A stretch of DNA of 64,000 nt from Clostridia bacterium (GTDB lineage Bacteria > Bacillota > Clostridia > Christensenellales > QALW01): positions 26,409-90,408 of the forward strand of contig JAFVVO010000043.1 of NCBI GenBank assembly GCA_017502165.1, in the 5' to 3' direction. The position numbers were made by a program, and so were the translations under genes. This document shows positions 1 through 64,000 of the stretch, in pieces. The notes under the pieces were generated by a model, which saw only the letters and a list, made by a program, of their open reading frames with translations, had not been told where the DNA came from and ran no database searches. Positions within the stretch are counted from its first letter, which is position 1; each line of letters opens with the position of its first letter.

Positions 1-306
1 TGCGGTGCCGCAAAGGGCAAGCAGGCAGAATCTGCTCTTGAGCTCATTAAATCGGGCGCTCTCTACCCCTGCTCCTTAAGTATGACGATTTTTGCCTATG
101 AGGCATTACTCGATACGTCTTTAGATAACTTATCTTTCGTTATTAAGGATATTGAAGCAATCTGGTCAAAAATGCTGCTTTCAGGCGCCGATACCTTCTG
201 GGAAACCGCAAAAGGCGCTTCCGATTTTGCTAAAGCAGGAAGCCTTTGCCACGGCTGGTCAGCAGTTCCCGTTTACATTTTCGGCAAATATCTTAAAAAG
301 GAATAA
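1..306 (+). CDS. C-terminal fragment of a glycoside-hydrolase-like (six-hairpin type) protein; 5' end lies outside the window
   Basis: Frame 1 is open from base 1 to the stop at 304-306. The tail FWETAKGASDFAKAGSLCHGWSAVPVYIFG resembles the C-termini of (alpha/alpha)6 glycosidases. The family call is weak. Confidence 0.35.
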   Translation, partial: CGAAKGKQAESALELIKSGALYPCSLSMTIFAYEALLDTSLDNLSFVIKDIEAIWSKMLLSGADTFWETAKGASDFAKAGSLCHGWSAVPVYIFGKYLKKE

Positions 307-371
307 TTCAGTTGCAAAAACGCCCCTTGTGGTGTAAAATATAAGCATAAATTTGAAAGGAATTTTGAAAA

Positions 372-938
372 ATGAACAAGTTTATTATCGAAACAAGCGC
401 ACGTCACATACACGTTACTCAGGAGCACCTTGAAATTCTTTTCGGTGCAGGCAAAACCCTCACTCCCAAAAAGGACCTTTCACAGCCCGGTCAGTTTGCT
501 TGCGAGGAGCGCGTTACCATCGTTGGCAGCAAAAAGGAGCTTGCAGGTGTTTCCATTCTCGGCCCCGTTCGTCCCGCAACTCAGGTTGAGCTTTCCGCAA
601 CCGACGCCCGTTCCATCGGCGTAGGCATCGCAATCCGCGAATCAGGTGATATTGCAGGCACCCCCGGTTGCAAAATCGTTGGCCCCTGCGGCGAGGTTGA
701 AATTTCCGAAGGCGTTATCGTGGCAAAGCGTCATATCCATATGACTCCTGCTGATGCTGAGGTTCTTGGCGTTAGCGATAAGGAAATCGTTGCCGTTAAG
801 GCTGAAAGCGCAGAGCGTAGCTGCATTTTTGAGGACGTTGTTGTTCGCGTTAGCGAAAAGTTTGCCCTTGCAATGCACATCGACACCGACGAAAGCAACG
901 CCGCTTTCGGTGTTAAAGAAGGCTATATCGTAAAATAA
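372..938 (+). CDS. pduL: Phosphate propanoyl/acetyl-transferase PduL
   Basis: 188 aa with a typical PduL N-terminus (IETSARHIHVT) and a second repeat (AKRHIHMTPADAE). A terminator follows. Confidence 0.85.
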   Translation: MNKFIIETSARHIHVTQEHLEILFGAGKTLTPKKDLSQPGQFACEERVTIVGSKKELAGVSILGPVRPATQVELSATDARSIGVGIAIRESGDIAGTPGCKIVGPCGEVEISEGVIVAKRHIHMTPADAEVLGVSDKEIVAVKAESAERSCIFEDVVVRVSEKFALAMHIDTDESNAAFGVKEGYIVK

Positions 939-982
939 GATTAAAATCGGTTAAGTCTTAAAAAATTATTCAGCAAAAGATT

Positions 983-1010
983 AAGGCACGCAAAAGCGTG
1001 CCTTTTTTGT
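983..1010. terminator. Rho-independent terminator shared by convergent pduL and the XRE gene
   Basis: Stem AAGGCACGC / GCGTGCCTT with an AAAA loop, followed by a T-run. Confidence 0.8.
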
Positions 1011-1015
1011 TTTTA

Positions 1016-1255
1016 TTATTCAAACAACAAATCAATGGAGACGTTCAATATTTTTGCAGCTGCAAAAATTTCTTTATCTGTTGCTATCCTTATTTGTCCT
1101 TCAAGCTTTGAATAGCTTGTCGGATTGATATCACAACCCATAAGTTGTAATTTTGAAATAAAATCTTTTTGCTTAATGCCCTTTTCTTTTCGAATACGCT
1201 CGATATTCTTCCCCACCATATTACAATTGCCATATTCCTGCTTACGAATTTTCAT
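1016..1255 (-). CDS. XRE-family helix-turn-helix transcriptional regulator
   Basis: HTH_3-like sequence GKNIERIRKEKGIKQKDFISKL. Start chosen at MKIRKQ (ATG 1255, preceded by GGGGTG) rather than the ORF-track start at 1312. Confidence 0.8.
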   Translation of the reverse strand: MKIRKQEYGNCNMVGKNIERIRKEKGIKQKDFISKLQLMGCDINPTSYSKLEGQIRIATDKEIFAAAKILNVSIDLLFE

Positions 1256-1305
1256 AAAAACACCCCGCATAAAATTCTTTATTAGAATTATAGTGCTCAT
1301 TTTTG

Positions 1306-1334
1306 TTGACATAATTCCGTTACGGAATTATAAT
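1306..1334 (+). promoter_or_regulatory. Sigma-A promoter for the SLOG gene, with a palindromic operator in the spacer
   Basis: TTGACA (1306-1311), 17-nt spacer, TATAAT (1329-1334). The spacer is filled by the perfect palindrome TAATTCCGT-T-ACGGAATTA (1312-1330). Confidence 0.7.
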
Positions 1335-1373
1335 AAAAATAATTCAGAACGAGAATTATGAGAGGTGTTGTAA

Positions 1374-1745
1374 ATGATTAAACGAATTGTGGTTGCAGGC
1401 AGCAGAAATTTCAACGAGTATTCCGTAGCAAAAAAATATATTGACGCTTGCATAAAAGACTTAAAAAATTCTTGCACGTTCATTTTTGTTTCAGGAACTT
1501 GTAAAGGCGCAGATTTATTAGGCGAAAAATACGCCATTGAGAACGGATTTGAGATAGAACGTTATCCTGCCCAATGGAATATTTACGGCAGGGGCGCAGG
1601 AATCCGCCGCAACGAGCAAATGGCACAGGTTAGTGACATCGTTATTTGTTTTTGGGACGGCAAAAGCAAAGGAACTAAATCAATGATAGAGTTAGCCAAG
1701 AAAAATAACAAAACAATTTACATTAAGTTAGTTGAAACCTTGTAA
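1374..1745 (+). CDS. SLOG-superfamily protein, DUF2493 / YpsA-related
   Basis: 123 aa with VVAGSRNF, SGTCKGADLLGEKYA, GAGIRRNEQM and FWDGKSKGT motifs, which are typical of DUF2493. Confidence 0.7.
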   Translation: MIKRIVVAGSRNFNEYSVAKKYIDACIKDLKNSCTFIFVSGTCKGADLLGEKYAIENGFEIERYPAQWNIYGRGAGIRRNEQMAQVSDIVICFWDGKSKGTKSMIELAKKNNKTIYIKLVETL

Positions 1746-1764
1746 AACACATTAAATCTATAAA

Positions 1765-1797
1765 CAAAAAACGCAGAGCTTTCACTCTGCGTTTTAT
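1765..1797. terminator. Bidirectional terminator between the SLOG gene (+) and rplQ (-)
   Basis: Stem AACGCAGAG / CTCTGCGTT flanked by an A-run and a T-run. Confidence 0.8.
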
Positions 1798-1808
1798 TGT
1801 TGTTAAAA

Positions 1809-2324
1809 TTAGTCAACAAGTTCAAGAATAACTGTTTCAGCACAGTCACCGCGACGGGGTCCCATCTTGATAATTCTGGTGTATCCGCCACCCTGTCCCT
1901 TTTCTTCAGCACGCTTTGCGTACTTGGGAGCAAGCTCATCAAAAATCTTGGTGATTACGGGGTGCTTGTTACCTTCAACACGAACCTTGTAAACAGCTTT
2001 CTTTTCGCCTTCGTTGCGCTCAATTTTTCTCTCATAGAGATATGCCATCATACGACGACGAGCATTAAGACGTGCAGGACCGTCGTTCTTAACTTCGGTC
2101 TCTACCTTCTGTCCCTTGTCGTTTAACTTTGACTTTGTAACTGTAACAACATCCTCATAGGTCTTAATGCCCATGGTGATGATCTTTTCTGCCTGCTTAC
2201 GAACTTCCTTAGCACGAGCTTCGGTTGTTTCGATGCGACCGTACCAAAGTAAATCGGTAGTAAGACCGCGAACGATAGCAACACGCTGATCGGTAGGTCT
2301 GTTAAGCTTTCTGTTACCGGCCAT
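1809..2324 (-). CDS. rplQ: 50S ribosomal protein L17
   Basis: N-terminus [31 protein letters not shown]. It sits after rpoA. Confidence 0.95.
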
Positions 2325-2340
2325 TTCTTTATCCTCCTAA

Positions 2341-3291
2341 TTAATCTTCGTTGTTCTTGAGTTTGAGTCCAAGATCTGCGAGCTTCTTACGAACCTCATC
2401 CATGGACTTCTTACCAAGATTACGAACTCTCATCAAATCAGCCTCATCAAGCTGTGCAAGCTCCTGAACGGAGTTAATGCCTGCGCGCTTTAAGCAGTTG
2501 AATGAACGAACTGAAAGGTCGAGCTCGTCAATGGTCATATCAAACACTTTCGTCTGGGGAGCGGCCCCTTCCTTGTCCTCAGCAAGCTGAATACCGCCTA
2601 CGTTTTCTGCAAGGTTAACAAAAAGTGCAAGATAATCATTCATAATCTTTGCAGCTGTGCTTATAGCCTCATCAGGTCTGATTGAACCGTCAGTCCAAAC
2701 GTCAAGGATAAGCTTATCAAAGTTATCGTCTCTGCCTACGCGTGCGTTTTGCTTTTCATATTTAGCCTTCAAAATAGGAGTATAAATAGAATCAACTGCA
2801 ATAACGTCAATAGGCATATCGTCTGACTTGTTCATATCAGCGGGAACGTAACCCATTCCCTTGTCAATGATGATTTCCATATTAAGAACTCCGCCCTCGT
2901 CAATAGTGGCGATGTGGAGATCTTTATTGATAATTTCAAGTGTGCTGTCGCCCTTGATATCACCTGCCGTAACCTCGCAGGGTCCTACTGCATTGATGGT
3001 AGCAGCGATGGGAGTGTTGCTGTTGAGCTTCATAGCAAGGTTCTTGATGTTAAGAATGATGTTAGTAACGTCTTCTTTAACACCGGGAACTGTTTTGAAC
3101 TCGTGCAAAACGCCTTCGATGCGCACCTGAGTAGCAGCTGCACCGGGCAGGGAGGATAACAAAATTCTACGGAGAGAATTGCCCAGGGTATCGCCAAAGC
3201 CACGACGAAGCGGCTCAACAACAAACTGTGCATATTTGCCGTCTTCACTGACCTGCTTACACTCAATAACAGGCTTAATAATTTCTATCAT
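2341..3291 (-). CDS. rpoA: DNA-directed RNA polymerase alpha subunit
   Basis: 316 aa with GFGDTLGNSLRRILLSS and a C-terminal domain (LSVRSFNCLKRAGI). Confidence 0.97.
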   Translation of the reverse strand: MIEIIKPVIECKQVSEDGKYAQFVVEPLRRGFGDTLGNSLRRILLSSLPGAAATQVRIEGVLHEFKTVPGVKEDVTNIILNIKNLAMKLNSNTPIAATINAVGPCEVTAGDIKGDSTLEIINKDLHIATIDEGGVLNMEIIIDKGMGYVPADMNKSDDMPIDVIAVDSIYTPILKAKYEKQNARVGRDDNFDKLILDVWTDGSIRPDEAISTAAKIMNDYLALFVNLAENVGGIQLAEDKEGAAPQTKVFDMTIDELDLSVRSFNCLKRAGINSVQELAQLDEADLMRVRNLGKKSMDEVRKKLADLGLKLKNNED

Positions 3292-3323
3292 ACGTTTAAC
3301 CCTCCTTAATAATTTAAGCGATA

Positions 3324-3947
3324 TTACTTGGAGTACAACTCAACGATAAGGTGCTCTTCGATGTTAAGGTCGATATCTTCTCTCTTGGGAAGCTCAACAA
3401 CCTTACCGCAAAGGTCTGCACTGTTAAGCTCAAGCCATGTAGGAATAGTTTTAGCTGTTCCTTCACGCATAGCCTTGAACTTTTCAATGCTTGTGCTGCC
3501 CTCTGCAATAGCGATAACATCGCCTGCCTTAACGATAAAGGAAGGAATGTTTACTTTTTTACCGTTTACGGTAATGTGACCGTGGTTAACGATCTGTCTT
3601 GCCTGAGCGCGTGAATCGCCAAAACCAAGGCGATAAACAACGTTATCAAGACGGCGCTCGAGAAGTTGAAGCATATTCTCGCCTGCTGCGCCCTTCATAT
3701 TGGTAGCCTTTGTAAAGTAGCTGTGGAACTGCTTTTCAAGCATACCGTAAGTTCTCTTTGCCTTCTGCTTTTCACGAAGCTGAAGACCGTACTCACTTGC
3801 TTTTCTACGGCTCTTTGCGTGCTGGCCGGGAGTGGTTCCTCTCTTAACTACGGGACACTTTGCACTATAGCAACGGTCGCCCTTTAAGAAAAGCTTCTGA
3901 TTTTCGCGGCGGCACAAACGGCATACCGCTTCAGTATATCTTGCCAT
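3324..3947 (-). CDS. rpsD: 30S ribosomal protein S4
   Basis: [15 protein letters not shown] plus an S4 domain ([11 protein letters not shown]). Confidence 0.97.
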
Positions 3948-3965
3948 AATTATTTGTCCTCCTAA

Positions 3966-4361
3966 TTAAACTCTTCTGCGCTTAGGCGGTCTGCATCCGT
4001 TGTGAGGAATGGGGGTTACGTCCTTAATCATAGTAACCTCAAGACCTGCTGCCTGCAACGCTCTGATTGCTGCCTCACGTCCGCTGCCGGGTCCCTTAAC
4101 GTAAACCTCAACAGTGCGAAGGCCGTGTTCCATAGCTGCTTTTGCAGCTGTTTCAGCTGCGGTCTGTGCTGCGAAGGGTGTGCTCTTCTTGCTTCCGCGG
4201 AAGCCAAGGCCACCTGCACTTGACCAGCTGATAGCGTTACCGTTTACGTCAGTAATGGTAACGATGGTATTATTAAATGATGAGCAGATATGTGCTGCGC
4301 CACGCTCGATATGTTTCTTTTCGATGCGGCGGCGTCCGCCCTTTTTAACCGGTTTTGCCAT
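3966..4361 (-). CDS. rpsK: 30S ribosomal protein S11
   Basis: [18 protein letters not shown] and the C-terminus [18 protein letters not shown]. Confidence 0.97.
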
Positions 4362-4378
4362 ATTTTCGTCCTCCTACC

Positions 4379-4750
4379 TTATTTCTTCTTCTTAGCAGCA
4401 ACAGCTCTCTTGGGACCCTTACGGGTGCGAGCATTCTGTTTTGTGTGCTGTCCGCGAACGGGAAGGCCCTTGCGATGACGAACACCGCGATAGCAGCCGA
4501 TTTCAACAAGACGCTTAATGTTAAGGGAAACTTCTCTACGAAGGTCACCTTCAACAACAACGTTTTTGTCAATATAGTCTCTGATTAAGTTAACCTCATC
4601 TTCGGTAAGGTCTCTTACGCGAGTGTCGGGGTTAACGCCGGTTTGAGTAAGAATTTCGATAGCGATAGCGGGGCCAATGCCGTAGATTGACTGCAATGCT
4701 GCCTCTACTCGCTTATCCTTTGGTATATCTATACCAGCGATACGTGCCAT
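4379..4750 (-). CDS. rpsM: 30S ribosomal protein S13
   Basis: Starts [10 protein letters not shown] at ATG 4750 with an upstream GGAGGTG. The ORF-track start at 4765 was rejected. Confidence 0.95.
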
Positions 4751-4904
4751 TAAGTACACCTCCAAAATTTTTGTTAATAAAGATTTTGTTTTTATATTGA
4801 AAGCCTGTCAGGTAAACGAAATTTCTTTCGTCAGCCGCACCTGACTGATGGCCTTATTGTTGCTTTTGCTTGGTTACCCAAGCCAGCGGAAGAAGAGGCT
4901 AAAA

Positions 4905-5021
4905 TCAGCCCTGCTTCTGCTTATGGCTCTTATCAGCGGAACAGATAACCATTACTTTACCGTGACGCTTGATGAGCTTGCATTTATCACACATGGGTTT
5001 TACACTAGGTCTAACTTTCAT
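4905..5021 (-). CDS. rpmJ: 50S ribosomal protein L36
   Basis: Hand-translated 38 aa: [38 protein letters not shown]. It is too short for the ORF track. Confidence 0.95.
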
Positions 5022-5034
5022 TACAATATCCTCC

Positions 5035-5256
5035 TCAGTTTTTACTGCGCCAAATGATTCGGCCCTTGGTCAAATCATAGGTGGAAATTTCTACTGTTAC
5101 CTTATCTCCGGGTAACACTTGAATATTGTTCATTCTAAGCTTGCCGGCGATATGCGCTAAAATCTTATGACCGTTTTCAAGTTCAACTACGAACTCAGCG
5201 TTCTTTTTAGATTCTAAAACTACGCCTTCAACTTCAATGACATCTTCCTTAGACAT
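5035..5256 (-). CDS. infA: Translation initiation factor IF-1
   Basis: 73 aa S1-like protein: [26 protein letters not shown]. Confidence 0.95.
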
Positions 5257-5260
5257 GGAT

Positions 5261-5539
5261 TCACTCCTCGCCTTTTTTTGCTTTTATTGTTGCCAGAACC
5301 TTTCGGATTTCTCCGTTGGTTACAAGCTGTTGGTCTGTTAGCTTTTGGGCTGTTTCCTGACTGATTTGACCTAAAGAAGCAAGATGCTTTATCTTTTTCT
5401 TTTTGGGCTTCTCAATTTTATGAAGCTTACCGTCAGCAATCAGCACAAACTGCTCGTCAACCACTTCTACTACTAAAAAACACTTTTTGGCATCTCTGCC
5501 TGCGGTGGAACAGACTGCTTCTCCTTGCGAAAATCTCAT
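5261..5539 (-). CDS. KOW-domain small RNA-binding protein (L14E/L6E-like)
   Basis: 92 aa with a KOW-like [19 protein letters not shown]. It lies in the conserved slot between map and infA seen in Clostridia. Confidence 0.6.
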
Positions 5540-5548
5540 CTGGACCTC

Positions 5549-6310
5549 CTAAATTCTTACGTTCGGGTCGGTTATGATTATCGGTTCACCGTCAATAATC
5601 GCAACGGTGTTTTCGTAATGGGCGCTGGGCGCGCCGTCAAGGGTGACCGTGGTCCATCTGTCAGAGAGAACCGTTACCTTTTCGGTGCCTAAGTTTATCA
5701 TAGGCTCGATGGCAAGGGTCATTCCGTTGACTATTCTCGTGCCGTGGCCCGGAGCACCAAAGTTGGGTATTTCGGGAGATTCGTGAAGCTCCCTGCCTAC
5801 GCCGTGGCCCGTAAAATCACGCACGATGCCGTATCCGAACTGATTTATATATTCTTCTATCCCGTGAGAAACGTCAGAAATTCTGTATCCCACACGGGCA
5901 AAGCGCAATCCCTCAAAGAAGGACTGTTTAGTACGTTCAACTAACAGCTTTTTTTCCTCCGACGCCTCACCTACAATAAAGGTGCGCGCCATATCGGTGT
6001 GAAAGCCCTTCCAAAATACGCCTCCGTCAACGGAAACCAGGTCTCCCTCGCGGATAATTTTCTTTTTACTCGGTATTCCGTGAATAACCTGCTCGTTAAC
6101 CGAAATACACAAGGTATTGGGGAAGCCGTACATTCCTAAAAACGACGGCTTTGCGCCATTACTTATTATATACTTATATGCGATTTTGTCAAGTTCAAGC
6201 GTACTCATTCCCGGCTTAATGCTTTCACCGAGAAGCTCTAAGCAGGAGGCAAGAAGTCTTCCGCCCTCTGCCATAATTTTTAATGCGCTTTCATTCTTAA
6301 TGCAAAGCAT
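5549..6310 (-). CDS. map: Type I methionine aminopeptidase
   Basis: 253 aa with metal-ligand contexts (VSVDGG, HTDMARTF, FTGHGVG, LAIEPM). Confidence 0.95.
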   Translation of the reverse strand: MLCIKNESALKIMAEGGRLLASCLELLGESIKPGMSTLELDKIAYKYIISNGAKPSFLGMYGFPNTLCISVNEQVIHGIPSKKKIIREGDLVSVDGGVFWKGFHTDMARTFIVGEASEEKKLLVERTKQSFFEGLRFARVGYRISDVSHGIEEYINQFGYGIVRDFTGHGVGRELHESPEIPNFGAPGHGTRIVNGMTLAIEPMINLGTEKVTVLSDRWTTVTLDGAPSAHYENTVAIIDGEPIIITDPNVRI

Positions 6311-6921
6311 CAGATTGCCTCCAGTACCTTTACGATACCTTCAAAAACCTCGTCAGCGGACTGATTGCCGTCAACGGTTTTTACGTTTTCGCCGTAGTAC
6401 TCTATTAAAGGCTTTGTTTGTGCGTTGTAAACGTCGATTCTTGCCTTAACGGTTTCCTCGTTATCGTCAGCGCGCTGAACAAGTTCAGCGGAGCAAACGG
6501 GACAAACGTTGCTTTCAAGGGTGGAAACGTGGAAGGTTCCTGCACACTTGGGGCAAATGCGTCTGCCGGTGATTCTGTTAAGCAATAAATCGGTGTCAAC
6601 GTCGATGTTAAGAACACAATCAAGCTCTGTAAGCTCTTTTAATCCTTGAGCCTGAGCAATGGTGCGGGGGAAACCATCAAGAAGAAATCCCTTTTCCTCC
6701 CGTGCAAGACGGTCCTTAACCATAGCAAGCGTAACCTCATCGGGAACAAGCTTGCCAGCGTCAATATAGGTTTTGGCTAATTTGCCAAGCTCGGTATTGT
6801 TGCCGATATTTTCTCTGAACATATCGCCCGTGGAAATATGGCTGATACCGTACTTTTTACAGATTCGGGCAGCCTGGGTGCCTTTACCGGCACCGGGGGC
6901 TCCCAACAAAATCATTTTCAT
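6310..6921 (-). CDS. adk: Adenylate kinase (zinc-lid type)
   Basis: Starts MKMILLGAPGAGKGTQA at ATG 6921. The lid has CPKC...CPVC. The TGATG junction overlaps the map start. Confidence 0.95.
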   Translation of the reverse strand: MKMILLGAPGAGKGTQAARICKKYGISHISTGDMFRENIGNNTELGKLAKTYIDAGKLVPDEVTLAMVKDRLAREEKGFLLDGFPRTIAQAQGLKELTELDCVLNIDVDTDLLLNRITGRRICPKCAGTFHVSTLESNVCPVCSAELVQRADDNEETVKARIDVYNAQTKPLIEYYGENVKTVDGNQSADEVFEGIVKVLEAI

Positions 6922-6931
6922 ACTGTTTACC

Positions 6932-8251
6932 TCAATCAAGGAAGCCCTTGTAGTGACGCATAACCATCTGAGATTCAAGCTGCTTCGTAACTTCAATGGA
7001 GGTGCTTACGATAATAAGCAAGCCTGTTGAAGAGAAGGTAAGGCCTAAGCCTAAGATTGAGTTTGCGTATTGGGGTGAAACAGTGGTAAGGATTGCACTT
7101 GCAATCATAGGAATACTTGAGATAACACCAAGATAGAGACCGCTGAAAAGCACCAAACGCTTGCTTACCTTGTTAAGATAATCAGTGGTGGGCTTACCGG
7201 GTCTGATACCCTGAATGAATCCGCCGTATTTCTGAAGATTTTTGCTTGTTTCCTGAGCATTAAAGGTAATTGCTGAATAGAAATAAGCAAAGCCGATGGT
7301 TAACAGGAAGCTTACTACTGTGTAGCCCCAGGTTCCCTGACCTAACCACTGGGTGTAGAATTTTTCAAATGCACTGCCTGACCAGAACATACCGGTAATA
7401 ATGCTGGGGAACATAAGCAATGACATTGAGAAAATAAGGGGAAGAACGCCGCAGGAGTTGGGTTTAATGGGCATATAGGTGCTCTGACCGCCATAAACCT
7501 TTCTGCCTGAAACGCGCTTAGCGTACTGAATGTTAATTCTGCGTTCGCCAAGCTCAACAAAAATAACGAATACGATAAGTGCAACAATTGCAAGTAAAAC
7601 TATGGGGAGAATCCACCAAAGAGCGTTGTTACCTGCCTGTGCATTTGTAGCTGCCTGTTCGAGATAGCTCTGAACTGTTACGGGTAAACGTGCAATGATA
7701 CCAACGAAGATAAGCATTGAAATACCGTTACCTAAGCCCTTTTCGCTGATGCGGTCGCCAATCCAGATGGCAACTGCAGTACCTGCGGTAAGTGTAAGAC
7801 CGATGATGATGTAGCCTAAAATGGGGTTAACACCGTCAACGAGAATCTGCTGGCTCTGGCTGAATGCGTAACAGATACCTACTGCCTGCAAGAATGCAAG
7901 AACAAAGGATGTATAACGAACAATTTTGTTGATCTTTTCTCTTCCGTTCTCTTCCTTGCTCATTCTTTCAAGAGCAGGAATAACAACCTGAAGAAGCTGA
8001 ATGATAATTGATGCGTTAATGTAAGGGGAAATACCCATGGCCATGAAGGTATAGCCTTCAAGAGCGCCACCGGTGATGATGTTCATCAAGCCCCAGATGT
8101 TTTCGTTAGCCGCGGAAATACTAAGTCCGGGGTCAACGCAGGGAGTGGGAATAAAGCTGCAAAGTCTGTATATAAGAAGCATTAAAAGCGTAAACAGAAT
8201 CTTTTTACGTAATTCGGGAAGCTTCCAAGCATTCTGAAATACTGAAAACAT
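6932..8251 (-). CDS. secY: Preprotein translocase subunit SecY
   Basis: 439-aa polytopic membrane protein at the canonical position between rplO and adk. Confidence 0.96.
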   Translation of the reverse strand: MFSVFQNAWKLPELRKKILFTLLMLLIYRLCSFIPTPCVDPGLSISAANENIWGLMNIITGGALEGYTFMAMGISPYINASIIIQLLQVVIPALERMSKEENGREKINKIVRYTSFVLAFLQAVGICYAFSQSQQILVDGVNPILGYIIIGLTLTAGTAVAIWIGDRISEKGLGNGISMLIFVGIIARLPVTVQSYLEQAATNAQAGNNALWWILPIVLLAIVALIVFVIFVELGERRINIQYAKRVSGRKVYGGQSTYMPIKPNSCGVLPLIFSMSLLMFPSIITGMFWSGSAFEKFYTQWLGQGTWGYTVVSFLLTIGFAYFYSAITFNAQETSKNLQKYGGFIQGIRPGKPTTDYLNKVSKRLVLFSGLYLGVISSIPMIASAILTTVSPQYANSILGLGLTFSSTGLLIIVSTSIEVTKQLESQMVMRHYKGFLD

Positions 8252-8695
8252 TTATACCACCTCAGCCTTTCCTCCGAGCGCCTCAATTTTCTGCTGAGCC
8301 GTACGGGTGAAGGCTGCAACCTGAACAGTAAGACGCTTTGTGAGTTCGCCGTTTCCAAGGACCTTAACGCCATCTTTCTCGATTTTGCTGATCAAGCCCT
8401 TTTCCTTAAGAAGCTGAGCCGTAACAACGGTGTCCTCTTCAAAAACGTCAAGTCTTGATACGTTAATTTCAGTATAAACCTTGCTGAAGGGGTTGTAGAA
8501 ACCGCGCTTGGGTAATCTACGGGTAAGGGGCATCTGACCGCCTTCGAAGCCGGGACGTACGCCGCCGCCGGAACGGGCATTCTGACCCTTATGTCCCTTG
8601 CCGGAGGTTTTGCCTAAGCCGCTACCGGGGCCGCGGCCCTTACGGCGACCTGTTAATACAGCGCCTTCTGCGGGTCTTAAATCTACTAATTTCAT
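8252..8695 (-). CDS. rplO: 50S ribosomal protein L15
   Basis: [11 protein letters not shown] followed by a Gly-rich [19 protein letters not shown]. Confidence 0.96.
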
Positions 8696-8710
8696 TGTTT
8701 GTACCTCCGA

Positions 8711-8887
8711 TTAGTCAACTTCTTCAACTGTTACAAGGTGCTTAACCTTGAAGATCATACCGCGGATAGCAGCATTATCTGCCTTAGTAACAGAAGAATT
8801 TGTTTTTTTAAGGCCAAGAGCCTTTACAGTTGCGATCTGGTCCTTTTTACAGCCGATCGTGCTCTTTGTCAATGTAATCTTTAACAT
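8711..8887 (-). CDS. rpmD: 50S ribosomal protein L30
   Basis: Hand-translated 58 aa: [28 protein letters not shown]... It is below the ORF-track size cutoff. Confidence 0.93.
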
Positions 8888-8900
8888 TTTTCAGTCCTCC

Positions 8901-9401
8901 TTAGCCGATAATCTCGTCAACAGACTTGCCGCGCATTTCTGCGATCTGCTCAGCAGATTTTAAGGAAGCAAGGCCTTCGAGAGTTGCCTTTACGCAGTTT
9001 GCGGGGTTGTTTGAACCCTGGCTCTTGGTAAGGATGTCACGTACGCCAACCATCTCAAGAACGTCACGAACGGGACCGCCGGCGATAACACCGGTACCTT
9101 CGGGAGCAGGCATAAGAAGAACTTTGCCGCGGCCGAACTTACCAACTACTGCGTGAGGAATTGTTGTGCCGTCAAGTGAAACGGTGATGAGATTCTTCTT
9201 AGCATCCTCAGTTGCCTTACGGATTGCTTCGGGAACTTCAACAGCCTTACCCTGACCAACACCAACGTGACCGTTACCGTCGCCAACAACAACGAGTGCT
9301 GCAAGACGCATATTACGTCCGCCCTTAACTGTTTTGGCAACACGGTTAACTGCAACTAACTTGTCTTTCAAATCAAGTGTTTTGGGATCTATTCTTTTCA
9401 T
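8901..9401 (-). CDS. rpsE: 30S ribosomal protein S5
   Basis: [26 protein letters not shown]. Confidence 0.97.
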
Positions 9402-9416
9402 TGCTTTCTACCTCCA

Positions 9417-9785
9417 TTAAAATTCCAGACCGGATTCACGGGCAGCTTCTGCCAGTGCCTGTACACGGCCGGTGTAGAGGTATCCGCCTCTGTCAAATAC
9501 AACAGTCTTAATGTTCTTTGCTAAAGCACGTTCTGCAATGATTTTGCCAACGGTTTTGGCAGCTTCTGTTTTAGTCATTTCCTTAACGGCTGCAGCGATT
9601 TCTGCTTCTAAAGTGGAAGCTGCTGCAAGCGTATTGCCGGTGGTATCGTCGATAACCTGAGCATAGATATGACTGTTGCTGCGATATACGTCCAATCTGG
9701 GACGGTCTGCTGTGCCGCTGATCTTCTTGCGAACACGAGCGTGTCTTGCAAGACGGTTAGCGTTTTTATCGATTTTCTTTATCAT
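9417..9785 (-). CDS. rplR: 50S ribosomal protein L18
   Basis: [34 protein letters not shown]. Confidence 0.97.
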
Positions 9786-9805
9786 AATGCTAATGCTCCT
9801 TTCAA

Positions 9806-10348
9806 TTACTTCTTACCGGACTTGCCTTCTTTGAGAGCAACGTACTCGCCCTCATAACGAACGCCTTTGCCGTGATAGGGTTCAGGTGCTCTCTTGCCGC
9901 GGATTTCTGCAGCAAACTGACCAACAACCTGCTTGTCAGGGCCGCTGACAATGATGTTTGTCTGAGAGGGAACCTCGATTGTAACACCTTCGGGTGCTTC
10001 CATCTCAACGGGATGTGAATAACCTAAGGTGAGTACAAGCTTCTTGCCGTTAAGTGCAGCACGGTAACCGGTACCCTGGATGGTAAGGCTCTTTTTGAAG
10101 CCTTCGGATACGCCGATAACCATGTTGTTTAATAATGTTCTTGTAAGGCCATGAAGAGCGCGATGCTCTTTTTCGTCGGAGGGACGCTCAACTGTTGCTA
10201 CAGCGCCATCAACCTTAATAATCATGTCCTTGGAAAGTTGCTGTGTAAGAGTGCCTTTTGCGCCCTTTACAGTAACTACGTTGCCGTCAGCCACAGTAAC
10301 TGTTACGCCGGCGGGAATAGTTACGGGATTTTTACCTATTCTTGACAT
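9806..10348 (-). CDS. rplF: 50S ribosomal protein L6
   Basis: [17 protein letters not shown]. Confidence 0.97.
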
Positions 10349-10363
10349 AATTTTACCTCCAAA

Positions 10364-10762
10364 TTACCATACGTAAGCTAAAACTTCGCCACCGATGTTA
10401 AGTGAACGAGCTTGCTTATCAGTCATAATGCCCTTTGAAGTGGATATAATTGCGATACCCATGCCGCCCAAAACTCTGGGAAGCTCTTCAGCTCTGGCAT
10501 ATACTCTCAGGCCGGGCTTGGAAATTCTGCGGAGACCTGAAATAATTCTTTCTTTGTTTGCGCCGTATTTAAGAGTAATACGGATTGTTCCCTGGGGAAC
10601 TGCGTCGATAATTTCAACGCCTTTAATGTAACCTTCGTCAAGAAGAAGCTGAGCGATTGCCTGCTTTACGTTTGACTTAGGAATATCTACTGTTGTGTGA
10701 CGTGCTACCATTGCGTTACGGATTCTGGTGAGCATATCTGCAATAGGATCTGTTAAAACCAT
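10364..10762 (-). CDS. rpsH: 30S ribosomal protein S8
   Basis: [13 protein letters not shown] and the C-terminus GGEVLAYVW. Confidence 0.97.
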
Positions 10763-10792
10763 TATGGTATCCTCCTTCCATTTATTTGTTAC

Positions 10793-10978
10793 TTACCAAC
10801 TTGCTGTTTTCACACCGGGAATTTCACCCTTGTATGCCAATTCTCTGAAACAAATACGGCAAATGCCATATTTTGATAAAACAGCGTGAGGACGTCCGCA
10901 AATGCTGCATCTTGTATAAGCGCGGGTGGAGTATTTAGCGGGCTTCTGCTGCTTGTTAATCATTGATTTCTTAGCCAT
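10793..10978 (-). CDS. rpsN: 30S ribosomal protein S14, type Z (zinc form)
   Basis: 61 aa with [23 protein letters not shown]. Confidence 0.96.
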
Positions 10979-10996
10979 TATCTTAATCTCCCCTCT

Positions 10997-11536
10997 TTAA
11001 TTTGCGTAAGGCATACCCATAAGACCTAAAAGCTCACGGGCTTCCTCATCTGTTTGTGCTGTAGTAACAAATATAATGTCCATACCCCTAACCTTGTCGA
11101 TTTTGTCGTACTCGATTTCAGGGAATATCAACTGCTCTTTAATGCCGAGGGCATAGTTGCCTCTGCCATCAAATGCGTTAGCGGATACACCGTGGAAGTC
11201 ACGTACACGGGGAAGTGCTATATTCAAAAGCTTATCAACGAACTCGTACATTCTTTCACCACGAAGGGTAACCTTTGTACCGATGTTCATTCCTTCACGA
11301 ACCTTGAAGTTAGCAACGGACTTTTTAGCCTTTGTTACAACAGGTGCCTGACCTGTAATGAGTGCGATTTCCTCAACAACAGCCTGGAACTTCTTAGCGT
11401 CGTCCTTAACGTCGCCAAGACCGGCATTTACAACAACCTTTTCAAGCTTGGGAACTTGCATAATGTTGGTGTAGCCAAACTTCTTAACCATTGCAGGTAC
11501 TACTTCGCTTAAATATTTATCTTTTAATCTGGCCAT
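10997..11536 (-). CDS. rplE: 50S ribosomal protein L5
   Basis: Starts MARLKDKY at ATG 11536. The ORF-track start at 11590 would overlap rplX. Confidence 0.95.
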
Positions 11537-11559
11537 AGTATCTCTCCTCCGATCCTCAA

Positions 11560-11886
11560 TTACTGAATTGCCTTTTTGCAAACTTTGCAAACGCGGACCT
11601 TCTTGCCGTCAACTACTTCGTTGGAAACGCGAACGCCCTTCTTGCAGTTGGGGCAGTATAACATAACGTTTGATGCATCGATGGGAGCTTCCTTCTCGAT
11701 GCGGCCGCCTGCCTCACCCATTTTCTTGGGCTTGGTATGGCGAACGATCATATTAACGCCTTCAACGATAACCTTGTTATCCTTGGGCATAGCACGAAGG
11801 ACCTTATGGGTTTCGGTCTTATCTGCTGAATAAGACTTGCTTTCACCGCTGATTACTACAACGGTATCACCTTTTTTAATTAACAT
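11560..11886 (-). CDS. rplX: 50S ribosomal protein L24 (Cys4-containing form)
   Basis: Starts [14 protein letters not shown] at ATG 11886. It has a KOW domain and a C-terminal CPNC-x19-CKVC. Confidence 0.94.
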
Positions 11887-11899
11887 TGTGTTGTCCTCC

Positions 11900-12268
11900 T
11901 TACAGAACTTCCGGAGCAAGGGAGATAATCTTCATGAAATCCTTTTCACGAAGCTCTCTTGCGATGGGTCCGAATACACGGGTACCACGGGGAAGCTTTT
12001 GGTCATTGATGATAACTGCTGCATTATCGTCAAAACGGATATAAGTTCCGTCTGCACGGCGGGTGGGCTTAGTTGTACGAACGATAACTGCCTTTACAAC
12101 GTCACCTTTCTTAACTACGCCGCCGGGAGCAGCTGTTTTAACAGATGCAACGATGGTATCTCCAACGCTGCCGTATCTTCTGAAAGAGCCACCAAGAACT
12201 CTTATGCACATAATCTCTTTTGCGCCGGTATTGTCGGCAACCTTCAATCTTGTTTGAGGTTGTATCAT
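11900..12268 (-). CDS. rplN: 50S ribosomal protein L14
   Basis: [27 protein letters not shown]. Confidence 0.97.
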
Positions 12269-12304
12269 AATTTACCCCTTTCCGGTAAAACAGTTTGTAA
12301 AAGC

Positions 12305-12559
12305 TTATTTTGCCTTTTCAACTATTTCAACCAATCTCCATCTTTTATCTTTGCTCAACGGTCTTGTTTCCATAATACGAACGGTATCACCGATTCCGCA
12401 TTCGTTGTTTTCGTCGTGAGCCTTAAATTTTGTTGTACGGTTTACAGTCTTACCGTAAAGAGGATGAAGAACCTTTGTTTTAACTGCAACAACGATTGTC
12501 TTATCCATCTTATCGCTGATAACTGTACCTACTCTCTGTTTACGAAAATTTCTTTCCAC
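12305..12559 (-). CDS. rpsQ: 30S ribosomal protein S17
   Basis: [21 protein letters not shown]. The start is GTG, 9 nt after AAGGAGG. Confidence 0.95.
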
Positions 12560-12573
12560 AGTTCTCGTCCTCC

Positions 12574-12774
12574 TTAATTCTGAGCCTTAAGCTCTAATTC
12601 TCTGAGTATGGTCATAACCCTTGCAATGTCCTTTTTGCAGGCGTCAATTTGCTTAAGGTTAGTAAGCTGACCGGTGGCATTCTGAAATCTGAGATTTAAT
12701 AATTCTCTTTTAAGCTCTGCCAATTTCTTGTTAAGTTCTTCGGCATTCATTTCACGAAGCTTATTAGGTTTCAT
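12574..12774 (-). CDS. rpmC: 50S ribosomal protein L29
   Basis: [34 protein letters not shown] 12774 overlaps the rplP stop (TGATG). The first codon in the ORF track is TTG. Confidence 0.94.
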
Positions 12775-13211
12775 CAAACTTCACCGTCCTGTTCTTTGTT
12801 GTAGTCTTCCTTCTTAACGAATTTAACCTTAATAGGAAGCTTGTGGCTTGCAAGACGTAATGCCTCGCGTGCAGTAGCCTCGTCAACACCGTTCATCTCA
12901 AAGAGAACTCTGCCGGGCTTAACTACTGCTACCCAGTATTCAGGTGAACCCTTACCTGAACCCATTCGGGTTTCAGCGGGCTTAGCTGTTACGGGCTTGT
13001 CAGGGAAAATTTTGATCCAAACCTGACCGCTACGCTTAATATATCTTGTCATAGCAATACGAGCTGCTTCGATCTGTGCGCTCTTGATCCAACCGGGTTC
13101 AAGTGCTACAAGACCGTAATCACCGTAAGCGATGAAGTTGCCGCGCTGTGCGGTACCCTTCATTCTGCCACGGAAAACTCTTCTTCTTTTTACTCTTTTG
13201 GGCATTAACAT
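12774..13211 (-). CDS. rplP: 50S ribosomal protein L16
   Basis: [19 protein letters not shown]. Confidence 0.97.
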
Positions 13212-13213
13212 AA

Positions 13214-13870
13214 TTACTTGCCTCCTTCTGCTTTAGCAGCCTTCTTTGCAAGAATTTCTCCCTTGTAAACCCAAACCTTTACGCCGATACGACCATAGGT
13301 TGTTGCTGCTTCAGCAAAACCGTAATCGATATCTGCGCGGAGTGTCTGCAGGGGAATACTTCCCTCATGGTAACCTTCGCTACGAGCGATTTCTGCGCCA
13401 CCAAGACGACCGCTTACTAAAATTTTGATACCCTTTGCGCCGGCGCGGGTAACTCTCTGCATTGACTGCTTCATAGCACGACGGAAAGATACACGCTTTT
13501 CAAGCTGCTGTGCAATGGATTCGGCAACGAGCTGAGCGTCCATATCAGGCTTTTTGATTTCCATGATATTAACGTTAACCTTTTTGCCAACGAACTTCTC
13601 AAGGTCTGCTCTCAAGGCATCGATACCTGCGCCGCCTTTGCCGATAAGGGCACCGGGCTTTGCGGTGAAGATGAAAAGAGTAACTGCATTGCTCTTACGC
13701 TCGATTTCAATTTTGGATACGCTGAAAGCTGCAAGCTTATTCTTAAGATATTTACGAAGCTTGTTATCTTCAGCAATGTTCTGGGCCATATCCTTGCCGG
13801 TTACCCAGCGGGAGTCCCAGTTCTTAATAACGCCTACTCTGAGGCCGTGGGGATTAACTTTCTGTCCCAT
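13214..13870 (-). CDS. rpsC: 30S ribosomal protein S3
   Basis: [22 protein letters not shown]. Confidence 0.97.
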
Positions 13871-14269
13871 TTATTTGTCCTCCTTCTTCTCATCAAGGAT
13901 AACTGTAATGTGGCTTGAACGCTTTAAGATGGGTGCTGCGCTACCCTTTGCACGAGGTCTGAATCTCTTAAGAGTGGGACCCTGGTTTGCATAAGCTTCA
14001 GCAACAAAAAGGTTATCTCTGTTAAGGTACGGAGGATTATTCTCCGCATTTGCTACTGCAGAAGCAAGAACCTTCTCGATTACGGGAGAAGCTGCCTTGG
14101 GTGTGAACTGCAAAATAGCAAGGGCTTCATCAACCTGCTTACCGCGGATAAGGTCGAGTACGATACGAACCTTACGGGAAGAAATACGTACGTATTTAGC
14201 AATAGCCTTAGGTCTTCTGTCACGGTTTTCTCTGCGGGCTGCTGCCTTTTCTTTCATTCTCTTTGCCAT
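13871..14269 (-). CDS. rplV: 50S ribosomal protein L22
   Basis: [21 protein letters not shown], with a Lys/Arg-rich N-terminal extension. Confidence 0.95.
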
Positions 14270-14282
14270 ATCACGCTACCTC

Positions 14283-14561
14283 CTATCTGCCTGAGGACTT
14301 CTCGGAACCGGAATGTCCTCTGAATGTTCTTGTAGGTGCAAATTCACCTAATTTATGTCCTACCATATCTTCTGTGATATAAACAGGAACGTGTTTCTTG
14401 CCGTCATGAACGGCTATTGTATGGCTTACCATCTGGGGAAAGATCGTAGAAGATCTTGACCAAGTCTTGATAACCTTCTTATCCCCGGAAGCATTCATTT
14501 CTTCAACCTTCTTCAGCAATCTTTCGCTGACAAAAGGTCCTTTTTTAACTGACCTGCTCAT
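14283..14561 (-). CDS. rpsS: 30S ribosomal protein S19
   Basis: [11 protein letters not shown]...[27 protein letters not shown]. Confidence 0.97.
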
Positions 14562-14582
14562 AATGAGTCTCCTTCCGATTTA

Positions 14583-15413
14583 TTAGCCGTTGCGGCGTTT
14601 TACGATATATTTGTTGGATTTGTTCTTCTTAGCACGAGTCTTGTAACCAAGTGCAGGCTTACCCCAAGGAGTAACAGGGCCGGGACGGCCAACGGGGGAT
14701 TTACCTTCACCACCACCGTGGGGGTGATCGCAGGGGTTCATAACAACGCCTCGAACTGTGGGACGAACGCCCATGTGACGCTTTCTACCTGCTTTACCGA
14801 TAGAAACGTTTTCATGGTCAAGGTTACCTACCTGGCCGATAGTTGCCTTACACTCTAAAAGAATGTAACGAACTTCGCCTGAGGGAAGACGAACCTGAGC
14901 GTACTTTTCTTCCTTGGACATAAGCTGTGCTGCGTTACCTGCTGCACGAACAAGCTGTCCGCCTTTGCCGGGCATAAGCTCAATGTTGTGAATAAGAGTA
15001 CCAACGGGGATATTCTTAATCTTAAGAGCGTTACCGGGCTTAATGTCAGCGCCGTCGCCGGAGTAGATGGTGTCACCTACGTTAAGGCCTACGGGAGCAA
15101 GAATGTATCTCTTTTCGCCGTCTGCGTAATTCAGAAGAGCGATGTTAGCGGTACGGTTGGGATCGTATTCGATTGATGCAACGCGTGCTGCGATATCGTC
15201 TTTGTTACGCTTGAAATCGATGATTCTGTACTTTCTGGTGTTTCCGCCGCCGTGGTGACGAACTGTCATACGACCGGCATTGTTTCTGCCTCCACTCTTT
15301 GATACCTTAGCAAGTAAGGATTTTTCAGGAGTGGTTTTTGTAATTTCTTCAAAGGTTGAAACCGACATAAAACGTCTGGCAGGAGAGGTCGGTTTATATT
15401 TTCTGATACCCAT
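14583..15413 (-). CDS. rplB: 50S ribosomal protein L2
   Basis: Starts [14 protein letters not shown] at ATG 15413 after GGAG. Also has [13 protein letters not shown]. Confidence 0.96.
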
Positions 15414-15501
15414 TGAATTTAACTCCATTTCTCAGCGACTGAATTTTATCACTTACGACCCGCTGCCGCTGAAGCCGAGCCGAAGTATAACATTGTTAAA
15501 A

Positions 15502-15792
15502 TTAAGCCATATTCTCGAAGAACTCGATTGCTTTTGAATCCTTCTTAAGAATAACGTAAGCTTTCTTTACGGTAGAGGTTCTGCCAACGTATTTACCCAT
15601 ACGCTTAAGCTTGCCCTGGGTTGTTACGGTGTTAACCTTTTCTACCTGAACGCCGAAGATTTCTTCAACTGCGTTTTTGATCTGAGTTTTGGTAGCCTTT
15701 GTAGCTACTTCAAACACGTAACGCTTGTCAGCCATCATATCGTAGCTCTTTTCAGTGAGCACGGGCTTGATAATGATATCTTCATTAAACAT
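15502..15792 (-). CDS. rplW: 50S ribosomal protein L23
   Basis: IIKPVLTEKSY. It has a 1-nt overlap with the rplD stop. Confidence 0.96.
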   Translation of the reverse strand: MFNEDIIIKPVLTEKSYDMMADKRYVFEVATKATKTQIKNAVEEIFGVQVEKVNTVTTQGKLKRMGKYVGRTSTVKKAYVILKKDSKAIEFFENMA

Positions 15793-16412
15793 TATGCATA
15801 TACCTCCTCAAGCTTTTTGAGAGCTGCCTTTGTAAGAATGAGCTTGTCGTGGTTGAGAATGTCAACAACGTTGAGGGTGTTAACAAGGCCGGTCTTAACT
15901 CCGGGAATGTTAGCTGCTGCTCTTTCTACGTTTTCAGTAGGCTCTGCGTTAACGATGTAAGCCTTGCCTTCAACCTTAAGGTTTGCAAGAACCTTAACCA
16001 TCGCCTTAGTTTTGGCTTCAATTTCAAGGGCATCAAGAATGATTATATCCTTGTCAGCAACCTTGCTTGTAAGTGCGCCCTTAAGAGCAAGTCTCTTAAC
16101 CTTCTTGGGAACAACGATTGAGAAATCTCTTGACTTGGGAGCAAATACTACGCCGCCCTTATAGTACTGGGGTGATCTGCTTGAACCCTGACGGGCACGA
16201 CCTGTACCTTTCTGACGGAAGGGCTTCTTACCGCCACCGGCAACCTCTGTACGAGTTAAGGTGCCTTTTGTGCCCTGACGCTTGTTAGCAAGCTGAGCAC
16301 GAACTACTGTATGAAGTACGTGGGTATTAACCTCAACCTCAAAAATTTCCTTCTTGAGAGTTACGGTGCTTACCTTTTCGCCTTCAATGTTATATACATT
16401 TACTCTTGGCAT
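15792..16412 (-). CDS. rplD: 50S ribosomal protein L4
   Basis: TRTEVAGGGKKPFRQKGTGRARQGS. Confidence 0.97.
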   Translation of the reverse strand: MPRVNVYNIEGEKVSTVTLKKEIFEVEVNTHVLHTVVRAQLANKRQGTKGTLTRTEVAGGGKKPFRQKGTGRARQGSSRSPQYYKGGVVFAPKSRDFSIVVPKKVKRLALKGALTSKVADKDIIILDALEIEAKTKAMVKVLANLKVEGKAYIVNAEPTENVERAAANIPGVKTGLVNTLNVVDILNHDKLILTKAALKKLEEVYA

Positions 16413-16426
16413 TACTACTTACCTCC

Positions 16427-17062
16427 TTACTTACTCTTTACTGACTGCTTAATGGTAAGCAGTGCGCCTGCTGCACCGGGAACAGCGCCCTTGATTAAGA
16501 GAACGCCGCGCTGGGTGTCAACACGTACGATTTCAAGATTCTGAACCGTAACGGTTTCGTTACCCCAGTGACCGGGCATGTGCTTATTTTTGAATACGTG
16601 GCTGGGAGAGGAGCTTGCGCCCATTGAACCAACTACTCTGTGAGCGCCGGAACCGTGGGACATGGGGCCTGTGTGCTGATTCCATCTCTGGATAACACCG
16701 GAGAAGCCGTGGCCCTTGCTCTTAGCGGAAACGTCAACCTTGTCGCCTTCAGCAAATATGTCGCAAGCGATAACGTCACCGGCTTTATAGTCGGCCGTAT
16801 TATCGAACTTAAATTCGCGCATATAGCGTGCTACGGGTGCGTTTGCCTTTACGAACTGACCCTTGTCAGCCTTGTTTACGTTCTTTTCTTTAATCTCGCC
16901 AAAGCCCACTTTAACGGCTTCATAGCCGTCCTTTTCCTGTGTTTTAACCTGTACTACTGTGCAGGGGCCGGCTTGAACGACTGTTACAGGAACTACTGTA
17001 CCGTCTTGTGCGAAGATCTGAGTCATACCGATCTTCTTGCCCAAAATACCTTTTGTCATCAT
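16427..17062 (-). CDS. rplC: 50S ribosomal protein L3
   Basis: KGILGKKIGMTQIF. Confidence 0.97.
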   Translation of the reverse strand: MMTKGILGKKIGMTQIFAQDGTVVPVTVVQAGPCTVVQVKTQEKDGYEAVKVGFGEIKEKNVNKADKGQFVKANAPVARYMREFKFDNTADYKAGDVIACDIFAEGDKVDVSAKSKGHGFSGVIQRWNQHTGPMSHGSGAHRVVGSMGASSSPSHVFKNKHMPGHWGNETVTVQNLEIVRVDTQRGVLLIKGAVPGAAGALLTIKQSVKSK

Positions 17063-17074
17063 CGTTCATCCTCC

Positions 17075-17383
17075 TTAAAGTTTAATGTTGATGTCAACAC
17101 CGGCAGCAAGATCCAGCTTCATAAGTGCATCTACTGTTTTGGGTCCGGCATTGTAAATGTCGATAAGACGCTTGTGAGTACGAAGCTCAAACTGTTCACG
17201 GCTATCCTTATATTTATGAGGAGCACGAAGAATAGTAATTACTTCTTTCTCAGTGGGAAGGGGAATGGGGCCGCTTACTGTGGCTCCGGTCTTGATTGCT
17301 GTTTCAACAATCTTTTCGGCAGACTGGTCAATAAGGTTATGATCGTATGCCTTTAACTTGATTCTGATTTTTTGCGATGCCAT
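17075..17383 (-). CDS. rpsJ: 30S ribosomal protein S10
   Basis: [26 protein letters not shown]. It is the first gene of the cluster. Confidence 0.97.
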
Positions 17384-17589
17384 TTTTTTACCTCCTTTTA
17401 GTAGCTCAAATACACTCTACCGTGTGTGCCGCTTATAAAATTTTTAAGCAGCGGTGCATCTGGCTGTTCGTCTGATTTTCAGACAATTGTCCACGGAAAT
17501 TACCTGCATTATAGGAGCAGCAACCTTCCGCTTCATACCATTTACGCAAAAACATGCGCAGTTACTCCACCGCACAGAGCAACGTTTGA

Positions 17590-17618
17590 ATTATATAATA
17601 AAGATTTTAATTTTGCAA
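17590..17618 (-). promoter_or_regulatory. Sigma-A promoter of the S10-spc-alpha supercluster
   Basis: On the minus strand: TTGCAA (17618-17613), 17-nt spacer, TATAAT (17595-17590). This leaves a ~200-nt leader before rpsJ. Confidence 0.65.
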
Positions 17619-17766
17619 CTATTTTTTTGCCCTAAATTGTGAACTTTTTGTAAACTTTGATTTTTTTGCCCTTTTTCGCATATATTTTACTGTATTTTTC
17701 CGTTTTTGAAGTCTTTTTTGAAAAAAACACCGTTTTCTCTCCCGAAAATGCCATAATATAATATCC

Positions 17767-17818
17767 GTGCCAACGGCACACCTTAATTATTCATTATTCA
17801 TTATTCATTATTCATTAA
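17767..17818 (+). repeat. Hairpin + (ATTATTC)n element, copy A
   Basis: GTGCC-AAC-GGCAC hairpin followed by ACCTTAATTATTCATTATTCATTATTCATTATTCATT. The 37-nt tail matches the reverse complement of 59068-59104 with one mismatch. Confidence 0.85.
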
Positions 17819-17829
17819 ATAAACATATC

Positions 17830-17901
17830 GGGAGGCAGATTGCCTCCCCTACGGTATGTAAATAAAACTGCCCGCAGGGCAATATAACTTGCCGCAGGCA
17901 A
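17830..17901. repeat. Cluster of short tri-loop hairpins
   Basis: GGGAGGCA-GAT-TGCCTCCC (17830-17848), TGCCC-GCA-GGGCA (17869-17881) and TTGCC-GCA-GGCAA (17889-17901). The last two are spaced 20 nt apart. Confidence 0.7.
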
Positions 17902-17924
17902 TAAAACTTCCAAAGGGGGATAAT

Positions 17925-18857
17925 ATGCCTATGCCTTCTCTTTTAATCAGCGCCAACGAACAGTGCGTTGTTAGTATAAACGGTTCCTTTTTAGGACTTG
18001 TTCGCCAAGGGGACGAGAAAACCATTCCGCTTTCAACGGGGCAAAGTCTTTTTGTCGTTCAGCCGGTGGAAGCATTGTGGGAGCCTCTGGTTTGCATAAT
18101 AGAAAATAGCGGTGAGCCCCATTGCATCTGCGGCGGAGTTTTAAGCAGGTGGAGTGAAGAAATTTACTGTCTGCGCTTTGAGCTTTTCCAAAAGCGTGTT
18201 TCTCCGCCGCCTCTTTTAATGAAGGAGGAAAAATGGGGTAATGGCTTTGCAGGGCTTTGCGGTGACTGCTTTGTGTTTGAGGATTCCTTGGGCAACCGTT
18301 CTTTTATTGACGAGCCCGTAGAAGATTTTGTTGTTCTTTCCAAAAAATTTGTTCTTTTGAAGCAACAAGATTCTCTTTGCGTTATTGATCAGGCGCTCAA
18401 TAAGATTATTGCTCCCGTTCCCTGCGAAAATTACAGAATTGAAAACAACGCGCTTATTCTCTCCTTTGTTCCCTGGAATATGGATTGCTTTACCTTGGAG
18501 GAACGCTACAGCCTTGAAGACTTATCCTTGATCAAAAGCGACCTCACCTTCTTAAAAAGGGAAACTCCCCTTGACCTTGTGCGCAGCTTTTGCCAATGCG
18601 TCCGCCTAAATAGAGAAGCGGAAGCGTTGGAGCTTCTTACACCGTCACTTAAGCGGGAATTTTCCTTTCAGAGCATTAAGGATTTTCTCGGACCCTTTGA
18701 CGCCTGCGAAAGTGTCCGCTTTATTTCCTCGCCTGCAAACAACACCCTTGCTCTGCGATATAAAATTGACCGATTCAATTATCATTTTTTGTGCTATGAA
18801 TTTTCCGTTGACGCCTCCTCAGGCACTCCGTTGATTGACGACGTTTCTCAGCTTTAG
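17925..18857 (+). CDS. Hypothetical cytoplasmic protein, Cys-rich, no recognised family
   Basis: Long ORF with ATG 17925 following AAGGGGGA. The ORF-track TTG start at 17889 lies inside a hairpin repeat. No TM segment or known motifs were seen. Confidence 0.6.
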   Translation: MPMPSLLISANEQCVVSINGSFLGLVRQGDEKTIPLSTGQSLFVVQPVEALWEPLVCIIENSGEPHCICGGVLSRWSEEIYCLRFELFQKRVSPPPLLMKEEKWGNGFAGLCGDCFVFEDSLGNRSFIDEPVEDFVVLSKKFVLLKQQDSLCVIDQALNKIIAPVPCENYRIENNALILSFVPWNMDCFTLEERYSLEDLSLIKSDLTFLKRETPLDLVRSFCQCVRLNREAEALELLTPSLKREFSFQSIKDFLGPFDACESVRFISSPANNTLALRYKIDRFNYHFLCYEFSVDASSGTPLIDDVSQL

Positions 18858-19237
18858 CCCTCCTGCTTTCGTTCCTTTTTCCGCTTTTGTTTTTCTTCTG
18901 CTTGTGCTTAAAATTTTTTCACCACAAGATATGCTAAAAATTTTTTTAGAAAAACACAATAGGTGCTAACATCTTCTTTTGCCCTCGCCCTTGAAAATAA
19001 GAACATTATAATATGAATTCATTATTATATATATAACAAAAATTTTTTCAACTTTATTTAGTATAAATATTTTGTTTTTCGCATATTTATACTATTTTCA
19101 AGCTTTATTCTTTTTAAAAAATAGTTCTGTTTTGTTGCAAAAACCGCTTGCCTTAATTATTATACAGTAGTATAATAATCGTAATCCGTAAATAATTATT
19201 CACGGCAAAATTTTTATCGTCTATCAGGAGGCTGAAA

Positions 19238-20317
19238 ATGAGAGTTTACAATTTTAGTGCAGGACCTTCCATGTTACCGGAGGAGGTTCTCAAAAAAGCT
19301 GCAGAGGATATGCTTGATTACGAAGGCTCCGGAATGAGCGTTCTTGAAATGAGCCACCGTGCAAAATGCTATGACGCTATCATTAAGGAAGCTGAAGCTC
19401 TTATCCGCGAGCTTATGAACATTCCCGAAAACTACAAGGTTTTATTTGTTCAGGGCGGTGCATCCACTCAGTTTGCCGCAGTTGCCCTTAACCTTCACAA
19501 AAACGGCAAGGCTGATTACGTTGCATCAGGCAACTTCTCTTCTCTTTCCGCAAAGGAAGGCGCAAGATTAACTAACGCAAGAGTAATTGCATCAAGCGAA
19601 GACGCAACATACACCTACGTTCCCAAGATCACCAAGGATATGGTTGACCCTGAGGCTGACTACCTGCACATTTGCTTTAATAACACCATTTTCGGTACTA
19701 AATATAATTATATTCCCGAAACTCCCGAAAACGTTCCCTTGGTTGCGGATATGTCATCAATGATTCTTTCCGAGCCCGTTGACGTTACAAAGTTCGGCGT
19801 AATCTACGCAGGTGCACAGAAAAACATCGGCCCTGCAGGCGTAACGGTAGTAATCGTTCGCGAGGATTTACTTGATAAATTTGAGGCTTCCTGCCCCACA
19901 ATGCTTAAGTGGAAGACTCAGGCTGACAAGGATAGCCTTTACAATACGCCTCCCTGCTATTCAATTTATATTTCAATGCTCGTATTCCGCTGGATAAAGG
20001 CTCAGGGCGGTGTTGACGCTATTTACGCAAAGAACGTAAAGAAAGCAACAATGCTCTACGATTACATTGATTCCTCTGATTTCTACAAGAACTCCGTTAA
20101 CAAGGAAGACCGTTCCTTAATGAACGTTCCCTTCGTTACTCCCAGCGAGGAGCTTGACGCTAAATTCGTTAAAGAAGCCGCGGCAGCAGGCCTTGTTTCC
20201 CTTAAGGGACACCGTCTTGTAGGCGGTATGCGCGCTTCCATCTATAACGCTATGCCCATTGAAGGCATTGAAGCTCTTATCGCCTTTATGAAGAAATTTG
20301 AAGCAGAAAACAAGTGA
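19238..20317 (+). CDS. serC: Phosphoserine aminotransferase
   Basis: 359 aa: YNFSAGPSMLPEEVL, GAQKNIGPAGVTVVIVRED, GGMRASIYNAMP. Confidence 0.95.
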   Translation: MRVYNFSAGPSMLPEEVLKKAAEDMLDYEGSGMSVLEMSHRAKCYDAIIKEAEALIRELMNIPENYKVLFVQGGASTQFAAVALNLHKNGKADYVASGNFSSLSAKEGARLTNARVIASSEDATYTYVPKITKDMVDPEADYLHICFNNTIFGTKYNYIPETPENVPLVADMSSMILSEPVDVTKFGVIYAGAQKNIGPAGVTVVIVREDLLDKFEASCPTMLKWKTQADKDSLYNTPPCYSIYISMLVFRWIKAQGGVDAIYAKNVKKATMLYDYIDSSDFYKNSVNKEDRSLMNVPFVTPSEELDAKFVKEAAAAGLVSLKGHRLVGGMRASIYNAMPIEGIEALIAFMKKFEAENK

Positions 20318-20327
20318 GGATAAAAAA

Positions 20328-21494
20328 ATGACAGAGATTTTGAAGCTCAATTCCATTGCTGACGTGGTTAAGCAAAACCTTCCCGAAAGCAAGTACGTTA
20401 TAAGTGATTCTGCACAGAATCCCACAGGTATTTTAGTTCGCAGTGCCGATATGCTTTCTTACGATTTCCCCGAAAGCGTTGTTGCAGTTGCAAGAGCAGG
20501 CGCAGGCGTAAACAACATTCCCGTTGACGCTTGTGCTCAAAAGGGTATCGTTGTTTTCAACACTCCCGGCGCAAACGCAAACGCTGTTAAGGAAATGGTG
20601 CTCGGCGCTATGATAGCCGCAAGCAGAAACATCGTTGAAGCTTCCGACTGGGCAAAAACCCTTAAGGGCAACGGTGACGCAGTAGGCAAAATGGCTGAAA
20701 AAGGCAAGGGACAGTTTGTAGGCCCCGAAATTATGGGCAAAACCCTTGGTGTAATCGGCCTTGGCGCTATCGGCGGTTTAGTTGCAAATGCAGCAATCGC
20801 TCTTGGCATGAAGGTTTACGGCTACGACCCCTACGTTTCCGTTGAAGCCGCTTGGCGTCTTAACAAAGAGGTTGTTAAGGCTGACGATCTTGACGAAATT
20901 TATGCTAACTGCGATATTATTTCACTTCACGTTCCTCAGATCGACGCAACAAAGGGTATGATTAACGAAAACACCATCGCAAAAATGAAAGACGGCGTTA
21001 TTCTTCTTAACTTTGCCAGAGGCGGTCTTATTAAGGACGCTGACGTTATTTCTGCCTGCGAAAGCGGTAAAATCAGAAAGTATGCTACCGACTTTGCTTC
21101 CGACGCTTTAATCGGCGCAAAGAACGTGGTAGTGTTCCCTCACCTTGGCGCTTCCACTCCCGAATCCGAGGACAACTGCGCAGTTATGGCGTCTAAGGAG
21201 CTTAAGGAATACATCGAAAACGGAAACATTACCAACAGCGTAAACTTCCCCAACGCATTCCTTAACCGTTCAGGTAACGCAAGAATTACGGTAATGCATA
21301 AAAATACAAGTAATATGGTTGGCAGAATCACCGCCGCTATTGCCGCATCAGGCGAAAACATCAGCGGTATGATCAACGCATCAAAGGGTGACTACGCTTA
21401 CACCATTATTGACATTGATAATGAGTTCAAGCCCGAGGTGGTTGACTTCATCAAGAAAATCGAAAATATTATCCGTGTCCGTGTTATAGACTGA
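20328..21494 (+). CDS. serA: D-3-phosphoglycerate dehydrogenase (2-hydroxyacid dehydrogenase with C-terminal ACT-like domain)
   Basis: GVIGLGAIGGLVA Rossmann motif, FARGGL, HLGASTPES. ATG 20328 follows GAGGA. It is adjacent to serC. Confidence 0.88.
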   Translation: MTEILKLNSIADVVKQNLPESKYVISDSAQNPTGILVRSADMLSYDFPESVVAVARAGAGVNNIPVDACAQKGIVVFNTPGANANAVKEMVLGAMIAASRNIVEASDWAKTLKGNGDAVGKMAEKGKGQFVGPEIMGKTLGVIGLGAIGGLVANAAIALGMKVYGYDPYVSVEAAWRLNKEVVKADDLDEIYANCDIISLHVPQIDATKGMINENTIAKMKDGVILLNFARGGLIKDADVISACESGKIRKYATDFASDALIGAKNVVVFPHLGASTPESEDNCAVMASKELKEYIENGNITNSVNFPNAFLNRSGNARITVMHKNTSNMVGRITAAIAASGENISGMINASKGDYAYTIIDIDNEFKPEVVDFIKKIENIIRVRVID

Positions 21495-21508
21495 TAAAAA
21501 AGTTGCAA

Positions 21509-21540
21509 GAAGAGTGCTTCGGCGCTCTTCTTTTATTTTT
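21509..21540 (+). terminator. Rho-independent terminator after serA
   Basis: GAAGAGTGC-TTCG-GCGCTCTTC followed by TTTTATTTTT. Confidence 0.8.
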
Positions 21541-21709
21541 GGAAAACGTTTCCGTCTTTTTCTTTGCCACCATTGGCATTTTTATTAATATTGCTATATC
21601 AACCTGATAAATATGTGCTTGCGCACTCAAGGTTATTTTATTTCTGCTTTTTTACGTATCTTGACCTTGTTTTTTTAATTAGCAATTATTGCATATTTTC
21701 AGCAAAATG

Positions 21710-21738
21710 TTGCAAAAAAGAAATCCGTGTGTTATAAT
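21710..21738 (+). promoter_or_regulatory. Sigma-A promoter of the diguanylate cyclase gene
   Basis: TTGCAA (21710-21715), 17-nt spacer, TATAAT (21733-21738). Confidence 0.6.
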
Positions 21739-21793
21739 ATAATTTAAATTATATATGCCGTGAAAAATATTATACTTTTAAGAAGGTGGAATT

Positions 21794-24094
21794 ATGCCAA
21801 AAACCTATGAGAAAAAGAAAAATCAGCGTCCTTACGGTTTGTACACAATAGTAACCGTTTTTTTGTTGTTTGCTGTTTTCTTCCTTATGGTAGGCTCGTT
21901 ATTTGTTTCGGCAGAAAACGATGCCTATGAAGACCTTCACGTGCAAACAAAACAAATTAAGGACGATCTGGTACTCCAGCTTATTTCCGACCGAGAGAAT
22001 CTTTCTACCATGGCAAACTTTGCCTCAAAGCTTTATAAGGACGGGGAAAGCTACGACCTTTTATTTGATTCCTTTAAGCCTATCGGTTTAATTGAAAACG
22101 TAGGTATTTTGACTCCCGAGAACGTTTTTATAACAAAGGCAGGCACCATTGACCTTTCGGACAAGATTTCTTTTGAAGAGGAAAAGGTTCGGGGCGCTTA
22201 CGTTAGCGGAAGAATAAAGGACTTAACCCGTGACAATTACGAAATTGTGCGCAGCGCCGTTCCCATTAAGGCAGACGGTCAGGTTATCGGTGTTCTTTAC
22301 GGCGTTATTAAGCTTGATACAATTGAGCAAAGATATGAACAAATGGCTAACGATATCGACGCTCAGCTTTTTGTTTACAGCAAAGATATCGGTGACCTTA
22401 TTATTGACAACGTGCACACAAAGCTTGGCAATATTTCGTTTTTGCAGGACCGCGAATATGCTCGCGGTTATTCCTACGAGCAAATAATATCGTCCGACAA
22501 AGGCTTTACGTCTTTTAAATCTGCCTACAGGGACGAGCAAGCTCACATGCACTTTTCCACTATTGAGGAATTGGGCTGGGTAATTGCCCTTGCAAGATAC
22601 GATTCCAACGTTTTTGCAACGGTATGGTCTCTTGCTCAAGTTCTGTTTACTGCATTTATTGCATTCCTCGTTGTTGTTGGTTCTTACGTCACCATACTGC
22701 TTACAAGTGAAAAGCACTTAGCTGAGGTAACGGACTGTGCAGCGGACATAAGAAAGCTTCTGCTTGATACCTCAGGCGGTGAAAACGCCATTTCTTTTGC
22801 ACTTAAACAGCTGTGTCAGTTTGCACGAGCCAGATCAACCATGCTTTTTGACGCTAACAGTGAAGAATTTCATTATCTTGCTCCCAAATTCATGGAAAAC
22901 ACCATTCCCGATGAAGAAAGAAATTATTTCCGAGGCGAGTTGCTTCTTTACGGAGCGGAAGTACATCAGACGACTAACTCAGCAGTTAACGTTTTAAGCA
23001 TTACACCTAACAAACACCTTTTGTTAACCAACCCCACGTTCTATGAATTCTTAAGAAAATATAAGATTAACAAGATTACCTGCTCTGCAACTGTTAACGC
23101 CACCAATCACGTTACTATTTTAGCGGCAGTTAACCCCAAACGGTTCCACCTGACGCGGTTGCTTGTTGAAAAAATTGCAGCGTGCTTCTCAATGGCGCTT
23201 TACAATAAGAACTATCTTAACCAGACCAAGCTTACCGCAACAACCGACTCTCTTACGGGAGCATTAAACCGCGTTGCGTACAAAGCCGACCTGTTAACTC
23301 TTGATGGTGAAAATGCTTCGGACTTTTCCTGCATTTACGTTGACGTTAACGAATTACACCTTATTAACAATACTCTTGGCCACGCCGCAGGCGACGAAAT
23401 GCTTATCTACGTTGCCAACACCTTAAAGGAAGTATTCTTCGGCCACAGTATTTACCGAATGGGCGGCGATGAATTCTTAGTGTTCTGCCGAAACGCCGAC
23501 CAAGAAACCGTAAAGAAAAATATCGAGTTTTTCGTTCAACAATTACAGCCGAAAAACTATCACGTGGCTATTGGTTATTCTTTCAGAACAAGAAATACTG
23601 ATACCGAAAGTATGGTAAAGGAAGCCGAGGTTCGTATGTACGAAGCAAAGGCTAAATACTATCAAAACAAAGAACAGCGCAAGACTGACTGGGTAGCTGA
23701 AAGCGAATACGTTCAGGTTAAAACGGGAATCCTTGAAATTGACGCTATGCTTTCGATATTAAAAGAAAGCTATAACGGCATTTACCGCGTTTCACTTAAC
23801 ACCGACAAGGCACACCGTATTTTAATGCCCGCGTATCTTAATTATAACGAAAACGAGGAACATTTTTCAAAGCTTTTCTCCAAATACGTTGCCGACTCCG
23901 TAGAGCCCGACTATCGCAGAGCTTTACTTAGCTTCTTAAATTACGAAGCCATCAAGCAACAGTTGCTTGATGGCAAAATCCCTAAAGCCACCTATAAAAA
24001 GCACAACGGAGAAAGGGTAACCTTAAGCGTTTACACGTTAGATGAAGCAGATGCTTCCGATTTCAACACCCTTTGGGTTTTTGCAAAAATGTGA
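21794..24094 (+). CDS. Membrane sensor diguanylate cyclase (TM - extracytoplasmic Cache-like region - TM - linker domain - GGDEF - C-terminal extension)
   Basis: 766 aa with TM segments near aa 14-38 and 275-300. The GGDEF domain has LTGALNRVAY, DVNELHLINNTLGHAAGDE and an intact GGDEF at 23462-23476. No RxxD I-site lies 5 aa upstream of the motif. Confidence 0.88.
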   Translation: MPKTYEKKKNQRPYGLYTIVTVFLLFAVFFLMVGSLFVSAENDAYEDLHVQTKQIKDDLVLQLISDRENLSTMANFASKLYKDGESYDLLFDSFKPIGLIENVGILTPENVFITKAGTIDLSDKISFEEEKVRGAYVSGRIKDLTRDNYEIVRSAVPIKADGQVIGVLYGVIKLDTIEQRYEQMANDIDAQLFVYSKDIGDLIIDNVHTKLGNISFLQDREYARGYSYEQIISSDKGFTSFKSAYRDEQAHMHFSTIEELGWVIALARYDSNVFATVWSLAQVLFTAFIAFLVVVGSYVTILLTSEKHLAEVTDCAADIRKLLLDTSGGENAISFALKQLCQFARARSTMLFDANSEEFHYLAPKFMENTIPDEERNYFRGELLLYGAEVHQTTNSAVNVLSITPNKHLLLTNPTFYEFLRKYKINKITCSATVNATNHVTILAAVNPKRFHLTRLLVEKIAACFSMALYNKNYLNQTKLTATTDSLTGALNRVAYKADLLTLDGENASDFSCIYVDVNELHLINNTLGHAAGDEMLIYVANTLKEVFFGHSIYRMGGDEFLVFCRNADQETVKKNIEFFVQQLQPKNYHVAIGYSFRTRNTDTESMVKEAEVRMYEAKAKYYQNKEQRKTDWVAESEYVQVKTGILEIDAMLSILKESYNGIYRVSLNTDKAHRILMPAYLNYNENEEHFSKLFSKYVADSVEPDYRRALLSFLNYEAIKQQLLDGKIPKATYKKHNGERVTLSVYTLDEADASDFNTLWVFAKM

Positions 24095-24101
24095 GTTTTT
24101 C

Positions 24102-24130
24102 TTGACAAAGACAAATCATTGTAATATACT
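24102..24130 (+). promoter_or_regulatory. Sigma-A promoter upstream of the riboswitch and EPS operon
   Basis: TTGACA (24102-24107), 17-nt spacer, TATACT (24125-24130). Confidence 0.6.
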
Positions 24131-24134
24131 GTCA

Positions 24135-24268
24135 ATATAAATATCGGCAAAACCGATGAAAATCGGCGACGCAAAGCAAAGAGGCTACGGTTTTATACTA
24201 TGCCAGTCCAGCTGCAATGATAAGAAGTCTTTGTTAAGGCATTCTATTGTTGCAGCTTTTTATTTTTC
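24135..24268 (+). promoter_or_regulatory. c-di-GMP-I (GEMM-I)-like riboswitch with intrinsic terminator as expression platform
   Basis: GGCAAA-ACCGAT-GAAA-ATCGG-C-GACGCAAAGC ... GGCTA..TATGCCAG-TCCAGCTGC matches the GEMM-I hallmarks (GCAAA, a GNRA-capped hairpin, GACGCAAAGC, GCCAG). It is followed by the stem AGCTGCAA / TTGCAGCT and TTTTTATTTTT. The left arm of that stem overlaps the 3' end of the aptamer. Confidence 0.72.
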
Positions 24269-24342
24269 AAATCAGAACTAGCACGTTTCGTATCAAAATT
24301 TTATATTATGTTAGCACACTAACGTAAGCGAGGTAAGAAAAA

Positions 24343-25188
24343 GTGACCAGTAATTTTATTGAAATTTTCAAAAATATTGCATCAAACAGCGATGTAGTAA
24401 ATGACGAAAATGCAATTTTCGAAAGAATTGAGGAAGCATTTGCTAACCGCGAATTCAAAACGCATCTTCAGTTTATAGTAAACAACAAAACCAAGGCGGT
24501 CTCTTCTGCGGAGGCTCTTTCCCGATGGGAAATTTCTGCGGACGAGATTGTTTCGCCCGGATTATATCTTCCCTTAATTGAAAAGGCAGGGCTCAGCGCT
24601 AAATTTGACTATTATATGTTTGAAAGCGTTTGCGCCAAGCTTGCCCAATGGAAAAATACCGAGTTTGGCTCGGTAACCGTTTCCTGCAACTTCTCAAGAA
24701 TAACTCTTTCGGAAAACGATTTCATCGAAACTGTTACAGCCATTGCAGATAAATATGATTTTGACAGAAAAAATCTGTTAATTGAAATTACCGAAAGCAC
24801 TATGGAAAGAAACGTTGAGGTTGCTCTGGATAACGTTGTGCGCGCAAAAGAACTCGGTTTCCGCATTGCTTTAGACGACGTTGGCAGCGGTTACACTTCA
24901 CTTATCTGTTTGTGCAAATATCCCGTTGACATTATTAAAATCGACAGAGAAGTGCTTCTATTAGCAAGTGAAACAAGAGGCAAAAAGCTTCTTCTTGGCA
25001 TTATTGCTTTATCACATTTTTTGAATCTCGAGGTTGTATGTGAAGGCGTTGAAACAAGTGAGCAAAACGACCTGGTTTCAAACAGTGATTGCGATTATAT
25101 TCAGGGCTGGTACTATTTTAAGGCGCTTGATGCAAAAAAGGCTGAAGAATGTGCCCGCGAATACGCTGAAAAGCTTGCAAAAAACTAA
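24343..25188 (+). CDS. Stand-alone EAL-domain c-di-GMP phosphodiesterase
   Basis: 281 aa, GTG start after GAGGT. EAL lies at 24511-24519 (AEALSRWE). Also has NFS, EITES, DDVGSGYTS, KIDRE, EGVET and QGWYY, so the full catalytic signature is present. Confidence 0.88.
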   Translation: MTSNFIEIFKNIASNSDVVNDENAIFERIEEAFANREFKTHLQFIVNNKTKAVSSAEALSRWEISADEIVSPGLYLPLIEKAGLSAKFDYYMFESVCAKLAQWKNTEFGSVTVSCNFSRITLSENDFIETVTAIADKYDFDRKNLLIEITESTMERNVEVALDNVVRAKELGFRIALDDVGSGYTSLICLCKYPVDIIKIDREVLLLASETRGKKLLLGIIALSHFLNLEVVCEGVETSEQNDLVSNSDCDYIQGWYYFKALDAKKAEECAREYAEKLAKN

Positions 25189-25209
25189 AACGCTTTTAAG
25201 GACGTTGTT

Positions 25210-25752
25210 ATGAATAAAGCATTTTCAAAAGATCTGTACCGTTATTACGGTGATAAAGGTGAATCTCTGCTTCAGAGGCTTTTGCGCCCCGTAGAGCTGA
25301 AATATATCGCTCTTTTCAGAAAGGCTAACGGTTGCCCTTTTGCTCCCCTGAAAGCATATTACACTCTGCGCCTTAAGCTGATGTCAAACAAAACCCATAT
25401 ACAGATTCCTGCAAGGACTCAAATAGGGGAAGGCTTTTATATCGGACACAGCGGCAGAGTGATTATTCACCCCGACGCTAAAATCGCCTCCAACGTCAAC
25501 GTGGGAACGGGTGTTACCATAGGGGCAGAAAACCGCGGAGAGCGCAAAGGCGCACCCACCCTTTGCGGAAACTGTTGGATTGGTACAAACTCGGTTATAG
25601 TAGGCAACGTTACCATAGGGGAAGACGTTATGGTTGCCCCCTTAACCTTTGTTAATTTTGACGTACCGCCACACAGCATAGTGGTTGGAAACCCCGCAAA
25701 AATAATAAGCAAAGAAGACGCTACAAAAGACTACGTACACAATAAAATCTGA
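25210..25752 (+). CDS. Hexapeptide-repeat (LbH) O-acetyltransferase, CysE/WbbJ-like
   Basis: Left-handed beta-helix repeats (IGEGFYIGHSGRVIIH, VGTGVTIG, IGTNSVIVGNVTIGEDVMV) and VVGNPAKII. Confidence 0.8.
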   Translation: MNKAFSKDLYRYYGDKGESLLQRLLRPVELKYIALFRKANGCPFAPLKAYYTLRLKLMSNKTHIQIPARTQIGEGFYIGHSGRVIIHPDAKIASNVNVGTGVTIGAENRGERKGAPTLCGNCWIGTNSVIVGNVTIGEDVMVAPLTFVNFDVPPHSIVVGNPAKIISKEDATKDYVHNKI

Positions 25753-25770
25753 TTTAAGGAGGCAATCGGG

Positions 25771-27270
25771 ATGGCAAAAAAAGATAACAGAATTAAATAT
25801 AATCTGTTGTCAGGCTTCGTATATCAAATTGTCCTGATTGTCCTTGGTTTTTTGCTTCCAAGACTGTATCTGGAAAATTTCGGCTCCGAGGTTAATGGTG
25901 TTTTATCTACCATAAAGCAGATTTTCGCATATATGACTCTGCTTGAAGCAGGAGTAGGTCTTGCAACCACCCAGGCGCTCTACAAGCCCGTTGCCGAAAA
26001 AGACCACGCAAAAACAAGCTCCATTATTTCGGCAACAAATAACTACTACGTTAAAATCGGCTTTATTTATTCGGCCATAGTCCTCGCTATCGCCTGTGTA
26101 TATTCCTTCATTATTCCAACGGGTATATCCTCTTGGGTTGTTTTCAGCCTAATAGTTTTAACCGCCTTACCCTCATTATTCAGCTACTTTATACAATTAA
26201 AATACAGAATACTGTTAGAAGTTGACGGCAGAAAGTACGTTATAACCAATTCCGAAACTATTTTGCAGCTTCTTGCCAACGCAGGAAAAATTCTCGTACT
26301 TCTTTTAACTGACAGCCTTATTCTCATTCAGCTTGTATATTGTATCTTATCTCTTATTCAGCTTGCTTACGTTTTCATTCACGCAAAACGCAGATACACT
26401 TGGCTCGATTTTAAGGCTGAGCCTGATTTTGAAGCTATTTCTCAGAGGAAATCCGTTCTTGTGCATCAGATTTCAGGAATGGTTTTCAATAATACCGACA
26501 TTTTATTGCTTTCCTTCTTATGTGATTTTAAGATCGTAAGCGTTTACACCATATACAACATTTTCTTCTCTCAAGTACAAACCTTTATAACTACTATTAC
26601 TTCCGGCTTCAGCTTTGCCTTAGGGCAAATGTTTCACACCGACAGAAAAAAGTTTATGCAGGTTTTTTCGGTTTACGAAACCTTTTACATAATGGGCACC
26701 TTTGTTATATATACTTTAATGGCTGTATTTCTGCTTCCCCTTATTCAGATTTACACAAAGGGAATTAACGACGCAGAATATACAAACGTATTTTTAGTGC
26801 TTCTGTTCGTTATTATGAATCTGTTAGCCAACGGAAAGCTTCCCGTTAACCACGTTATTGAGTTTTCGGGAGCATTTGAGAAAACACGTTGGCACGCCAT
26901 TGCAGAAATGGTGATTAACGTTACCGTTTCAATCGTAGCAATTCTTCTGTGGGGCATTTGCGGCGCAATTCTCGGCACTATCGTCGCCCTTTTATTCAGA
27001 AGCTCTATAATGATTTACTATTCCAACAAAAAAATTCTTCAGCGAAGCATTTTTGAAACGTACAAGCTGTGGATTGTTAACGGAGGCGTGTTTGCCTGCA
27101 TAATGGCTATCTTCTTTGTTGATAGCTTCAGCGGTCTCTCCTTTTTGGAGCTTTTACTGCAAGGAATTATTCACACCGCGTGGATTATCCCTTTGTATCT
27201 TGTGGCAAATCTTATTTTCTTTAGAAGTGCCTTTAAGAATTTCCTTGTTCTTTGGAGGGCGAGAAAATGA
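25771..27270 (+). CDS. wzx: Polysaccharide flippase (Wzx / MOP superfamily)
   Basis: 499 aa with roughly 12-14 TM helices, located in a glycan locus. Confidence 0.75.
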   Translation: MAKKDNRIKYNLLSGFVYQIVLIVLGFLLPRLYLENFGSEVNGVLSTIKQIFAYMTLLEAGVGLATTQALYKPVAEKDHAKTSSIISATNNYYVKIGFIYSAIVLAIACVYSFIIPTGISSWVVFSLIVLTALPSLFSYFIQLKYRILLEVDGRKYVITNSETILQLLANAGKILVLLLTDSLILIQLVYCILSLIQLAYVFIHAKRRYTWLDFKAEPDFEAISQRKSVLVHQISGMVFNNTDILLLSFLCDFKIVSVYTIYNIFFSQVQTFITTITSGFSFALGQMFHTDRKKFMQVFSVYETFYIMGTFVIYTLMAVFLLPLIQIYTKGINDAEYTNVFLVLLFVIMNLLANGKLPVNHVIEFSGAFEKTRWHAIAEMVINVTVSIVAILLWGICGAILGTIVALLFRSSIMIYYSNKKILQRSIFETYKLWIVNGGVFACIMAIFFVDSFSGLSFLELLLQGIIHTAWIIPLYLVANLIFFRSAFKNFLVLWRARK

Positions 27271-27998
27271 TTCCCAAAGTCATTCATTACTGTTGGTTCG
27301 GCAAAGGCGAAATGCCGAAGCTTGCTAAAAAATGTATTAAAAGCTGGAAAAAATTCTGCCCCGATTACGAAATAATTTGTTGGAACGAAGAAAATTTCGA
27401 TTTTTCTCAAAACCTTTACGCCCGTCAGGCATACGAAGCGGGCAAGTGGGCTTTTGTAAGCGATTATGCCCGCCTTAAAGTTATTAACGATTTCGGCGGA
27501 ATATATCTCGACACTGACGTTGAGCTTCTTAAGCCTATAGATTTTTTGCTTTCTTACAAAGGTTTTATGGGTTTTGACGAAAAGGGCATAGTTGCAACGG
27601 GGCTTGGCTTTGGTGCAGAAAAGGAAAACCCAATCGTCAACGAATTTTTGAAGGATTACGACGAAATACCCTTTATTCTGCCTGACGGAAGCTTTGACCT
27701 TACCCCTTGTCCTGACAGAAACACCGCCGCATTAAAACGGCTTGGAATGGACACTGAAAACACAAATCAGACTTTTCTTGATACGGTTTTTCTTCCGAGA
27801 GAATATCTTTGCCCTATGGATTATTACACGGGCAAGAAAACTATAACGAACAACACAGTTTCAATACATCATTATTCTGCCTCGTGGACCTCGTCGGTTA
27901 CAAAACGAACAACTGCTATTAAAAGAATAATCGGTGTTAAACTATACGATAAGCTTTACGGAAAATTTTTGCATAAACTGAAATGGTTGGAGTGGTAA
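27267..27998 (+). CDS. Glycosyltransferase family 32-like (Gly_transf_sug / capsular synthesis type)
   Basis: IPKVIHYCWFG, DYARLKVINDFGGIYLDTDVE (DxD). ATG 27267 overlaps the wzx stop (ATGA). Confidence 0.8.
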   Translation: MIPKVIHYCWFGKGEMPKLAKKCIKSWKKFCPDYEIICWNEENFDFSQNLYARQAYEAGKWAFVSDYARLKVINDFGGIYLDTDVELLKPIDFLLSYKGFMGFDEKGIVATGLGFGAEKENPIVNEFLKDYDEIPFILPDGSFDLTPCPDRNTAALKRLGMDTENTNQTFLDTVFLPREYLCPMDYYTGKKTITNNTVSIHHYSASWTSSVTKRTTAIKRIIGVKLYDKLYGKFLHKLKWLEW

Positions 27999-28000
27999 TA

Positions 28001-29533
28001 ATGCCCGAGGAATTGTTTGCTAAACTTAAAAAGAATATTCTCCCCCAATGGAAAGCCTGCTTTTTTGCAGCAATTATCATTGGGTTAATTGCCCACGCAT
28101 ATAAAATTACAAATTGGCTTCCTAATTGGGATTCACTTGTTTTCCGTTATGACGAGCAAAATATGCTTTCCCTGGGCCGTTGGTTTTTGCCCGTTGCCTC
28201 AGCCCCAAGCTCCTTTTACGATTTGCCTTGGCTTGCGGGCTTTATATCCATTTTGTTTCACGCCCTCGGCGCAGTCGTTATCTGCCGAATCTTTAACGTT
28301 AAAAAGAACTTAACGGCAATTTTAATCGGTGGCGCAGTAGTTTCATTTCCTACCGTTACTTCCGTATTGCTTTACAACTACGTTGCCGATGCCTATGCGT
28401 TATCATTTCTTTTTGCCTGCCTGTCGGCGTTTTTGTTAACTAAAGAAAAGCCTAATCATATTGCTGCAACGATTTTACTCGCTTTATCCGTAGGAATTTA
28501 TCAGGCTTACGTTACCGTAACGGTAATGCTTCTTCTTTGTTTTCTTGTGCTTGAAGCCTTAAAAAAAGAGGTTACCGCAAAGGAGCTTTTAATCAAATGC
28601 GGAAAATTCTTGCTTACGGGCATTGCAGGAATGGCTGTTTATTATCTGGTTTTAACCGTTACCCTGAAGCTTACTAATACCGAGCTTTTAGATTATCAGG
28701 GATTAAGTGATGCAACAAGCCTTGCAGGCTTAGATATTTTAGGCTCACTATACGTTATCAAAGAATCCTTTGTTAATTATTTCTTTGATTTTTCCGCAGG
28801 TATAAGCCTTTTTAACGTACTTAACTTACTGTTTTTAAGTGCAACGGTGGTTTTGTATCTGCTTGAAATTATAAAAAACAAGCTTCCCTTAGGAAAGATT
28901 TTACTTGTTTTACTTTTTGCCCTTTTATTGCCCTTTGGCGCAAGTATTCTTGCTTTTATTAACAGCAGTATTGATTACCACAATTTAATGAAAATGGGCT
29001 TCTTCGTGTTTTACCTGTTCTTCATTCTTCTTTTTGAAAAATTCGAAGCAGGCAAAAATAAAGCAAGCCTTATTAAGCCTTGGCTTGTGCTTATATTAAC
29101 AAGCCTGCTGATATTTAATCAGATAGTTATTGCTAACGTAAGCTATCACAAAATAAATATTGCTTACGAAAAATCCTACGGCGTGCTGATTCGCATAGCA
29201 GATAGAATAGAGCAAACCGAGGGCAGTGAAAACTGCAGTAAACTTTTAGTTGTAGGCTCCCTTGAAAACAGTGAGGGCTACAGTTCTTTGGTTCACCTTG
29301 ATATGACCGGCACCACCGACGGCTTTATTCTTCGTGCAGACGATGAAATAGTAGGTCAGAGCGTTTTATGCAGTGCCTTGAACGACTACTGTGAAACCAA
29401 CTACACCTTTTTAGCAGGTGACGAAAAAGCAGAGGTTCTTTCTAAAATAGACGAAAGCTCCTTAGGAATTTGGCCTGCAAAAAATTCCGTCTTGGTTTTT
29501 GAAGACGTTATCATTGTTAAACTTGGCGATTAG
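28001..29533 (+). CDS. Polytopic membrane protein, GtrII/GT-C-like glucosyltransferase-domain protein
   Basis: About 11 TM helices plus a soluble C-terminal domain. The N-terminal HAYKITNWLPNWDSL motif resembles the Glucos_trans_II family. The call is tentative. Confidence 0.5.
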   Translation: MPEELFAKLKKNILPQWKACFFAAIIIGLIAHAYKITNWLPNWDSLVFRYDEQNMLSLGRWFLPVASAPSSFYDLPWLAGFISILFHALGAVVICRIFNVKKNLTAILIGGAVVSFPTVTSVLLYNYVADAYALSFLFACLSAFLLTKEKPNHIAATILLALSVGIYQAYVTVTVMLLLCFLVLEALKKEVTAKELLIKCGKFLLTGIAGMAVYYLVLTVTLKLTNTELLDYQGLSDATSLAGLDILGSLYVIKESFVNYFFDFSAGISLFNVLNLLFLSATVVLYLLEIIKNKLPLGKILLVLLFALLLPFGASILAFINSSIDYHNLMKMGFFVFYLFFILLFEKFEAGKNKASLIKPWLVLILTSLLIFNQIVIANVSYHKINIAYEKSYGVLIRIADRIEQTEGSENCSKLLVVGSLENSEGYSSLVHLDMTGTTDGFILRADDEIVGQSVLCSALNDYCETNYTFLAGDEKAEVLSKIDESSLGIWPAKNSVLVFEDVIIVKLGD

Positions 29534-29544
29534 AGGTGTGAAAA

Positions 29545-30396
29545 ATGGTATATTTTTGTGCGGACGATTACGGCATAGCCAAGCAATGCAATAACCGCAT
29601 AGAAAAATGCCTTGATGACGGCGTATTAAACAAGGTAAGCGTTTTGCCTAACGGTGAAACGGAAAACTTTAAGCTTCGTCTTGAAGAAAAAGGTGCAAAA
29701 ATTTCCCTGCATCTTAATTTGGTAGAGGGGTATCCCTTATCAAGCCCGCAAGACGTTCCCTTGCTTATAACCCCGCAAGGCACTTTCAAACATTCGTTTG
29801 TAGGATTGTTGTTCTTATCTCTTTCAAAAAACAGAAGAGATTTTGAAAAACAGATATATAAAGAAATACAAAAGCAGCTGGAATTTTGGAAAACAAACTT
29901 GGGCGATGCACCCCTTTGGCTTGACAGCCACCAGCACGTGCATATGATTCCCCTTGTTTTCAGAACCTTGCTTAAAGCGCTTGAAGACGAAAAAATTAAG
30001 GTAGAATATCTTCGTATTCCTTCCGAGCCGATTTTACCGTATCTGCTTACACCGAGCTTATATCTTAAGCTGCGTCCCATAAACCTTATAAAGCAATGGC
30101 TGTTGAATTTTTTAGCATTAGTAAACAGAAAAGCTCTTAAAAAATCAAAAATTCCTTACGCTTACTTTATGGGCGTTGCCTTTTCAGGCTTTTTAACCAA
30201 GGAAAAAATTGAAAAATTGCTTCCTAAATACTTAAAACTTGCCCAAATGCACAATAAAGACGTGGAAATTACTCTGCACCCCGGATTTTTGGAAGCGGGT
30301 GAAAGCCTTTCCATCGGTTGCAGGGCAGATTTTGAGAAATTTTATTTTTCATCAGGGCGCAAACAAGAATTCGACACCCTGTTAAATCTTAAATAA
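29545..30396 (+). CDS. YdjC/ChbG-family carbohydrate deacetylase
   Basis: CADDYGI, LHLNLVEG and DSHQHVHM motifs. Confidence 0.8.
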   Translation: MVYFCADDYGIAKQCNNRIEKCLDDGVLNKVSVLPNGETENFKLRLEEKGAKISLHLNLVEGYPLSSPQDVPLLITPQGTFKHSFVGLLFLSLSKNRRDFEKQIYKEIQKQLEFWKTNLGDAPLWLDSHQHVHMIPLVFRTLLKALEDEKIKVEYLRIPSEPILPYLLTPSLYLKLRPINLIKQWLLNFLALVNRKALKKSKIPYAYFMGVAFSGFLTKEKIEKLLPKYLKLAQMHNKDVEITLHPGFLEAGESLSIGCRADFEKFYFSSGRKQEFDTLLNLK

Positions 30397-30423
30397 TCAT
30401 TATGTTGAAAGAAGGTTCTGTAA

Positions 30424-31104
30424 ATGCCCTATATTGACAGTGAAAAGGTTGATGAGAAGACTCGGGCAAAATTAGCTGCATTGATTGAAAAATCCTATTC
30501 GTCATATTGGATGAAAAAAAGACTTTTCGACATTTTCTTTGCGACGATTATTCTGCTTATGTTTTTGCCCTTAATGATTATAATTGCCATTGTAATCTGT
30601 ATTGACGATCCAAGCGCAGGTCCATTCTTTAAGCAAAAACGAGTAGGCCGCCACGGGAAAGAATTTTATATGTATAAATTCCGCACAATGCGTCCCAACG
30701 CAGAAGCGCTTCTTGAAGAGTTAAAAGACAAAAACGAAATGGACGGCCCCGTATTCAAAATTACCGACGATCCAAGAATAACCAGGGTAGGTAAATTTTT
30801 GCGCAAGCTTTCTTTGGACGAACTTATGCAGTTCTTCAATGTTTTTAAGGGCGATATGACCTTGGTTGGTCCCCGTCCGCCGCTGCCAAGAGAAGTAGAA
30901 TTTTACACAGATTATCAAAAGCTCCGCCTGCACGTTACTCCCGGGTTAACTTGCACCTGGCAGATTTCAAAAAACAGAAACGACATACCCTTTGAACAGT
31001 GGGTTGAAATGGATTTGGATTACATACAAAACCGCACCTTCCCGGGTGACATTTTAATTATGCTCAAAACGCCTATCGTTATGATAAGCGCAACGGGCAG
31101 ATAA
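30424..31104 (+). CDS. Polyprenyl-phosphate sugar-1-phosphate transferase (initiating bacterial sugar transferase, WbaP/EpsL type)
   Basis: KRLFDIFFA, PFFKQKRVGRHGKEFYMYKFRTM, DELMQFFNVFKGDMTLVGPRP. Confidence 0.9.
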   Translation: MPYIDSEKVDEKTRAKLAALIEKSYSSYWMKKRLFDIFFATIILLMFLPLMIIIAIVICIDDPSAGPFFKQKRVGRHGKEFYMYKFRTMRPNAEALLEELKDKNEMDGPVFKITDDPRITRVGKFLRKLSLDELMQFFNVFKGDMTLVGPRPPLPREVEFYTDYQKLRLHVTPGLTCTWQISKNRNDIPFEQWVEMDLDYIQNRTFPGDILIMLKTPIVMISATGR

Positions 31105-31126
31105 ACTCTTTTTAGGAGAAATAAAA

Positions 31127-32257
31127 ATGAAAGTTGCAATGATTGGCCATAAGGTTGTCCCCTCAAGACGAGGAGGCATAGAAAACGTGCTTACAAGCCT
31201 TTGTCCGCTTTTAGCCGATAAGGATATAGACGTAACCTGCTACAACCGTTCAAGTGATAAGGTTGAAAACGAGTTTGTTTCTATGGTTCAAAACAACAAA
31301 TTCGGCAAAATAACCTTAAAAAATGCGTGGACAATTAACAAAAAAGGTCTCTCCGCTATGGTTGCTTCCTTTACCGCAGCAATCAGCGCATCTTTCTCTG
31401 ATTACGATATTATTCACTTTCACGCCGAAGGTCCCTGCGCTGCCATGCCCTTGCCAAAGCTTTTCGGCAAAAAGCTGGTAGCTACCGTTCACGGTCTTGA
31501 CTGGCAAAGAGAAAAGTGGGGCAACAGCTTTGCTTCCAAATACATAAAATTCGGCGAACGCGTTATGGTAAGATGCGCCGACGAAATCATCGTTTTAAGC
31601 CAAAGCGCAAAAGAATACTTCAAGGAAACCTACGGACGCGAAACGGTACTTATTCATAACGGAATTAACCGTCCAAGTAAAAAAGAAGCAGATATAATTA
31701 CAAAGAAGTACGGTCTTAACAAAAACGAATATATCTGTCTTGTTTCCAGGCTTACCGCCGAAAAAGGCGTGCATTATCTACTTGACGCCTTTAACAGAAT
31801 TAAAACAGACAAAAAGCTTGTTATTGCAGGGGACACAAGTGACACAGACCAATACGTTGCTATGCTTAAGGAAATGGCTAAGGATAACCCAAACATTATC
31901 TTTACGGGTTTTGTTTCAGGTGACGTTCTTAAGGAAATTTACAGTAACGCATACCTTGTAACTCTTCCTTCGGACATTGAAGGTATGTCCCTGAGCTTGT
32001 TGGAAGCCCTTGCTTTCGGTAACGCGGTGTTATGCTCGGATATTCCCGAAAACACCTTGGTTACTGAGGACAGAGCAATACTGTTTGAAAAAAGCAACGT
32101 GGACGACTTAACAAGCAAGCTGCAGGAAATGTGTGATAATGAAGCGTTGGTAACGAACCTTAAACAAGGTGTTGACGATTTTATTCTCGGCAAATATTCT
32201 TGGCTTGACGTTGCAACGGAAACAGCAACTCTTTATAAAAAGGTTTTAGGAAACTAA
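31127..32257 (+). CDS. GT4 glycosyltransferase with DUF1972-type N-terminus (WchF/RgpA-like)
   Basis: MKVAMIGHKVVPSRRGGIENV and a C-terminal EGMSLSLLEALAFG. Confidence 0.8.
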   Translation: MKVAMIGHKVVPSRRGGIENVLTSLCPLLADKDIDVTCYNRSSDKVENEFVSMVQNNKFGKITLKNAWTINKKGLSAMVASFTAAISASFSDYDIIHFHAEGPCAAMPLPKLFGKKLVATVHGLDWQREKWGNSFASKYIKFGERVMVRCADEIIVLSQSAKEYFKETYGRETVLIHNGINRPSKKEADIITKKYGLNKNEYICLVSRLTAEKGVHYLLDAFNRIKTDKKLVIAGDTSDTDQYVAMLKEMAKDNPNIIFTGFVSGDVLKEIYSNAYLVTLPSDIEGMSLSLLEALAFGNAVLCSDIPENTLVTEDRAILFEKSNVDDLTSKLQEMCDNEALVTNLKQGVDDFILGKYSWLDVATETATLYKKVLGN

Positions 32258-32275
32258 CGGAAAGGAATTTTATTT

Positions 32276-33247
32276 ATGAAACAAGAAAAGCTTACTACAA
32301 AGCCCAGAAAACGAGCCCGTGCAATATTTCTGTTTATAATCAGCTTGCTTTCTGTATTGGTTGCCTTTACTATTGCGGTAGTTGGCTGCAACTACGTTGA
32401 AAATCAAAATTTTAAGGAAACCTTTTACTGTGTGAGCAGTCTTAAGGTTCACAACAAAATAAGAATAGTTCAGCTTTCCGATCTGCACTCGTCCTATTAC
32501 GGTGCTGAAAACGCGAAGTTGCTGGACAGAGTTACTAAATTAAACCCTGATATAATTCTGTTAACGGGTGATTGCATTGATTCCGATTCCGTTGACGATG
32601 CAGGTACCGTAACTCTGTGCGCCAAGTTTACGGATATTGCCCCTACCTATTATATTTACGGCAACAACGAAGTGGAAAAATATTATTACGGCGCTCTTAC
32701 TCAGGAAACTTTAGATAAAAAGTTTGGCTTTACTGACGAAACCCGTCAACCCTCCAAGCTTCTTGATATGACGGATGCCTTGGCTGAAAAGTTAAAAAAG
32801 GCAGGGGTAAAGGTTCTCAAAAATTCCTTTGATACCATTACCATCGGAACCACCAACGTTGATATTTACGGTGTGCTTACTTCGAACCCCTCGGCTTTTT
32901 GGTCCTATGCGGGAGACAGCTTCGACGAGTTTATTTATTCTAACGAAAACAACCTTAAGATTACCGCTATTCACGAGCCTACCGTTTTTGAAGAGTATGC
33001 GCCTGATTCATGGGGCGACTTGATGCTCGCAGGTCACACCCACGGCGGTCACGCTCGACTTCCCATTGTCGGCCCCGTTTACACTCACGAAGACGGTATG
33101 CTGCCTGCAAAAACAGGCCATTACGTTTACGGCCGATACGACGTGCAGGGAAGACCTCTTATTATTTCTTCCGGTCTGGAAAACAAGAGCTTCTTCAGAA
33201 TTAACAATCCTCCCGAAATTGTGGTTGTAGACGTAAATAAATTTTAA
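32276..33247 (+). CDS. Membrane-anchored calcineurin-like metallophosphoesterase
   Basis: N-terminal TM segment, then QLSDLHS, LLTGD, GNNE and GHTHGG motifs. Confidence 0.8.
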   Translation: MKQEKLTTKPRKRARAIFLFIISLLSVLVAFTIAVVGCNYVENQNFKETFYCVSSLKVHNKIRIVQLSDLHSSYYGAENAKLLDRVTKLNPDIILLTGDCIDSDSVDDAGTVTLCAKFTDIAPTYYIYGNNEVEKYYYGALTQETLDKKFGFTDETRQPSKLLDMTDALAEKLKKAGVKVLKNSFDTITIGTTNVDIYGVLTSNPSAFWSYAGDSFDEFIYSNENNLKITAIHEPTVFEEYAPDSWGDLMLAGHTHGGHARLPIVGPVYTHEDGMLPAKTGHYVYGRYDVQGRPLIISSGLENKSFFRINNPPEIVVVDVNKF

Positions 33248-33267
33248 TTTTCAAAAGGAGATTCCCT

Positions 33268-34626
33268 ATGTATTCAGCAATTTTGCAGAAAATACCCGTT
33301 ATAATAGCAGGTTTAATTCTGTTGCTCGCGCTTTTGAGAATATATTTCCGCTCAAAAAACGTTACTAAAAGCGAGTTTGTTAAAATACTAAAAAGCACTA
33401 AATATCTGCAGGCAGGCGTGCTTATTTTCGTATTTATTATTACCGCCTTGTTCGGTGTATTTAATCATTTTAAGGCAAAGCAATCCGTTAGCGCAATAGT
33501 TGCTCTTAACTATTCCGAGGCTTCGCAGGCACAAAACTCCAACGGCACAAGATATAATATGACTGAAATCGTCTGTGATGAGGTTGTTGATCGAGCCATC
33601 GAAATGGGTGCTTTTGAAAACGTTACAACAAAACAGCTTAAGGAATGTCTTTCCGTTTACCCCCACGTGCAGGGTGACGTGAACGATGAGGCCAATTACC
33701 ATATTTCTACAGAATTTGTTGTAGAATATCACGCTTCAAAACATACTCAGCACTTAAATTCCGAAAACGTAATAATGCTGATTACAAGCGCTTACAAGGA
33801 ATACTACATAGAAAAATATACGGACAATTTCAACCTTACTGAGCAGGAAGAAAAGCCGGACTTTTCAACTATGGAGTATATGGATATAGTTTCCTACTTT
33901 AACAAGGAAACCACATCAGTGCTTAACTATCTGTACGGAATGGCAGAAAAGGGTCCAAGCTTCGTTACTTCAAATGATTCAACCTTCCATTCAATCGCAG
34001 GAAAGGTTTATCAGTTTAAGTCAACCCAGATTGAGCAAAACCTGCAGTCGCTGATTTTACAGTACGGAATTGTGCGTGATAAATCCAATTATATTGACAG
34101 ACTTTCTTACCAAAACAAAAATACCGACTTTGATAAGCAGAAAAACACCGCGTCATTTAACCTTTGCAATCAGGCAATAGATTTGTATTCCGAAGAAATG
34201 ACGAGAATAGTTTTAGTGCCCACTTGGGACGAAAACGGAAAGTTCTATATGGGCAGAACTCAGGTTGGTATTGACGAATTATCCGTAATGGCAACGTCAT
34301 TTAGTGAAAACGTTGCGGCAAACAACAAAGAAATTATGGATAACAAGCTTATTATTGAAAAAATGCAAAAGGCAAGCGGAAGCACTGCCGCCCGAGAAGA
34401 AGCCGATGCACTGATTGCTTCAATTGACAAAAGCATAGATAACTTTACTGCCGAAGCAATAAAAGCGGGCAGAGAATATTCAAACTACACGATGAATCAA
34501 TGTATTGCCGTAAGTATTTCAGGAACGTCACTCCTGAGCGAATTAAAAACCGTTGTTATCTTTGCTTGTTTAGCTTATGTTGCGGCAATTTCCCGTTCAG
34601 TTTCAAAAAAATTCCCCAAACCATAA
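33268..34626 (+). CDS. Hypothetical membrane protein with PCP-like topology (N-terminal TMs, ~330-aa external domain, C-terminal TM)
   Basis: TM segments are present at both ends. No recognised catalytic motifs. It sits next to the PCP-GGDEF fusion. Confidence 0.5.
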   Translation: MYSAILQKIPVIIAGLILLLALLRIYFRSKNVTKSEFVKILKSTKYLQAGVLIFVFIITALFGVFNHFKAKQSVSAIVALNYSEASQAQNSNGTRYNMTEIVCDEVVDRAIEMGAFENVTTKQLKECLSVYPHVQGDVNDEANYHISTEFVVEYHASKHTQHLNSENVIMLITSAYKEYYIEKYTDNFNLTEQEEKPDFSTMEYMDIVSYFNKETTSVLNYLYGMAEKGPSFVTSNDSTFHSIAGKVYQFKSTQIEQNLQSLILQYGIVRDKSNYIDRLSYQNKNTDFDKQKNTASFNLCNQAIDLYSEEMTRIVLVPTWDENGKFYMGRTQVGIDELSVMATSFSENVAANNKEIMDNKLIIEKMQKASGSTAAREEADALIASIDKSIDNFTAEAIKAGREYSNYTMNQCIAVSISGTSLLSELKTVVIFACLAYVAAISRSVSKKFPKP

Positions 34627-34647
34627 ATCACGTAGGAAGGTGAAAAA

Positions 34648-36531
34648 ATGAAAAATTTCAAAATTATGCGATATTTGAAAAAGCTTTTGCCAATCATTGT
34701 GATTTTATGCGTTGTTGCTACCTACGGAATATACGTTAAGCTGAACGATTCCAACACCTACGTAGCTTCCGAGGTTATTCATTACAATGACCCGGCCGCC
34801 GAGCAGGGCTTAACGCCCACCGGCTCGAAATTAGACGTTAATGAAATTAAATCTTCCGCTATTTTGTCAAAGGTTGTTGACAGAATGGGCCTTACGGGCA
34901 TTTACTCAGTTGACAGTCTTATTTCAAGAATTTCCATTACTCCTTTACCCGACGAGGATAAGCTTGCGCAAAAGGAAGCCAAGCTTGAAGAGGGTGAGGA
35001 ATACGTTTACGAGCCCAGCACTTACATTGTTTCATTTACCGCCACAAACGACGAGGGCTCCGTTTTTGCAAGAACTATTCTTGACGAAACTCTTGACGTG
35101 TATTTTGCCGAATACAGTCAGAAATACGTTAACGTAGCTCCTGCTAAAAACATTATAGACAACACCGAAAGTGCAAATTACGACTATATTGAAATGGTTG
35201 AGCTTATTGACGTTGGTATTGACGAAACCTTAACCACCTTATATCAGCGTATGGACCAGAATCCATACTACCGCTCAACTAAAACGGGCGCTTCCTTCAG
35301 TGATTTGGCGGACGATTTTAATTACCTTCGTTCCGTTAAGCTTTCATCAATGTTCTCCAAGATTTATAAATACCAAATCACAAAAAACAAGACTCTTCTT
35401 GTTTCAGACTATAAAACAAGAATTGATAATAACGTTATATTAAACGCCAAAGAAGAAAGCATCGTTAAAGACACCGTTGCCGTTATTGACGCTTACGTTG
35501 AAAAAATGAGAGAGTCAGGCAACACGAACATTACTTACGAATATATTCTTGATAATCTTCACGACGGCAATTTAGTTGACGGTAACGGCAATCCTCTTTT
35601 CGCCGGTGACCAGACCGTAACCTATGACGAGCTTATTTTCAGCTGGAGAGACCACAAGGAAACAAAAGAGTATTCCGTTATTGATTCAGCATACTGCAAT
35701 TATCTTATTAACACCTTTACCGCCTGCACAGGCGCTTGCGATCCTGAGCACAGAGAATGTGCTACTTCAAACAAGACCTGCACGGAAATTCATAACGAAA
35801 ACTACCAGCAGTTAAAGACCGAGCTTGACGAAGAAATCAACACTCTTATATCAGATTTAACCGAGCTTTACAACTTAACTATGAGCACCAACGAAGAATA
35901 CAACCAATATCTTGGCGCAAGCTACATTTCAGTTTTGTCCTCAGCTTCTGTTAAGCCCAGTATTAACGTTATTCTTTACACTCTTATTGCGTTCTTCTTC
36001 CTTATTGTTCTCTGCTGCGGCGGCGCAATAGTTTTAGCAAGAGTGGCTGATATTGTAAACTACGTTTTCTATACCGACCATCTTACAAATCTTTATAACC
36101 GTGCTTACTTTGATAAGTATCTTAAATCAATGGACAAAAAGCTTCTTGACGACGGAACGGTTTACTGCATAATTGAAATTTCAAACCTTGCCGCAATTAA
36201 CGCTGAATTCTCCCGTCAGGTTGGTGACGAGGTAATTAAAACCTTTACCTCATACTTAAAAGAAGCCTTTGGTAAAACTAACGCGGAATATATTTATAAC
36301 GGCAACGGCAGCTTCGTTGTTCTGGCACAAGATGCCGACTATATTACCGCTGAAGACATTTTAAGACTTTTCCGTATCAGACTTGATGAGCGTGACGTTT
36401 TCGAAGATTTCGCCATTGAATACAAGATTGGTATTGCCGAAAGCTTTAAGGAAAATAAAACTGCAAGAAAACTGCTTTCCGAAGCAATTAAGAGCAAAAA
36501 GGACTTCGTAGCCGAAATTATTGAAAAATAA
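34648..36531 (+). CDS. Wzz/PCP-like polysaccharide co-polymerase fused to a C-terminal degenerate GGDEF domain
   Basis: TM1 (LLPIIVILCVVATYGIYV), a Wzz-like start (TYVASEVIHYNDP), a coiled-coil segment and TM2 (INVILYTLIAFFFLIVLCCGGAIVLA). Then DHLTNLYNRAYF...IEISNLAAINAEFSRQVGDE...GNGSF (36301-36315), where GG[DE]EF would be expected. Confidence 0.7.
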   Translation: MKNFKIMRYLKKLLPIIVILCVVATYGIYVKLNDSNTYVASEVIHYNDPAAEQGLTPTGSKLDVNEIKSSAILSKVVDRMGLTGIYSVDSLISRISITPLPDEDKLAQKEAKLEEGEEYVYEPSTYIVSFTATNDEGSVFARTILDETLDVYFAEYSQKYVNVAPAKNIIDNTESANYDYIEMVELIDVGIDETLTTLYQRMDQNPYYRSTKTGASFSDLADDFNYLRSVKLSSMFSKIYKYQITKNKTLLVSDYKTRIDNNVILNAKEESIVKDTVAVIDAYVEKMRESGNTNITYEYILDNLHDGNLVDGNGNPLFAGDQTVTYDELIFSWRDHKETKEYSVIDSAYCNYLINTFTACTGACDPEHRECATSNKTCTEIHNENYQQLKTELDEEINTLISDLTELYNLTMSTNEEYNQYLGASYISVLSSASVKPSINVILYTLIAFFFLIVLCCGGAIVLARVADIVNYVFYTDHLTNLYNRAYFDKYLKSMDKKLLDDGTVYCIIEISNLAAINAEFSRQVGDEVIKTFTSYLKEAFGKTNAEYIYNGNGSFVVLAQDADYITAEDILRLFRIRLDERDVFEDFAIEYKIGIAESFKENKTARKLLSEAIKSKKDFVAEIIEK

Positions 36532-36561
36532 ATACTGATTAAAATAGGGAAAGGAGGGCAA

Positions 36562-37872
36562 ATGAAAATGGAAAACAAACTGGCTAAGGTTGCGTTGAAG
36601 GGCTATTTTATCGCCGTAGCAACGCTGATGTACTATTTTCTTACAGAAACCATTAACCTTGGCATTTTCGTTACTTTCCGCCACGCATTTGCTCTCGTTC
36701 TGTTTTTCTCCGCGCTTTTATTCTTTTTGATTAAACCAAACATTGCCCGCGGCGCTTCCACGGTTTCAGGAACCTTTGTTTACTGTATTCCATTGCTCGT
36801 TACCCTTGCGGTATCCCTTTTTATTTGGTTTGCCACCCAAGTTGACACTTCCGTTATTGCCCGCGGACTCTCAGGCTTATTTGTTTACAACAATATGCTT
36901 TCCTTTACTCTTGCCGCCGTTTCATTTTTATATATCTTCGGCGAAAAGGGTATCTGGTATAACCTTATTGCAATTCTTATTTCAAACATACTGATAATTT
37001 GTACCGTTATTTTACAAAACGGCGTAGGCGCCTTCTTCTCGGAGTTTATAACCTTAATTATTACCTTCGCAGGAGAAACGGGTGACGTTATCGTGCAGGC
37101 GGAAATCCACGAGCTTGCATTCTGTCTTGGCGCTTACCTTATTTATATGTTCTTAAAGCCAAAGAAAAACGCCGCGTTTTTTATTTTGCTTGGACTTACC
37201 TTGTTCTGCTTCCTTGCCGCCTTTAAGCGAATTGGTATTATTGCTATCGTAGTTGCTCTGGCAATAGGCTGGTTCTTACAGTTTATTGCCAAGTTTAAAG
37301 CAAGCACTGCTAAAAATCTTGCGGTTATTTTGTCCGTTTGCCTTGTGTTTATACTTATAGGCTACGTTGCAATAATTAAGCTTGACGTTTTTACCCTGCT
37401 TGAAAAGGCAGGCATTAACACAAGCGGACGTGTGGAAATTTATAACGCGGTTGATAAGTTTTATGAGTTTTCTCCCGAATTTTTAGGTAACGGCATAGGC
37501 TTTTTAACCTATCAGCTGAGCACCAATATGAACGTGGGCGTTTCATCTGTTCACAACGACTTTTTACAGTATTTTATCGACCTTGGATTCTGGGGATATA
37601 TTTTATGGCTGGCTTCTATGACAATCGTTCGCGTTTGCTATTTCGGTAAAAATGGCAAAACGGAAAGCGCAATTATCACCCTGGCATTAACCGTTTATCT
37701 GCTGATAGTTTCTTCTACAGACAACACCTTAAATTATCCGTTGCTTACTACGGTGCTTGCAAGCATAATGATTGGTCACGGGTTTGACGAAACCGTGCGG
37801 GAAAAAGAATTGAGAATCTTTGGTTGTATTTCTGATGAAAATAAAGAAACGAAGGATAATTCGATATTATGA
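36562..37872 (+). CDS. wzy: O-antigen/EPS polymerase (Wzy / O-antigen ligase family)
   Basis: About 11 TM helices. It has the Wzy_C-like motif SSVHNDFLQYFIDLGFWG. Confidence 0.75.
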   Translation: MKMENKLAKVALKGYFIAVATLMYYFLTETINLGIFVTFRHAFALVLFFSALLFFLIKPNIARGASTVSGTFVYCIPLLVTLAVSLFIWFATQVDTSVIARGLSGLFVYNNMLSFTLAAVSFLYIFGEKGIWYNLIAILISNILIICTVILQNGVGAFFSEFITLIITFAGETGDVIVQAEIHELAFCLGAYLIYMFLKPKKNAAFFILLGLTLFCFLAAFKRIGIIAIVVALAIGWFLQFIAKFKASTAKNLAVILSVCLVFILIGYVAIIKLDVFTLLEKAGINTSGRVEIYNAVDKFYEFSPEFLGNGIGFLTYQLSTNMNVGVSSVHNDFLQYFIDLGFWGYILWLASMTIVRVCYFGKNGKTESAIITLALTVYLLIVSSTDNTLNYPLLTTVLASIMIGHGFDETVREKELRIFGCISDENKETKDNSIL

Positions 37873-39083
37873 GAATTTTAATGGTAAATAAGTTTCTCTA
37901 CGGCAGAGGCGGAAGTGAAAGCTATATGCTTAAGCTTGGGGAAGAATTAAAGGAAGCAGGCCACGAAATCGAATATTTCGGTATGTTTGACGAGAAAAAT
38001 TTAGTTGGAAATTCTGCCAATGCTTACACAAGCAATATGGATTTTCATTCTACCGGCATCAAAAGATTTCTCTATCCCTTTCGCATAATTTATTCCCGCG
38101 AAGCGTATAAAAAAATATCTCAAGTTCTTGATAAATTTAAGCCCGATATAGTTCACATGAACAATATCAATTTTCAGCTTACCCCCTCTATTATCTACGC
38201 TGTAAAAAAGCGGAACATACCCCTTGTGCAGACCGTGCACGATTATCAGATGATTTGCCCTAACCATCTTCTTTACAGTTTTTCGGAAGCAAAACCCTGC
38301 GAAAGATGTATTAAGGGTTCAAAAGCAAACTGTATAAAGTATTCTTGCATCCATTCTTCTAAAATTAAAAGTATTTTAGGGGTTATTGAAGCAAAGCTTT
38401 ATTCTTTATTAAAAACCTATAAAAAAGTTGATTTATACGTTTGCCCAAGTAATTTTTTGGAAAATAAGCTTTTAAGCGCTTCCGAAATTTACCGCGGCAA
38501 AACCTTTACCTTACATAATTTTATCGAGAAAAAATTTACTCCCGTTAAAGAGGAAAATGCCAAGCCCTACGTTGTTTTCGTAGGCAGGCTTTCAAAAGAA
38601 AAGGGCGTTGAGCTTTGGGCTGAAACTGCCCGCCTTTTACCCGAATATTCCTTTGTTGTTGCAGGAAACGGACCCGACGGCGATTGCTTGAAGGATATTC
38701 CCAACGTTATTCTGAAAGGCTTTGTTGCAGGAGCAGACCTTGCAAACCTTATGGGAAACGCCAGTCTTTTACTTGCCCCCTCGGTATGCTATGAAAACTG
38801 CCCCTTATCCATTTTAGAATCCCATTCCTTCGGCGTTCCCGTTGTAACTATGAACAGCGGCGGAATGGCCGAACTTGTTTCAGATAACTTTGACGGCTGT
38901 CTGGCAAATGCTCCCACCGCAGCTTCTGTTGCAGAAGCAATAAAAAGATGCCTTGACAAAGACTTATACAAAGCTCTTAAACAAAACTGCGAGCAAAAAT
39001 CGGGAGAGATTATGACCGTTAAGGAGTATTGTAAAATACTCGTTGAAAAATATAACCACCTTATTGATGAAAGGCAGAAATGA
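37869..39083 (+). CDS. GT4 glycosyltransferase
   Basis: MRILMVNKFLYGRGGSESY and FVGRLSKEKG...ENCPLSILESHSFGVPVV. ATGA overlap with wzy. Confidence 0.85.
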   Translation: MRILMVNKFLYGRGGSESYMLKLGEELKEAGHEIEYFGMFDEKNLVGNSANAYTSNMDFHSTGIKRFLYPFRIIYSREAYKKISQVLDKFKPDIVHMNNINFQLTPSIIYAVKKRNIPLVQTVHDYQMICPNHLLYSFSEAKPCERCIKGSKANCIKYSCIHSSKIKSILGVIEAKLYSLLKTYKKVDLYVCPSNFLENKLLSASEIYRGKTFTLHNFIEKKFTPVKEENAKPYVVFVGRLSKEKGVELWAETARLLPEYSFVVAGNGPDGDCLKDIPNVILKGFVAGADLANLMGNASLLLAPSVCYENCPLSILESHSFGVPVVTMNSGGMAELVSDNFDGCLANAPTAASVAEAIKRCLDKDLYKALKQNCEQKSGEIMTVKEYCKILVEKYNHLIDERQK

Positions 39084-40135
39084 TGGCTCAACCAAAGGTA
39101 AGTGTTATCGTTCCGGTTTATAATACGGAAAAGTATCTTGAAAGATGCTTATCTGCAATTAAAAACCAAACGCTTAAGGACATCGAAATAATTATCGTTG
39201 ACGACGGCTCAAAGGAAGCCTGCGCCGCTTTATGCGACGAAATGGCAAAAACTGATTCTCGCATTAAGGTTATTCACAAGCAAAACGGCGGATTAGGCTT
39301 TGCCCGTAACACAGGGCTTTCTGCCTCAACCGGCGAATTTGTAGGCTTTGTGGACTCCGACGACTATATTGTTCCCGAAATGTATGAAAATCTTTATTCT
39401 GCCGCTAAAAGCTACTCTGCCGACCTGGTTATTTCAGGCTTTTGCTTTGTAGGCGGTAACACCTTTGCCGATAATGACGTTATTACAAAGGCTTATTTTG
39501 ACAAAGACACTGTTTTTGAAAATGACGAGCTTAAATCCTTGCTTTTAGGTGTTATAGGCGCATTTCCAAAGGAGCCTGACGACAGCCGATACGGCGTAAG
39601 CGTATGTAAAAATATTTTTAGAACTGCCTTAATAAAGGACAAAGAACTTGAGTTTTTATCTGAAAGAGAAATTCTTTCGGAGGACACCTTGTTTATAGTA
39701 GATTTTATTAAAAATTCCGACCGCGCCGTTGGCGTAAAGGAAGCATATTATTGCTATTGCCGTAACGAAGATTCTCTTTCAAAATCTTATAACAGCACCC
39801 GTTTTGAAAAAAGTATCGTTTTCTTAGACGCTCTTGAAGAGCGTATTAAGGATTTTGTTTCAGAGAAAGAATACCGTCTTTATCTTGACCGCTTGATTCA
39901 AGGGTTTGGCAGAATTTTATGCTCTCAGGAAATCGTCCATGCAAAAATCGAAAAAATCAAGTTTAGCATTTTAAGAAAACGTTTAAGCGAAATATGCACA
40001 CACTCAAAGATAAAATCCGTATTAAAAACGTATCCTTGGTATAAATTGCCCGTAAAGCAGGCAGCTTTTGCCTTCGCAATGAAGCATAAGCTTTTTTTAC
40101 TTCAAAAAATTATGGTGCTTCTTAGGGATAGATAG
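39080..40135 (+). CDS. GT2 glycosyltransferase
   Basis: VSVIVPVYNTEKYLERCLSAIKNQTLKDIEIIIVDDGS and FVDSDD. Confidence 0.88.
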   Translation: MMAQPKVSVIVPVYNTEKYLERCLSAIKNQTLKDIEIIIVDDGSKEACAALCDEMAKTDSRIKVIHKQNGGLGFARNTGLSASTGEFVGFVDSDDYIVPEMYENLYSAAKSYSADLVISGFCFVGGNTFADNDVITKAYFDKDTVFENDELKSLLLGVIGAFPKEPDDSRYGVSVCKNIFRTALIKDKELEFLSEREILSEDTLFIVDFIKNSDRAVGVKEAYYCYCRNEDSLSKSYNSTRFEKSIVFLDALEERIKDFVSEKEYRLYLDRLIQGFGRILCSQEIVHAKIEKIKFSILRKRLSEICTHSKIKSVLKTYPWYKLPVKQAAFAFAMKHKLFLLQKIMVLLRDR

Positions 40136-40144
40136 GAGTTGTTT

Positions 40145-41170
40145 ATGCTTTTTTCAATAATAGTTCCCATATACAACGTTGAAAAATATATAAAAAACTG
40201 CATCGAAAGCGTACTGACCCAATCCTGCGCCGATTTTGAGTTAATTCTTGTTGACGACGGCTCACCCGACGGTTGTCCTGCAATCTGTGACGAGTTTGCA
40301 AAAAGTGATGCAAGAATTAAGGTTATACATAAACAAAACGGAGGCCTTGTAAGCGCAAGGCAGGCAGGCATTAAGGTTGCCCAAGGAGAATATATTATAA
40401 ATCTTGACGGTGACGACGCTCTTTGCCCCGATGCCCTTGCTTCCGCGCAAAAAATAATTGCCGAAACTAATGCTGACATTATTTCCTTTGCCCATAAGCG
40501 TTTGCTTAACGGAGAAATCAGTGAAGTTCAAACTGATTTAATCCCCGAAGGCTTCTTTAATAAGGAGCAAATTAAGGAACATATTTATCCAAAGTTATTG
40601 TCCGATAAAAATATGGAGCACTTCTTCTACTTTTTGTGGGGAAGAGCATTTAAGAAAGAGCTTATTTTGCCCCATCAGCTTGCAGTTAATCCTGCCATCT
40701 CCTTAGGAGAAGATTTAAGCTGCATAGTGCCTTGCTTTTTAGATGCAAATACCGTTTTTGTAAGCAATTTTCCCTTTTATCTTTACACTATCCGTAACGA
40801 TTCCATTTCAACAGACTTCAAAACTCAGCAAATTACGCAGATTCAGGACGTTATTTTAAGTCTGAAAAAAATAGAAAACAATAAGCCCGTGGATTTTGAG
40901 GAGCAAATTTCACGTTATTCCTGCTTTATGTGCTTTGCAATTTTAGCCGCTGCAGCAGAGGGTAACCATTTTAATTCCCTTAAAAAAATAACGGAGCTCA
41001 TAAATTCCTCAATCCACAAGGAAGAAATCAAAAAAGCACGTTTTGAACGTCTTTCGGCAAAAAGCCGTATCGCAATTTTTTTGATGCAGAAAAACGCATT
41101 GGGATTAGCCTTTTATTTCCTTTATATTTGCAAAGAACTAAAAAGAATAAGAAAGAGTGACAAGAAATGA
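40145..41170 (+). CDS. GT2 glycosyltransferase
   Basis: FSIIVPIYNVEKYIKNCIESVLTQSCADFELILVDDGS and LDGDD. ATG 40145 lies 6 nt after AGGAG. Confidence 0.88.
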   Translation: MLFSIIVPIYNVEKYIKNCIESVLTQSCADFELILVDDGSPDGCPAICDEFAKSDARIKVIHKQNGGLVSARQAGIKVAQGEYIINLDGDDALCPDALASAQKIIAETNADIISFAHKRLLNGEISEVQTDLIPEGFFNKEQIKEHIYPKLLSDKNMEHFFYFLWGRAFKKELILPHQLAVNPAISLGEDLSCIVPCFLDANTVFVSNFPFYLYTIRNDSISTDFKTQQITQIQDVILSLKKIENNKPVDFEEQISRYSCFMCFAILAAAAEGNHFNSLKKITELINSSIHKEEIKKARFERLSAKSRIAIFLMQKNALGLAFYFLYICKELKRIRKSDKK

Positions 41171-42246
41171 ACGAAACTCCAAAAATTTCTTTAATAATGA
41201 GCGTGTATAACGGCGAGGATTACCTTGCCGAAGCTATTGAAAGCGTGTTAAGGCAAACCTTTTCCGCTTGGGAGCTTATAGTTATAAACGATTGCTCTAC
41301 CGATTCAACAAGCGAGATTTTAAGTTCTTTTGCCGCCAAAGACGAAAGAGTTAAGGTTCACGTTAACGAGGTTAATTTAAGACTTCCGTCTTCGCTTAAC
41401 AAGGCATTGTCCTTAGCAAAAGGAAAATATATTGCAAGAATGGACGCAGATGACGTTTGCTTGCCCGACAGATTGCAAAAGCAGTTTGATTTTATGGAAA
41501 GCAATCCGGACGTTGCACTGTCTTCCTGCAGATTTATGACGCTTAAAAACGGAGTAATTTCTTCAGGCGGCTGCGGCGGTAAAAATGATTCAGAATCTAT
41601 TAAGGCATTACTTTTAGTAACAAACCCCATTCTTCACCCCGGCATTATTGCCAAGGCTGAAGTAATTAAAAGCCTTGGGTACGACAAAAACTTCACCTGC
41701 ACCGAGGATATGGAATTATGGACCCGCTTTATTTTAGCAGGCCACAAGATTGAAATTTTATCCGACTATCTTATGATGTACCGCCTGCACGATAAACAAA
41801 TTACCGAAACAACCTTGGAAAAGCAAAAGGGCGAGGTTATTACCATTCAGAAAAAATATCTTGGCGCCTTGCTCGAACCAATGACAAAAGAGCAGGAAGA
41901 CTTTTATATTAAAGAAATTTATTTTAGAAAAAATACCGACATTAACGCTTTCTGCCAATTTTATAAGTGGTTAAAGGCCCTTAACAAAAAAACTAAGGTT
42001 TTGTCTAAAGAAAGCTTAAACTATGCCTTGTTTGAAATCTTGGCTGAGTATAAAAGAAACGGCTTGTCAAAATCCAACCTTATTAAAGCAATGCTTTGCT
42101 TTGGTATTCCCTTTTTATTTAAGGAAATTCCTAACCGTAAAAAGCGCGCCCGCGTTGATGGACTAAAATGCATTGAAGCCGCCGAGAAAATAGGATTGGC
42201 TATGTCAGGCGGTACAGTAGAATTTCCCACATTTTCAAAGAAATAA
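41167..42246 (+). CDS. GT2 glycosyltransferase
   Basis: ISLIMSVYNGEDYLAEAIESVLRQTFSAWELIVINDCS and MDADD. ATGA overlap with the previous gene. Confidence 0.88.
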   Translation: MNETPKISLIMSVYNGEDYLAEAIESVLRQTFSAWELIVINDCSTDSTSEILSSFAAKDERVKVHVNEVNLRLPSSLNKALSLAKGKYIARMDADDVCLPDRLQKQFDFMESNPDVALSSCRFMTLKNGVISSGGCGGKNDSESIKALLLVTNPILHPGIIAKAEVIKSLGYDKNFTCTEDMELWTRFILAGHKIEILSDYLMMYRLHDKQITETTLEKQKGEVITIQKKYLGALLEPMTKEQEDFYIKEIYFRKNTDINAFCQFYKWLKALNKKTKVLSKESLNYALFEILAEYKRNGLSKSNLIKAMLCFGIPFLFKEIPNRKKRARVDGLKCIEAAEKIGLAMSGGTVEFPTFSKK

Positions 42247-42260
42247 TTTAGGAGCATAAT

Positions 42261-43622
42261 ATGCACATATTTGAAAACCCACTCGTAATAATAGGAATTT
42301 TAGCTTTTTGCTTTCTTGCGCTGGTTTCAGTTGCCATTTATTTTGCCGTTAAAGGCGTAAAAACCGCAAGCGGCCACGCAGAAAACGACTTTTCAACAAT
42401 AAACAAGCTTGAAAACGAATTCAGAAAATTAGGTAAGCACCGTGCAGACAGATGGGTGATGTACGTTAGCGTTTCATCTGCTACACCGCCAAGTGATTAT
42501 GCTGAGCCAAACGTTTTTTCCGAAATCAAACGCTCTCTGCTTTCTATGTTTGCAAACGAATACGATTATATTGCAATTTATGATGATAACAGCTACGTTG
42601 TACTTGCAAACCGTGAAAAAGCAGAAATAGAAGAAACAATAGAAATCTGTCAGGCAGAATTAAATAAATGTCTTTTAAGCTATAGCGCTCTTAACGTGGT
42701 AAACGTAAGAATAGGCTCCCATTGTGCCGACGGCTCTCACGTTACCTTTGACGAAGCAATTTCCCGTGCAAAACAAGCTTGTTTGCTTGCAAAAAATAAA
42801 AATGTTTTCTATTCTCAGTGGGATATTACCAGCGGAAAGGCCTTGGAAAAAAAGATTAAAATTGAAAACAATATTGAAAAAGAAATTGATAACAACCGTT
42901 TCTTTTTAGAATATCAGCCGGTTTTAGATGCCAAAACCAAGAAGATTATAGGCGCTGAGGTTTTATCCCGCTTAAATTCCGAAAGTGACGGAGTTTTAAC
43001 CCCCGGCAGCTTCTTATCCGCGTTAGAATCCGTAGGCATTAACGAAAAATTCGACTATTATATTTTTGAAAAGAACTGTAAGTGGATTTCCAACGACAAA
43101 CCTCAGCGGGAAGGCTACAAATATACCATAAACTTTTCCCGTTCTACTTTGAGTGAGCCTGAATTTGTAAACAAAATTATAAACATTGCCGAAAAATACG
43201 ATTTGAAATTTTCCTGCCTTGCGGTTGAAGTGCTTGAAGATAAAAACGTTACCGGCGAAGCAAAAAAACAAATGATTGATAACCTTTCTGCGCTTAAAGA
43301 AAAAGGTGTTTCCATTTTGCTTGACGATTTTGGCAGCGGTTACACAACCTTTGGAGATTTACAAAGCTTTGACGTTTCTATAGTAAAAATTGACAAATCC
43401 ATAACCCAGAACGCCGTTACCGAAACCGGCTTTATCATACTTAAAAATATTATTCAGACTGCCCACGATATAGGCTTTAAGACGGTTTGCGAGGGTGTTG
43501 AAAACAAGGAGCATGAGGAAGCTGCAATAAAAGCAGAATGTGATATGCTTCAAGGCTTCTACTATTACAAGCCTATGCCCGTTACAATGCTTGAAAAACT
43601 GTTTAACAATAATAAAAATTAG
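42261..43622 (+). CDS. Membrane-anchored degenerate-GGDEF / EAL (EVL) c-di-GMP phosphodiesterase
   Basis: One N-terminal TM segment. The GGDEF-like region has YDDNSY in place of GGDEF. The EAL domain has EVL (42957-42965), INFS, EVLED, DDFGSGYTT, KIDKS, EGVEN and QGFYY. Confidence 0.8.
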   Translation: MHIFENPLVIIGILAFCFLALVSVAIYFAVKGVKTASGHAENDFSTINKLENEFRKLGKHRADRWVMYVSVSSATPPSDYAEPNVFSEIKRSLLSMFANEYDYIAIYDDNSYVVLANREKAEIEETIEICQAELNKCLLSYSALNVVNVRIGSHCADGSHVTFDEAISRAKQACLLAKNKNVFYSQWDITSGKALEKKIKIENNIEKEIDNNRFFLEYQPVLDAKTKKIIGAEVLSRLNSESDGVLTPGSFLSALESVGINEKFDYYIFEKNCKWISNDKPQREGYKYTINFSRSTLSEPEFVNKIINIAEKYDLKFSCLAVEVLEDKNVTGEAKKQMIDNLSALKEKGVSILLDDFGSGYTTFGDLQSFDVSIVKIDKSITQNAVTETGFIILKNIIQTAHDIGFKTVCEGVENKEHEEAAIKAECDMLQGFYYYKPMPVTMLEKLFNNNKN

Positions 43623-43659
43623 TTAGATTATACTGAACACAAAACCTGGAGGAACTTAA

Positions 43660-44586
43660 ATGCTTTCTGTTATAATTCCCGCATTTAACGAAGAAAAATC
43701 CATTTCCCGCGCATATTCCGTTATTTCGGGTCTTTTAGAAAACGCAAACATCGAAAACGAGCTTATTTTTATTGACGACGGCTCAACCGATGCAACGTAT
43801 AAAGAAATACGGACCTTGGCGGAAAAAGAAAATAACGTTTGCGGTCTTCATTTTTCGAGAAATTTCGGAAAAGAAGCGGCGATTTCAGCAGGTCTTGCGG
43901 CGGCAAAGGGTGATTGCGTTGTAGTTATTGATTGTGACCTTCAGCATCCACCGGAGAAAATTATCGAAATGTACGCCTTATGGCAAGAAGGGTTTGAGAT
44001 CGTTGAAGGCATTAAAAGCTCCCGCGGTAAAGAAAAAGCCCTTCACGGCTTAGCGGCAAAGAGCTTTTATTCAATTATCAGCGCCCTTGTTGGCTTTGAT
44101 ATGTCAAACGCATCGGATTTTAAGCTTTTAGACCGCAAGGTTGTTGACGTACTTAATAATATTCCCGAAAAGAAAGGCTTTTTTAGAGCAATTTCATTTT
44201 GGGTAGGATATAAAAAAGCAACTGTGGAGTTTGAGGTTCAGGAAAGAGAAGAGGGCACTTCAAAATGGAGCACTATCGGTCTTTTGAAGTACGCAATTTC
44301 AAATATTTCCGCCTATTCAACGGCGCCTATGCAAATCGTTACGGTACTTGGTGTTATTATGCTTTTTATTACAGCCGTTTTCTTTGTTTGGGCTCTTATT
44401 GATAAAATTGCAGGCCGCGCCCTTGAAGGTATGACAACGGTTATCATTATTTTGATTTTTATAGGAAGCATTATGATGATAAGCCTTGGTATTATCGGCT
44501 ATTACGTTGCCCGTATTTACGAAGAAATTAAAGGCAGACCCAAGTATATTGTTTCTGCAAAATGCGAAAGCAAAAAAAATAATTAA
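43660..44586 (+). CDS. Polyprenyl-phosphate glycosyltransferase (GT2, GtrB/CsbB/ArnC-like)
   Basis: LSVIIPAFNEE, IDDGSTD, DCDLQHPPE and two C-terminal TM helices. Confidence 0.85.
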   Translation: MLSVIIPAFNEEKSISRAYSVISGLLENANIENELIFIDDGSTDATYKEIRTLAEKENNVCGLHFSRNFGKEAAISAGLAAAKGDCVVVIDCDLQHPPEKIIEMYALWQEGFEIVEGIKSSRGKEKALHGLAAKSFYSIISALVGFDMSNASDFKLLDRKVVDVLNNIPEKKGFFRAISFWVGYKKATVEFEVQEREEGTSKWSTIGLLKYAISNISAYSTAPMQIVTVLGVIMLFITAVFFVWALIDKIAGRALEGMTTVIIILIFIGSIMMISLGIIGYYVARIYEEIKGRPKYIVSAKCESKKNN

Positions 44587-44598
44587 AAGGAAAATAAT

Positions 44599-45600
44599 AT
44601 GGAAAGAAACGTCCTTGTTGATAAGCTTAAGGGATATGCCTGCTTTTTAGTGTTATTAGGCCACGTTATAATGGGCATAAGGTTGTCCGGCATCTCGGTT
44701 CCGTTCTTTTTTGAAGGTACCGAACAGTTTTTGTGGTCTTTTCACGTGGCTCTTTTTATGTTTTTAAGCGGTGTAGTCTATAAAGAAACAGGTGGCTGGA
44801 CAAGTAAAAAAACAAAAGGCAGATTTATTCTTAACAAGCTTCTTAATTTAGGAATACCTTACGTTGTTTTTTCTGCCGTTTACATTATAATTAATAGCTT
44901 TGTAGGAGAAGCCAATACCCACTCTTCTGTTGCAGATATTTTATTTATCTGGAAAACACCAGTTGCACAGTATTGGTTTTTATACGCTTTATTTTTCCTT
45001 TTTGTTATTTGGGTTTGTTTGTCCGGCATATTAAAAAATTGGCAAATAACTCTTTTTACAGTTTTATTGGGCTATGTTTTACCGCTTATTCCGGGATTCT
45101 CGTGGGGTCCGTTTGATATTGTATTTTATTCTGCCTTAGCCTTTGGCTTGGGAACCTCGGTAGATTTCAAAAGTTTAACTAAAACTTCCGCTTTTATTAA
45201 ATATTTAACGGTGGCAATGCACCTTGCAGTAAGCATTACGCTAATCGTTTTCGGCTTAATAGAGAAGGCCTTTATTAAAGAAATAATGACCTTATTCGGA
45301 ATTTATTCAAGCATTTCTTTTATTTATTTGCTTCAGGATATTAAGCCCGTTTCACGTTTTTTACTGTTCATTAATAAGTATTCTTTTCAGACTTATCTTT
45401 TACATACAATTTTTACTGCAGGAGCACGCGTTATGTTGCTTCGGGCAGGCGTTTCACAGTGGTGGATACACCTTGTTTTAGGCACCCTTTGCGGCATAGC
45501 TTTTTCAGTTTTAGCATCAATAATTGCAAAAAAAATAAAGGTGCTCAATATTTTCTTTTTCCCCACAAAAACTGTAAAATCCTTACAAAAACAACAGTAA
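44599..45600 (+). CDS. Acyltransferase-3 family membrane O-acyltransferase
   Basis: About 10 TM helices. The N-terminus LKGYACFLVLLGHV is typical of Acyl_transf_3. Confidence 0.8.
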   Translation: MERNVLVDKLKGYACFLVLLGHVIMGIRLSGISVPFFFEGTEQFLWSFHVALFMFLSGVVYKETGGWTSKKTKGRFILNKLLNLGIPYVVFSAVYIIINSFVGEANTHSSVADILFIWKTPVAQYWFLYALFFLFVIWVCLSGILKNWQITLFTVLLGYVLPLIPGFSWGPFDIVFYSALAFGLGTSVDFKSLTKTSAFIKYLTVAMHLAVSITLIVFGLIEKAFIKEIMTLFGIYSSISFIYLLQDIKPVSRFLLFINKYSFQTYLLHTIFTAGARVMLLRAGVSQWWIHLVLGTLCGIAFSVLASIIAKKIKVLNIFFFPTKTVKSLQKQQ

Positions 45601-45648
45601 TATTAACTGTTTACAAAGCATCCTTCTTCAAAATTAAACAACCTTTCT

Positions 45649-45676
45649 ACCCGAAGTTAATATCTTCGGGTTTTTA
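45649..45676 (+). terminator. Rho-independent terminator ending the Wzx/Wzy operon
   Basis: ACCCGAAG-TTAATAT-CTTCGGGT followed by TTTT. Confidence 0.8.
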
Positions 45677-45712
45677 CTCTTTTTATTAAAACCGTCCAAA
45701 AACAAATAAAAT

Positions 45713-45741
45713 TTGACTAATATATATATTTATGATAATAT
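45713..45741 (+). promoter_or_regulatory. Candidate sigma-A promoter of the ABC-transporter glycan module
   Basis: TTGACT (45713-45718), 17-nt spacer, TAATAT (45736-45741). Confidence 0.45.
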
Positions 45742-45798
45742 TATGATGATTACGGCTGTCTTTTTGGACTGCCAAAAAAACAAAAAAAGGATACGCTT

Positions 45799-47829
45799 AT
45801 GACAGAACAAGAAATTCTCCAAGGGGAGCTTAAACGCCTGCAGGAAGAAAACGAGGCTCTTGCCAACCAGCTTACCGCGGCAAAAAAGGATGCTCTTGCA
45901 CGCAAAATTTCATACGATTCACTTAAGGAGGTTTACCGTGAGCTTTCTGCCAAGTATTCAAAGGTAGATCACGAGTACACATATCTGATCAATTCAACAT
46001 TTTGGAAAACCACAAAGCCCCTTCGTGCTTTAATGAATCTTTGTAAGCGCAACAAGTTTATTTATTATTCACTTAAGGCTGTTAAGGTGCTTTTTACCCG
46101 TGGACCAATCGTTGTTGTTCAGCTTACTAAAAAGAAAATGCGTACCAAATCCGTTGGCGGTAAATTTTCCATTTCCGCTAAACGCAGAAAAGCCGAGGAG
46201 GCTGCAACCTTTACTTCTGACGTTAAATTCAGCGTTTTGGTACCCCTTTATAACACTCCAATTAAATTTTTGCGCCAGATGATTGAATCTGTACAGAAGC
46301 AAACCTATAAAAACTGGGAGCTTTGCCTTGCCGACGGCAGTGACGCAGACCATTCTGACGTGGAAGCGGTAGTAAAGGAGCTTCAAAAGGCTGACGAAAG
46401 AATTAAATACGTTAAGCTTGAGAAAAACCTTGGTATTTCCCTTAACACCAACGCTTGTATCGATATTTCTTCGGGCAATTACATTGCTCTTTTTGACCAC
46501 GACGACCTTCTTCATCCATCTGCACTTTTTAAGGTAGCAAAGAGAATTGAAGAAACAGGTGCAGACTTTATTTATACCGATGAGGCTACCTTTACGGGAA
46601 ACAATCCCCGCAACGTTGTAACGGCTCACTTTAAGGCGGATTTTGCTCCCGACACTCTCCGTTCATATAACTACATTTGCCACCTTTCCGTTTTCAGCCG
46701 CGAGCTGATGAATAAGGTGGGCGTTTTCCGTGCAGAGTGTGACGGAAGTCAGGATTACGATATGATTCTCCGCTTAACCGAGCAGGCAACGAAAATCGAG
46801 CATATTCCCGAGCTTTTATATTATTGGCGCGGCCACAAAAATTCCACCGCCCAGGATATCGGCTCAAAGCCCTATATTATTGCGGCGGCGCACCGCGCTC
46901 TTTCTGACCACTTAAAGCGCATCGGTCTTCGCGGCAGCGTTCTTGACGGCACTCTTCCTTCAACATACAGAATGAGCTATGAGCTTAAGGACGAGCCTCT
47001 TATTTCAATCATTATTGCAAATAAGGATAACGTGGACAGCCTTGACAAGTGTCTGCGCTCCATTTACGAAAAATCCTCTTATCAGAATTTTGAGGTTATT
47101 ATCGTTGAAAACAATTCCGAAAGAAAGGAAACCTTCGAATATTACAAGCTTATTCAGGAAGAATATCCCTCCTGCAAGGTTATAAAATGGACAGAAGGCT
47201 TCAACTATTCGGCAATTAACAATTTTGGATGTCAGCACGCAAAAGGCGAATACTTTATGCTGCTTAATAATGACGTTGAGATTATTTCGCCCCAATGGCT
47301 TGAAGAAATGCTTATGTTTGCCCAGCGCTCCGACGTGGGCGCAGTAGGCGCTATGCTTTATTATCCCGACGACACTATTCAGCACGCAGGTGTTATTTTA
47401 GGTATCGGCGGCGTTGCAGGCCACGGCCACAAGCACACCCCCAGAGGCGGCTTCGGATATATGTCCCGCGCCACTATTGCCCAGAACTATACTGCAGTTA
47501 CCTTTGCCTGCGTTTTAATTCCCAAATCGGTTTACAATCAGGTTGGCGGACTTGACGTAGGCTATCAGGTAGCCTTTAACGACGTTGATATGTGTATGCG
47601 TATCCGTGAAGCAGGTTATCTTATCGTGTTCACCCCCTACGCAGAGCTTTATCATTACGAATCAAAGAGCCGCGGCTCAGAGGACACTCCCGAAAAGGTG
47701 CTCCGTTTTCAGTCCGAGGTTTATCGCTTTCAAGAACGCTGGGGTAAGGAGCTTGAAGCAGGTGACCCCTACTACAACCCCAATTTAACCTTGGCGTACG
47801 AGGATTTCTCCGTTAAAATGGAAAAATAA
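45799..47829 (+). CDS. Coiled-coil + tandem GT2-domain glycosyltransferase (polymerising type)
   Basis: N-terminal coiled coil (LKRLQEENEALANQL). Two GT2 modules are present (FSVLVPLYNTP...FDHDD and ISIIIANKD...LNNDVE). Confidence 0.82.
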   Translation: MTEQEILQGELKRLQEENEALANQLTAAKKDALARKISYDSLKEVYRELSAKYSKVDHEYTYLINSTFWKTTKPLRALMNLCKRNKFIYYSLKAVKVLFTRGPIVVVQLTKKKMRTKSVGGKFSISAKRRKAEEAATFTSDVKFSVLVPLYNTPIKFLRQMIESVQKQTYKNWELCLADGSDADHSDVEAVVKELQKADERIKYVKLEKNLGISLNTNACIDISSGNYIALFDHDDLLHPSALFKVAKRIEETGADFIYTDEATFTGNNPRNVVTAHFKADFAPDTLRSYNYICHLSVFSRELMNKVGVFRAECDGSQDYDMILRLTEQATKIEHIPELLYYWRGHKNSTAQDIGSKPYIIAAAHRALSDHLKRIGLRGSVLDGTLPSTYRMSYELKDEPLISIIIANKDNVDSLDKCLRSIYEKSSYQNFEVIIVENNSERKETFEYYKLIQEEYPSCKVIKWTEGFNYSAINNFGCQHAKGEYFMLLNNDVEIISPQWLEEMLMFAQRSDVGAVGAMLYYPDDTIQHAGVILGIGGVAGHGHKHTPRGGFGYMSRATIAQNYTAVTFACVLIPKSVYNQVGGLDVGYQVAFNDVDMCMRIREAGYLIVFTPYAELYHYESKSRGSEDTPEKVLRFQSEVYRFQERWGKELEAGDPYYNPNLTLAYEDFSVKMEK

Positions 47830-47875
47830 CCGCAAAAAAATGTCCTTTATAAAAAAGGACGAATCGAGGAAATTT

Positions 47876-48679
47876 ATGAACATAAAACATAAGGGCTTAA
47901 ATAGATTTTTTGCCGATATGAAAACGTTTTTTCCCCTTTTGATGAATTTAGCGGGAAAGGACTTTAAGCTTAAATACCGCCGTTCATTTTTGGGCGTGCT
48001 TTGGAGTATTCTTAACCCCTTATTCACAATGCTTGTAATTACGCAGGTTTTCGGCATTCTGCTTAAGGTAAAGGTAGAAAATTTTGCAACCTATTACATT
48101 GTGGGCTGGTCCCTTTGGAACTTCTTTTCCGAATCAACCTCAATGTCAATGAGCTCCGTTATCTACGGCGCACCGTTAATTAAGAAGGTTTACCTGCCAA
48201 AGTACATTTTCCCATTGGAAAAGTGTCTGTTTGCGCTTATTAACCTGATGCTCAGCCTTATAGCAGTTCTTGCAGTTATGCTTATTCAGGGAGTTTTCCC
48301 TTCCTGGTCAGCACTTTTGTTCCCGATTCCCGTTATTTACTGCTTTATTTTCTGCGTGGGATTTTCACTTATTTTAAGCGCTTTAACGGTTTTCTTCCGC
48401 GATATTATGCACCTTTACAGCGTGCTTTTAACGGTTTGGATGTACTTAACTCCCCTTATTTATCCCTTCAGCTTAGTTGAAAATACACCCTTTATTTCGG
48501 ACATCGTCCGCTATAATCCTATGACGCTTTTTATCGAGTATTTCCGCTCGGTTGTTATGTACGGCACCGTTCCGAGCCTTGAAACCAATCTTTTGTGCCT
48601 CGTCATTTCACTTTTAACCTTTGCTTTGGGCGCATTGATTTTTTCAAAAGCACAAAAACGCTTTATTCTTCATATTTGA
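47876..48679 (+). CDS. wzm: ABC-2 type polysaccharide export permease
   Basis: KDFKLKYRRSFLGVLWSILNPL signature and 6 TM helices. ATG 47876 follows GAGGA. The alternative ORF-track start at 47840 has a poor RBS. Confidence 0.85.
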   Translation: MNIKHKGLNRFFADMKTFFPLLMNLAGKDFKLKYRRSFLGVLWSILNPLFTMLVITQVFGILLKVKVENFATYYIVGWSLWNFFSESTSMSMSSVIYGAPLIKKVYLPKYIFPLEKCLFALINLMLSLIAVLAVMLIQGVFPSWSALLFPIPVIYCFIFCVGFSLILSALTVFFRDIMHLYSVLLTVWMYLTPLIYPFSLVENTPFISDIVRYNPMTLFIEYFRSVVMYGTVPSLETNLLCLVISLLTFALGALIFSKAQKRFILHI

Positions 48680-48688
48680 GGTGATTGA

Positions 48689-49429
48689 ATGAACAGCGAA
48701 AACGCAGTAGAATTAAAAAATATAGAGATGCACTTTAATATGAGCAAGGAAAAGCTGGAAAGCCTTAAGGAATATTTCCTGCGCCTTGTTACACGCAAGC
48801 TGATGTTTGAAGACTTCGTTGCCCTTGACAACGTTTCCTTTGACATAAAAAAGGGTGACGTTTTCGGTATCGTTGGTCTTAACGGCTGCGGCAAAAGTAC
48901 AACTCTTAAAATAATTTCAGGTATTTTGACTCCCACCAAGGGCACTGTTGAAACTCAAGGCACAATTGCGCCCTTAATTGAGCTTGGCGCAGGCTTTGAC
49001 TTTGACCTTACCGCAAGAGAAAATATCTACTTAAACGGCTCTGTTTTAGGATATTCAAAGAAATTTATGGATTCCAAGTTCGACGATATCGTTGAATTTT
49101 CCGAAATGCACGATTTCCTTGATACTCCTATGAAAAATTATTCTTCAGGTATGATTGCCCGAATCGGTTTTGCAATCGCCACCGTTACCCAGCCTGAAAT
49201 TTTAATTGTTGACGAAATTCTGGCAGTTGGTGACTTCCGCTTCCAAGAAAAATGCGAGGCTCGAATTAACCAGATGATTACGGGGGATACCACCGTTATT
49301 ATAGTTTCCCACTCCATTGAGCAGATTGAACGCCTTTGCAACCGTTGCGTATGGCTTGAAAAGGGCAAGGTAAAGATGCTGGGAGATGCTAAAGAAGTTT
49401 GTGAGGCTTACAGAAATGCGTACAGATAA
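48689..49429 (+). CDS. wzt: Polysaccharide export ABC transporter ATP-binding protein (no C-terminal carbohydrate-binding domain)
   Basis: Walker A GLNGCGKST, signature YSSGM, Walker B ILIVDE. Confidence 0.9.
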   Translation: MNSENAVELKNIEMHFNMSKEKLESLKEYFLRLVTRKLMFEDFVALDNVSFDIKKGDVFGIVGLNGCGKSTTLKIISGILTPTKGTVETQGTIAPLIELGAGFDFDLTARENIYLNGSVLGYSKKFMDSKFDDIVEFSEMHDFLDTPMKNYSSGMIARIGFAIATVTQPEILIVDEILAVGDFRFQEKCEARINQMITGDTTVIIVSHSIEQIERLCNRCVWLEKGKVKMLGDAKEVCEAYRNAYR

Positions 49430-50141
49430 GGTGCTTTTAATTATTCCCGCATATAACGAAGAGGAAAATATAATATCCACCTGCAACAAAATCAGAAGCT
49501 ATAACGAAAATTTCGGCACAAACTATGATTTTGTGGTTATTAACGACGGCTCAAAGGATTCAACAAGCGCTCTCTGCCACGAAAATAACGTTAAAATCAT
49601 TGATTTGGTTGAAAACCTCGGTATAGGCGGCGCGGTGCAGACGGGCTATAAATACGCCCTTGAAAACGGTTATGACGTGGCTATTCAGTTTGACGGCGAC
49701 GGTCAACACGACGTTTCATACGTTAAAAAGCTTCTTGAGCCTATAAAAAATGACGAGGCGGATTTCGTTATAGGCTCACGCTTCGTTAAGGACTCCGAAA
49801 GCGCTTTTAAGTCTTCATTTATGCGCAGAGTGGGTATAAATATTATTTCATTTGCCGTTAAAATCGTATCTGGTAAGAAAATTTTTGATACCACCTCAGG
49901 CTTCAGAGCCGCTTCAAGAAAGATTATAGAGCTTTTTGCTAAATCATATCCTACGGAATATCCCGAACCCATTACCAATGCTGAAATTCTCTGCCTTGGC
50001 TACAAGGTTAAGGAGGTAGGCGTTTCCATGGAGGAGCGCGTTGGCGGTGTTTCTTCTATCCGCGCCTGGAAATCCGTTTACTATATGATTAACGTAATTC
50101 TTTCTATTTTAATTTGTTCTTCAAAGAGGAAAAGAAAATGA
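49416..50141 (+). CDS. GT2 polyprenyl-phosphate glycosyltransferase (GacI/DPM1-like)
   Basis: LLIIPAYNEEENI, INDGSKDST and FDGDGQHD. ATG 49416 lies 9 nt after GAGG and overlaps the wzt end. Confidence 0.82.
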   Translation: MRTDKVLLIIPAYNEEENIISTCNKIRSYNENFGTNYDFVVINDGSKDSTSALCHENNVKIIDLVENLGIGGAVQTGYKYALENGYDVAIQFDGDGQHDVSYVKKLLEPIKNDEADFVIGSRFVKDSESAFKSSFMRRVGINIISFAVKIVSGKKIFDTTSGFRAASRKIIELFAKSYPTEYPEPITNAEILCLGYKVKEVGVSMEERVGGVSSIRAWKSVYYMINVILSILICSSKRKRK

Positions 50142-50488
50142 ACTATATAGCACAGATTATTATCGCCTTTGCCGCTTTGCTTTTAATTGTGGTTTTACTG
50201 CTCAGAAAGGGAAAGCTCCCGGTAAAATATTCTCTTGTTTGGATATTTTCGGCATTTTTAATGATTATTGCCGTTTGTATTCCATCGGTTTTAGACTTTT
50301 TAACTAAGCTTTTAGGCTTTGAGCTTGCCTCAAACTTTATACTTTCGCTGTTTTTAGGTATCGTTATTTTTATTTCCATTTTCTTAACGGTGATAGTTTC
50401 ACGCCAAAGCACGAAAATTAAAATGCTTATTCAGGAAATTTCACTTCTTAAGGAAAAGGTTGACCGCATTAACGACAAAAATGAATAA
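50138..50488 (+). CDS. DUF2304 small membrane protein (GacJ-like partner of the preceding GT2)
   Basis: About 116 aa with 3-4 TM helices and LRKGKLPVKYSLVWI. ATGA overlap with the upstream GT2. Confidence 0.7.
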   Translation: MNYIAQIIIAFAALLLIVVLLLRKGKLPVKYSLVWIFSAFLMIIAVCIPSVLDFLTKLLGFELASNFILSLFLGIVIFISIFLTVIVSRQSTKIKMLIQEISLLKEKVDRINDKNE

Positions 50489-50522
50489 AAAAAGCGTTGT
50501 GATTTTTCACAACGTTTTTTAT
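50486..50522. terminator. Bidirectional terminator between the glycan module (+) and the lipoprotein gene (-)
   Basis: CGTTGTGA-TTTT-TCACAACG flanked by an A-run and a T-run. Confidence 0.85.
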
Positions 50523-50560
50523 TTTATTAAAATCGTAATTTTATTATCAAAATCGTAATT

Positions 50561-52018
50561 TTAATAAATAAACTGTTTTATTTTTAAGCTTGTGTCAACC
50601 AAGCCGCTTCGATCGGCTAAAAACAGACTTTTATCATCCTGCTTGACGGCTGCAACGCAATTTCCGTTAAAAATGAAGCCGATTTTACCGTCCACGTTAC
50701 TGATGTAGGCGGTTTCGTTATTATTTTTATCTAAAACGGAAAGGTCGTTACTTTCACCGGAAAGATAATAAAAATATCCCGAATCAAATTCAAAGCTTTC
50801 GGTGGTCATTTTTTTAATTATCTGCTTTTTTTCCGAGGAATAAGAATAAAGGCTGAATGATGGCGCCTTTCCCTTGGTGTAGAAAACCTGATTTTCAATA
50901 AAAAACAGATTATTTACCCCCAAATCAATTTTATTAAGGGAATTTTCCAAATAATAAAGCTCATTATCAATAAAAACGAAAAGCGTATTATTTGAATAAA
51001 AAAGATTATTTACCGAAGCGTTATTTTCAAGATAGAATGAAAGGAATTCATCGTCTGAAAACAGCAGGTTGGTTTTAATTTTATTCTCAGATAAGGTTTC
51101 GTAGGCAAAAACCGTTCTGTCCTTTGAAATATATTTTCCAAAGAGAATATTTGACGCCTTTAAGGCAGGAACAGAAGAATCAACCCTATAAATATCATAT
51201 TTGACGGTTTGCTGGGACTGGTTAAGCGAAAGCAAAAAAACGTGCTTTGTTTGATTTTCAAACTGAGATAGAATGACCGACGAAATATCAAATAAAATTT
51301 CGCCGTCGGCATACACAAAGCAATCGGCAATTTTAACCGAGGCAGACCTCTTTTGAACGGTTTTAACGTTTTTAATTATATAAGCCTTATTGTTTTCCTT
51401 ATCGGCAGAAATAATTGAAACTCCGTCTAATAAAAAGTTTCTGAAATCCGCATTGGCGGAATAAATAGGATAAAGATATTCTCCGTTTTCAAGCTTTCCG
51501 GAAGAAAGACGATACAAAAAGGTGTCATTAGAGACGAAAACACATTGAGAAACGTTATTTTCAACAGAGGTTGTTATGCCGTTACGGGTACAAAACAAGG
51601 TGGAATTTTCGTCAATAAAAATAAGGTTACCCTCCGATGAGGCTTCAATAGAATCAAAACGCACGTTTTCCTTTATTAGCTCCGTTTTATTAAAATCGGA
51701 AATTTTATAAAGGTCGCAAAGGGTAATTCCGTTTTTAGCGGAAATATTCGTTGCAAAAATCAGTAAATTTTCCTCTTTAATAAAATTTATATAGCTTTTT
51801 TCTTCAGAGCCTAAGGAATAAATAACCTTAAAATTTGTGTTTATTGCCTCCGAGCTTTTAATCAGCCAAAGCTCGTCCTCAACGGAAACGGTATAAAAGG
51901 GAAATAACTCGTTTTCTCTAAATGAATAAGAGAGTGTTTTCTCTTTATTTTCAGAAGAATAAAAGGTGCAACCTGAAAAAAGAAAAATTATTGCTAAAAA
52001 TAAAGCAAGCTTTTTCAT
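50561..52018 (-). CDS. Hypothetical lipoprotein
   Basis: Lipobox signal MKKLALFLAIIFLFSGC. The 485-aa protein is Asn/Ser/Phe-rich with no recognised family. Confidence 0.65.
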   Translation of the reverse strand: MKKLALFLAIIFLFSGCTFYSSENKEKTLSYSFRENELFPFYTVSVEDELWLIKSSEAINTNFKVIYSLGSEEKSYINFIKEENLLIFATNISAKNGITLCDLYKISDFNKTELIKENVRFDSIEASSEGNLIFIDENSTLFCTRNGITTSVENNVSQCVFVSNDTFLYRLSSGKLENGEYLYPIYSANADFRNFLLDGVSIISADKENNKAYIIKNVKTVQKRSASVKIADCFVYADGEILFDISSVILSQFENQTKHVFLLSLNQSQQTVKYDIYRVDSSVPALKASNILFGKYISKDRTVFAYETLSENKIKTNLLFSDDEFLSFYLENNASVNNLFYSNNTLFVFIDNELYYLENSLNKIDLGVNNLFFIENQVFYTKGKAPSFSLYSYSSEKKQIIKKMTTESFEFDSGYFYYLSGESNDLSVLDKNNNETAYISNVDGKIGFIFNGNCVAAVKQDDKSLFLADRSGLVDTSLKIKQFIY

Positions 52019-52055
52019 TTCGTTACACCTCTTTCTGAGTTATTTGATATTTGAA

Positions 52056-53504
52056 TTATTTAAGCATCTGAGAATAAATTTTCTCATATTTTTTTGCGGA
52101 ATTATTCCAGGAAGAATCTGATTTCATTGCCCGCAGAACCAGTTGATTCCAGGATTCCTTATTTTCATAAAAGAGCTTTTCCGCCGAATAAATCTGCTGA
52201 ATAAGTGAATAAGCGTCGTAGGAGGCAAAGGAAAAGCCGTTAGAAGCCTTTTCGTCATCTGAATAGGCAATAACCGTATCCTTAAGACCGCCCGTTTTTC
52301 TTACGATCGGAATCGTTCCGTAACGAAGGGCAATAAGCTGTGAAAGACCGCAGGGCTCAAAACGTGACGGCATTAAAAATCCGTCGCAGGCGGCGTATAT
52401 TTTATGGGAAAGCTCTTCATTATAACCAACGGTTATGCTTATTTTATCGGGATATCTGTTTTTAAGATCGTAAAACATCTGTTCAAAATGATTTTCACCT
52501 GAGCCGAGAACGATAAGCTGAATGTTTGTTTGGCAAATTTCGTCTAAAACCGCGCCGATCAAGTCAAAGCCCTTCTGGTCGGTCAGGCGGGAAACTATAC
52601 CGATGGTAAAAACGTTCTCATCCTGAAAAAGACCTAACTCCCTTTGAAGAGCCAGCTTATTTTTTATTTTTCCCTCTTTTACGGTTTCTAAGGAATAATT
52701 TTCAAAAATAGCCTTGTCGGTCTCGGGATTAAAAAAGTCGTAATCAATGCCGTTAACTATGCCGAACAAGTCTTGCTCGCGGTAGGAAACAAAAGAGTTA
52801 AGACCTTCTCCAAACTCGTGGGTTCTAATTTCCTCAGCATAGGTTTCACTAACGGTTGAAATCTTATCGGCAAAATAAAGTCCGCCTTTAAGCAGGTTAA
52901 CACAGCCGTTATTTTCAATTTTTCCTTCGGTAAAATAATTCATTGAAAGACCAAGCACGTCCTCAACGATATCAGAGCCGTAAACGCCCTGAAATTTAAG
53001 GTTATGTATGGTTAAAAGAGTTTTTGTATCTTTGTAAAAATCCTCTTTGCAAAACTGATCCTTAAGATAAACGGGAATCAGCGCGCTTTGCCAATCGTGG
53101 CAGTGAATAAGATCAGGCTTAAAATCAAGCTGAGGTAAAACCTTAAAAATTGCCCTGCAGAAATAAGCAAATTTTTCGATATCACCGCGTATTTCACCGT
53201 AGGGAGCGTCAGAAGAAAAATAATATTCGTTGTCTATAAAATAAAAGGTTATACCGTTTATTTTTGCTTCAAAAACTCCAACGTACTGATTGCGCCAGGC
53301 AAGGTCAACAAAGGTAAAAAATTTGTATTTCAGCTTTTCCTTAAGCTCCTGCTTCATACAGGCGTATTTAGGTAAAATTACACGCACGTCAAACTTCTTT
53401 TTATCAAAATAATAAGGAAGTGTACCTGCCACGTCAGCAAGACCGCCGGTTTTAATAAAGGGCAGCGCCTCGGAAACTGCAAAAAGTATATTTTTCTTTT
53501 TCAT
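52056..53504 (-). CDS. glgA: Glycogen (starch) synthase
   Basis: ILFAVSEALPFIKTGGLADVAGTLP, CHDWQSAL, PSRFEPCGLSQL. Confidence 0.93.
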   Translation of the reverse strand: MKKKNILFAVSEALPFIKTGGLADVAGTLPYYFDKKKFDVRVILPKYACMKQELKEKLKYKFFTFVDLAWRNQYVGVFEAKINGITFYFIDNEYYFSSDAPYGEIRGDIEKFAYFCRAIFKVLPQLDFKPDLIHCHDWQSALIPVYLKDQFCKEDFYKDTKTLLTIHNLKFQGVYGSDIVEDVLGLSMNYFTEGKIENNGCVNLLKGGLYFADKISTVSETYAEEIRTHEFGEGLNSFVSYREQDLFGIVNGIDYDFFNPETDKAIFENYSLETVKEGKIKNKLALQRELGLFQDENVFTIGIVSRLTDQKGFDLIGAVLDEICQTNIQLIVLGSGENHFEQMFYDLKNRYPDKISITVGYNEELSHKIYAACDGFLMPSRFEPCGLSQLIALRYGTIPIVRKTGGLKDTVIAYSDDEKASNGFSFASYDAYSLIQQIYSAEKLFYENKESWNQLVLRAMKSDSSWNNSAKKYEKIYSQMLK

Positions 53505-53653
53505 AAAAAACCTCTTTTAGTTTAACTTATACCGTTAATAGACACATTTAATAGCCGTATTCATTATAACATAAATATTTTAATAAAACAATAGCGAGCT
53601 TTTTTATTCGTTGTTTTTTATTCATTATTTTTAATAAAATATGTATAAAACTA

Positions 53654-53682
53654 TTGCATTTTAAGGCAAAAAAAGGTATAAT
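53654..53682 (+). promoter_or_regulatory. Sigma-A promoter upstream of dnaN
   Basis: TTGCAT (53654-53659), 17-nt spacer, TATAAT (53677-53682). Confidence 0.6.
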
Positions 53683-53715
53683 ATAATTGATAAATTTTGT
53701 GCTTTGGTTTATTTA

Positions 53716-53860
53716 TTATCCACATTTTATCAACCGTCCGAAAACAACTTATCAACACCGAAAATTTTTCAAAATTAAGTGTTTATGAGGGTTTTGGGAG
53801 TTATCCACAGTATTCACCGAGATATATTAATATTATTATTAATTATATATATTACAACTA
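53716..53860 (+). other. oriC-like DnaA-box cluster plus AT-rich unwinding-type tract
   Basis: Perfect TTATCCACA boxes at 53716-53724 and 53801-53809. The single-mismatch box TTATCAACA and the weaker TTATCAACC (two mismatches) lie between them. A nearly pure A/T run at about 53821-53860 follows, immediately 5' of dnaN. Confidence 0.6.
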
Positions 53861-53882
53861 TTAGAAAACGAGGTTTTGTGAA

Positions 53883-54980
53883 ATGATTTTTTCTTGCGAC
53901 AAAGCTACCTTATTGAACGGAATAAATATTGCTTCAAAGGCTCTTCCTCAAAAGAGCATCAATCCTATTTGTGACGGTATTTTATTTTATGCCAGAAACA
54001 GTGAGGTTATTTTAACTACTACCGACGCTTCATTGACTATTCAGACTAAAATTGCCGCTGATATTAAAGAGGAAGGCTCCGTAGTAATTAACGGTAAATT
54101 TATTGGTGAAGTTATCCGCAAGATGCCTGACGGTATGGTTAAAATCAGCGGAGATAAAACCGGTATTGAGGTAACGGGTAATTTTTCAAAGATAAACATT
54201 TCCGCCCTTGATCCCGACGATTATCCTGCCCTTCCTGTAATTGATAAGGATTCATTCTTTACCTTAGAGCAGGGTGAATTAAAGAAGCTTATTACGCAGA
54301 CCATGTTTGCAACCTCTATGGACGATGCAAGACCTATTTTTACCGGCTGCTTATTTGACATTGAAGAAGAATCAATTAACGTAGTTGCTCTTGACGGTCA
54401 CCGTCTTGCTCTTCGCAACTCCTTCGTTCAGGATATTGACGAGCCTATCAAGGCTATTATTCCTGCCAGAGCGTTATCTGAAATTACAAAGATTATTTCC
54501 GACACAGAGGATTTGGCACGTCTTTACATTCAAAAGAGCTACTGTATGGTAGAGATTGAGGAAACGAAGATCATTACCCGCCTTATTGACGGTGACTTTA
54601 TTAAGTACAGACCTTTAATTCCCACCGAGTTTAAGACCACTCTTACAATTAACAGAGTTGATCTTTTAGAAGCTATTGACCGTGCTTGGCTTATCGTTCG
54701 CGAAAACTTAAGAAACAAGTACATCGTTTTCAGAATAACCGACGAAAAGCTTATAATCACCTCCCGTTCCGATTCAGGTAAGGCTTATGAAGAAGTTGAT
54801 TACGCAGGAAATGCAACTCCTATTGAAATCGGTTTTAATCCTCAGTATTTCGTAGATTGCCTTAAGAATATTGAAGATGAATTTATTAACTTCTCATATA
54901 CCACCGAAAAGGGTCCCACAGTAACGGCTCCCGTTGACGGTAATAAGTTCTTATATCTTCTTTTACCGGTAATTTTGTAA
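53883..54980 (+). CDS. dnaN: DNA polymerase III beta sliding clamp
   Basis: 365 aa with a three-domain clamp pattern (LTTTDASLTI, VVALDGHRLA, GFNPQYFVDCLK). Confidence 0.93.
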   Translation: MIFSCDKATLLNGINIASKALPQKSINPICDGILFYARNSEVILTTTDASLTIQTKIAADIKEEGSVVINGKFIGEVIRKMPDGMVKISGDKTGIEVTGNFSKINISALDPDDYPALPVIDKDSFFTLEQGELKKLITQTMFATSMDDARPIFTGCLFDIEEESINVVALDGHRLALRNSFVQDIDEPIKAIIPARALSEITKIISDTEDLARLYIQKSYCMVEIEETKIITRLIDGDFIKYRPLIPTEFKTTLTINRVDLLEAIDRAWLIVRENLRNKYIVFRITDEKLIITSRSDSGKAYEEVDYAGNATPIEIGFNPQYFVDCLKNIEDEFINFSYTTEKGPTVTAPVDGNKFLYLLLPVIL

Positions 54981-54981
54981 T

Positions 54982-56061
54982 ATGTACTTAAATAAATTAC
55001 AACTCTGGAATTTTCGTTCTTACGAAAATCTGGAGTTGCTTTTTCCTGACGGCATAAGTATTTTATATGGTGAAAACGGCCAGGGAAAAACTAACGTTGT
55101 GGAAGCAATATACCTTTTATGCACCGGCAGAAGCCACAGAACAAACCGCGAGCACGATATGATTATGCTTGACCGCCCCTGGACACGCGTTCGGGCGGAA
55201 AATCTTCAAAAAGACGGCAAGCACACGGTTGATATGGTTATGGCTCGGGGGCAGAAAAAGAGGATATTGGTTAACGGCCTTGCGATTTCAAGAATAAGTG
55301 AAATTTTAGGTCAGCTCAGCGGCGTTATTTTTTCTCCCGAAGACCTTGATTTAGTTAAGGAAGGTCCTCAAAAGCGCCGTCGCTTTATGGATATAGAGCT
55401 TTCTCAGGTAAGCAAAAATTATTTTTATGCCTTAAATGAATATAACAAGGTGCTTGAGCAACGAAATTCTTTGCTTAAGGAAACGGTTAACACCTCTTCC
55501 CTTGAGGTGTGGGACCAGATGCTTGCGACTAAAGCCGTTCCCATAATTAAGGCACGAAGGGATTTTTGTTCCCGACTTGAGCCAAAGGCAAGGGAAAATC
55601 ACAAATATCTGTCTTCCGGCAAGGAAGAATTGTTTTGTTTTTATAAAGATTGCGCTCAGGGTAAGGAAAATATTGAAGAAACTCTGCTTGAAGCGCTTTA
55701 TAAATCAAGAGAAACTGATATAAAGCGCGCCTTTACCACTATCGGTCCTCATAAGGACGATATAGTTATTAAATTAGGTGAAACGGATCTTAGATATTTC
55801 GGCTCTCAGGGTCAGCAAAGAACTGCAACATTAGCTCTTAAGCTGACTGAGCTTGATTTAATGCACGAGGATTTAGGCGAATATCCCGTTTTGCTTTTAG
55901 ATGACGTGCTTTCCGAGCTTGACGAAAGAAGACAGCAAATGCTCCTTGAGAAGATTAAGGGAGTTCAGACTATTATAACCGTTGCACAAAAAACGGATCA
56001 TTTTAAGAATATCAACGCAAACTATTTTGAAGTTCAAAAAGGTAAGGTATTCAAAAGATAA
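54982..56061 (+). CDS. recF: DNA replication/repair protein RecF
   Basis: GENGQGKTNVVEAIYLL Walker A, FGSQGQQRTATLALKL, LLLDDVLSELD. Confidence 0.93.
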   Translation: MYLNKLQLWNFRSYENLELLFPDGISILYGENGQGKTNVVEAIYLLCTGRSHRTNREHDMIMLDRPWTRVRAENLQKDGKHTVDMVMARGQKKRILVNGLAISRISEILGQLSGVIFSPEDLDLVKEGPQKRRRFMDIELSQVSKNYFYALNEYNKVLEQRNSLLKETVNTSSLEVWDQMLATKAVPIIKARRDFCSRLEPKARENHKYLSSGKEELFCFYKDCAQGKENIEETLLEALYKSRETDIKRAFTTIGPHKDDIVIKLGETDLRYFGSQGQQRTATLALKLTELDLMHEDLGEYPVLLLDDVLSELDERRQQMLLEKIKGVQTIITVAQKTDHFKNINANYFEVQKGKVFKR

Positions 56062-56116
56062 AAATATTAAACTGACAATTTTTAAGTAACAGTTTTTAGA
56101 AAATAAGGAGAAAAAA

Positions 56117-57562
56117 ATGAAGGTAAGAACAAGATTTGCCCCAAGTCCTACGGGCAATATGCATATAGGTAACCTGCGTACCGCTTTATACGGATACTTG
56201 TTTGCAAGAAAAGAAAAGGGCGATTTCGTAGTAAGAATTGAGGATACTGACCAGGTGCGTCTTCAGGAAAACGCAACGGAAATTATTTTCAAGACTTTAG
56301 AGCAAACAAAGCTTGATTTTGACGAGGGTCCCGGTAAAGAGGGAGATTGCGGACCGTATTTTCAGTCGGAAAGACGTGAAATTTATAAAAAATACGCTTT
56401 AGAGCTTATTGATAAGGGTGCCGCATATTATTGCTTCTGTACCGACGAAATGCTTGAGCAGGGCAGAAAAGAGGCAGAAAGCAAGGGTGAAGTATATAAA
56501 TATCCCAAAACCTGCCTTAAAATAGACAGAAAAGAAGCAGAAGAAAGAATTGCAAAGGGCGAAAAATACGTTATCCGCCAGAACACCCCAACAAGCGGCG
56601 AGGTTTATTTTGATGACGTTATTTTCGGCAGAATTACCGTTGATTGCTCGGATTTGGACGATATGGTGCTTCTTAAAAGTGACGGCTTACCCACGTACAA
56701 CTTTGCAAACGTGGTTGACGATCACTTAATGGGTATTACCCACGTTATGCGCGGCTGCGAATATCTTTCAAGCACGCCTAAATACAATCTTCTTTACGCA
56801 GCTTTTGGTTGGGAGCCTCCAATGTACGTGCATCTTCCCCTTATTATGCGAGACGCTACCCACAAGCTTTCAAAGCGTCACGGGGACAAATCATTCCACG
56901 ATTTGCTTGACGACGGCTTCTTAACAGATGCAGTAGTTAACTATATTGCCCTTTTAGGCTGGAATGACGGCTCAAACAAGGAAATTTACACCCGTGAAGA
57001 GCTTATCGAGGCATTTGACCTTTCGGGCATCAGCAAATCTCCGTCAATTTTCGACATTAACAAGCTTCGCTGGATGAACGGCGAATACATTAAAAATATG
57101 GATTTCGACACCTTCTTTGCACTTGCGCTTCCTTGGATTGAAAAAGAAGAATGTCTTAAGGAATATGATGCGAAGAAATTGGCAAAGCTTATTCAGTCAC
57201 GAGTTGAAATTTTATCGGAAATTCCTCAAAAGCTTGCGTTCTTGCCTTTTGTTGAGCCTCACACAACGGAAATGTACTGCCATAAGAAGTTTAAGCTTGA
57301 CGAGGCAGGGGCTAAAGAAAGCTTAGAACAGGTGCTTGCAAAGTATAAGACAATCGAAAACTGGTGCGAACAAGAAATTCACGACGCTTTAATTGCTCTT
57401 GCACAAGAGGTTGGCAAGAAAAACGGCGCAATTATGTGGCCTGCCCGTGTTGCTCTTTGCGGTTTAGAGAGCACTCCCGGAGGTGCAGTAGAGCTTGCTG
57501 ACATTATCGGCAAGGATGAAACCATAGCTCGTCTTGAAAACGCAATTAAAATGTTTTCTTAA
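56117..57562 (+). CDS. gltX: Glutamate--tRNA ligase
   Basis: RTRFAPSPTGNMHIGNLRTALY (HIGH) and KLSKRHG (KMSKS). Confidence 0.95.
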   Translation: MKVRTRFAPSPTGNMHIGNLRTALYGYLFARKEKGDFVVRIEDTDQVRLQENATEIIFKTLEQTKLDFDEGPGKEGDCGPYFQSERREIYKKYALELIDKGAAYYCFCTDEMLEQGRKEAESKGEVYKYPKTCLKIDRKEAEERIAKGEKYVIRQNTPTSGEVYFDDVIFGRITVDCSDLDDMVLLKSDGLPTYNFANVVDDHLMGITHVMRGCEYLSSTPKYNLLYAAFGWEPPMYVHLPLIMRDATHKLSKRHGDKSFHDLLDDGFLTDAVVNYIALLGWNDGSNKEIYTREELIEAFDLSGISKSPSIFDINKLRWMNGEYIKNMDFDTFFALALPWIEKEECLKEYDAKKLAKLIQSRVEILSEIPQKLAFLPFVEPHTTEMYCHKKFKLDEAGAKESLEQVLAKYKTIENWCEQEIHDALIALAQEVGKKNGAIMWPARVALCGLESTPGGAVELADIIGKDETIARLENAIKMFS

Positions 57563-57605
57563 ATAAAAACGTCTTTATAAATTATTTTATTAAAAGGAGA
57601 TAAAA

Positions 57606-58733
57606 ATGGAAGTTTTTGAATTCTTATATTCTTATATAAGTATGCTTGAATGGACTCACGTTGCCATGTGGGCAATAGGCGGAATTTTAATTTTCCTTGC
57701 AATTAAAAAGGAAATGGAGCCTACGTTGCTTCTTCCTCTTGGATTTGGTACGATTTTAGTTAACCTGCCTATGTCGGGCGCAGTAGGTGAAAACGGTCCC
57801 TTAAGCGTTTTGTTTAAGGCTGGTATTGACCACGTAAGCGGTGAGTTATTCCCATTATTGCTCTTTATCGGTATCGGCGCGATGATCGACTTCGGTCCCA
57901 TTTTATCTAACCCTAAGCTGATGATTTTCGGTGCGGCGGCTCAGTTCGGTATTTTCTTAACCATCTGCCTTGCATCAATGTTCTTTGATCTTAAGGACGC
58001 GGCATCAATCGGTATTATCGGCGCGGCAGACGGTCCCACATCAATCGTTGTTGCCCAGAAATTAGGCTCAAATTACGTTGGCGCCATAATGGTTGCGGCA
58101 TATTCATATATGGCTCTTGTTCCTATGATTCAGCCGCCAATTATAAAGCTTTTAACCACAAAGCAGGAGCGTCTTATCCGTATGCCCTACGAGCAGAAGA
58201 GCGTTTCTAAAACCACAAGAATTCTGTTTCCCATAATCGTAACGGTTATTGCAGGCTTGATTTCCGCCGAATCCGTCAGCCTTGTAGGCTTCTTGATGTT
58301 CGGTAACCTTATCCGTGAATGCGGCGTGCTTGACTCTCTTTCTGAAACAGCACAAAAAACCCTTGCAAACCTTGTAACTATTTTCTTGGGTATTACCATT
58401 GCAACACAGATGCAGGCAGATAAGTTCCTTCAGCTTGACACCCTTTTAATTTTAGGTCTCGGCCTTGTTGCATTTGTTTTTGATACTGCAGGCGGCGTGC
58501 TTTTCGCAAAATTATTAAACCTCTTCTTAAAGAAGAAAATCAACCCCATGATTGGTGCGGCAGGTATTTCTGCTTTCCCCATGTCAGGAAGAGTTGTTCA
58601 TAAAATGGCTCTTGAAGAGGACCCCAATAACTTCATTTTAATGCAGGCAATCGGCGTTAACGTTTCAGGTCAGGTTGCATCAGTTATTGCAGGCGGACTT
58701 GTGCTTAACTTCTTTATGAATATGGGAGGTTGA
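57606..58733 (+). CDS. Na+-translocating decarboxylase beta subunit (OadB/GcdB/MmdB family)
   Basis: 375-aa polytopic protein with GFGTILVN, GAADGPTSI and AAGISAFPMSGRV motifs. Confidence 0.85.
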   Translation: MEVFEFLYSYISMLEWTHVAMWAIGGILIFLAIKKEMEPTLLLPLGFGTILVNLPMSGAVGENGPLSVLFKAGIDHVSGELFPLLLFIGIGAMIDFGPILSNPKLMIFGAAAQFGIFLTICLASMFFDLKDAASIGIIGAADGPTSIVVAQKLGSNYVGAIMVAAYSYMALVPMIQPPIIKLLTTKQERLIRMPYEQKSVSKTTRILFPIIVTVIAGLISAESVSLVGFLMFGNLIRECGVLDSLSETAQKTLANLVTIFLGITIATQMQADKFLQLDTLLILGLGLVAFVFDTAGGVLFAKLLNLFLKKKINPMIGAAGISAFPMSGRVVHKMALEEDPNNFILMQAIGVNVSGQVASVIAGGLVLNFFMNMGG

Positions 58734-58737
58734 TAAT

Positions 58738-59031
58738 ATGGGAAATTTTATATTTAAGCCCGAAGCTTTCGTAGATAGTCTTCAGTATATGGGTAAGGGT
58801 ATGCTGGGTATTATTATCGTTATCGGCATAATCATTTTAACTACAGTTTTAATTAACTATTTTACAGGTGAAAAGGTTTCGAGAAGCAAGAAGATTTTAT
58901 TTGTTTCAGCCCTTTGCCTTGCAATAATTTTCCTTTCCGCCGCAAACACAATTAGAATTGATCAGGAAAAGGCAAACCAACCCGAAACACCCCCCACAAC
59001 AGACGTTTCACCAAGCGTTGACGAAAAATAA
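58738..59031 (+). CDS. Small membrane protein, OadG-like (decarboxylase gamma-type)
   Basis: 97 aa. The N-terminus LQYMGKGMLGIIIVIGIIILT resembles OadG. It lies directly after the beta subunit. Confidence 0.5.
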   Translation: MGNFIFKPEAFVDSLQYMGKGMLGIIIVIGIIILTTVLINYFTGEKVSRSKKILFVSALCLAIIFLSAANTIRIDQEKANQPETPPTTDVSPSVDEK

Positions 59032-59036
59032 AAAAG

Positions 59037-59067
59037 AGCGTTGTATCTTTCGATGCAACGCTTTTTT
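59037..59067 (+). terminator. Rho-independent terminator
   Basis: AGCGTTGTATC-TTTC-GATGCAACGCT followed by TTTTTT. Confidence 0.85.
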
Positions 59068-59117
59068 AATGAATAATGAAAAATGAATAATGAATAATTA
59101 AGGTGCGGCTTCGCCGC
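59068..59117 (-). repeat. Hairpin + (ATTATTC)n element, copy B (inverted relative to copy A)
   Basis: The reverse complement reads GCGGC-GAA-GCCGC then ACCTTAATTATTCATTATTCATTTTTCATTATTCATT. Confidence 0.85.
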
Positions 59118-59136
59118 GGAATTATATGTTGATTTA

Positions 59137-59163
59137 TTTTATATGTTTTATATGTTTTATATA
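59137..59163. repeat. 3 x 9-nt tandem repeat TTTTATAT(G/A)
   Basis: Read directly from the sequence: ttttatatg ttttatatg ttttatata. Confidence 0.8.
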
Positions 59164-59175
59164 TTGTAGGGACAG

Positions 59176-59213
59176 GCGTCCCCGACTGTCCATAGCGTCC
59201 TCGACTGTCCGCA
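59176..59213. repeat. 2 x 19-nt tandem repeat GCGTCC(C/T)CGACTGTCC(ATA/GCA)
   Basis: 16 of 19 positions are identical between units 59176-59194 and 59195-59213. Confidence 0.8.
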
Positions 59214-59218
59214 AGGAC

Positions 59219-59300
59219 ACATCATTTGTGCTTTAGCAAAACATCATTTGACGAAGTCAACATCATTTTGCGTAGCAAACATCATTTGTCGCAGGCAACA
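59219..59300. repeat. 4 x ~19-22-nt tandem units: ACATCATTTG plus a short hairpin
   Basis: Units start at 59219, 59241, 59260 and 59279. Stems include TTGAC/GTCAA, TTTGC/GCAAA and TTGTC/GGCAA. The array abuts the stop codon of the minus-strand SDR gene. Confidence 0.8.
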
Positions 59301-59301
59301 A

Positions 59302-60063
59302 TCAGTGCTTTTGCTGCTTAAGCCAGATTTTCATAACCAGTGAGTGCGGTAATAATTTTACAAGCAAAACCTGACCTTTAATCTGAAGTCCGTGAACGGA
59401 AACCTGCTTTTTCTTAAGCATATCCTTATAAGCGGTGTCAATAACTGCTTTGGCGGAGTAAATTTTGTTAAAATAAGTAACTGCATCGGTTTGTTCTGTT
59501 TCGGCACGGGCAAAAAATTCCGTTTTAACCCAACCGGGACAAACTGCCATAACGTGAATACCTCTTGATTTTAATTCTGCATTAAGACCGCGTGAATACG
59601 AAAGAACAAAGGCTTTGGTTGCGGCATAAACGTTAAGATACGGCACCGGCTGGAAAGAAGAAAGTGAGCAAAGCTGAACAATATGGCTGTTTTTTGCCAT
59701 AAAAGGAAGTGAAACCTGCGTAACAGAAACAAGCGCCTTGCAGTTAAGGTCAATCATGCCTAAGGATTCTTCTAACGGCACCACGTCGGTGTGACCGAAT
59801 TTTCCGAATCCTGAGCAATTAACCAGAATTTTAATTTGCGGTTTTTCTTTTTCTAAAAGAGCAACGTAAGAGTCTATGCTCTCTTGTTTGGTTAAATCAC
59901 AGGAAATTACGCGAAGAGGAGTAGAAACCTCTTTTTTTAATTCTTCCAATCTGTCGGCTCTGCGGGCAAGCACCCAAATTTCGTCTAACTTCTCATTTTT
60001 ATCTAATTTAAGCACAAATTCTCTTCCCATTCCTGAAGATGCGCCCGTTACTATTCCTATCAT
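59302..60063 (-). CDS. Short-chain dehydrogenase/reductase (SDR) family oxidoreductase
   Basis: TGASSGMGRE cofactor motif and YAATKAF catalytic YxxxK. Confidence 0.88.
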   Translation of the reverse strand: MIGIVTGASSGMGREFVLKLDKNEKLDEIWVLARRADRLEELKKEVSTPLRVISCDLTKQESIDSYVALLEKEKPQIKILVNCSGFGKFGHTDVVPLEESLGMIDLNCKALVSVTQVSLPFMAKNSHIVQLCSLSSFQPVPYLNVYAATKAFVLSYSRGLNAELKSRGIHVMAVCPGWVKTEFFARAETEQTDAVTYFNKIYSAKAVIDTAYKDMLKKKQVSVHGLQIKGQVLLVKLLPHSLVMKIWLKQQKH

Positions 60064-60196
60064 AAAATCACCTCAAAACTAAATTTACAGACTTATTTTA
60101 CCATATTTTTCTCCGTTTTTCAACGAAAATGCAAAGAAAATAAAAACGTCAAATATCAACGTATGGACATATATTAAATATATTTATATCTATATA

Positions 60197-60225
60197 TTGA
60201 CATTCTTGCTTTTTTAGTGTATAAT
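60197..60225 (+). promoter_or_regulatory. Sigma-A promoter (extended -10) upstream of rny
   Basis: TTGACA (60197-60202), 17-nt spacer, TG-n-TATAAT (60220-60225). Confidence 0.65.
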
Positions 60226-60372
60226 GTGCTATGTAGCCGAAATGTTATTTTCGCTAACCAAAGCATCATAACTTGAAGCGATTGTAATTATTTGGTTAAA
60301 GTTGTTTTCACTTTTTGTTTGTTTTATTTCATAAATTCCAAGACTAAAAATTTAATACAAGGAGGTGTTCTT

Positions 60373-61914
60373 ATGGAACCATGGATGTGGATATGTATTG
60401 CCGCAGCAACCCTTATTTTAGGACTTGTTATCGGCAGTTTAGTTCAAAAACGGACAATAGAAGCAAGAATTGGCAGAGCAGAAGAATCTGCTAACCGCAT
60501 TTTAGAGGATGCAAAATCCAGAGCGGAAGTTTTATCAAAAGAAAGAATTTCAGAAGCAAAAGAGGAAGTTCACAGACTTCGCAGTGATTGCGAGGCGGAC
60601 TGCAGAGAACGCAGAGCCGAAGTTACAAAAATGGAAAAAAGAGTTCTTCAGAGAGAAGAACAGATGGACAAGAAGATGGCTTCTCTTGAAGCCAAGGAAG
60701 AGCGTTTCGTTAAGCGCGAAAAGGAGTTAGACGAAAGTCTTGCCGCCGCTGAGGAGCTTAATAAACGCAGAATTGAAGCATTGGAGAAGGTTGCAGGCCT
60801 TTCTTCAGAAGAAGCAAAACAAGCACTTATTGAATCAATTGAAAACGAAGCCCGTCACGATGCGGCATTAAAAGTACGCGATATTGAAGCTCAGGCAAAA
60901 TCCGAAAGCGACAAAATCGCAAGAAACATTATCACTATGGCAATTCAGCGCTGTGCCGCTGACCACGTTGCCGAAACTACAGTTTCAGTAGTTGCTCTTC
61001 CCAACGACGAAATGAAGGGTCGTATTATCGGCAGAGAGGGCAGAAACATTAAGGCTATTGAAACCGCAACGGGCGTTGAGCTTATTATTGACGATACTCC
61101 CGAAGCAGTTATCCTTTCGTCCTTTGACCCCGTTCGCAGAGATATTGCAAGAATTGCTCTTGAAAGACTTATTGTTGACGGCAGAATTCATCCTACGAGA
61201 ATCGAGGATATGGTTGAAAAGGCTCGCAAGGAGGTTGAACAGCAGATTAAGGAAGCCGGTGAGGCTACCGTATTTGATGCAGGTATTCACAACATTCACC
61301 CCGAGCTTGTTAAGATTTTAGGCCGCTTAAAGTACAGAACAAGCTACGGCCAGAACGTGCTCAAGCATTCACTTGAGGTTTCATATATTGCAGGCTTGCT
61401 TGCAGGTGAAATCGGTGCAGATATTACTTTGGCAAAGCGTGCAGGTCTTCTCCACGATATCGGTAAGGCAGTTGACCACGAAATTGAGGGTACTCACATT
61501 CAGATTGGTGTTGATTTGGCTAAGAAATACCGTGAAAACGCTGAGGTTATTCACTGTATTGCCGCCCACCACAACGATATTGAGCCTCAGACCGTTGAAG
61601 CCGTTTTAGTTCAGGCGGCGGATGCTATTTCAGGCGCACGCCCCGGCGCAAGAAGAGAAACTCTTGAAGCCTACATTAAGCGTCTTGAACAGCTTGAGGA
61701 AATTGCAAACTCCTTTAACGGCGTTGAAAAATCCTTCGCAGTTCAGGCAGGCAGAGAAATCAGAATTATCGTTAAGCCTGAGGTTGTTTCCGAGGAAGCA
61801 ACGGTGCTTATGGCAAAGGATATTGCAAAGCGTATCGAAACCGATATGGTTTATCCGGGACAAATTAAAGTTAACGTTGTTCGTGAAACACGTAAGGTTG
61901 AATACGCAAAATAA
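60373..61914 (+). CDS. rny: Ribonuclease Y
   Basis: ATG 60373 follows AAGGAGG. N-terminal TM segment, coiled coil, KH domain ([13 protein letters not shown]) and HD domain (LLHDIGKA). Confidence 0.95.
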
Positions 61915-61921
61915 AAATTTA

Positions 61922-61968
61922 AGGGGCTTAACGCAAAGGCAGTTAGCCCCTAATTTTTACTTTTTTCG
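61922..61968 (+). terminator. Rho-independent terminator after rny
   Basis: AGGGGCTTAAC...GTTAGCCCCT followed by T-runs. Confidence 0.75.
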
Positions 61969-62010
61969 CTATTATTTTATCAAAGGCAAAAAACTCTTTC
62001 GGAATAAAAA

Positions 62011-63897
62011 ATGATTTTAATTGACGTAAACAATTTATCCGTTTCCTTTGGTGATAAGGAAATATTATCGAATATTACCTTTCAGGTGCAAAAGGGACAG
62101 TGCGTCGGCTTAACGGGCTTAAACGGCGCAGGAAAAACCACACTTATGAAAGCAATTTCAGGCGTGCAGGAAATTTCTGCAGGCAGTATTTCCATCTCCA
62201 AAGGTTGCAGAATAGGCTATTTAGAACAGCACCACACGGTTTCAAGCGAAAACACCGTTTTCGAAGAGGCCAAGAAAAGCTTTACCCCTCTTTTTGACGT
62301 TGAAGAAAAAATGCACGCAGTTGAAGAACAAATGACTCTTCCCGATGCCGATTTAACGGCTTTAGGGGACAGATACGCCCGTTTACAAGCTGAACATGAG
62401 GCTTTGGGCGGTTACGGCTGGAAAAGCCGTCTTTTAGGGGTTCTGAAGGGTTTAGGCTTAACGGAAGAATTTTGGGATAAACCTGCAGGAGTTCTTTCGG
62501 GCGGAGAGAAAACACGTCTTGCATTAGCAAAAATGCTTCTTAATAATAACGACGTGCTTCTTTTGGACGAGCCTACAAACCATCTTGATATTGAAGCGGC
62601 ACAGTGGCTTACGGACTTTTTGTCCCGCAGTGGCGCAACTATTTTGCTTATTTCCCACGACCGATATATGATGGATAAGCTTTGCGACGGTGTTGCCCAG
62701 ATTGAAAACGGTTCATTGCGCTATTATAAGGGCAATTATACCGAGTTTTGCGTTAAGTGGGAAGAAGAATTAAAGGCTAATCAAAAGGCATACGATAAAC
62801 AGCAGGACGAAATTAAGCGTCAGCGGGCAATTATTGCCAAGTACCGCCAATTTAACAGAGAAAAATCTATCCGTGCCGCTGAAAGCAGAGAAAAGGTCCT
62901 TGATAAAATGGTGCTTTTAGAAAAGCACGAGGACCACGCAGATATGCGCCTTAATTTTCAGCAAAACAGAGTTTCGGGCGGCGACGTATTAAAAATATTC
63001 TCCCTTTCAAAAGGCTTTGAAAATAAGATTTTATTTGAAAATTTTTCTGCCGAAATAAAAAAAGGACAGAAAATTGCAATTATAGGTCCTAACGGCGCAG
63101 GAAAGACCACCTTAATGGAAATTTTAATGGGACTTCAGCGTGCCGACAGGGGAGAAATTATTAAGGGCGTTAACGTTGACGTTGGGTATTATGAACAAAA
63201 CCATAAAGAGTTTATGTCCAATGAGTCCGTTATGGATATGGTTTGGCGCGGAAACCGTGATTTAACGCAAACCCAGGTGCGTACCCGTTGCGCGTCTATG
63301 CTGTTTTTCGGTGAGGACGTGTTCAAGGAAGGAAGCGTGCTTTCAGGCGGAGAGCGTGCGCGAGTTGCCCTTTGCAAGCTTTCACTTCAGGGAAGCAACA
63401 CTCTTGTTCTCGACGAGCCTACAAACCATCTTGATATGGATTCCCGTGAGGTGCTTGAAGACGCCTTAGAGCGCTTTGACGGCACGGTTATTGCCGTTTC
63501 CCACGACAGATATTTCATTAACCGAATTTTTGATATTCTGTGGATAGTTAAAGACGGCAAAATTGAGGTTTTCTCAGGCTCCTACGACGATTACATTCTT
63601 TCTCAGAAGCAGGAAGAAGAAAAGCAAGAGGCAACAGTAAATAAAACTGCCCTTGCCAAAGAGAGAGCCAAGGACAGAGAAAGCCGAGAAAAAGAGAAAA
63701 AGAAAAGGGCAAAAATAAGCGAATTAGAGCGAAAAATTGCGTCTTTAGAGGAAGAAAAGGCGAAAATGGAGGAATTGTTTTCTTCTGCCGAGCTTTATTC
63801 TGATCAGGATGAGCTTAAACGCGCCCAGGAAAAATACGCTCAGATAGAAAAAGACTTGGACAAGGCTATGGAAGATTGGATGGAATTAACCGAATGA
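62011..63897 (+). CDS. ABC-F family ATPase (two NBDs, Lys/Glu-rich C-terminal coiled coil)
   Basis: Two Walker A motifs (GLNGAGKTT, GPNGAGKTT), two LSGGE signatures and no TM domain. Confidence 0.9.
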   Translation: MILIDVNNLSVSFGDKEILSNITFQVQKGQCVGLTGLNGAGKTTLMKAISGVQEISAGSISISKGCRIGYLEQHHTVSSENTVFEEAKKSFTPLFDVEEKMHAVEEQMTLPDADLTALGDRYARLQAEHEALGGYGWKSRLLGVLKGLGLTEEFWDKPAGVLSGGEKTRLALAKMLLNNNDVLLLDEPTNHLDIEAAQWLTDFLSRSGATILLISHDRYMMDKLCDGVAQIENGSLRYYKGNYTEFCVKWEEELKANQKAYDKQQDEIKRQRAIIAKYRQFNREKSIRAAESREKVLDKMVLLEKHEDHADMRLNFQQNRVSGGDVLKIFSLSKGFENKILFENFSAEIKKGQKIAIIGPNGAGKTTLMEILMGLQRADRGEIIKGVNVDVGYYEQNHKEFMSNESVMDMVWRGNRDLTQTQVRTRCASMLFFGEDVFKEGSVLSGGERARVALCKLSLQGSNTLVLDEPTNHLDMDSREVLEDALERFDGTVIAVSHDRYFINRIFDILWIVKDGKIEVFSGSYDDYILSQKQEEEKQEATVNKTALAKERAKDRESREKEKKKRAKISELERKIASLEEEKAKMEELFSSAELYSDQDELKRAQEKYAQIEKDLDKAMEDWMELTE

Positions 63898-64000
63898 TAG
63901 AAAAACTTACGGGGTTAGAGCTTCGCAGAATTTTTGAAGAAACGGGCTTTGGATTTTCAAAGTCTTTAGGTCAGAACTTTTTGTGCGACGAAAGAATACT
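63894..64000 (+). CDS. rsmA: 16S rRNA (adenine1518/1519-N6)-dimethyltransferase, 5' fragment
   Basis: MIEKLTGLELRRIFEETGFGFSKSLGQNFLCDE. The SLGQNFL motif is diagnostic. ATGA overlap with the ABC-F stop. The gene runs off the window. Confidence 0.8.
   Translation, partial: MIEKLTGLELRRIFEETGFGFSKSLGQNFLCDERI

Follow-up and report, generated by a model that had tools for sequence, protein, structure and literature searches.

A conserved Wzx/Wzy-type polysaccharide locus with a predicted c-di-GMP-activated leader in uncultured gut Clostridia

A block of genes in a Clostridia genome combines the functions of Wzx/Wzy-dependent glycan assembly with several c-di-GMP elements, which raises the question of whether, and at which level, c-di-GMP controls the production of the polysaccharide. 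The block occupies positions 21794-45671 of the forward strand of the window (the whole stretch of 64,000 nucleotides analysed here) and is composed of a diguanylate cyclase gene, a riboswitch with its terminator, 19 genes and a final terminator. The five c-di-GMP elements reported in the initial annotation were all recovered at their places, with Pfam for the cyclase, the stand-alone phosphodiesterase EAL1, the chain-length protein PCP2 and a GGDEF*-EAL protein (GGDEF* being a degenerate GGDEF domain), and with Rfam for the riboswitch. The same annotation had proposed a Wzx/Wzy-type pathway with its own second-messenger turnover. Both proposals hold: a polyprenyl-phosphate glycosylphosphotransferase (PGT), a Wzy_C protein, a MOP-like flippase and PCP-like proteins are present, as are the cyclase and two EAL proteins in which no catalytic motif is missing.

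The 19 genes extend, as described previously, from 24343 to 45600, with intergenic gaps that never exceed 37 nt and four ATGA overlaps, and are closed by a strong intrinsic terminator (45649..45671, +; 8-bp stem with 5 GC pairs, then TTTTT). On the forward strand, the only other strong terminator-like site is found 5' of the cyclase gene (21507-21532), where it precedes the promoter-like site of this gene (21710..21738, +; a sequence match to TTGCAA-17-TATAAT with TG). A single transcript is plausible for the operon. One promoter-like match lies inside it (29921-29948, 11/12) and could, to judge from its sequence, uncouple the distal genes. The glycan locus is situated amid housekeeping genes, and a second glycan module, of the ABC-transporter type, is situated directly downstream of the operon.

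The cyclase (21794..24094, +; 766 aa; Pfam GGDEF, E-value 4e-19) is a membrane sensor protein that contains successively a transmembrane segment (TM, residues 19-37), a dCache-like ectodomain, a second TM (residues 283-301), a linker, the GGDEF domain and a conserved C-terminal extension of 125 aa. Its dCache_1 match is weak; relatives have a precomputed dCache_1 match. The signature RMGGDEF is intact and GGDEF is unchanged across orthologues. Several positions near the metal site depart from the consensus (DVNELH versus DxDxFK) and the activity of the enzyme is therefore an assumption. EAL1 (24343..25188, +; Pfam EAL, E-value 2e-57), encoded by the first gene 3' of the leader, displays the complete set of catalytic motifs (EALxR, N, ExxE, DDxG, KxD, EGVE and QG). 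The GGDEF*-EAL protein (42261..43622, +; Pfam EAL, E-value 3e-57) has a single TM at residues 8-26 and intact EAL motifs, from which it is predicted to be an active phosphodiesterase; its N-terminal part, scanned alone, gives a GGDEF match (E-value 1e-4) with the degenerate signature DDNSY.

The leader between the cyclase gene and EAL1 begins with a promoter-like site (24102..24130, +; TTGACA-17-TATACT, 11/12 matches) followed by a c-di-GMP-I (GEMM-I) aptamer (24136..24219, +; Rfam RF01051, 60.7 bits for a gathering score of 35, E-value 2e-9), which scores 100 bits with a covariance model built for this analysis. As in other RF01051 riboswitches, the aptamer is full-length and above the gathering score, and the expression platform is of the terminator type, with a hairpin (24210-24257) and a U-run (24210..24268, +, for the whole terminator; -23.2 kcal/mol, z -4.2). 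The final 10 nt of the aptamer also belong to the 5' arm of this terminator. This overlap is found in all 11 orthologous leaders that were folded, and 5 of the 13 pairs of the terminator stem covary, with compensatory changes. Because the terminator 5' arm lies inside the aptamer 3' end, an ON switch is predicted, a direction that we infer from secondary structure only. Compared with other RF01051 targets, this one differs in being a 19-gene glycan operon that starts with an EAL gene, of which no description was found in the literature searched, and in that the orthologous leaders alternate between G and A at the position equivalent to G20.

The genes that speak for a Wzx/Wzy pathway are all on the forward strand. 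The initiating PGT is of the small Bac_transf type (30424..31104; Pfam Bac_transf, E-value 2e-64; NCBIfam EPS_sugtrans, E-value 7e-78). Pfam also identified two GT4 glycosyltransferases (31127..32257 and 37869..39083), three consecutive GT2 glycosyltransferases (39080-40135, 40139-41170 and 41167-42246) and a GT32-type enzyme with the DXD sugar-binding region (27267..27998, with the start position of the L001 gene call; Gly_transf_sug, E-value 7e-16, and Caps_synth). The Wzy-type polymerase (36562..37872) matches Wzy_C with 36.9 bits for a cut-off of 31.7. The probable Wzx-type MOP flippase is a polytopic membrane protein (25771..27270) with at least 10 hydrophobic segments, for which the Pfam scan returned no match. 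Its AF2 model is of low confidence (pLDDT 50.3) and has MurJ, MATE or WzxE as all of its top 35 Foldseek matches (best E-value 1.9e-3), and a JGI record bears the name O-antigen/teichoic acid export protein. A GtrII-type polytopic glycosyltransferase (27983..29533; Pfam Glucos_trans_II, E-value 3e-49; 11 hydrophobic segments) is predicted to act on the outer side of the membrane, where it would attach a side-chain sugar. Its partner, a GtrB/PgfS/ArnC-type polyprenyl-phosphate sugar synthase (43660..44586; NCBIfam PgfS, E-value 8e-77; ArnC-type, E-value 3e-43), is a GT2 with two C-terminal TMs. Three further proteins are a hexapeptide acyltransferase with a left-handed beta-helix (LbH; 25210..25752; Pfam Hexapep, E-value 4e-11), a YdjC-family carbohydrate deacetylase-like protein (29545..30396; Pfam YdjC, E-value 2e-37) and an Acyl_transf_3 (AT3) membrane O-acyltransferase (44599..45600; Pfam, E-value 8e-27). 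The initial inventory missed the GtrB/GtrII pair, a metallophosphoesterase and the first PCP, and since the GtrB/PgfS-type protein is a GT2, the GT2 total is four and not three.

The membrane-anchored metallophosphoesterase (MPE; 32276..33247, +; Pfam Metallophos, E-value 1e-9; NCBIfam YaeI-like, E-value 1e-21, and LpxG-like, E-value 1e-15) has a Lys/Arg-rich N-terminus followed by a single N-terminal TM, and is predicted on this basis to face outward. In the protein P0195, the MPE is joined to PCP::GGDEF* through an extra TM. PCP1 (33268..34626, +) was recognized as PCP-like from hhalign, BLASTP and its TM-ectodomain-TM pattern, without a cytoplasmic domain. Its match to the PCP2 family profile (hhalign probability 97.6%, E-value 4.5e-12), supported by BLASTP (E-value 4e-4), indicates that PCP1 and PCP2 are paralogues. 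PCP2::GGDEF* (34648..36531, +; 627 aa; Pfam GGDEF, E-value 1e-12) is organized as a TM, a Wzz/Wzc-like ectodomain of ~420 aa, a TM and a cytoplasmic degenerate GGDEF domain with the signature GNGSF. The best Foldseek match of its low-confidence AF2 model (pLDDT 60.6) is Wzc (9r68_I, E-value 1.5e-5). Weak Pfam Wzz matches occur in 49 of the 84 PCP2 family representatives (best E-value 1e-6); the window's own PCP2 falls, like the Wzx candidate, below every Pfam threshold. In its GGDEF* domain the GG(D/E)EF active site, the metal ligands and the RxxD I-site are all gone. The alignment with DgcR places GKTN at the I-site, and R..D was found at this position in none of the 48 scorable family representatives. 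With the active site and the RxxD motif lost, c-di-GMP sensing by this domain is unproven, and the post-translational input through the PCP::GGDEF tail suggested in the initial annotation finds no support in the motifs.

In S. pneumoniae cps and B. subtilis eps, the CpsC/CpsD or EpsA/EpsB module consists of a PCP-2b and a BY-kinase. The present locus resembles these Gram-positive Wzy-dependent loci in its monoderm host, its one long operon and its content, i.e. the Bac_transf initiator, GT4 and GT2 enzymes, Wzx, Wzy, a TM-ectodomain-TM PCP and acetyltransferases. It differs from them in that Pfam scans of the locus proteins revealed no BY-kinase or other kinase-type domain, no phosphatase module (PHP phosphatase included) and no LCP-family ligase, in having two paralogous PCPs, one with a degenerate GGDEF, plus an ecto-metallophosphoesterase, and in its predicted control by a riboswitch instead of a protein regulator. 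The GGDEF* of PCP2 is most likely a regulatory or scaffolding domain that stands in for the kinase. The core module MPE, PCP1, PCP2::GGDEF*/EAL* and Wzy is also found in distant loci, together with other glycosyltransferases and a Pfam-recognisable Wzx. This module, represented by 663 sequence clusters, apparently replaces the BY-kinase module and apparently has not been described before.

The whole operon is syntenic in ~60 species-level MAGs of gut and rumen Clostridia, with 44-94% amino-acid identity, and a PCP2 relative is encoded in 283 genomes. The cyclase, EAL1 and GGDEF*-EAL genes remain with the locus even where they and the riboswitch occupy other positions. Since the same gene set, c-di-GMP genes included, recurs in these other genomes, the clustering is not due to chance. 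The proposed coupling of c-di-GMP genes with the glycan operon is therefore conserved, although the exact order cyclase-riboswitch-EAL-PCP::GGDEF and the position of the riboswitch are not fixed: in relatives it may follow the operon or precede Wzx. A riboswitch was not detected between the cyclase and the operon in one clade (L051, L055, L068 and others), so either gating does not apply everywhere or the riboswitch is located further upstream than the sequence retrieved. Capsules seldom show such a constant gene content from species to species, and a housekeeping wall polymer would also fit.

Three other readings were weighed. In PelD (Pseudomonas), YdaK (B. subtilis ydaJKLMN) and PssE (Listeria), a preserved RxxD I-site binds c-di-GMP, and the proteins activate processive synthases. 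PCP2 is, like them, membrane-bound, has a cytoplasmic GGDEF without catalytic capacity and is encoded within an exopolysaccharide operon, with dedicated c-di-GMP enzymes adjoining as in the Firmicute examples (YdaK, PssE); unlike them, it has lost the I-site, its GGDEF* is fused to a PCP and its pathway is Wzx/Wzy. It might still act as a genuine receptor for c-di-GMP through a binding site of non-canonical type, in which case polymerisation would also be activated post-translationally, by analogy with these three proteins and as the initial annotation proposed. The strong conservation of GGDEF* (YNGxGSF invariant in close relatives, a 'YN...F' motif in 48 of 76 long family representatives) speaks for this, as do a locus that supplies its own cyclase and phosphodiesterases and family members in which an EAL domain replaces GGDEF* with substituted catalytic motifs typical of receptor-type EAL domains (EVSN, DNFG and KLS in P0250; EISS in P0251). 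We nevertheless consider it doubtful, for no known c-di-GMP or GTP site is left in PCP2, and degenerate GGDEF domains without nucleotide binding exist, such as GdpS and CsrD.

It is quite improbable that the product is a constitutive envelope polymer (secondary wall polysaccharide, S-layer or protein glycan) and not a conditional matrix exopolysaccharide, the c-di-GMP genes tuning or sharing the locus for reasons other than biofilm. The leader terminates by default, which speaks for conditional expression, the Pfam scans found no LCP-family ligase in the locus, and four co-inherited c-di-GMP turnover or GGDEF-type genes are hard to call incidental; these points outweigh the constancy of gene content across ~60 species, the likeness of the GtrB/GtrII, YdjC and AT3 genes to wall-polysaccharide decoration systems, the adjoining ABC-transporter-type module and the housekeeping surroundings. 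An OFF switch, or a riboswitch that senses another dinucleotide such as 3',3'-cGAMP, with the operon c-di-GMP-repressed or -independent, seems very improbable. The column mapped to Vc2 G20 is an A in 6 of the 11 orthologous leaders, G20A variants also bind cGAMP (PMC6140456), and secondary structure is the whole basis of the predicted direction. However, the window's own aptamer has a G in this column, the adjoining genes are of the GGDEF/EAL type, and the opposition of terminator and aptamer 3' strand in each of the 11 leaders is the layout of an ON switch; a distinct anti-terminator is neither required nor visible.

Among c-di-GMP-controlled exopolysaccharides, Vibrio VPS (regulators VpsT/VpsR) and P. 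aeruginosa Psl (regulator FleQ) are of the Wzx/Wzy type. Such control is likewise already known in M. xanthus, where EpsI/Nla24, a regulator that binds c-di-GMP, is encoded within the Wzx/Wzy exopolysaccharide locus (PMC7484181), and the initial statement that the known c-di-GMP-controlled machines are synthase-dependent is wrong. In these three systems, as predicted here, c-di-GMP raises expression of the locus and the regulator lies in or next to it. They belong to diderm bacteria and use transcription factors, whereas the present locus has a cis-acting riboswitch, turnover enzymes inside the operon and a c-di-GMP-type domain on the PCP itself.

We thus favour, as the probable reading, a conserved Wzx/Wzy locus for a decorated heteropolysaccharide whose transcription is turned on by c-di-GMP in uncultured gut Clostridia resembling Oscillospirales/Acutalibacteraceae. 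The cyclase, with its extracytoplasmic dCache-like sensor and expressed from its own promoter, would raise c-di-GMP. As the aptamer 3' strand is the terminator 5' arm, ligand binding would block the terminator and RNA polymerase would read into the 19 genes. EAL1, made first, and the membrane GGDEF*-EAL protein, made later, would degrade c-di-GMP and provide negative feedback. A repeat unit would be built on undecaprenyl phosphate by the PGT, two GT4, three GT2 and one GT32, moved across the membrane by Wzx and polymerised by Wzy with the paralogous PCP pair; GtrB and GtrII would attach, on the outer face, a side-chain sugar, acylation would be altered by the LbH, YdjC and AT3 proteins, and the outward-facing MPE may, more speculatively, process or release the lipid-linked polymer. 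In the place of the kinase, the locus would most likely use the catalytically dead, I-site-free GGDEF* of PCP2.

A single plus-strand block was recovered at positions 21794-45600 by ORF listing and HMM scans. It is flanked by two terminators, one upstream (21507-21532) and a strong one at its 3' end (45649-45671). The gene of a sensor diguanylate cyclase opens the block and is followed by a riboswitch and by 19 genes, separated by gaps that never exceed 37 nt and including four ATGA overlaps. These genes, all on the plus strand, encode in order a stand-alone EAL phosphodiesterase (EAL1, 24343-25188), a hexapeptide acyltransferase (LbH, 25210-25752), a MOP-like polytopic protein that is the probable Wzx (25771-27270), a GT32, a GtrII-type GT-C, a YdjC protein, a PGT of the Bac_transf family, a GT4, a membrane-anchored metallophosphoesterase (MPE, 32276-33247), the protein PCP1 (33268-34626), the protein PCP2 fused to a degenerate GGDEF domain (34648-36531), Wzy (36562-37872), a second GT4, three GT2, a single-TM protein with a degenerate GGDEF and an EAL domain (42261-43622), a GtrB/PgfS-type GT2 (43660-44586) and an Acyl_transf_3 protein. 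The five c-di-GMP elements reported in the initial annotation (cyclase, riboswitch, EAL1, PCP2 fusion and GGDEF-EAL protein) were all found to be real by ORF listing, HMM scans and Rfam. GtrII, GtrB, MPE and PCP1 had to be added to its gene inventory.

A promoter-like sequence, TTGACA-16-TATGAT (11/12), lies within the YdjC gene at 29921-29948 (+) and could allow a riboswitch-independent expression of the distal genes. Beyond the operon terminator, a glycan module of the ABC-transporter type begins after approximately 130 nt (45799-50141, +). It is composed of the genes of a 676-aa double GT2, an ABC-2 permease, an ABC ATPase and a GT2, so that two polysaccharide systems with different export types are adjacent in the window. 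The left part of the window is filled by a minus-strand ribosomal protein operon headed by an S10-Clostridia leader (17468-17544, -; 35.7 for a Rfam gathering score of 35.1). Two other ORFs of the window, of 485 aa (50561-52018, -) and 322 aa (17889-18857, +), have no Pfam match.

The aptamer (24136-24219) matches the c-di-GMP-I model of Rfam (RF01051) over positions 1-87 of 87 with a score of 60.7 bits, for a gathering score of 35, and orthologous leaders score between 57 and 67 bits. It starts 6 nt beyond a promoter-like match (24102-24130, 11/12), which itself starts 8 nt past the stop codon of the cyclase. The 3' end of the aptamer is overlapped by a terminator that spans 24210-24268 with its tail. 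Its hairpin (24210-24257, 13+8 bp) is followed by UUUUUAUUUUU, and the folding of 24131-24275 gave z values of -3.2 and -4.2. The 5' arm of this terminator takes up the end of the aptamer, namely the last four nucleotides that pair in its 3' helix strand and the 3' flank (six nucleotides) of the Rfam model; aptamer and terminator thus exclude each other. Leaders of this type number 12 in the window and the related loci, and the overlap is identical in all of the 11 leaders that were folded. In an alignment of eleven terminators, where that of locus L073 was substituted for that of L085, the stem is kept and 5 of its 13 pairs display double changes. This conserved and covarying hairpin represents the expression platform. 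In the minimum-free-energy fold of the unliganded window leader the terminator prevails, and the structure of the leader suggests a transcriptional ON switch.

In the riboswitch Vc2, the residue G20 recognises one guanine of the ligand. Its equivalent would be position 11 of the Rfam model, as mapped from the Vc2 sequence and from PMC6140456. In the alignment of aptamers (A7), this position (column 11) is a G in five of 11 leaders, namely the window (24146), L044, L048, L066 and L090, and an A in the six others (L005, L039 and L085-L088). The substitution G20A in Vc2 leads to cGAMP being bound as well as c-di-GMP (PMC6140456). By analogy, some of the orthologous operons may respond to both dinucleotides.

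The sensor cyclase (766 aa, 21794-24094, +) contains two transmembrane segments (residues 19-37 and 283-301) that enclose a weak dCache-like region, with a precomputed dCache_1 match in several relatives. The protein has both the signature RMGGDEF and the first Asp of the DxD motif, each invariant in the orthologues; the sequence diverges from the consensus at positions near the metal-binding Asp (DVNELH). With its GG(D/E)EF motif and metal-binding Asp intact, the protein is putatively an active diguanylate cyclase. A C-terminal extension of approximately 125 aa past the GGDEF domain (residues 640-766, window 23711-24091) is conserved and has no Pfam match; many of its positions are invariant across the orthologues, for instance in YNGIYRV and RILMPAYL. 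By inspection, EAL1 and the EAL domain of the protein encoded at 42261-43622 both retain the motifs E(A/V)LxR, N, ExxE, DDxG, KxD, EGVE and QG, and phosphodiesterase activity is predicted for the two proteins. The latter protein (453 aa) has the signature DDNSY in its GGDEF part, which gave an E-value of only 1e-4 when scanned alone.

Concerning the glycan pathway, the initiating PGT (Bac_transf, E-value 2e-64; EPS_sugtrans, 7e-78) and the Wzy polymerase (Wzy_C, 36.9 bits for a Pfam cut-off of 31.7) are solidly assigned. The Wzx candidate has no match in Pfam or NCBIfam. It contains at least 10 hydrophobic segments, is labelled as an export membrane protein by one annotation source, and the best 35 Foldseek matches of its AF2 model (shallow alignment, pLDDT 50) are all MurJ, MATE or WzxE proteins, with a best E-value of 1.9e-3. 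The co-polymerases of the PCP-2 class (Wzc, CpsC with CpsD) possess a cytoplasmic Walker-type tyrosine autokinase, fused or adjacent, with a cognate phosphatase. In contrast, HMM scans of the 20 proteins of the locus detected no BY-kinase or P-loop kinase, no PHP or LMW-PTP phosphatase and no LCP domain, and the cytoplasmic domain carried by PCP2 is GGDEF-like. The locus was placed outside this BY-kinase class and filed among systems working like the Gram-positive Wzx/Wzy pathway.

The assignment of PCP2 to the PCP superfamily is probable. Its topology, an ectodomain between two transmembrane segments, fits the Wzz fold. The top Foldseek match of its low-confidence model (pLDDT 60.6) is Wzc, with an E-value of 1.5e-5 and a probability of 1.0, but with a TM-score of 0.19. 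Weak Pfam Wzz matches (E-value up to 1, best 1e-6) occur in 49 of 84 representatives of the family, the window PCP2 itself having none; a Pfam search of its N-terminal 470 aa at E-values up to 10 gave nothing relevant, and the family profile recovered from the PDB sequences only GGDEF proteins and no Wzz protein. According to hhalign (probability 97.6%), PCP1 and the ectodomain of PCP2 are paralogues. The cytoplasmic domain is recognized as GGDEF by Pfam (E-value 1e-12) and by the family profile against solved cyclases (3e-13). By comparison with DgcR, the DxD metal site reads EIS, the GGEEF motif N(G)NGSF and the RKSD I-site GKTN. The motif YN...F is found in 48 of 76 long representatives, and the 48 representatives that could be scored all lack R..D at the I-site position. 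From these substitutions, the domain is predicted to be unable to make c-di-GMP, and a regulatory role is the most likely.

How such a domain would regulate can be weighed against the degenerate GGDEF receptors. To our knowledge, an RxxD I-site is the sole well-established mode by which degenerate GGDEF domains bind c-di-GMP. In receptors of the PelD, YdaK and PssE type, this site precedes the degenerate GG(D/E)EF motif by five residues and the partner is a processive synthase-type glycosyltransferase. The domain of PCP2, in contrast, has not retained the RxxD site, and the locus would work through a PGT, Wzx and Wzy instead of a processive synthase; HMM scans detected neither a processive GT2 synthase nor a PilZ domain among the locus proteins. 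A direct sensing of c-di-GMP by PCP2 is held to be rather improbable. We tentatively propose that PCP2, with the EAL and GGDEF-MPE variants described below, could represent a new class of co-polymerases where a sensor of the cyclic-dinucleotide type replaces the BY-kinase. The binding of c-di-GMP or of another guanine nucleotide, or the docking of the cyclase or phosphodiesterase of the locus, would then gate Wzy; as a whole, this proposal is itself doubtful.

A full HMMER pass with the PCP2 ectodomain recovered 663 representatives of clusters at 50% identity, including 128 with an E-value of 1e-30 or below. Their lengths are bimodal, with proteins of approximately 450-480 aa devoid of cytoplasmic domain and proteins of approximately 590-700 aa that contain the degenerate GGDEF. 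Two representatives, P0250 and P0251 (contexts L093), carry an EAL domain in place of the GGDEF, with substitutions in the catalytic motifs (ExxE reads EVSN or EISS; DNFG; KLS). In P0195 (context L094), the degenerate GGDEF is followed by a transmembrane segment and a Metallophos domain. These three proteins read as Rosetta-stone links that join PCP, c-di-GMP-type domains and MPE. Among distant contexts, a PCP1-like gene lies directly upstream of PCP2 in the four examined, a Metallophos gene is adjacent or fused, a Wzy_C gene and glycosyltransferases are present within the locus in all three longer contigs, and a Wzx recognisable by Pfam is found in one locus. This shared core indicates that MPE, PCP1, PCP2 with a degenerate GGDEF or EAL domain, and Wzy form a recurrent module which is not peculiar to the operon of the window. 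The MPE begins with a Lys/Arg-rich N-terminus followed by a transmembrane segment, and the fusion P0195 has an extra transmembrane segment between GGDEF and MPE, so that the MPE is predicted to face the outside of the membrane. The same topology rules out a cytoplasmic cyclic-nucleotide phosphodiesterase. Prompted by LpxG/YaeI-like matches, one may speculate that the MPE processes or releases a pyrophosphate-linked polymer.

Metagenome contigs encode a protein identical to PCP2, as does one MAG of NCBI that carries the label "Clostridia bacterium". When each GTDB species was represented by one genome, 283 stretches were found to encode relatives of PCP2; the best 80 of these share 68-83% identity and all come from gut or rumen MAGs (Acutalibacteraceae, Oscillospiraceae, Clostridia and similar names). 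A tblastn synteny matrix revealed the whole operon, gene for gene, in approximately 60 related stretches at 44-94% identity, and a metagenome scan with the cyclase recovered seven loci. The c-di-GMP genes accompany the operon in the relatives and their order varies. The order cyclase, riboswitch, EAL1 is shared by the window, L039, L085, L087 and L088, and by L097 according to its gene order, the RNA scan having covered the other loci; L005 displays riboswitch and EAL1, its cyclase region being cut off at the locus edge. The riboswitch is found between LbH and Wzx in L044 and L073, directly before Wzx in L048, and after operon and cyclase in L066. In another group, where no riboswitch separates the cyclase from the operon, the order is cyclase, LbH, Wzx and so on to GtrB and EAL1 (L068; by gene positions L058, L082 and L084; L055 without LbH). 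L051, L054, L057, L061, L070, L078 and L080 have the same operon order with EAL1 last, the cyclase not being visible at the locus edge. Among the 120 cyclase homologues listed (best match 72%), none belongs to the clade that lacks a riboswitch between cyclase and operon. The layout of the window, whose conservation the initial annotation proposed to check, is therefore one of several orders. Since signalling and glycan genes stay linked despite rearrangement, there is good evidence that they function together.

In L097, an additional GtrA-like gene (GtrA_DPMS_TM, 13334-13726) is inserted between EAL1 and LbH and gives this relative a full GtrA/GtrB/GtrII set, which is absent from the locus of the window. 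A copy of the dCache-GGDEF cyclase, 50-60% identical to it, precedes a different operon in L086 (10001-21991), L090 (10001-21225), L096 (10001-21986) and L098 (10001-22004), and is followed by a c-di-GMP-I riboswitch in L086 and L090, the two of these four loci covered by the RNA scan. This second operon encodes in order a VTC domain, DUF4956, CotH, a 723-aa protein, a HEAT-like protein, a chitin-synthase-like processive GT2 and a degenerate GGDEF-EAL protein, with an SBP_bac_3-like N-terminus in L086. The pair of cyclase and riboswitch resembles a cassette that was put to use again in a second polymer system, of the synthase type.

The initial observation is confirmed by these analyses and its interpretation is supported only in part. 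In the likeliest working model, which we favour with some reserve, transcription of the operon would be controlled by the c-di-GMP ON riboswitch and the phosphodiesterases of the operon would give feedback on this control, every functional step being inferred. Control of EPS by c-di-GMP is a classic theme in which synthase systems are not the sole case, VPS and Psl being further non-synthase examples. The Wzx/Wzy EPS locus of M. xanthus encodes the c-di-GMP-binding regulator EpsI/Nla24 (PMC7484181), and in view of this counterexample the novelty argument of the initial annotation, by which the known c-di-GMP-controlled EPS machines are synthase-dependent, is overstated. In the literature searched, which left most subscription journals outside its scope, no description was found of a PCP, Wzz or Wzc protein fused to GGDEF, nor of a riboswitch-controlled Wzy operon. 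Within this searchable literature, three features appear to be undescribed: a PCP with a cytoplasmic partner of the GGDEF or EAL type rather than a tyrosine kinase, an entire Wzx/Wzy operon that starts with a phosphodiesterase and is gated by a GEMM-I riboswitch, and the associated ecto-metallophosphoesterase.

As far as we know, nearly all that is understood of how Gram-positive bacteria control Wzy polymerisation concerns the tyrosine-kinase module CpsC/CpsD. The locus employs another regulatory module, in which a GGDEF- or EAL-type domain replaces the kinase, with a second PCP and an outward-facing MPE. This module is widespread: 283 species-level genomes encode relatives of PCP2, for the most part those of gut and rumen Clostridia known from metagenomes only. 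In the clade of the window it sits in an operon that also has a cyclase, a riboswitch and phosphodiesterases of its own. If the degenerate GGDEF or EAL domain senses a nucleotide, c-di-GMP would be tied directly to chain polymerisation, a link that we know to be demonstrated for synthase-type systems only. If the sensor-gated PCP class is real, a Wzx/Wzy pathway would for the first time be seen under post-translational control by a second messenger, in addition to the control by an ON riboswitch and its built-in feedback through phosphodiesterases. The locus is also a concrete, testable case of a riboswitch over a large glycan operon with putative negative feedback. It probably specifies a matrix or surface polysaccharide of gut anaerobes that are abundant and uncultured, and the widespread module makes a kinase-independent control of Wzy polymerisation accessible to tests.

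Follow-up and report, generated by a model that had tools for sequence, protein, structure and literature searches.

In the window analysed here (the whole 64-kb stretch of DNA), the leader of an EAL phosphodiesterase gene contains a genuine class I cyclic-di-GMP riboswitch, as confirmed by its family membership. We propose that its aptamer acts as a transcriptional ON switch for the surface-polysaccharide operon that this gene appears to head, which we consider the best explanation of the data as a whole and to which we assign a probability of roughly 0.78. About 30 species-level genomes of gut Clostridia share the promoter, the aptamer, the terminator and the order of the genes. The elements of the locus are listed below.

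21794-24094 (+): predicted diguanylate cyclase gene, 766 aa (Pfam GGDEF, 69.4 bits; motifs from the translation)
24102-24130 (+): predicted sigma-70-type promoter, TTGACA-17-TATACT (11/12 match; best site in a 2-kb scan)
24136-24219 (+): c-di-GMP-I (GEMM-I) aptamer (RF01051, 60.7 bits; model pair map; orthologs)
24210-24267 (+): predicted intrinsic terminator, hairpin 24210-24257 followed by the U-tract UUUUAUUUUU at 24258-24267 (MFE folds; orthologs; RNAalifold)
24330-24345 (+): Shine-Dalgarno (SD) sequence GAGG, 24330-24333, and GTG start codon, 24343, of the EAL gene (sequence; ortholog N-termini, MSNK...)
24343-25188 (+): predicted stand-alone EAL c-di-GMP phosphodiesterase, 281 aa, first regulated gene (Pfam EAL, 194.5 bits; NCBIfam PDE families)
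25210-45600 (+): eighteen further genes of the putative operon (ORF list; Pfam; synteny), including a hexapeptide acetyltransferase, a DXD glycosyltransferase, GtrII, YdjC, a Bac_transf priming transferase, two GT4, a metallophosphoesterase, a Wzy_C polymerase-like protein, four GT2, an acyltransferase-3, two unassigned membrane-type proteins and the two genes that follow
34648-36531 (+): 627-aa two-TM protein with a degenerate GGDEF domain (Pfam GGDEF, 48.6 bits; motifs; pairwise alignment to the upstream cyclase)
42261-43622 (+): second predicted EAL phosphodiesterase, 453 aa (Pfam EAL, 194.3 bits; translation)
45650-45675 (+): predicted operon-end intrinsic terminator, CCCGAAG-7 nt-CUUCGGG followed by UUUUU (read from the sequence)

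A full-length class I aptamer in the leader of the EAL gene

When the whole window was scanned against all Rfam families at their curated thresholds, two matches were returned, a single one of which was to RF01051 (c-di-GMP-I/GEMM-I). This match, at 24136-24219 on the forward strand, is full-length (model positions 1-87 of 87) and scores 60.7 bits against a GA of 35, with an E value of 2.1e-9. The initial annotation had recognised a GEMM-I riboswitch in this leader, and since the covariance-model match is clearly significant, the assignment stands. The conserved GEMM-I blocks on which that annotation had relied are likewise found at the coordinates it gave, the leader reading GGCAAAACCGAUGAAAAUCGGCGACGCAAAGC...GGCUA...UAUGCCAGUCCAGCUGC.

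The element is located in the 5' leader and in sense orientation, with a conserved promoter before it and the EAL gene with its EPS operon after it. GEMM elements that precede DGC and PDE genes have been documented before, and this link to the synthesis and degradation of c-di-GMP helped identify the ligand of GEMM-I (PMC3971182, PMC7266159).

According to the pair map of the model, the first stem (P2) spans 24147-24172, with G24147-C24172 and C24148-G24171 followed by CCGAU/AUCGG (24153-24166), and it is capped by a GAAA tetraloop of the GNRA type at 24158-24161. The second stem (P3, 24175-24213) carries a tetraloop-receptor-like internal loop, GCUACG...CUAUGC, which we liken to the canonical receptor CCUAAG/UAUGG. 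At the base of P3, two pairs of the model are non-canonical (A-A and A-C) in nearly all orthologs. By model alignment, the predicted ligand-contacting nucleotides are G24146, A24173 and C24215, equivalent to Vc2 G20, A47 and C92, respectively. Here we take model column 11 to be Vc2 G20, an assignment that agrees with the identical 27-nt spacing between the G20 and A47 positions. In the Vc2 structures, G20 recognises G-alpha, C92 pairs with G-beta, and A47 is also a ligand contact (PMC6140456, PMC5888326).

Besides these residues and their spacing, the window shares with Vc2 of Vibrio cholerae and with RF01051 the two-stem aptamer, the GNRA tetraloop, the receptor-like internal loop and the conserved GGCAAA and GACGCAAAGC blocks. 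It differs from them in a second stem that is about 3 nt shorter and in a receptor reading CUACG where the consensus has CUAAG. The regulated genes differ as well, tfoY in the case of Vc2 versus the EAL gene and the EPS operon in the window.

A closing P1 helix between the 5' leader and the stretch that follows C92 would, in the window, be limited to a 4-bp UAUC/GAUA pairing (24142-24145 with 24219-24222). We do not propose it, because in the leader alignment the orthologs shift its register or lose its pairs, with no consistent covariation. In partial transcripts, an alternative hairpin, AUCGG/CCGAU (24143-24157), can form at the expense of the first stem; it is absent in the orthologs and we judge it incidental.

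The TTGACA-17-TATACT promoter proposed initially was found in place, with its two boxes at 24102-24107 and 24125-24130 separated by a 17-nt spacer. The predicted transcription start falls near 24137, about 9 nt before G24146, the first ligand-contacting nucleotide. The -35 box and the TCATTGTnATAtACT region are kept in 30 of 30 orthologous leaders, and also in L031, an orthologous locus that has no riboswitch.

Conservation of the leader among gut Clostridia

The exact sequence of the EAL protein occurs in metagenome assemblies only. Hundreds of homologs show 55-64% identity, and the few with a named source are labelled MAG Oscillospiraceae. Scanning species-representative genomes yielded 80 EAL homolog loci, all of them from MAGs with labels such as Clostridia, Acutalibacteraceae or Oscillospiraceae. 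The gene order of the window (GGDEF, EAL, acetyltransferase, p499, GT, GtrII, YdjC, priming transferase) recurs in about 35 of the 80, and orthologs of the upstream cyclase precede about 35 related loci. At related loci the EPS proteins are 75-92% identical, as against 55-62% for the signalling proteins.

A GEMM-I regular expression, applied to the 700 nt preceding each of the 80 EAL homologs, gave 32 positive loci, in most of which the aptamer motif lies about 160-190 nt upstream of the EAL gene. When 18 regex-negative loci were scanned with Rfam, RF01051 was recovered in one only (L045). Distant EAL homologs (<=55% identity) are mostly without a riboswitch.

For the leader alignment we used 31 leaders, namely 30 distinct orthologous ones and that of the window. 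Across the 30 orthologs, the aptamer pairs are formed in 87.5% of cells, compared with 6-47% in slid controls. Three pairs of the first stem show compensatory changes on both sides, adding up to 16 cells, a value reached by none of 500 shuffles and to be compared with 0-2 in slid controls. The terminator pairs are formed in 92.5% of cells (38-61% in slid controls) and five of them have changed on both sides, with shuffle controls that were not extreme. The ortholog set is shallow, with a mean column identity of 79% in the leader, and P3 and the terminator base give little covariation evidence because they are nearly invariant among these closely related orthologs.

Five orthologous loci have no aptamer, indicating that it is dispensable in some lineages. 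In three syntenic ones (L011, L028 and L034) a short, unrelated intergenic region is found instead. L031, also syntenic, has kept the promoter and cleanly lost both aptamer and terminator, whereas the equally syntenic L032 has kept the terminator, with about 55 nt replacing most of the aptamer. Compared with Rfam at E values up to 10, this substitute leader of L032 gave chance-level matches only.

The terminator shares its base with the aptamer

The initial annotation had also described a terminator, AGCUGCAA.../...UUGCAGCU plus a U-tract, that reuses the last nucleotides of the aptamer. This hairpin is real and longer than noted at the time: folding gives 21 bp and -22.6 kcal/mol, and its 5' arm, AGCUGCAAUGAUA, begins inside the aptamer, starting with AGCUGC. 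A simple terminator scan did not report it, because the loop and stem limits of such a scan do not fit a long interrupted stem; folding found it.

Aptamer and terminator have in common 24210-24213 (AGCU), which form the 3' strand at the base of P3, as well as C24215, the C92 equivalent. In the aptamer 24210-24213 pair with 24175-24178, versus 24254-24257 in the terminator. The shared six nucleotides, AGCUGC, supply all four G-C pairs at the base of the terminator. In folding calculations, the energy of the terminator drops from -22.6 kcal/mol when intact to -13.4 without AGCU and to -7.4 without AGCUGC, and without the shared nucleotides the leftover stem stops 4-6 nt short of the U-tract.

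The full leader is predicted to fold at -38.1 kcal/mol with the terminator versus -28.3 with the aptamer enforced. Since the terminator is thus preferred, the default state would be OFF and read-through would need ligand capture during transcription, pointing to the kinetic control that is usual in transcriptional riboswitches. RNAalifold, given no hint, returned P2, the upper part of P3 and the complete terminator, with the P3 base open; this modelled consensus corresponds to the ligand-free, terminated default state. A truncated hairpin (24214-24253, -13.4 kcal/mol) remains able to form if enforcement is restricted to the pairs modelled by Rfam. Because this hairpin survives aptamer folding, the magnitude of the ligand effect, and with it the dynamic range, is uncertain.

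Direction of switching

Based on the anatomy of the leader and on comparison with known systems, ON is the likeliest switching direction, and we hold it to be probable. The initial annotation had already favoured an ON switch. Its case is strengthened by the anatomy, by the shared nucleotides and by the retention of both folds in 30 leaders, and the direction is what we infer from these features. We found no separate anti-terminator in the leader and the two folds are mutually exclusive, so that the aptamer itself would serve as anti-terminator.

In our model, transcription would begin at the promoter at 24102-24130 or read through from the cyclase gene. The aptamer (24136-24219) would be synthesised first, and its junction and the base of its second stem would be weak in the absence of ligand, allowing the terminator to capture AGCUGC once its downstream arm is transcribed and stopping the polymerase before the EAL gene. 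Binding of c-di-GMP at G24146, A24173 and C24215 would instead lock the six shared nucleotides in the aptamer. The terminator would then be deprived of its four basal G-C pairs and would sit 4-6 nt from the U-tract, and this weakening would permit read-through into the operon of about 21 kb. High c-di-GMP would consequently lead to polysaccharide synthesis together with the production of two phosphodiesterases that lower c-di-GMP, making the response self-limiting.

An ON switch is not the default expectation for this class, because the class I riboswitches of C. difficile are reported to be uniformly OFF (PMC6200980). We therefore considered that the aptamer may be genuine and nevertheless act as an OFF switch, or that the hairpin may be a constitutive attenuator or cyclase terminator with little ligand effect. 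Such an arrangement would suit the thermodynamic dominance of the terminator, the truncated hairpin that outlasts aptamer folding, the lack of any other terminator for the cyclase gene and the loss of the aptamer at some orthologous loci. We nonetheless regard it as unlikely. An OFF switch would require a ligand-free anti-terminator that is disrupted by aptamer folding, whereas none is present and the 5' arm of the terminator itself lies in the aptamer. Moreover, the nucleotides in common are precisely those that make up the four basal G-C pairs, which are critical for termination. A relic would also not be expected to retain, across about 30 species, an aptamer with its ligand-contact positions and a promoter dedicated to it.

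Expected ligand

Among the 31 aligned leaders, the nucleotide that corresponds to Vc2 G20 is A in 25 and G in the remaining six, which include the window.

For the window we expect c-di-GMP to be the ligand, because G24146 occupies the G20 position. It is very improbable that this aptamer senses 3',3'-cGAMP, or is bispecific in the manner of GEMM-Ib, instead of being c-di-GMP-specific. The prevalence of A among the orthologous leaders would speak for such a specificity, as A20 is the hallmark of the cGAMP-sensing GEMM-Ib, the G20A mutant of Vc2 accepts either ligand, and bispecificity has been described for natural A20 variants, among them one from Clostridium beijerinckii (PMC6140456). However, the window has G24146 in place of that adenine, and wild-type Vc2, with G20, discriminates against cGAMP (PMC6140456).

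The genes around the riboswitch also argue against cGAMP. Hypr GGDEF enzymes, which synthesise cGAMP, are recognised by Ser at the Asp348 position (PMC6456294), whereas the neighbouring cyclase, which is the one considered at each locus, reads GHxxGD...GGDEF and has Asp as its base-specifying residue, both in the window and in the 25 orthologous loci with a readable motif, whether G-type or A-type. The regulated EAL phosphodiesterase and EPS genes, moreover, are classic c-di-GMP biology. Because the adjacent cyclases carry Asp and the regulated genes are an EAL gene and EPS genes, c-di-GMP is the physiological signal that we expect in both the G-type and the A-type leaders.

The putative regulated operon and the upstream cyclase

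The idea that control is chiefly translational, or exerted via mRNA stability, for example through a 9-bp hairpin (24306-24327) found directly 5' of the SD in the window, is very improbable, since this hairpin excludes the SD and the 75-nt spacer between terminator and SD, the hairpin included, is unconserved in sequence and structure among the orthologs, in contrast to the terminator. Neither a second regulator nor a sequestering hairpin nor any other conserved element was found when this spacer was searched among the orthologs, and GAGG/GGAG before the start codon is its sole conserved feature.

The first gene that the transcriptional switch would control encodes a 281-aa EAL protein with all catalytic motifs present (EALSR, N116, EITE, DDVGSGYTS, KID, EGVE, QG), and these motifs (EALxR, N, ExxE, DDxGxGYxS, KxD, EGVE, QG) are invariant in a 24-sequence alignment. 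It opens a string of 19 co-directional genes (24343-45600, +) with gaps of at most 37 nt in the ORF list, and the next gene begins 199 nt past the last of them. Judged by its sequence, this string is a Wzy-type polysaccharide cluster, and its spacing and orientation suggest that it is transcribed as one unit. The earlier description of the EAL gene as the head of an EPS operon was accurate, with polysaccharide-synthesis genes following it. The 499-aa and 452-aa proteins of the cluster yielded nothing usable against Pfam (E up to 1) or NCBIfam.

The second EAL protein (453 aa) is 36% identical to the first and combines an N-terminal TM helix with an unassigned domain; its motifs appear intact (EVLSR, NFSR, EVLE, DDFGSGYT, KIDK, EGVE, QG). 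The negative feedback proposed at the outset, whereby the first regulated gene degrades the ligand, is plausible given that the EAL catalytic motifs are kept. It would be richer than first thought, because the operon also contains this second EAL gene and a degenerate GGDEF gene. The label of feed-forward given to the EPS genes was loose, and what was meant is plain positive control of these genes by c-di-GMP.

Upstream, the predicted diguanylate cyclase has its GGDEF domain at aa 482-621, with RMGGDEF and GHxxGD (including the base-specifying Asp) intact, and its translation contains no RxxD I-site. A TM/Cache-like region with a weak Pfam match to dCache_1 forms the N-terminus, and at the C-terminus a conserved extension of about 145 aa has no assigned function. 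As claimed initially, the cyclase gene lies directly upstream and lacks its own terminator: none is present in the 7 nt that separate its stop codon from the -35 box. The riboswitch terminator would therefore also end cyclase transcripts at low c-di-GMP.

Taken one step further, cyclase, riboswitch-terminator and phosphodiesterase plus EPS operon could make up a self-contained c-di-GMP pulse circuit, in which the terminator doubles as the only one of the cyclase gene and the antagonistic enzymes would be co-transcribed at high c-di-GMP only. The lineage would then provide a natural experiment on this circuit, with leaders that vary between G and A at the ligand-specifying position despite canonical cyclases and EAL genes throughout, and with loci in which aptamer and terminator are deleted (L031) or the aptamer is replaced (L032). 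We put this forward as a tentative and rather doubtful reading.

Comparison with known riboswitches

A close parallel for an aptamer-terminator exchange of this kind is the pilM GEMM-Ib riboswitch of Geobacter metallireducens, an ON switch in which the 3' strand of the aptamer also takes part in the terminator, the two folds exclude each other and the ligand prevents termination (PMC9262584). It differs in sensing cGAMP, with A at position 20 where the window has G, as well as in host phylum and regulated genes.

Bc2 of Bacillus thuringiensis is likewise a class I aptamer in the 5' UTR of a Firmicute gene and has been shown to be an ON switch acting by anti-termination, its downstream gene being repressed by default and de-repressed at high c-di-GMP (PMC4933901). 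Bc2 controls a single collagen-adhesin gene, whereas the riboswitch of the window would gate a 19-gene operon that includes c-di-GMP phosphodiesterases.

The class I riboswitches of C. difficile (Cd1/Cdi-1-3 and others) share with the window the aptamer class, the host class Clostridia and control by transcription termination. Unlike the switch proposed here, they are reported as OFF switches throughout and control flagella, proteases and small proteins, and the ON role is taken in C. difficile by class II riboswitches (PMC6200980, PMC11477304). Our locus would thus add a likely class I ON switch in Clostridia, contrasting with the OFF switches reported there.

Significance

That genes for c-di-GMP turnover can be under riboswitch control has been known since 2008. 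The locus described here is a well-conserved but ordinary new example of the long-established GEMM-I class, for which ON switches were already known, and it leaves the current understanding of this class unchanged. To our knowledge, c-di-GMP signalling is essentially unstudied in the uncultured gut and rumen Clostridia related to Acutalibacteraceae and Oscillospiraceae, and our literature search found no description of the locus or of c-di-GMP riboswitches in these gut Clostridia.

In these bacteria the element would represent the regulatory input of a large surface-polysaccharide locus. The prediction is that c-di-GMP, acting at the RNA level, induces the production of matrix or capsule and that the co-induced phosphodiesterases make this production self-limiting.

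With their G/A variation and natural deletion variants, the roughly 30 orthologous leaders offer a panel for studying specificity and switching. If the A-type leaders responded to c-di-GMP in vivo, or if the G/A exchange shifted the set-point or the specificity of one and the same operon, this would inform the evolution of GEMM-I specificity outside Geobacter.

A final observation concerns the 627-aa protein encoded within the operon, which has GNGSF instead of GGDEF and no RxxD. Its N-terminal 470 aa matched no family in Pfam (E up to 1) or NCBIfam. This protein is a candidate nucleotide-binding regulator of polysaccharide synthesis, and our impression from its topology is that it resembles a polysaccharide co-polymerase.

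Ligand-specifying position and riboswitch loss across species

We compared the riboswitch leaders of loci L005-L057 (homologous EAL loci in species-representative Clostridia MAGs) with that of the window, and found that column 11 of their alignment, A2, which is equivalent to Vc2 G20 and to position 24146 of the window, is an A in 25 of the 31 leaders and a G in six, including the window. An A at this position is the signature of the cGAMP-sensing GEMM-Ib variant. The canonical Asp (GHxxGD) is present in all cyclases adjoining either type of leader at the loci where the motif is readable, and G-type and A-type leaders alike control EAL and EPS genes. Judged from the aligned leaders, the G20/A20 difference represents a natural polymorphism inside one conserved operon.

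The riboswitch is absent from some species that share the same GGDEF-EAL-EPS synteny. At L031 (about 5000-5052), the aptamer and terminator are cleanly deleted and the promoter is retained. At L032 (about 5750-5990), the terminator is retained and most of the aptamer is replaced by about 55 nt, for which a search of Rfam at E values up to 10 returned nothing beyond chance level. The GGDEF-EAL intergenic regions of L011, L028 and L034 are short unrelated spacers.

Signalling proteins of the locus

Across species, the polysaccharide-synthesis proteins share 75-92% identity, compared with 55-62% for the flanking c-di-GMP cyclase and phosphodiesterase (loci L005-L044 against window positions 21794-33247). 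The signalling proteins appear, on these identities, to evolve faster than the machinery under their control. Three further features concern signalling domains:

23660-24094, forward strand, C-terminal extension of the upstream cyclase, after the GGDEF domain (about 145 aa, residues ~622-766)
34648-36531, forward strand, degenerate GGDEF protein of 627 aa, within the EPS operon
42261-43622, forward strand, predicted second EAL phosphodiesterase of 453 aa, within the EPS operon

The cyclase extension, which reads …GIYRVSL.TDKA.RILMPAYL.YNENEEHFS…TLWVFAK, is strongly conserved among the orthologs with translated C-termini and matched no Pfam family.

The 627-aa protein has an extracytoplasmic region of roughly 400 aa bounded by two TM helices, and ends in a degenerate GGDEF domain (GNGSF) without the RxxD I-site. 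Its N-terminal part matched no family in Pfam or NCBIfam. By topology alone it resembles a polysaccharide co-polymerase, and because of this topology it would be a candidate nucleotide-sensing regulator of polymerisation.

The 453-aa EAL protein, 36% identical to the first EAL protein of the operon, combines a TM helix and a roughly 170-aa unassigned domain with an EVL variant in which all catalytic motifs are intact. At L045, RF01051 lies directly 5' of an EAL protein whose long N-terminal extension (TM helix plus unassigned domain) is similar in length to that of the 453-aa protein. At L016, L022 and L057, the riboswitch is 280-340 nt 5' of the EAL homology, the sequence between them codes for an N-terminal transmembrane-helix extension of the EAL protein, and the first regulated gene at these loci is predicted to encode a membrane-anchored EAL variant.

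Other RNA features

24143-24157, forward strand, AUCGG/CCGAU hairpin
24306-24327, forward strand, 9-bp hairpin just 5' of the Shine-Dalgarno sequence
17468-17544, reverse strand, borderline match to the S10-Clostridia ribosomal-protein leader (RF03136, Rfam)

Both hairpins are specific to the window, neither being conserved in the orthologs; the first is a possible competitor of the first stem of the aptamer in short transcripts. The RF03136 match scores 35.7 bits, barely above the gathering score of 35.1, and accords with the window coming from a member of the Clostridia.

Follow-up and report, generated by a model that had tools for sequence, protein, structure and literature searches.

The 627-aa protein encoded at 34648..36531 of the window (the whole 64-kb stretch of Clostridia DNA analysed here) joins a polysaccharide co-polymerase (PCP)-like membrane module to a cytoplasmic domain of GGDEF fold that has lost the catalytic residues of diguanylate cyclases, and it lies within a Wzx/Wzy-type gene cluster. 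As a tentative best explanation, it may be a kinase-less PCP whose tail acts as a regulatory input sensing the c-di-GMP state. The gene starts with ATG and is preceded by a Shine-Dalgarno-like AGGAAGGTGA, and the identical 627-aa protein is found in Clostridia MAGs. Its parts are the following:

34648..36531, + strand: PCP-like/degenerate-GGDEF fusion gene, 627 aa (ORF, Pfam GGDEF, AlphaFold2 model)
34672..34749, + strand: TM1, aa ~9-34 (hydropathy; model helix 14-34)
34750..35967, + strand: extracytoplasmic PCP-like domain, aa ~35-440 (AlphaFold2 models, Foldseek, weak Wzz matches in relatives)
35695..35781, + strand: clade-specific Cys-rich insert at a helical-hairpin tip, aa 350-378 (sequence; low pLDDT in the model)
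35968..36060, + strand: TM2, aa ~441-471 (hydropathy ~434-471; model helix 441-475)
36061..36492, + strand: cytoplasmic degenerate GGDEF-fold domain, aa ~472-615 (Pfam, NCBIfam TIGR00254, PDB sequence and fold matches, dN/dS)
36295..36315, + strand: signature loop Y550-N-G-N-G-S-F556, in place of R-x-GG[DE]EF (alignments)

Both hydropathy and the full-length AlphaFold2 model (mean pLDDT 88.9) place two TM helices around a large external domain with both termini in the cytoplasm, which is the topology of PCPs, and the K/R-rich N-terminus indicates an N-in orientation of TM1. The external domain consists of an alpha/beta base and long helices (248-289, 325-358 and 383-426), and the TM2 helix runs unbroken through aa 475, straight into the GGDEF-like domain. 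The succession of TM1, external region, TM2 and cytoplasmic GGDEF tail had been proposed in the original prediction and holds at these coordinates, with an external domain of ~400 aa. The motifs quoted there are likewise in place: the helical stretch NYQQLK...LYNL lies at aa 385-410, DHLTNLYNRAYF at aa 477-488, EISN at aa 510-513, SRQVGD at aa 522-527 and GNGSF at nt 36301-36315 (aa 552-556). The Cys-rich insert that it had pointed out contains five Cys within aa 350-378 (Cys 350/360/364/371/378); Cys360/364/371/378 are invariant in 120/120 close homologs, and the corresponding columns are gapped in the wider family. As a separate observation, the single helix leading from TM2 into the cytoplasmic domain (441-475) resembles that of signalling-helix-coupled cyclases.

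Fold searches with the full-length model were dominated by GGDEF matches, and a second model with the tail removed was therefore used for the N-terminal module (pLDDT 85.7). Its 19 best Foldseek matches in the PDB were all Wzc, WzzE or KpsE (E 4e-6 to 5e-2, probability up to 1.00), with global TM-scores to PCP structures of only 0.2-0.28, so that the match to the PCP fold is a local, 3Di-based one. In the Pfam check that had been suggested, the target itself gave no match to Wzz (PF02706; gathering score 25.5 bits) at E<=1; weak, sub-threshold matches were obtained in 20/77 and 17/39 relatives, the bit scores listed being at most 23.7, and the best E was 1e-6, among the tail-less family members. 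The PCP assignment thus rests on the fold and on the weak Wzz matches in relatives. Searching the PDB by sequence returned nothing with the N-terminal 470 aa as a single sequence and only coiled-coil noise with a 39-sequence profile (e.g., PI3K p85 and keratin); the module is not placeable by sequence alone. PCPs also carry a Pro/Gly-rich motif overlapping TM2, which we take to be PX2PX4SPKX11GXMXG. The full pattern was not found in the target, its proline part being unconserved (P437 in 7/77); the glycine-rich half is conserved in the family as G456-C-x-G-A-x-x-L-G-R465. Collectively, the hydropathy, the models, the 19 Foldseek matches and the weak Wzz matches in relatives uphold the PCP-like topology and fold that had been proposed, and the protein is probably a divergent PCP of a Wzx/Wzy-type pathway, remote at the sequence level.

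The genes around the target are in line with such a pathway:

21794..24094, + strand: membrane sensor diguanylate cyclase (DGC) at the cluster head (RMGGDEF and GH..GD intact, without RxxD)
24343..25188, + strand: stand-alone EAL phosphodiesterase (PDE), catalytic motifs intact (sequence motifs)
25771..27270, + strand: multi-TM protein mem499, probably a divergent Wzx flippase (without Pfam match; homology to membrane proteins of other loci)
30424..31104, + strand: priming phosphoglycosyl transferase, Bac_transf (Pfam)
32276..33247, + strand: membrane-anchored metallophosphoesterase (Metallophos; YaeI/LpxG-like), a conserved neighbour
33268..34626, + strand: PCP-like paralog without a tail (452 aa, 2 TM), immediately preceding the target or its homolog in each family locus
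36562..37872, + strand: Wzy-like polymerase (Wzy_C), directly downstream of the target
42261..43622, + strand: membrane-anchored EAL phosphodiesterase EAL453, among glycosyltransferase genes

With Wzy_C, Bac_transf, glycosyltransferases and the Wzx-like mem499, this is the gene content of a Wzx/Wzy heteropolysaccharide cluster; other loci encode homologs of mem499, membrane proteins of ~510 aa, among them one flagged Polysacc_synt. The DGC, whose Cache match is weak and below the cut-off, and the two EAL PDEs are apparently active, judging from their motifs. EAL453 is conserved throughout the target's clade and syntenic in 10/10 orthologous loci long enough to show its position. The idea that its N-terminal half is a related degenerate GGDEF domain, and hence a heterodimer partner, was rejected at the sequence level, as BLASTP aligned no more than 13 residues (E 0.96) and Pfam gave no match.

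A survey of databases for PCP-like/GGDEF fusions, as had been recommended, uncovered a large but uncharacterised family from gut Clostridia, with at least 663 representatives at 50% clustering; Pseudoflavonifractor phocaeensis (WP_204882202.1) and Acutalibacteraceae MAGs are among the carriers. Its genomic setting was sampled in ~9 distinct loci (±10 kb, 30-80% identity); a single-protein scan for related loci returned mostly close relatives. In every sampled locus the tail-less paralog, the metallophosphoesterase and the Wzy-like gene stand beside the target homolog, and Wzy, Wzx-like and Bac_transf genes accompany it throughout, with Polysacc_synt flippases in distant loci. In one relative the metallophosphoesterase is even fused to the PCP. 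The tail is more variable: Pfam recognises GGDEF in 68/77 family representatives, including many tails that plain phmmer with the target tail missed, two members carry a full EAL domain (200 bits) in its stead, and about one third of family members have no tail. Such a swap and such losses are what one would expect if the tail were an accessory module for regulation, drawn from the c-di-GMP toolbox.

The absence of a BY-kinase and a PHP phosphatase from the locus, on which the original prediction was built, was confirmed. Neither was found in the 64-kb window (cluster genes and other larger ORFs, top 25 families listed), where these genes either matched families of glycosyltransferases, membrane proteins or housekeeping functions or had no match, and neither occurs in the ~9 family loci with Pfam annotation. 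Walker-A motifs in the window belong only to RecF, ABC ATPases and one dehydrogenase. No PHP or LMW-PTP phosphatase was matched in the locus either, its sole phosphoesterase being the Metallophos protein.

Wzc, the PCP-2a of E. coli (PDB 7nhr, 9r62, 9r68), is the best fold match of the N-terminal module (E 4e-6, probability 1.00) and, like the target, has two TM helices on either side of a large, helical external domain, with a globular cytoplasmic regulatory domain fused directly after TM2; it too partners Wzy-dependent polymerisation. However, the cytoplasmic domain of Wzc is a BY-kinase of the P-loop type that bears a Tyr cluster, whereas that of the target has a GGDEF fold, and because the kinase occupies the same position after TM2, the wording 'in place of a BY-kinase partner' describes the architecture fairly. 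The two proteins further differ in that their similarity is undetectable by HMMER against the PDB, and in that the target has the tail-less paralog and the metallophosphoesterase as obligate neighbours. Unlike Wzc, the target is not expected to have a Wza partner, since its host is of Gram-positive type. Another point of reference is provided by PCP-2b systems of the CpsC/CpsD type (CapA/CapB, YwqC/YwqD), which share with the target a 2-TM co-polymerase and a place in Firmicute Wzx/Wzy capsule or EPS loci. Unlike these, the target loci sampled contain no separate BY-kinase or PHP (CpsB) phosphatase, and the Wzz score is sub-threshold; the external domain of ~400 aa is also much larger than what CpsC-type proteins presumably have.

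That the C-terminal domain has a GGDEF fold, as had been claimed, is borne out by Pfam (PF00990 at aa 475-613, 48.6 bits, E 1e-12, cut-off 23.8 bits) and by the AlphaFold model, which Foldseek aligns to many GGDEF structures with a target-normalised TM of ~0.7 and an rmsd of 2.5-3.5 A. The tail is ~24% identical to the GGDEF domains of DgcR and PleD, and it shares with canonical cyclases such as these and WspR the fold, the N-terminal D-x-L-T-x-L-x-N-R helix and the guanine-contacting Asn and Asp. In contrast to them, GG[DE]EF has become G-[NSG]-G-[SQ]-F (family consensus of the loop Y-N-G-[SG]-G-Q-F), and the catalytic acids are present in no family member. In addition, the equivalent of PleD D327, the first metal-binding Asp, is R/Q/N/E across the family, the position of E510 is variable, the K442 equivalent is hydrophobic, the R446 equivalent is lost and the H of GH has been replaced by a conserved Arg. 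The catalytic death put forward in the original prediction is thus corroborated, and with these residues the tail cannot act as a cyclase. With the metal- and phosphate-binding positions gone, canonical binding of GTP or of the product is unlikely as well. An active cyclase with an unusual motif was accordingly discarded, since the whole family lacks the two catalytic acids, the Asp that binds metal and the Lys that binds phosphate.

Nor is the tail a decaying one, an option rejected on the basis of a dN/dS below 0.1 and conserved motifs. Tail and PCP part have the same dN, and dS is saturated, substitution rates that point to purifying selection. Across 77 diverged representatives, D477, N484, R485, D489, N518, R523, G526 and D527 are conserved, as are Y550, N551, G552, G554, Q555, F556, R607 and L609. 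These positions sit on the active-site face and include N518 and D527, which correspond to the Asn and Asp with which cyclases contact guanine.

Degenerate GGDEF domains of PelD, PssE and YdaK bind c-di-GMP via an RxxD I-site, mutations of which abolish PelD binding or YdaK-dependent EPS production, and receptors of the PelD/PssE type are treated as regulators of synthase-type EPS systems (Pel, Pss), unlike the Wzy/PCP setting of the target (PMC4125290, PMC5422440, PMC7112168). All EPS receptors of this degenerate-GGDEF type that have been characterised rely on RxxD. Streptococcal PelD has lost its GGDEF domain. PelD, Listeria PssE and B. subtilis YdaK resemble the target in being membrane proteins of EPS operons whose GGDEF domain is catalytically dead, with DGCs and PDEs in the genome or locus; their membrane parts are not PCP-like, however, and they use RxxD (PelD together with a second Arg), which the target family lacks. 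RxxD would be expected five residues ahead of the signature loop, where the target has GKTN/KTNA, and it was not found anywhere in the family alignments: 120 close homologs all have K543 but no Asp, and among 77 distant representatives the I-site columns show gaps or no conservation. The position of the secondary I-site Arg is R576 in the target, G/S in 97/120 close homologs and R in 14/77 family members. This residue we take to be equivalent to PleD R390 and PelD R402. The analogy with PelD and PssE drawn in the original prediction therefore finds no support, both RxxD and a conserved secondary Arg missing family-wide, and any gating by c-di-GMP would need a non-canonical site. Given the loss of the catalytic, metal, phosphate and I-site residues, the database name 'diguanylate cyclase' carried by family members is wrong.

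A link between the tail and c-di-GMP is nevertheless a plausible hypothesis. The cluster encodes an intact DGC and two intact EAL proteins without a recognisable receptor (no PilZ, MshEN or I-site receptor is encoded in it), some relatives have EAL in place of the GGDEF tail, and the family has kept the Asn and Asp that contact guanine in cyclases. No DGC or PDE was found within 10 kb in the loci outside the target's clade (L022, L023, L025, L028, L030).

In the explanation that we tentatively favor, the target PCP would most likely work with the tail-less paralog, possibly as a hetero-oligomer, and with the adjacent Wzy-like polymerase and the metallophosphoesterase. The dead GGDEF tail, borne on the continuous TM2 helix at the position of the Wzc kinase, would constitute the regulatory input. 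It may sense the c-di-GMP state at its remodelled active-site face, which would bind c-di-GMP or some related guanine nucleotide, or, alternatively, by docking the cyclase or the phosphodiesterases of its own cluster. TM2 would then relay the signal to the helical domain outside the membrane, which would control Wzy-dependent polymerisation. The hetero-oligomer, the identity of the ligand, the direction of regulation and an effect on chain length are the parts of this explanation that we infer.

A rather unlikely alternative is a tail that binds no nucleotide and instead helps the protein to dimerise or to form rings in the cytoplasm, or offers glycosyltransferases or the priming enzyme a place to dock. 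It would then act as a scaffold in the manner of the Wzc kinase ring, devoid of signalling input. GGDEF domains are prone to dimerise, the degenerate GGDEF proteins CsrD and GdpS reportedly act without c-di-GMP, and, of the canonical nucleotide-binding determinants, all but two are gone (I-site, metal and phosphate ligands lost). Moreover, clades without c-di-GMP enzymes in their loci have retained the tail, and many 'main-type' family members function without it. However, such a scaffold would leave the replacement by EAL in some members hard to explain, and the equivalents of N518 and D527 are kept across ~30%-identical relatives, the family-specific Arg523 and Arg607 have been gained on the same face, which thus looks like a ligand pocket, and DGC and PDE genes are tightly linked to the target's clade. 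These same residues enter a bolder and more doubtful proposal, namely a novel class of co-polymerase for Wzx/Wzy-dependent polysaccharides of gut Clostridia. In it, the BY-kinase/phosphatase cycle would give way to a paired PCP, with one tail-less and one GGDEF-tailed subunit, together with an extracellular metallophosphoesterase. The dead GGDEF domain would bind c-di-GMP at a new, I-site-independent site (N518, R523, D527, Y-N-G-x-G-Q-F, R607) and so form a direct post-translational switch of polymerisation by Wzy/PCP.

The conserved N518 and D527, being the guanine-specificity pair of cyclases, are compatible with the sensing of some guanine nucleotide besides c-di-GMP, such as GTP, pGpG, (p)ppGpp or a GDP-sugar precursor, at a remodelled active-site half-site, which would tie polymerisation to the metabolic or precursor state. 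The degenerate GGDEF domain of Caulobacter PdeA/CC3396 is said to bind GTP allosterically. PleD, according to the titles of PDB 9g85/9g86, binds (p)ppGpp. We nonetheless regard this sensor as improbable: with its ligands for triphosphate and Mg gone, the tail is unlikely to hold GTP in the canonical pose, and nothing in the loci points specifically to ppGpp or GDP-sugars.

Least probable of all is an ordinary PCP-2b partnered by a BY-kinase and a phosphatase encoded elsewhere in the genome, with the tail as a minor accessory. CapA/CpsC-type PCPs activate their kinase via a cytoplasmic juxtamembrane peptide, and unlinked BY-kinases are possible in principle. Although the DNA inspected is 64 kb of one contig, the ~9 distinct family loci are likewise devoid of BY-kinase and PHP genes, the tail is constrained as strongly as the PCP part, and, as far as CapA/CapB can be a guide, neither protein should have a CapA-like activating peptide, since GGDEF follows directly after TM2 in the target and the paralog ends ~10 aa past its TM2.

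In the literature on PCP/Wzz proteins fused to GGDEF or linked to c-di-GMP, the target architecture was not found described, nor was any report found of a c-di-GMP-responsive co-polymerase in a Wzx/Wzy pathway. The well-characterised cases of post-translational control of exopolysaccharide by c-di-GMP are of the synthase type (cellulose, alginate, Pel, PNAG and Pss), whereas Wzx/Wzy pathways, which make most capsules and heteropolysaccharides, are thought to be controlled by tyrosine phosphorylation of PCP-2 systems. If the tail is indeed a signalling input, it would represent kinase-free regulation of the polymerase/co-polymerase step and a new mode of nucleotide or partner binding for degenerate GGDEF domains. 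Additionally, the misnaming of these proteins as diguanylate cyclases inflates the cyclase counts of the genomes that carry them. The carriers are abundant and poorly studied Clostridia of the gut and rumen, whose surface glycans shape interactions with hosts and phages.

The target ORF (34648-36531, +; 627 codons) begins at an ATG with a good Shine-Dalgarno sequence ahead of it; the ORF starts 21 nt past the upstream gene and ends 30 nt short of the next. All motifs quoted in the original prediction are where it put them, GNGSF among them (nt 36301-36315, aa 552-556). The polysaccharide co-polymerase (PCP) topology claimed there, two TM segments around an external domain, is confirmed by hydropathy and a confident full-length AlphaFold2 model (mean pLDDT 88.9), giving this layout:

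Before TM1: K/R-rich, cytoplasmic N-terminus (hydropathy and AlphaFold2)
aa ~9-34: TM1 (hydropathy and AlphaFold2)
~400 aa: external region, an alpha/beta base plus three very long helices (248-289, 325-358, 383-426)
Window 35695-35781 (aa 350-378): clade-specific Cys insert
aa ~441-471: TM2 (hydropathy and AlphaFold2)
After TM2: tail, a compact alpha/beta domain

The Cys insert lies at the end of the hairpin of external helices, where model confidence is low; Cys 360, 364, 371 and 378 are invariant in 120/120 close homologs and gapped in the wider family. It may hold a metal or be knotted by disulfides, outside the cell of an anaerobe.

The target has no Pfam Wzz match, and HMMER searches of the PDB with the N-terminal module, as sequence and as profile, found nothing meaningful; among relatives, 20 of the 77 tailed and 17 of the 39 tail-less members give Pfam Wzz matches slightly under the threshold. 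For aa 1-470 modelled alone (pLDDT 85.7), the 19 best PDB fold matches are Wzc, WzzE and KpsE (Foldseek; E 4e-6 to 5e-2, probability up to 1.00), a remote likeness in fold, and global TM-scores to PCP structures are low (0.2-0.28), as can occur with long helical hairpins. The classical proline-rich PCP motif is absent; the glycine-rich TM2 half is conserved as G-C-x-G-A-x-x-L-G-R. The target is therefore classed as a divergent PCP superfamily member by fold, topology and context, and not as a Pfam-defined Wzz.

The tail is matched by Pfam GGDEF (aa 475-613, 48.6 bits) and, over its cut-off, by NCBIfam TIGR00254, and superposes on many GGDEF structures (Foldseek; target-normalised TM ~0.7, rmsd 2.5-3.5 Å). 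Residue-level alignments to DgcR structures, combined with column statistics over 77 diverged relatives, gave the following comparison, for which PleD-based numbering is a guide only:

GG[DE]EF: G-N-G-S-F in the target, Y-N-G-[SG]-G-Q-F in the family
First metal-binding Asp: E510 in the target, not conserved (R/Q/N/E) in the family
Phosphate-binding Lys: I614 in the target, hydrophobic in the family
His of 'GH..GD': R523 in the target, a conserved Arg in the family

The fold, GNGSF and the lost metal and phosphate positions agree with the degenerate, catalytically dead GGDEF domain originally proposed, and the tail is predicted to be unable to make c-di-GMP. Conserved across the 77 relatives is an N-terminal D-x-x-T-x-L-x-N-R helix; the signature loop, N518 and D527 (which correspond to the Asn and Asp that contact guanine in cyclases) and the family-specific R607-x-L609 are likewise conserved. 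Decay of the tail is ruled out: in comparisons with 13 orthologs, tail and PCP part have equal dN (e.g., 0.13 vs 0.11; 0.20 vs 0.18-0.21), dN/dS, given saturated synonymous sites, is <0.1 wherever estimable, and key positions are invariant in 120 close homologs.

The target sits in a long polysaccharide cluster with all genes on the same strand, from upstream to downstream:

21794-24094 (+): membrane sensor GGDEF protein, 766 aa (weak Cache match, below cut-off)
Stand-alone EAL protein
Acetyltransferase
25771-27270 (+): multi-TM protein, 499 aa
Two side-chain transferases (including GtrII) and YdjC
Priming transferase Bac_transf
GT4
32276-33247 (+): Metallophos protein, 323 aa
33268-34626 (+): two-TM protein, 452 aa
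34648-36531 (+): target
Wzy_C protein
GT4 and three GT2 genes
42261-43622 (+): membrane-anchored EAL protein
GT2 and acyltransferase

By motif reading, RMGGDEF is intact in the 766-aa protein, and the catalytic signature residues are retained in both EAL proteins. The 766-aa protein, a sensor diguanylate cyclase whose activity is predicted from its intact motif, lacks an RxxD I-site and carries a C-terminal extension of ~130 aa (aa ~640-766) without family assignment. The EAL phosphodiesterase at 42261-43622, amid glycosyltransferase genes, has an N-terminal TM and an unassigned ~170-aa domain; kinship of this domain to GGDEF was rejected, as it shares only a 13-residue patch with the target signature loop and GGDEF is undetectable. 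The 499-aa protein has ~12 TM segments and no Pfam or NCBIfam match; it is probably a divergent Wzx flippase overlooked by current models, because it is homologous to ~510-aa membrane proteins of other loci, one of them weakly flagged Polysacc_synt by Pfam. No PilZ, MshEN or I-site receptor was seen in the cluster, and, as originally noted for the locus, neither a BY-kinase nor a PHP phosphatase was found, here within the whole 64-kb window.

Directly downstream, at 45799-50141 (+), lies a second glycan system (a 676-aa double-GT2 protein, a Wzm/Wzt-like ABC-2 permease and ATPase, and another GT2); one region therefore joins Wzy-type and ABC-type pathways. Housekeeping genes make up the remaining part of the window (ribosomal protein operon, SecY, Adk, dnaN-recF, gltX). 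At ~53500-56061, dnaN-recF starts at 53883 with no dnaA upstream and a glycogen synthase gene on the opposite strand upstream of dnaN; cumulative GC skew has its minimum at ~42-54 kb and rises after, and the ribosomal protein operon (1-17 kb) is encoded on the minus strand. There may be a replication origin at around 53.5-53.9 kb.

The 452-aa protein next to the target is distantly paralogous to its PCP module (20% identity; 254 bits to the family profile). A tail-less paralog of this kind immediately precedes the main PCP at all loci examined, suggesting that the co-polymerase is hetero-oligomeric. The Metallophos protein resembles YaeI/LpxG and adjoins the PCP pair in family loci wherever the contig is long enough; its single N-terminal TM follows a K/R-rich start, so its catalytic domain is probably extracellular. 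In one relative, P0195, PCP-GGDEF is fused to Metallophos, which argues that the two would act together. Metallophos could release or process an Und-PP-linked polymer, or functionally replace the missing phosphatase.

An exhaustive phmmer search with target aa 1-470 delimited the family, which has 663 representatives when clustered at 50%. The exact target protein and orthologs at 65-83% identity occur in MAGs of Clostridia, Acutalibacteraceae and Oscillospiraceae, some of which were recovered from ruminant guts, and Pseudoflavonifractor phocaeensis is a cultured carrier. Synteny with these orthologs extends over the entire cluster, with the embedded EAL gene in 10/10 loci long enough to show it. 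At the loci of eight more distant members that were sampled (30-50% identity), a core of tail-less paralog, PCP, Metallophos and Wzy-like gene recurs where the contig is long enough, near Wzx, Bac_transf, glycosyltransferases and often a pyruvyl transferase. No sampled family locus has a BY-kinase, and outside the target's clade no c-di-GMP enzymes occur within 10 kb of the gene. The tail is an accessory: about a third of 'main-type' members lack it (e.g., locus L027), 68 of 77 long members have a GGDEF-like one (Pfam), and two, P0250 and P0251 (locus L029, 4960-7179), carry a complete EAL domain in its place (200 bits). This EAL domain directly follows TM2, in the same paralog/Metallophos/Wzy/Wzx surroundings. 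NCBI gives members P0001, P0072, P0114 and P0278 the name 'diguanylate cyclase' or 'GGDEF domain-containing protein'; these are misannotations, since no family member examined has GG[DE]EF. The database label 'diguanylate cyclase' is wrong for the target protein too.

Degenerate GGDEF domains controlling exopolysaccharide act through an RxxD I-site in PelD, PssE and YdaK. In PssE, RxxD stands five residues ahead of the degenerate motif, and the Kd for c-di-GMP is 0.79 µM (PMC4125290); R202A and D205A abolish EPS production in B. subtilis YdaK (PMC5422440); and mutating R363, D366 or R395 of B. cereus PelD loses binding (PMC7112168). In contrast, RxxD is missing in the target and its family, so that the analogy with PelD and PssE is not supported and the specific mechanism originally predicted, c-di-GMP gating of the PCP, is, as read from sequence, without its defining motif. 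The equivalent positions read GKTN/KTNA in the target, include no Arg in 120 close homologs (Asp at 545 in only 44/120) and are mostly gaps in the wider family, where the secondary I-site Arg is not conserved either. The target therefore falls outside the I-site degenerate-GGDEF receptor class.

A c-di-GMP connection of the tail is nevertheless the best single reading, held tentatively and at somewhat less than even chance, because three cluster genes make or break c-di-GMP with no other candidate receptor there, relatives swap the tail for an EAL domain, selection keeps a pocket-like face (two new arginines alongside the Asn/Asp pair specific for guanine), and the rigid helix from TM2 into the domain, unbroken to residue 475 in the AlphaFold2 model, has the geometry of signalling cyclases. 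Any binding of c-di-GMP by the tail would have to use a non-canonical site. The main rival, rather unlikely but the nearest competitor, makes the tail a ligand-free oligomerisation or docking module standing in for the Wzc kinase ring. That the tail senses another guanine nucleotide is improbable, and a conventional PCP that works with a BY-kinase encoded away from the locus is more improbable still; what probability remains goes to something outside these four readings.

PCPs with a cytoplasmic regulatory domain and degenerate GGDEF domains controlling EPS are known separately; their combination is new, literature searches pairing PCP, Wzz or chain-length with GGDEF, c-di-GMP or diguanylate cyclase having found no description of the architecture. 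Also new are the two obligate partners (paralog and metallophosphoesterase), the lack of a BY-kinase in all loci sampled, and a GGDEF face that is conserved yet has no I-site. The family is real, large and uncharacterised.
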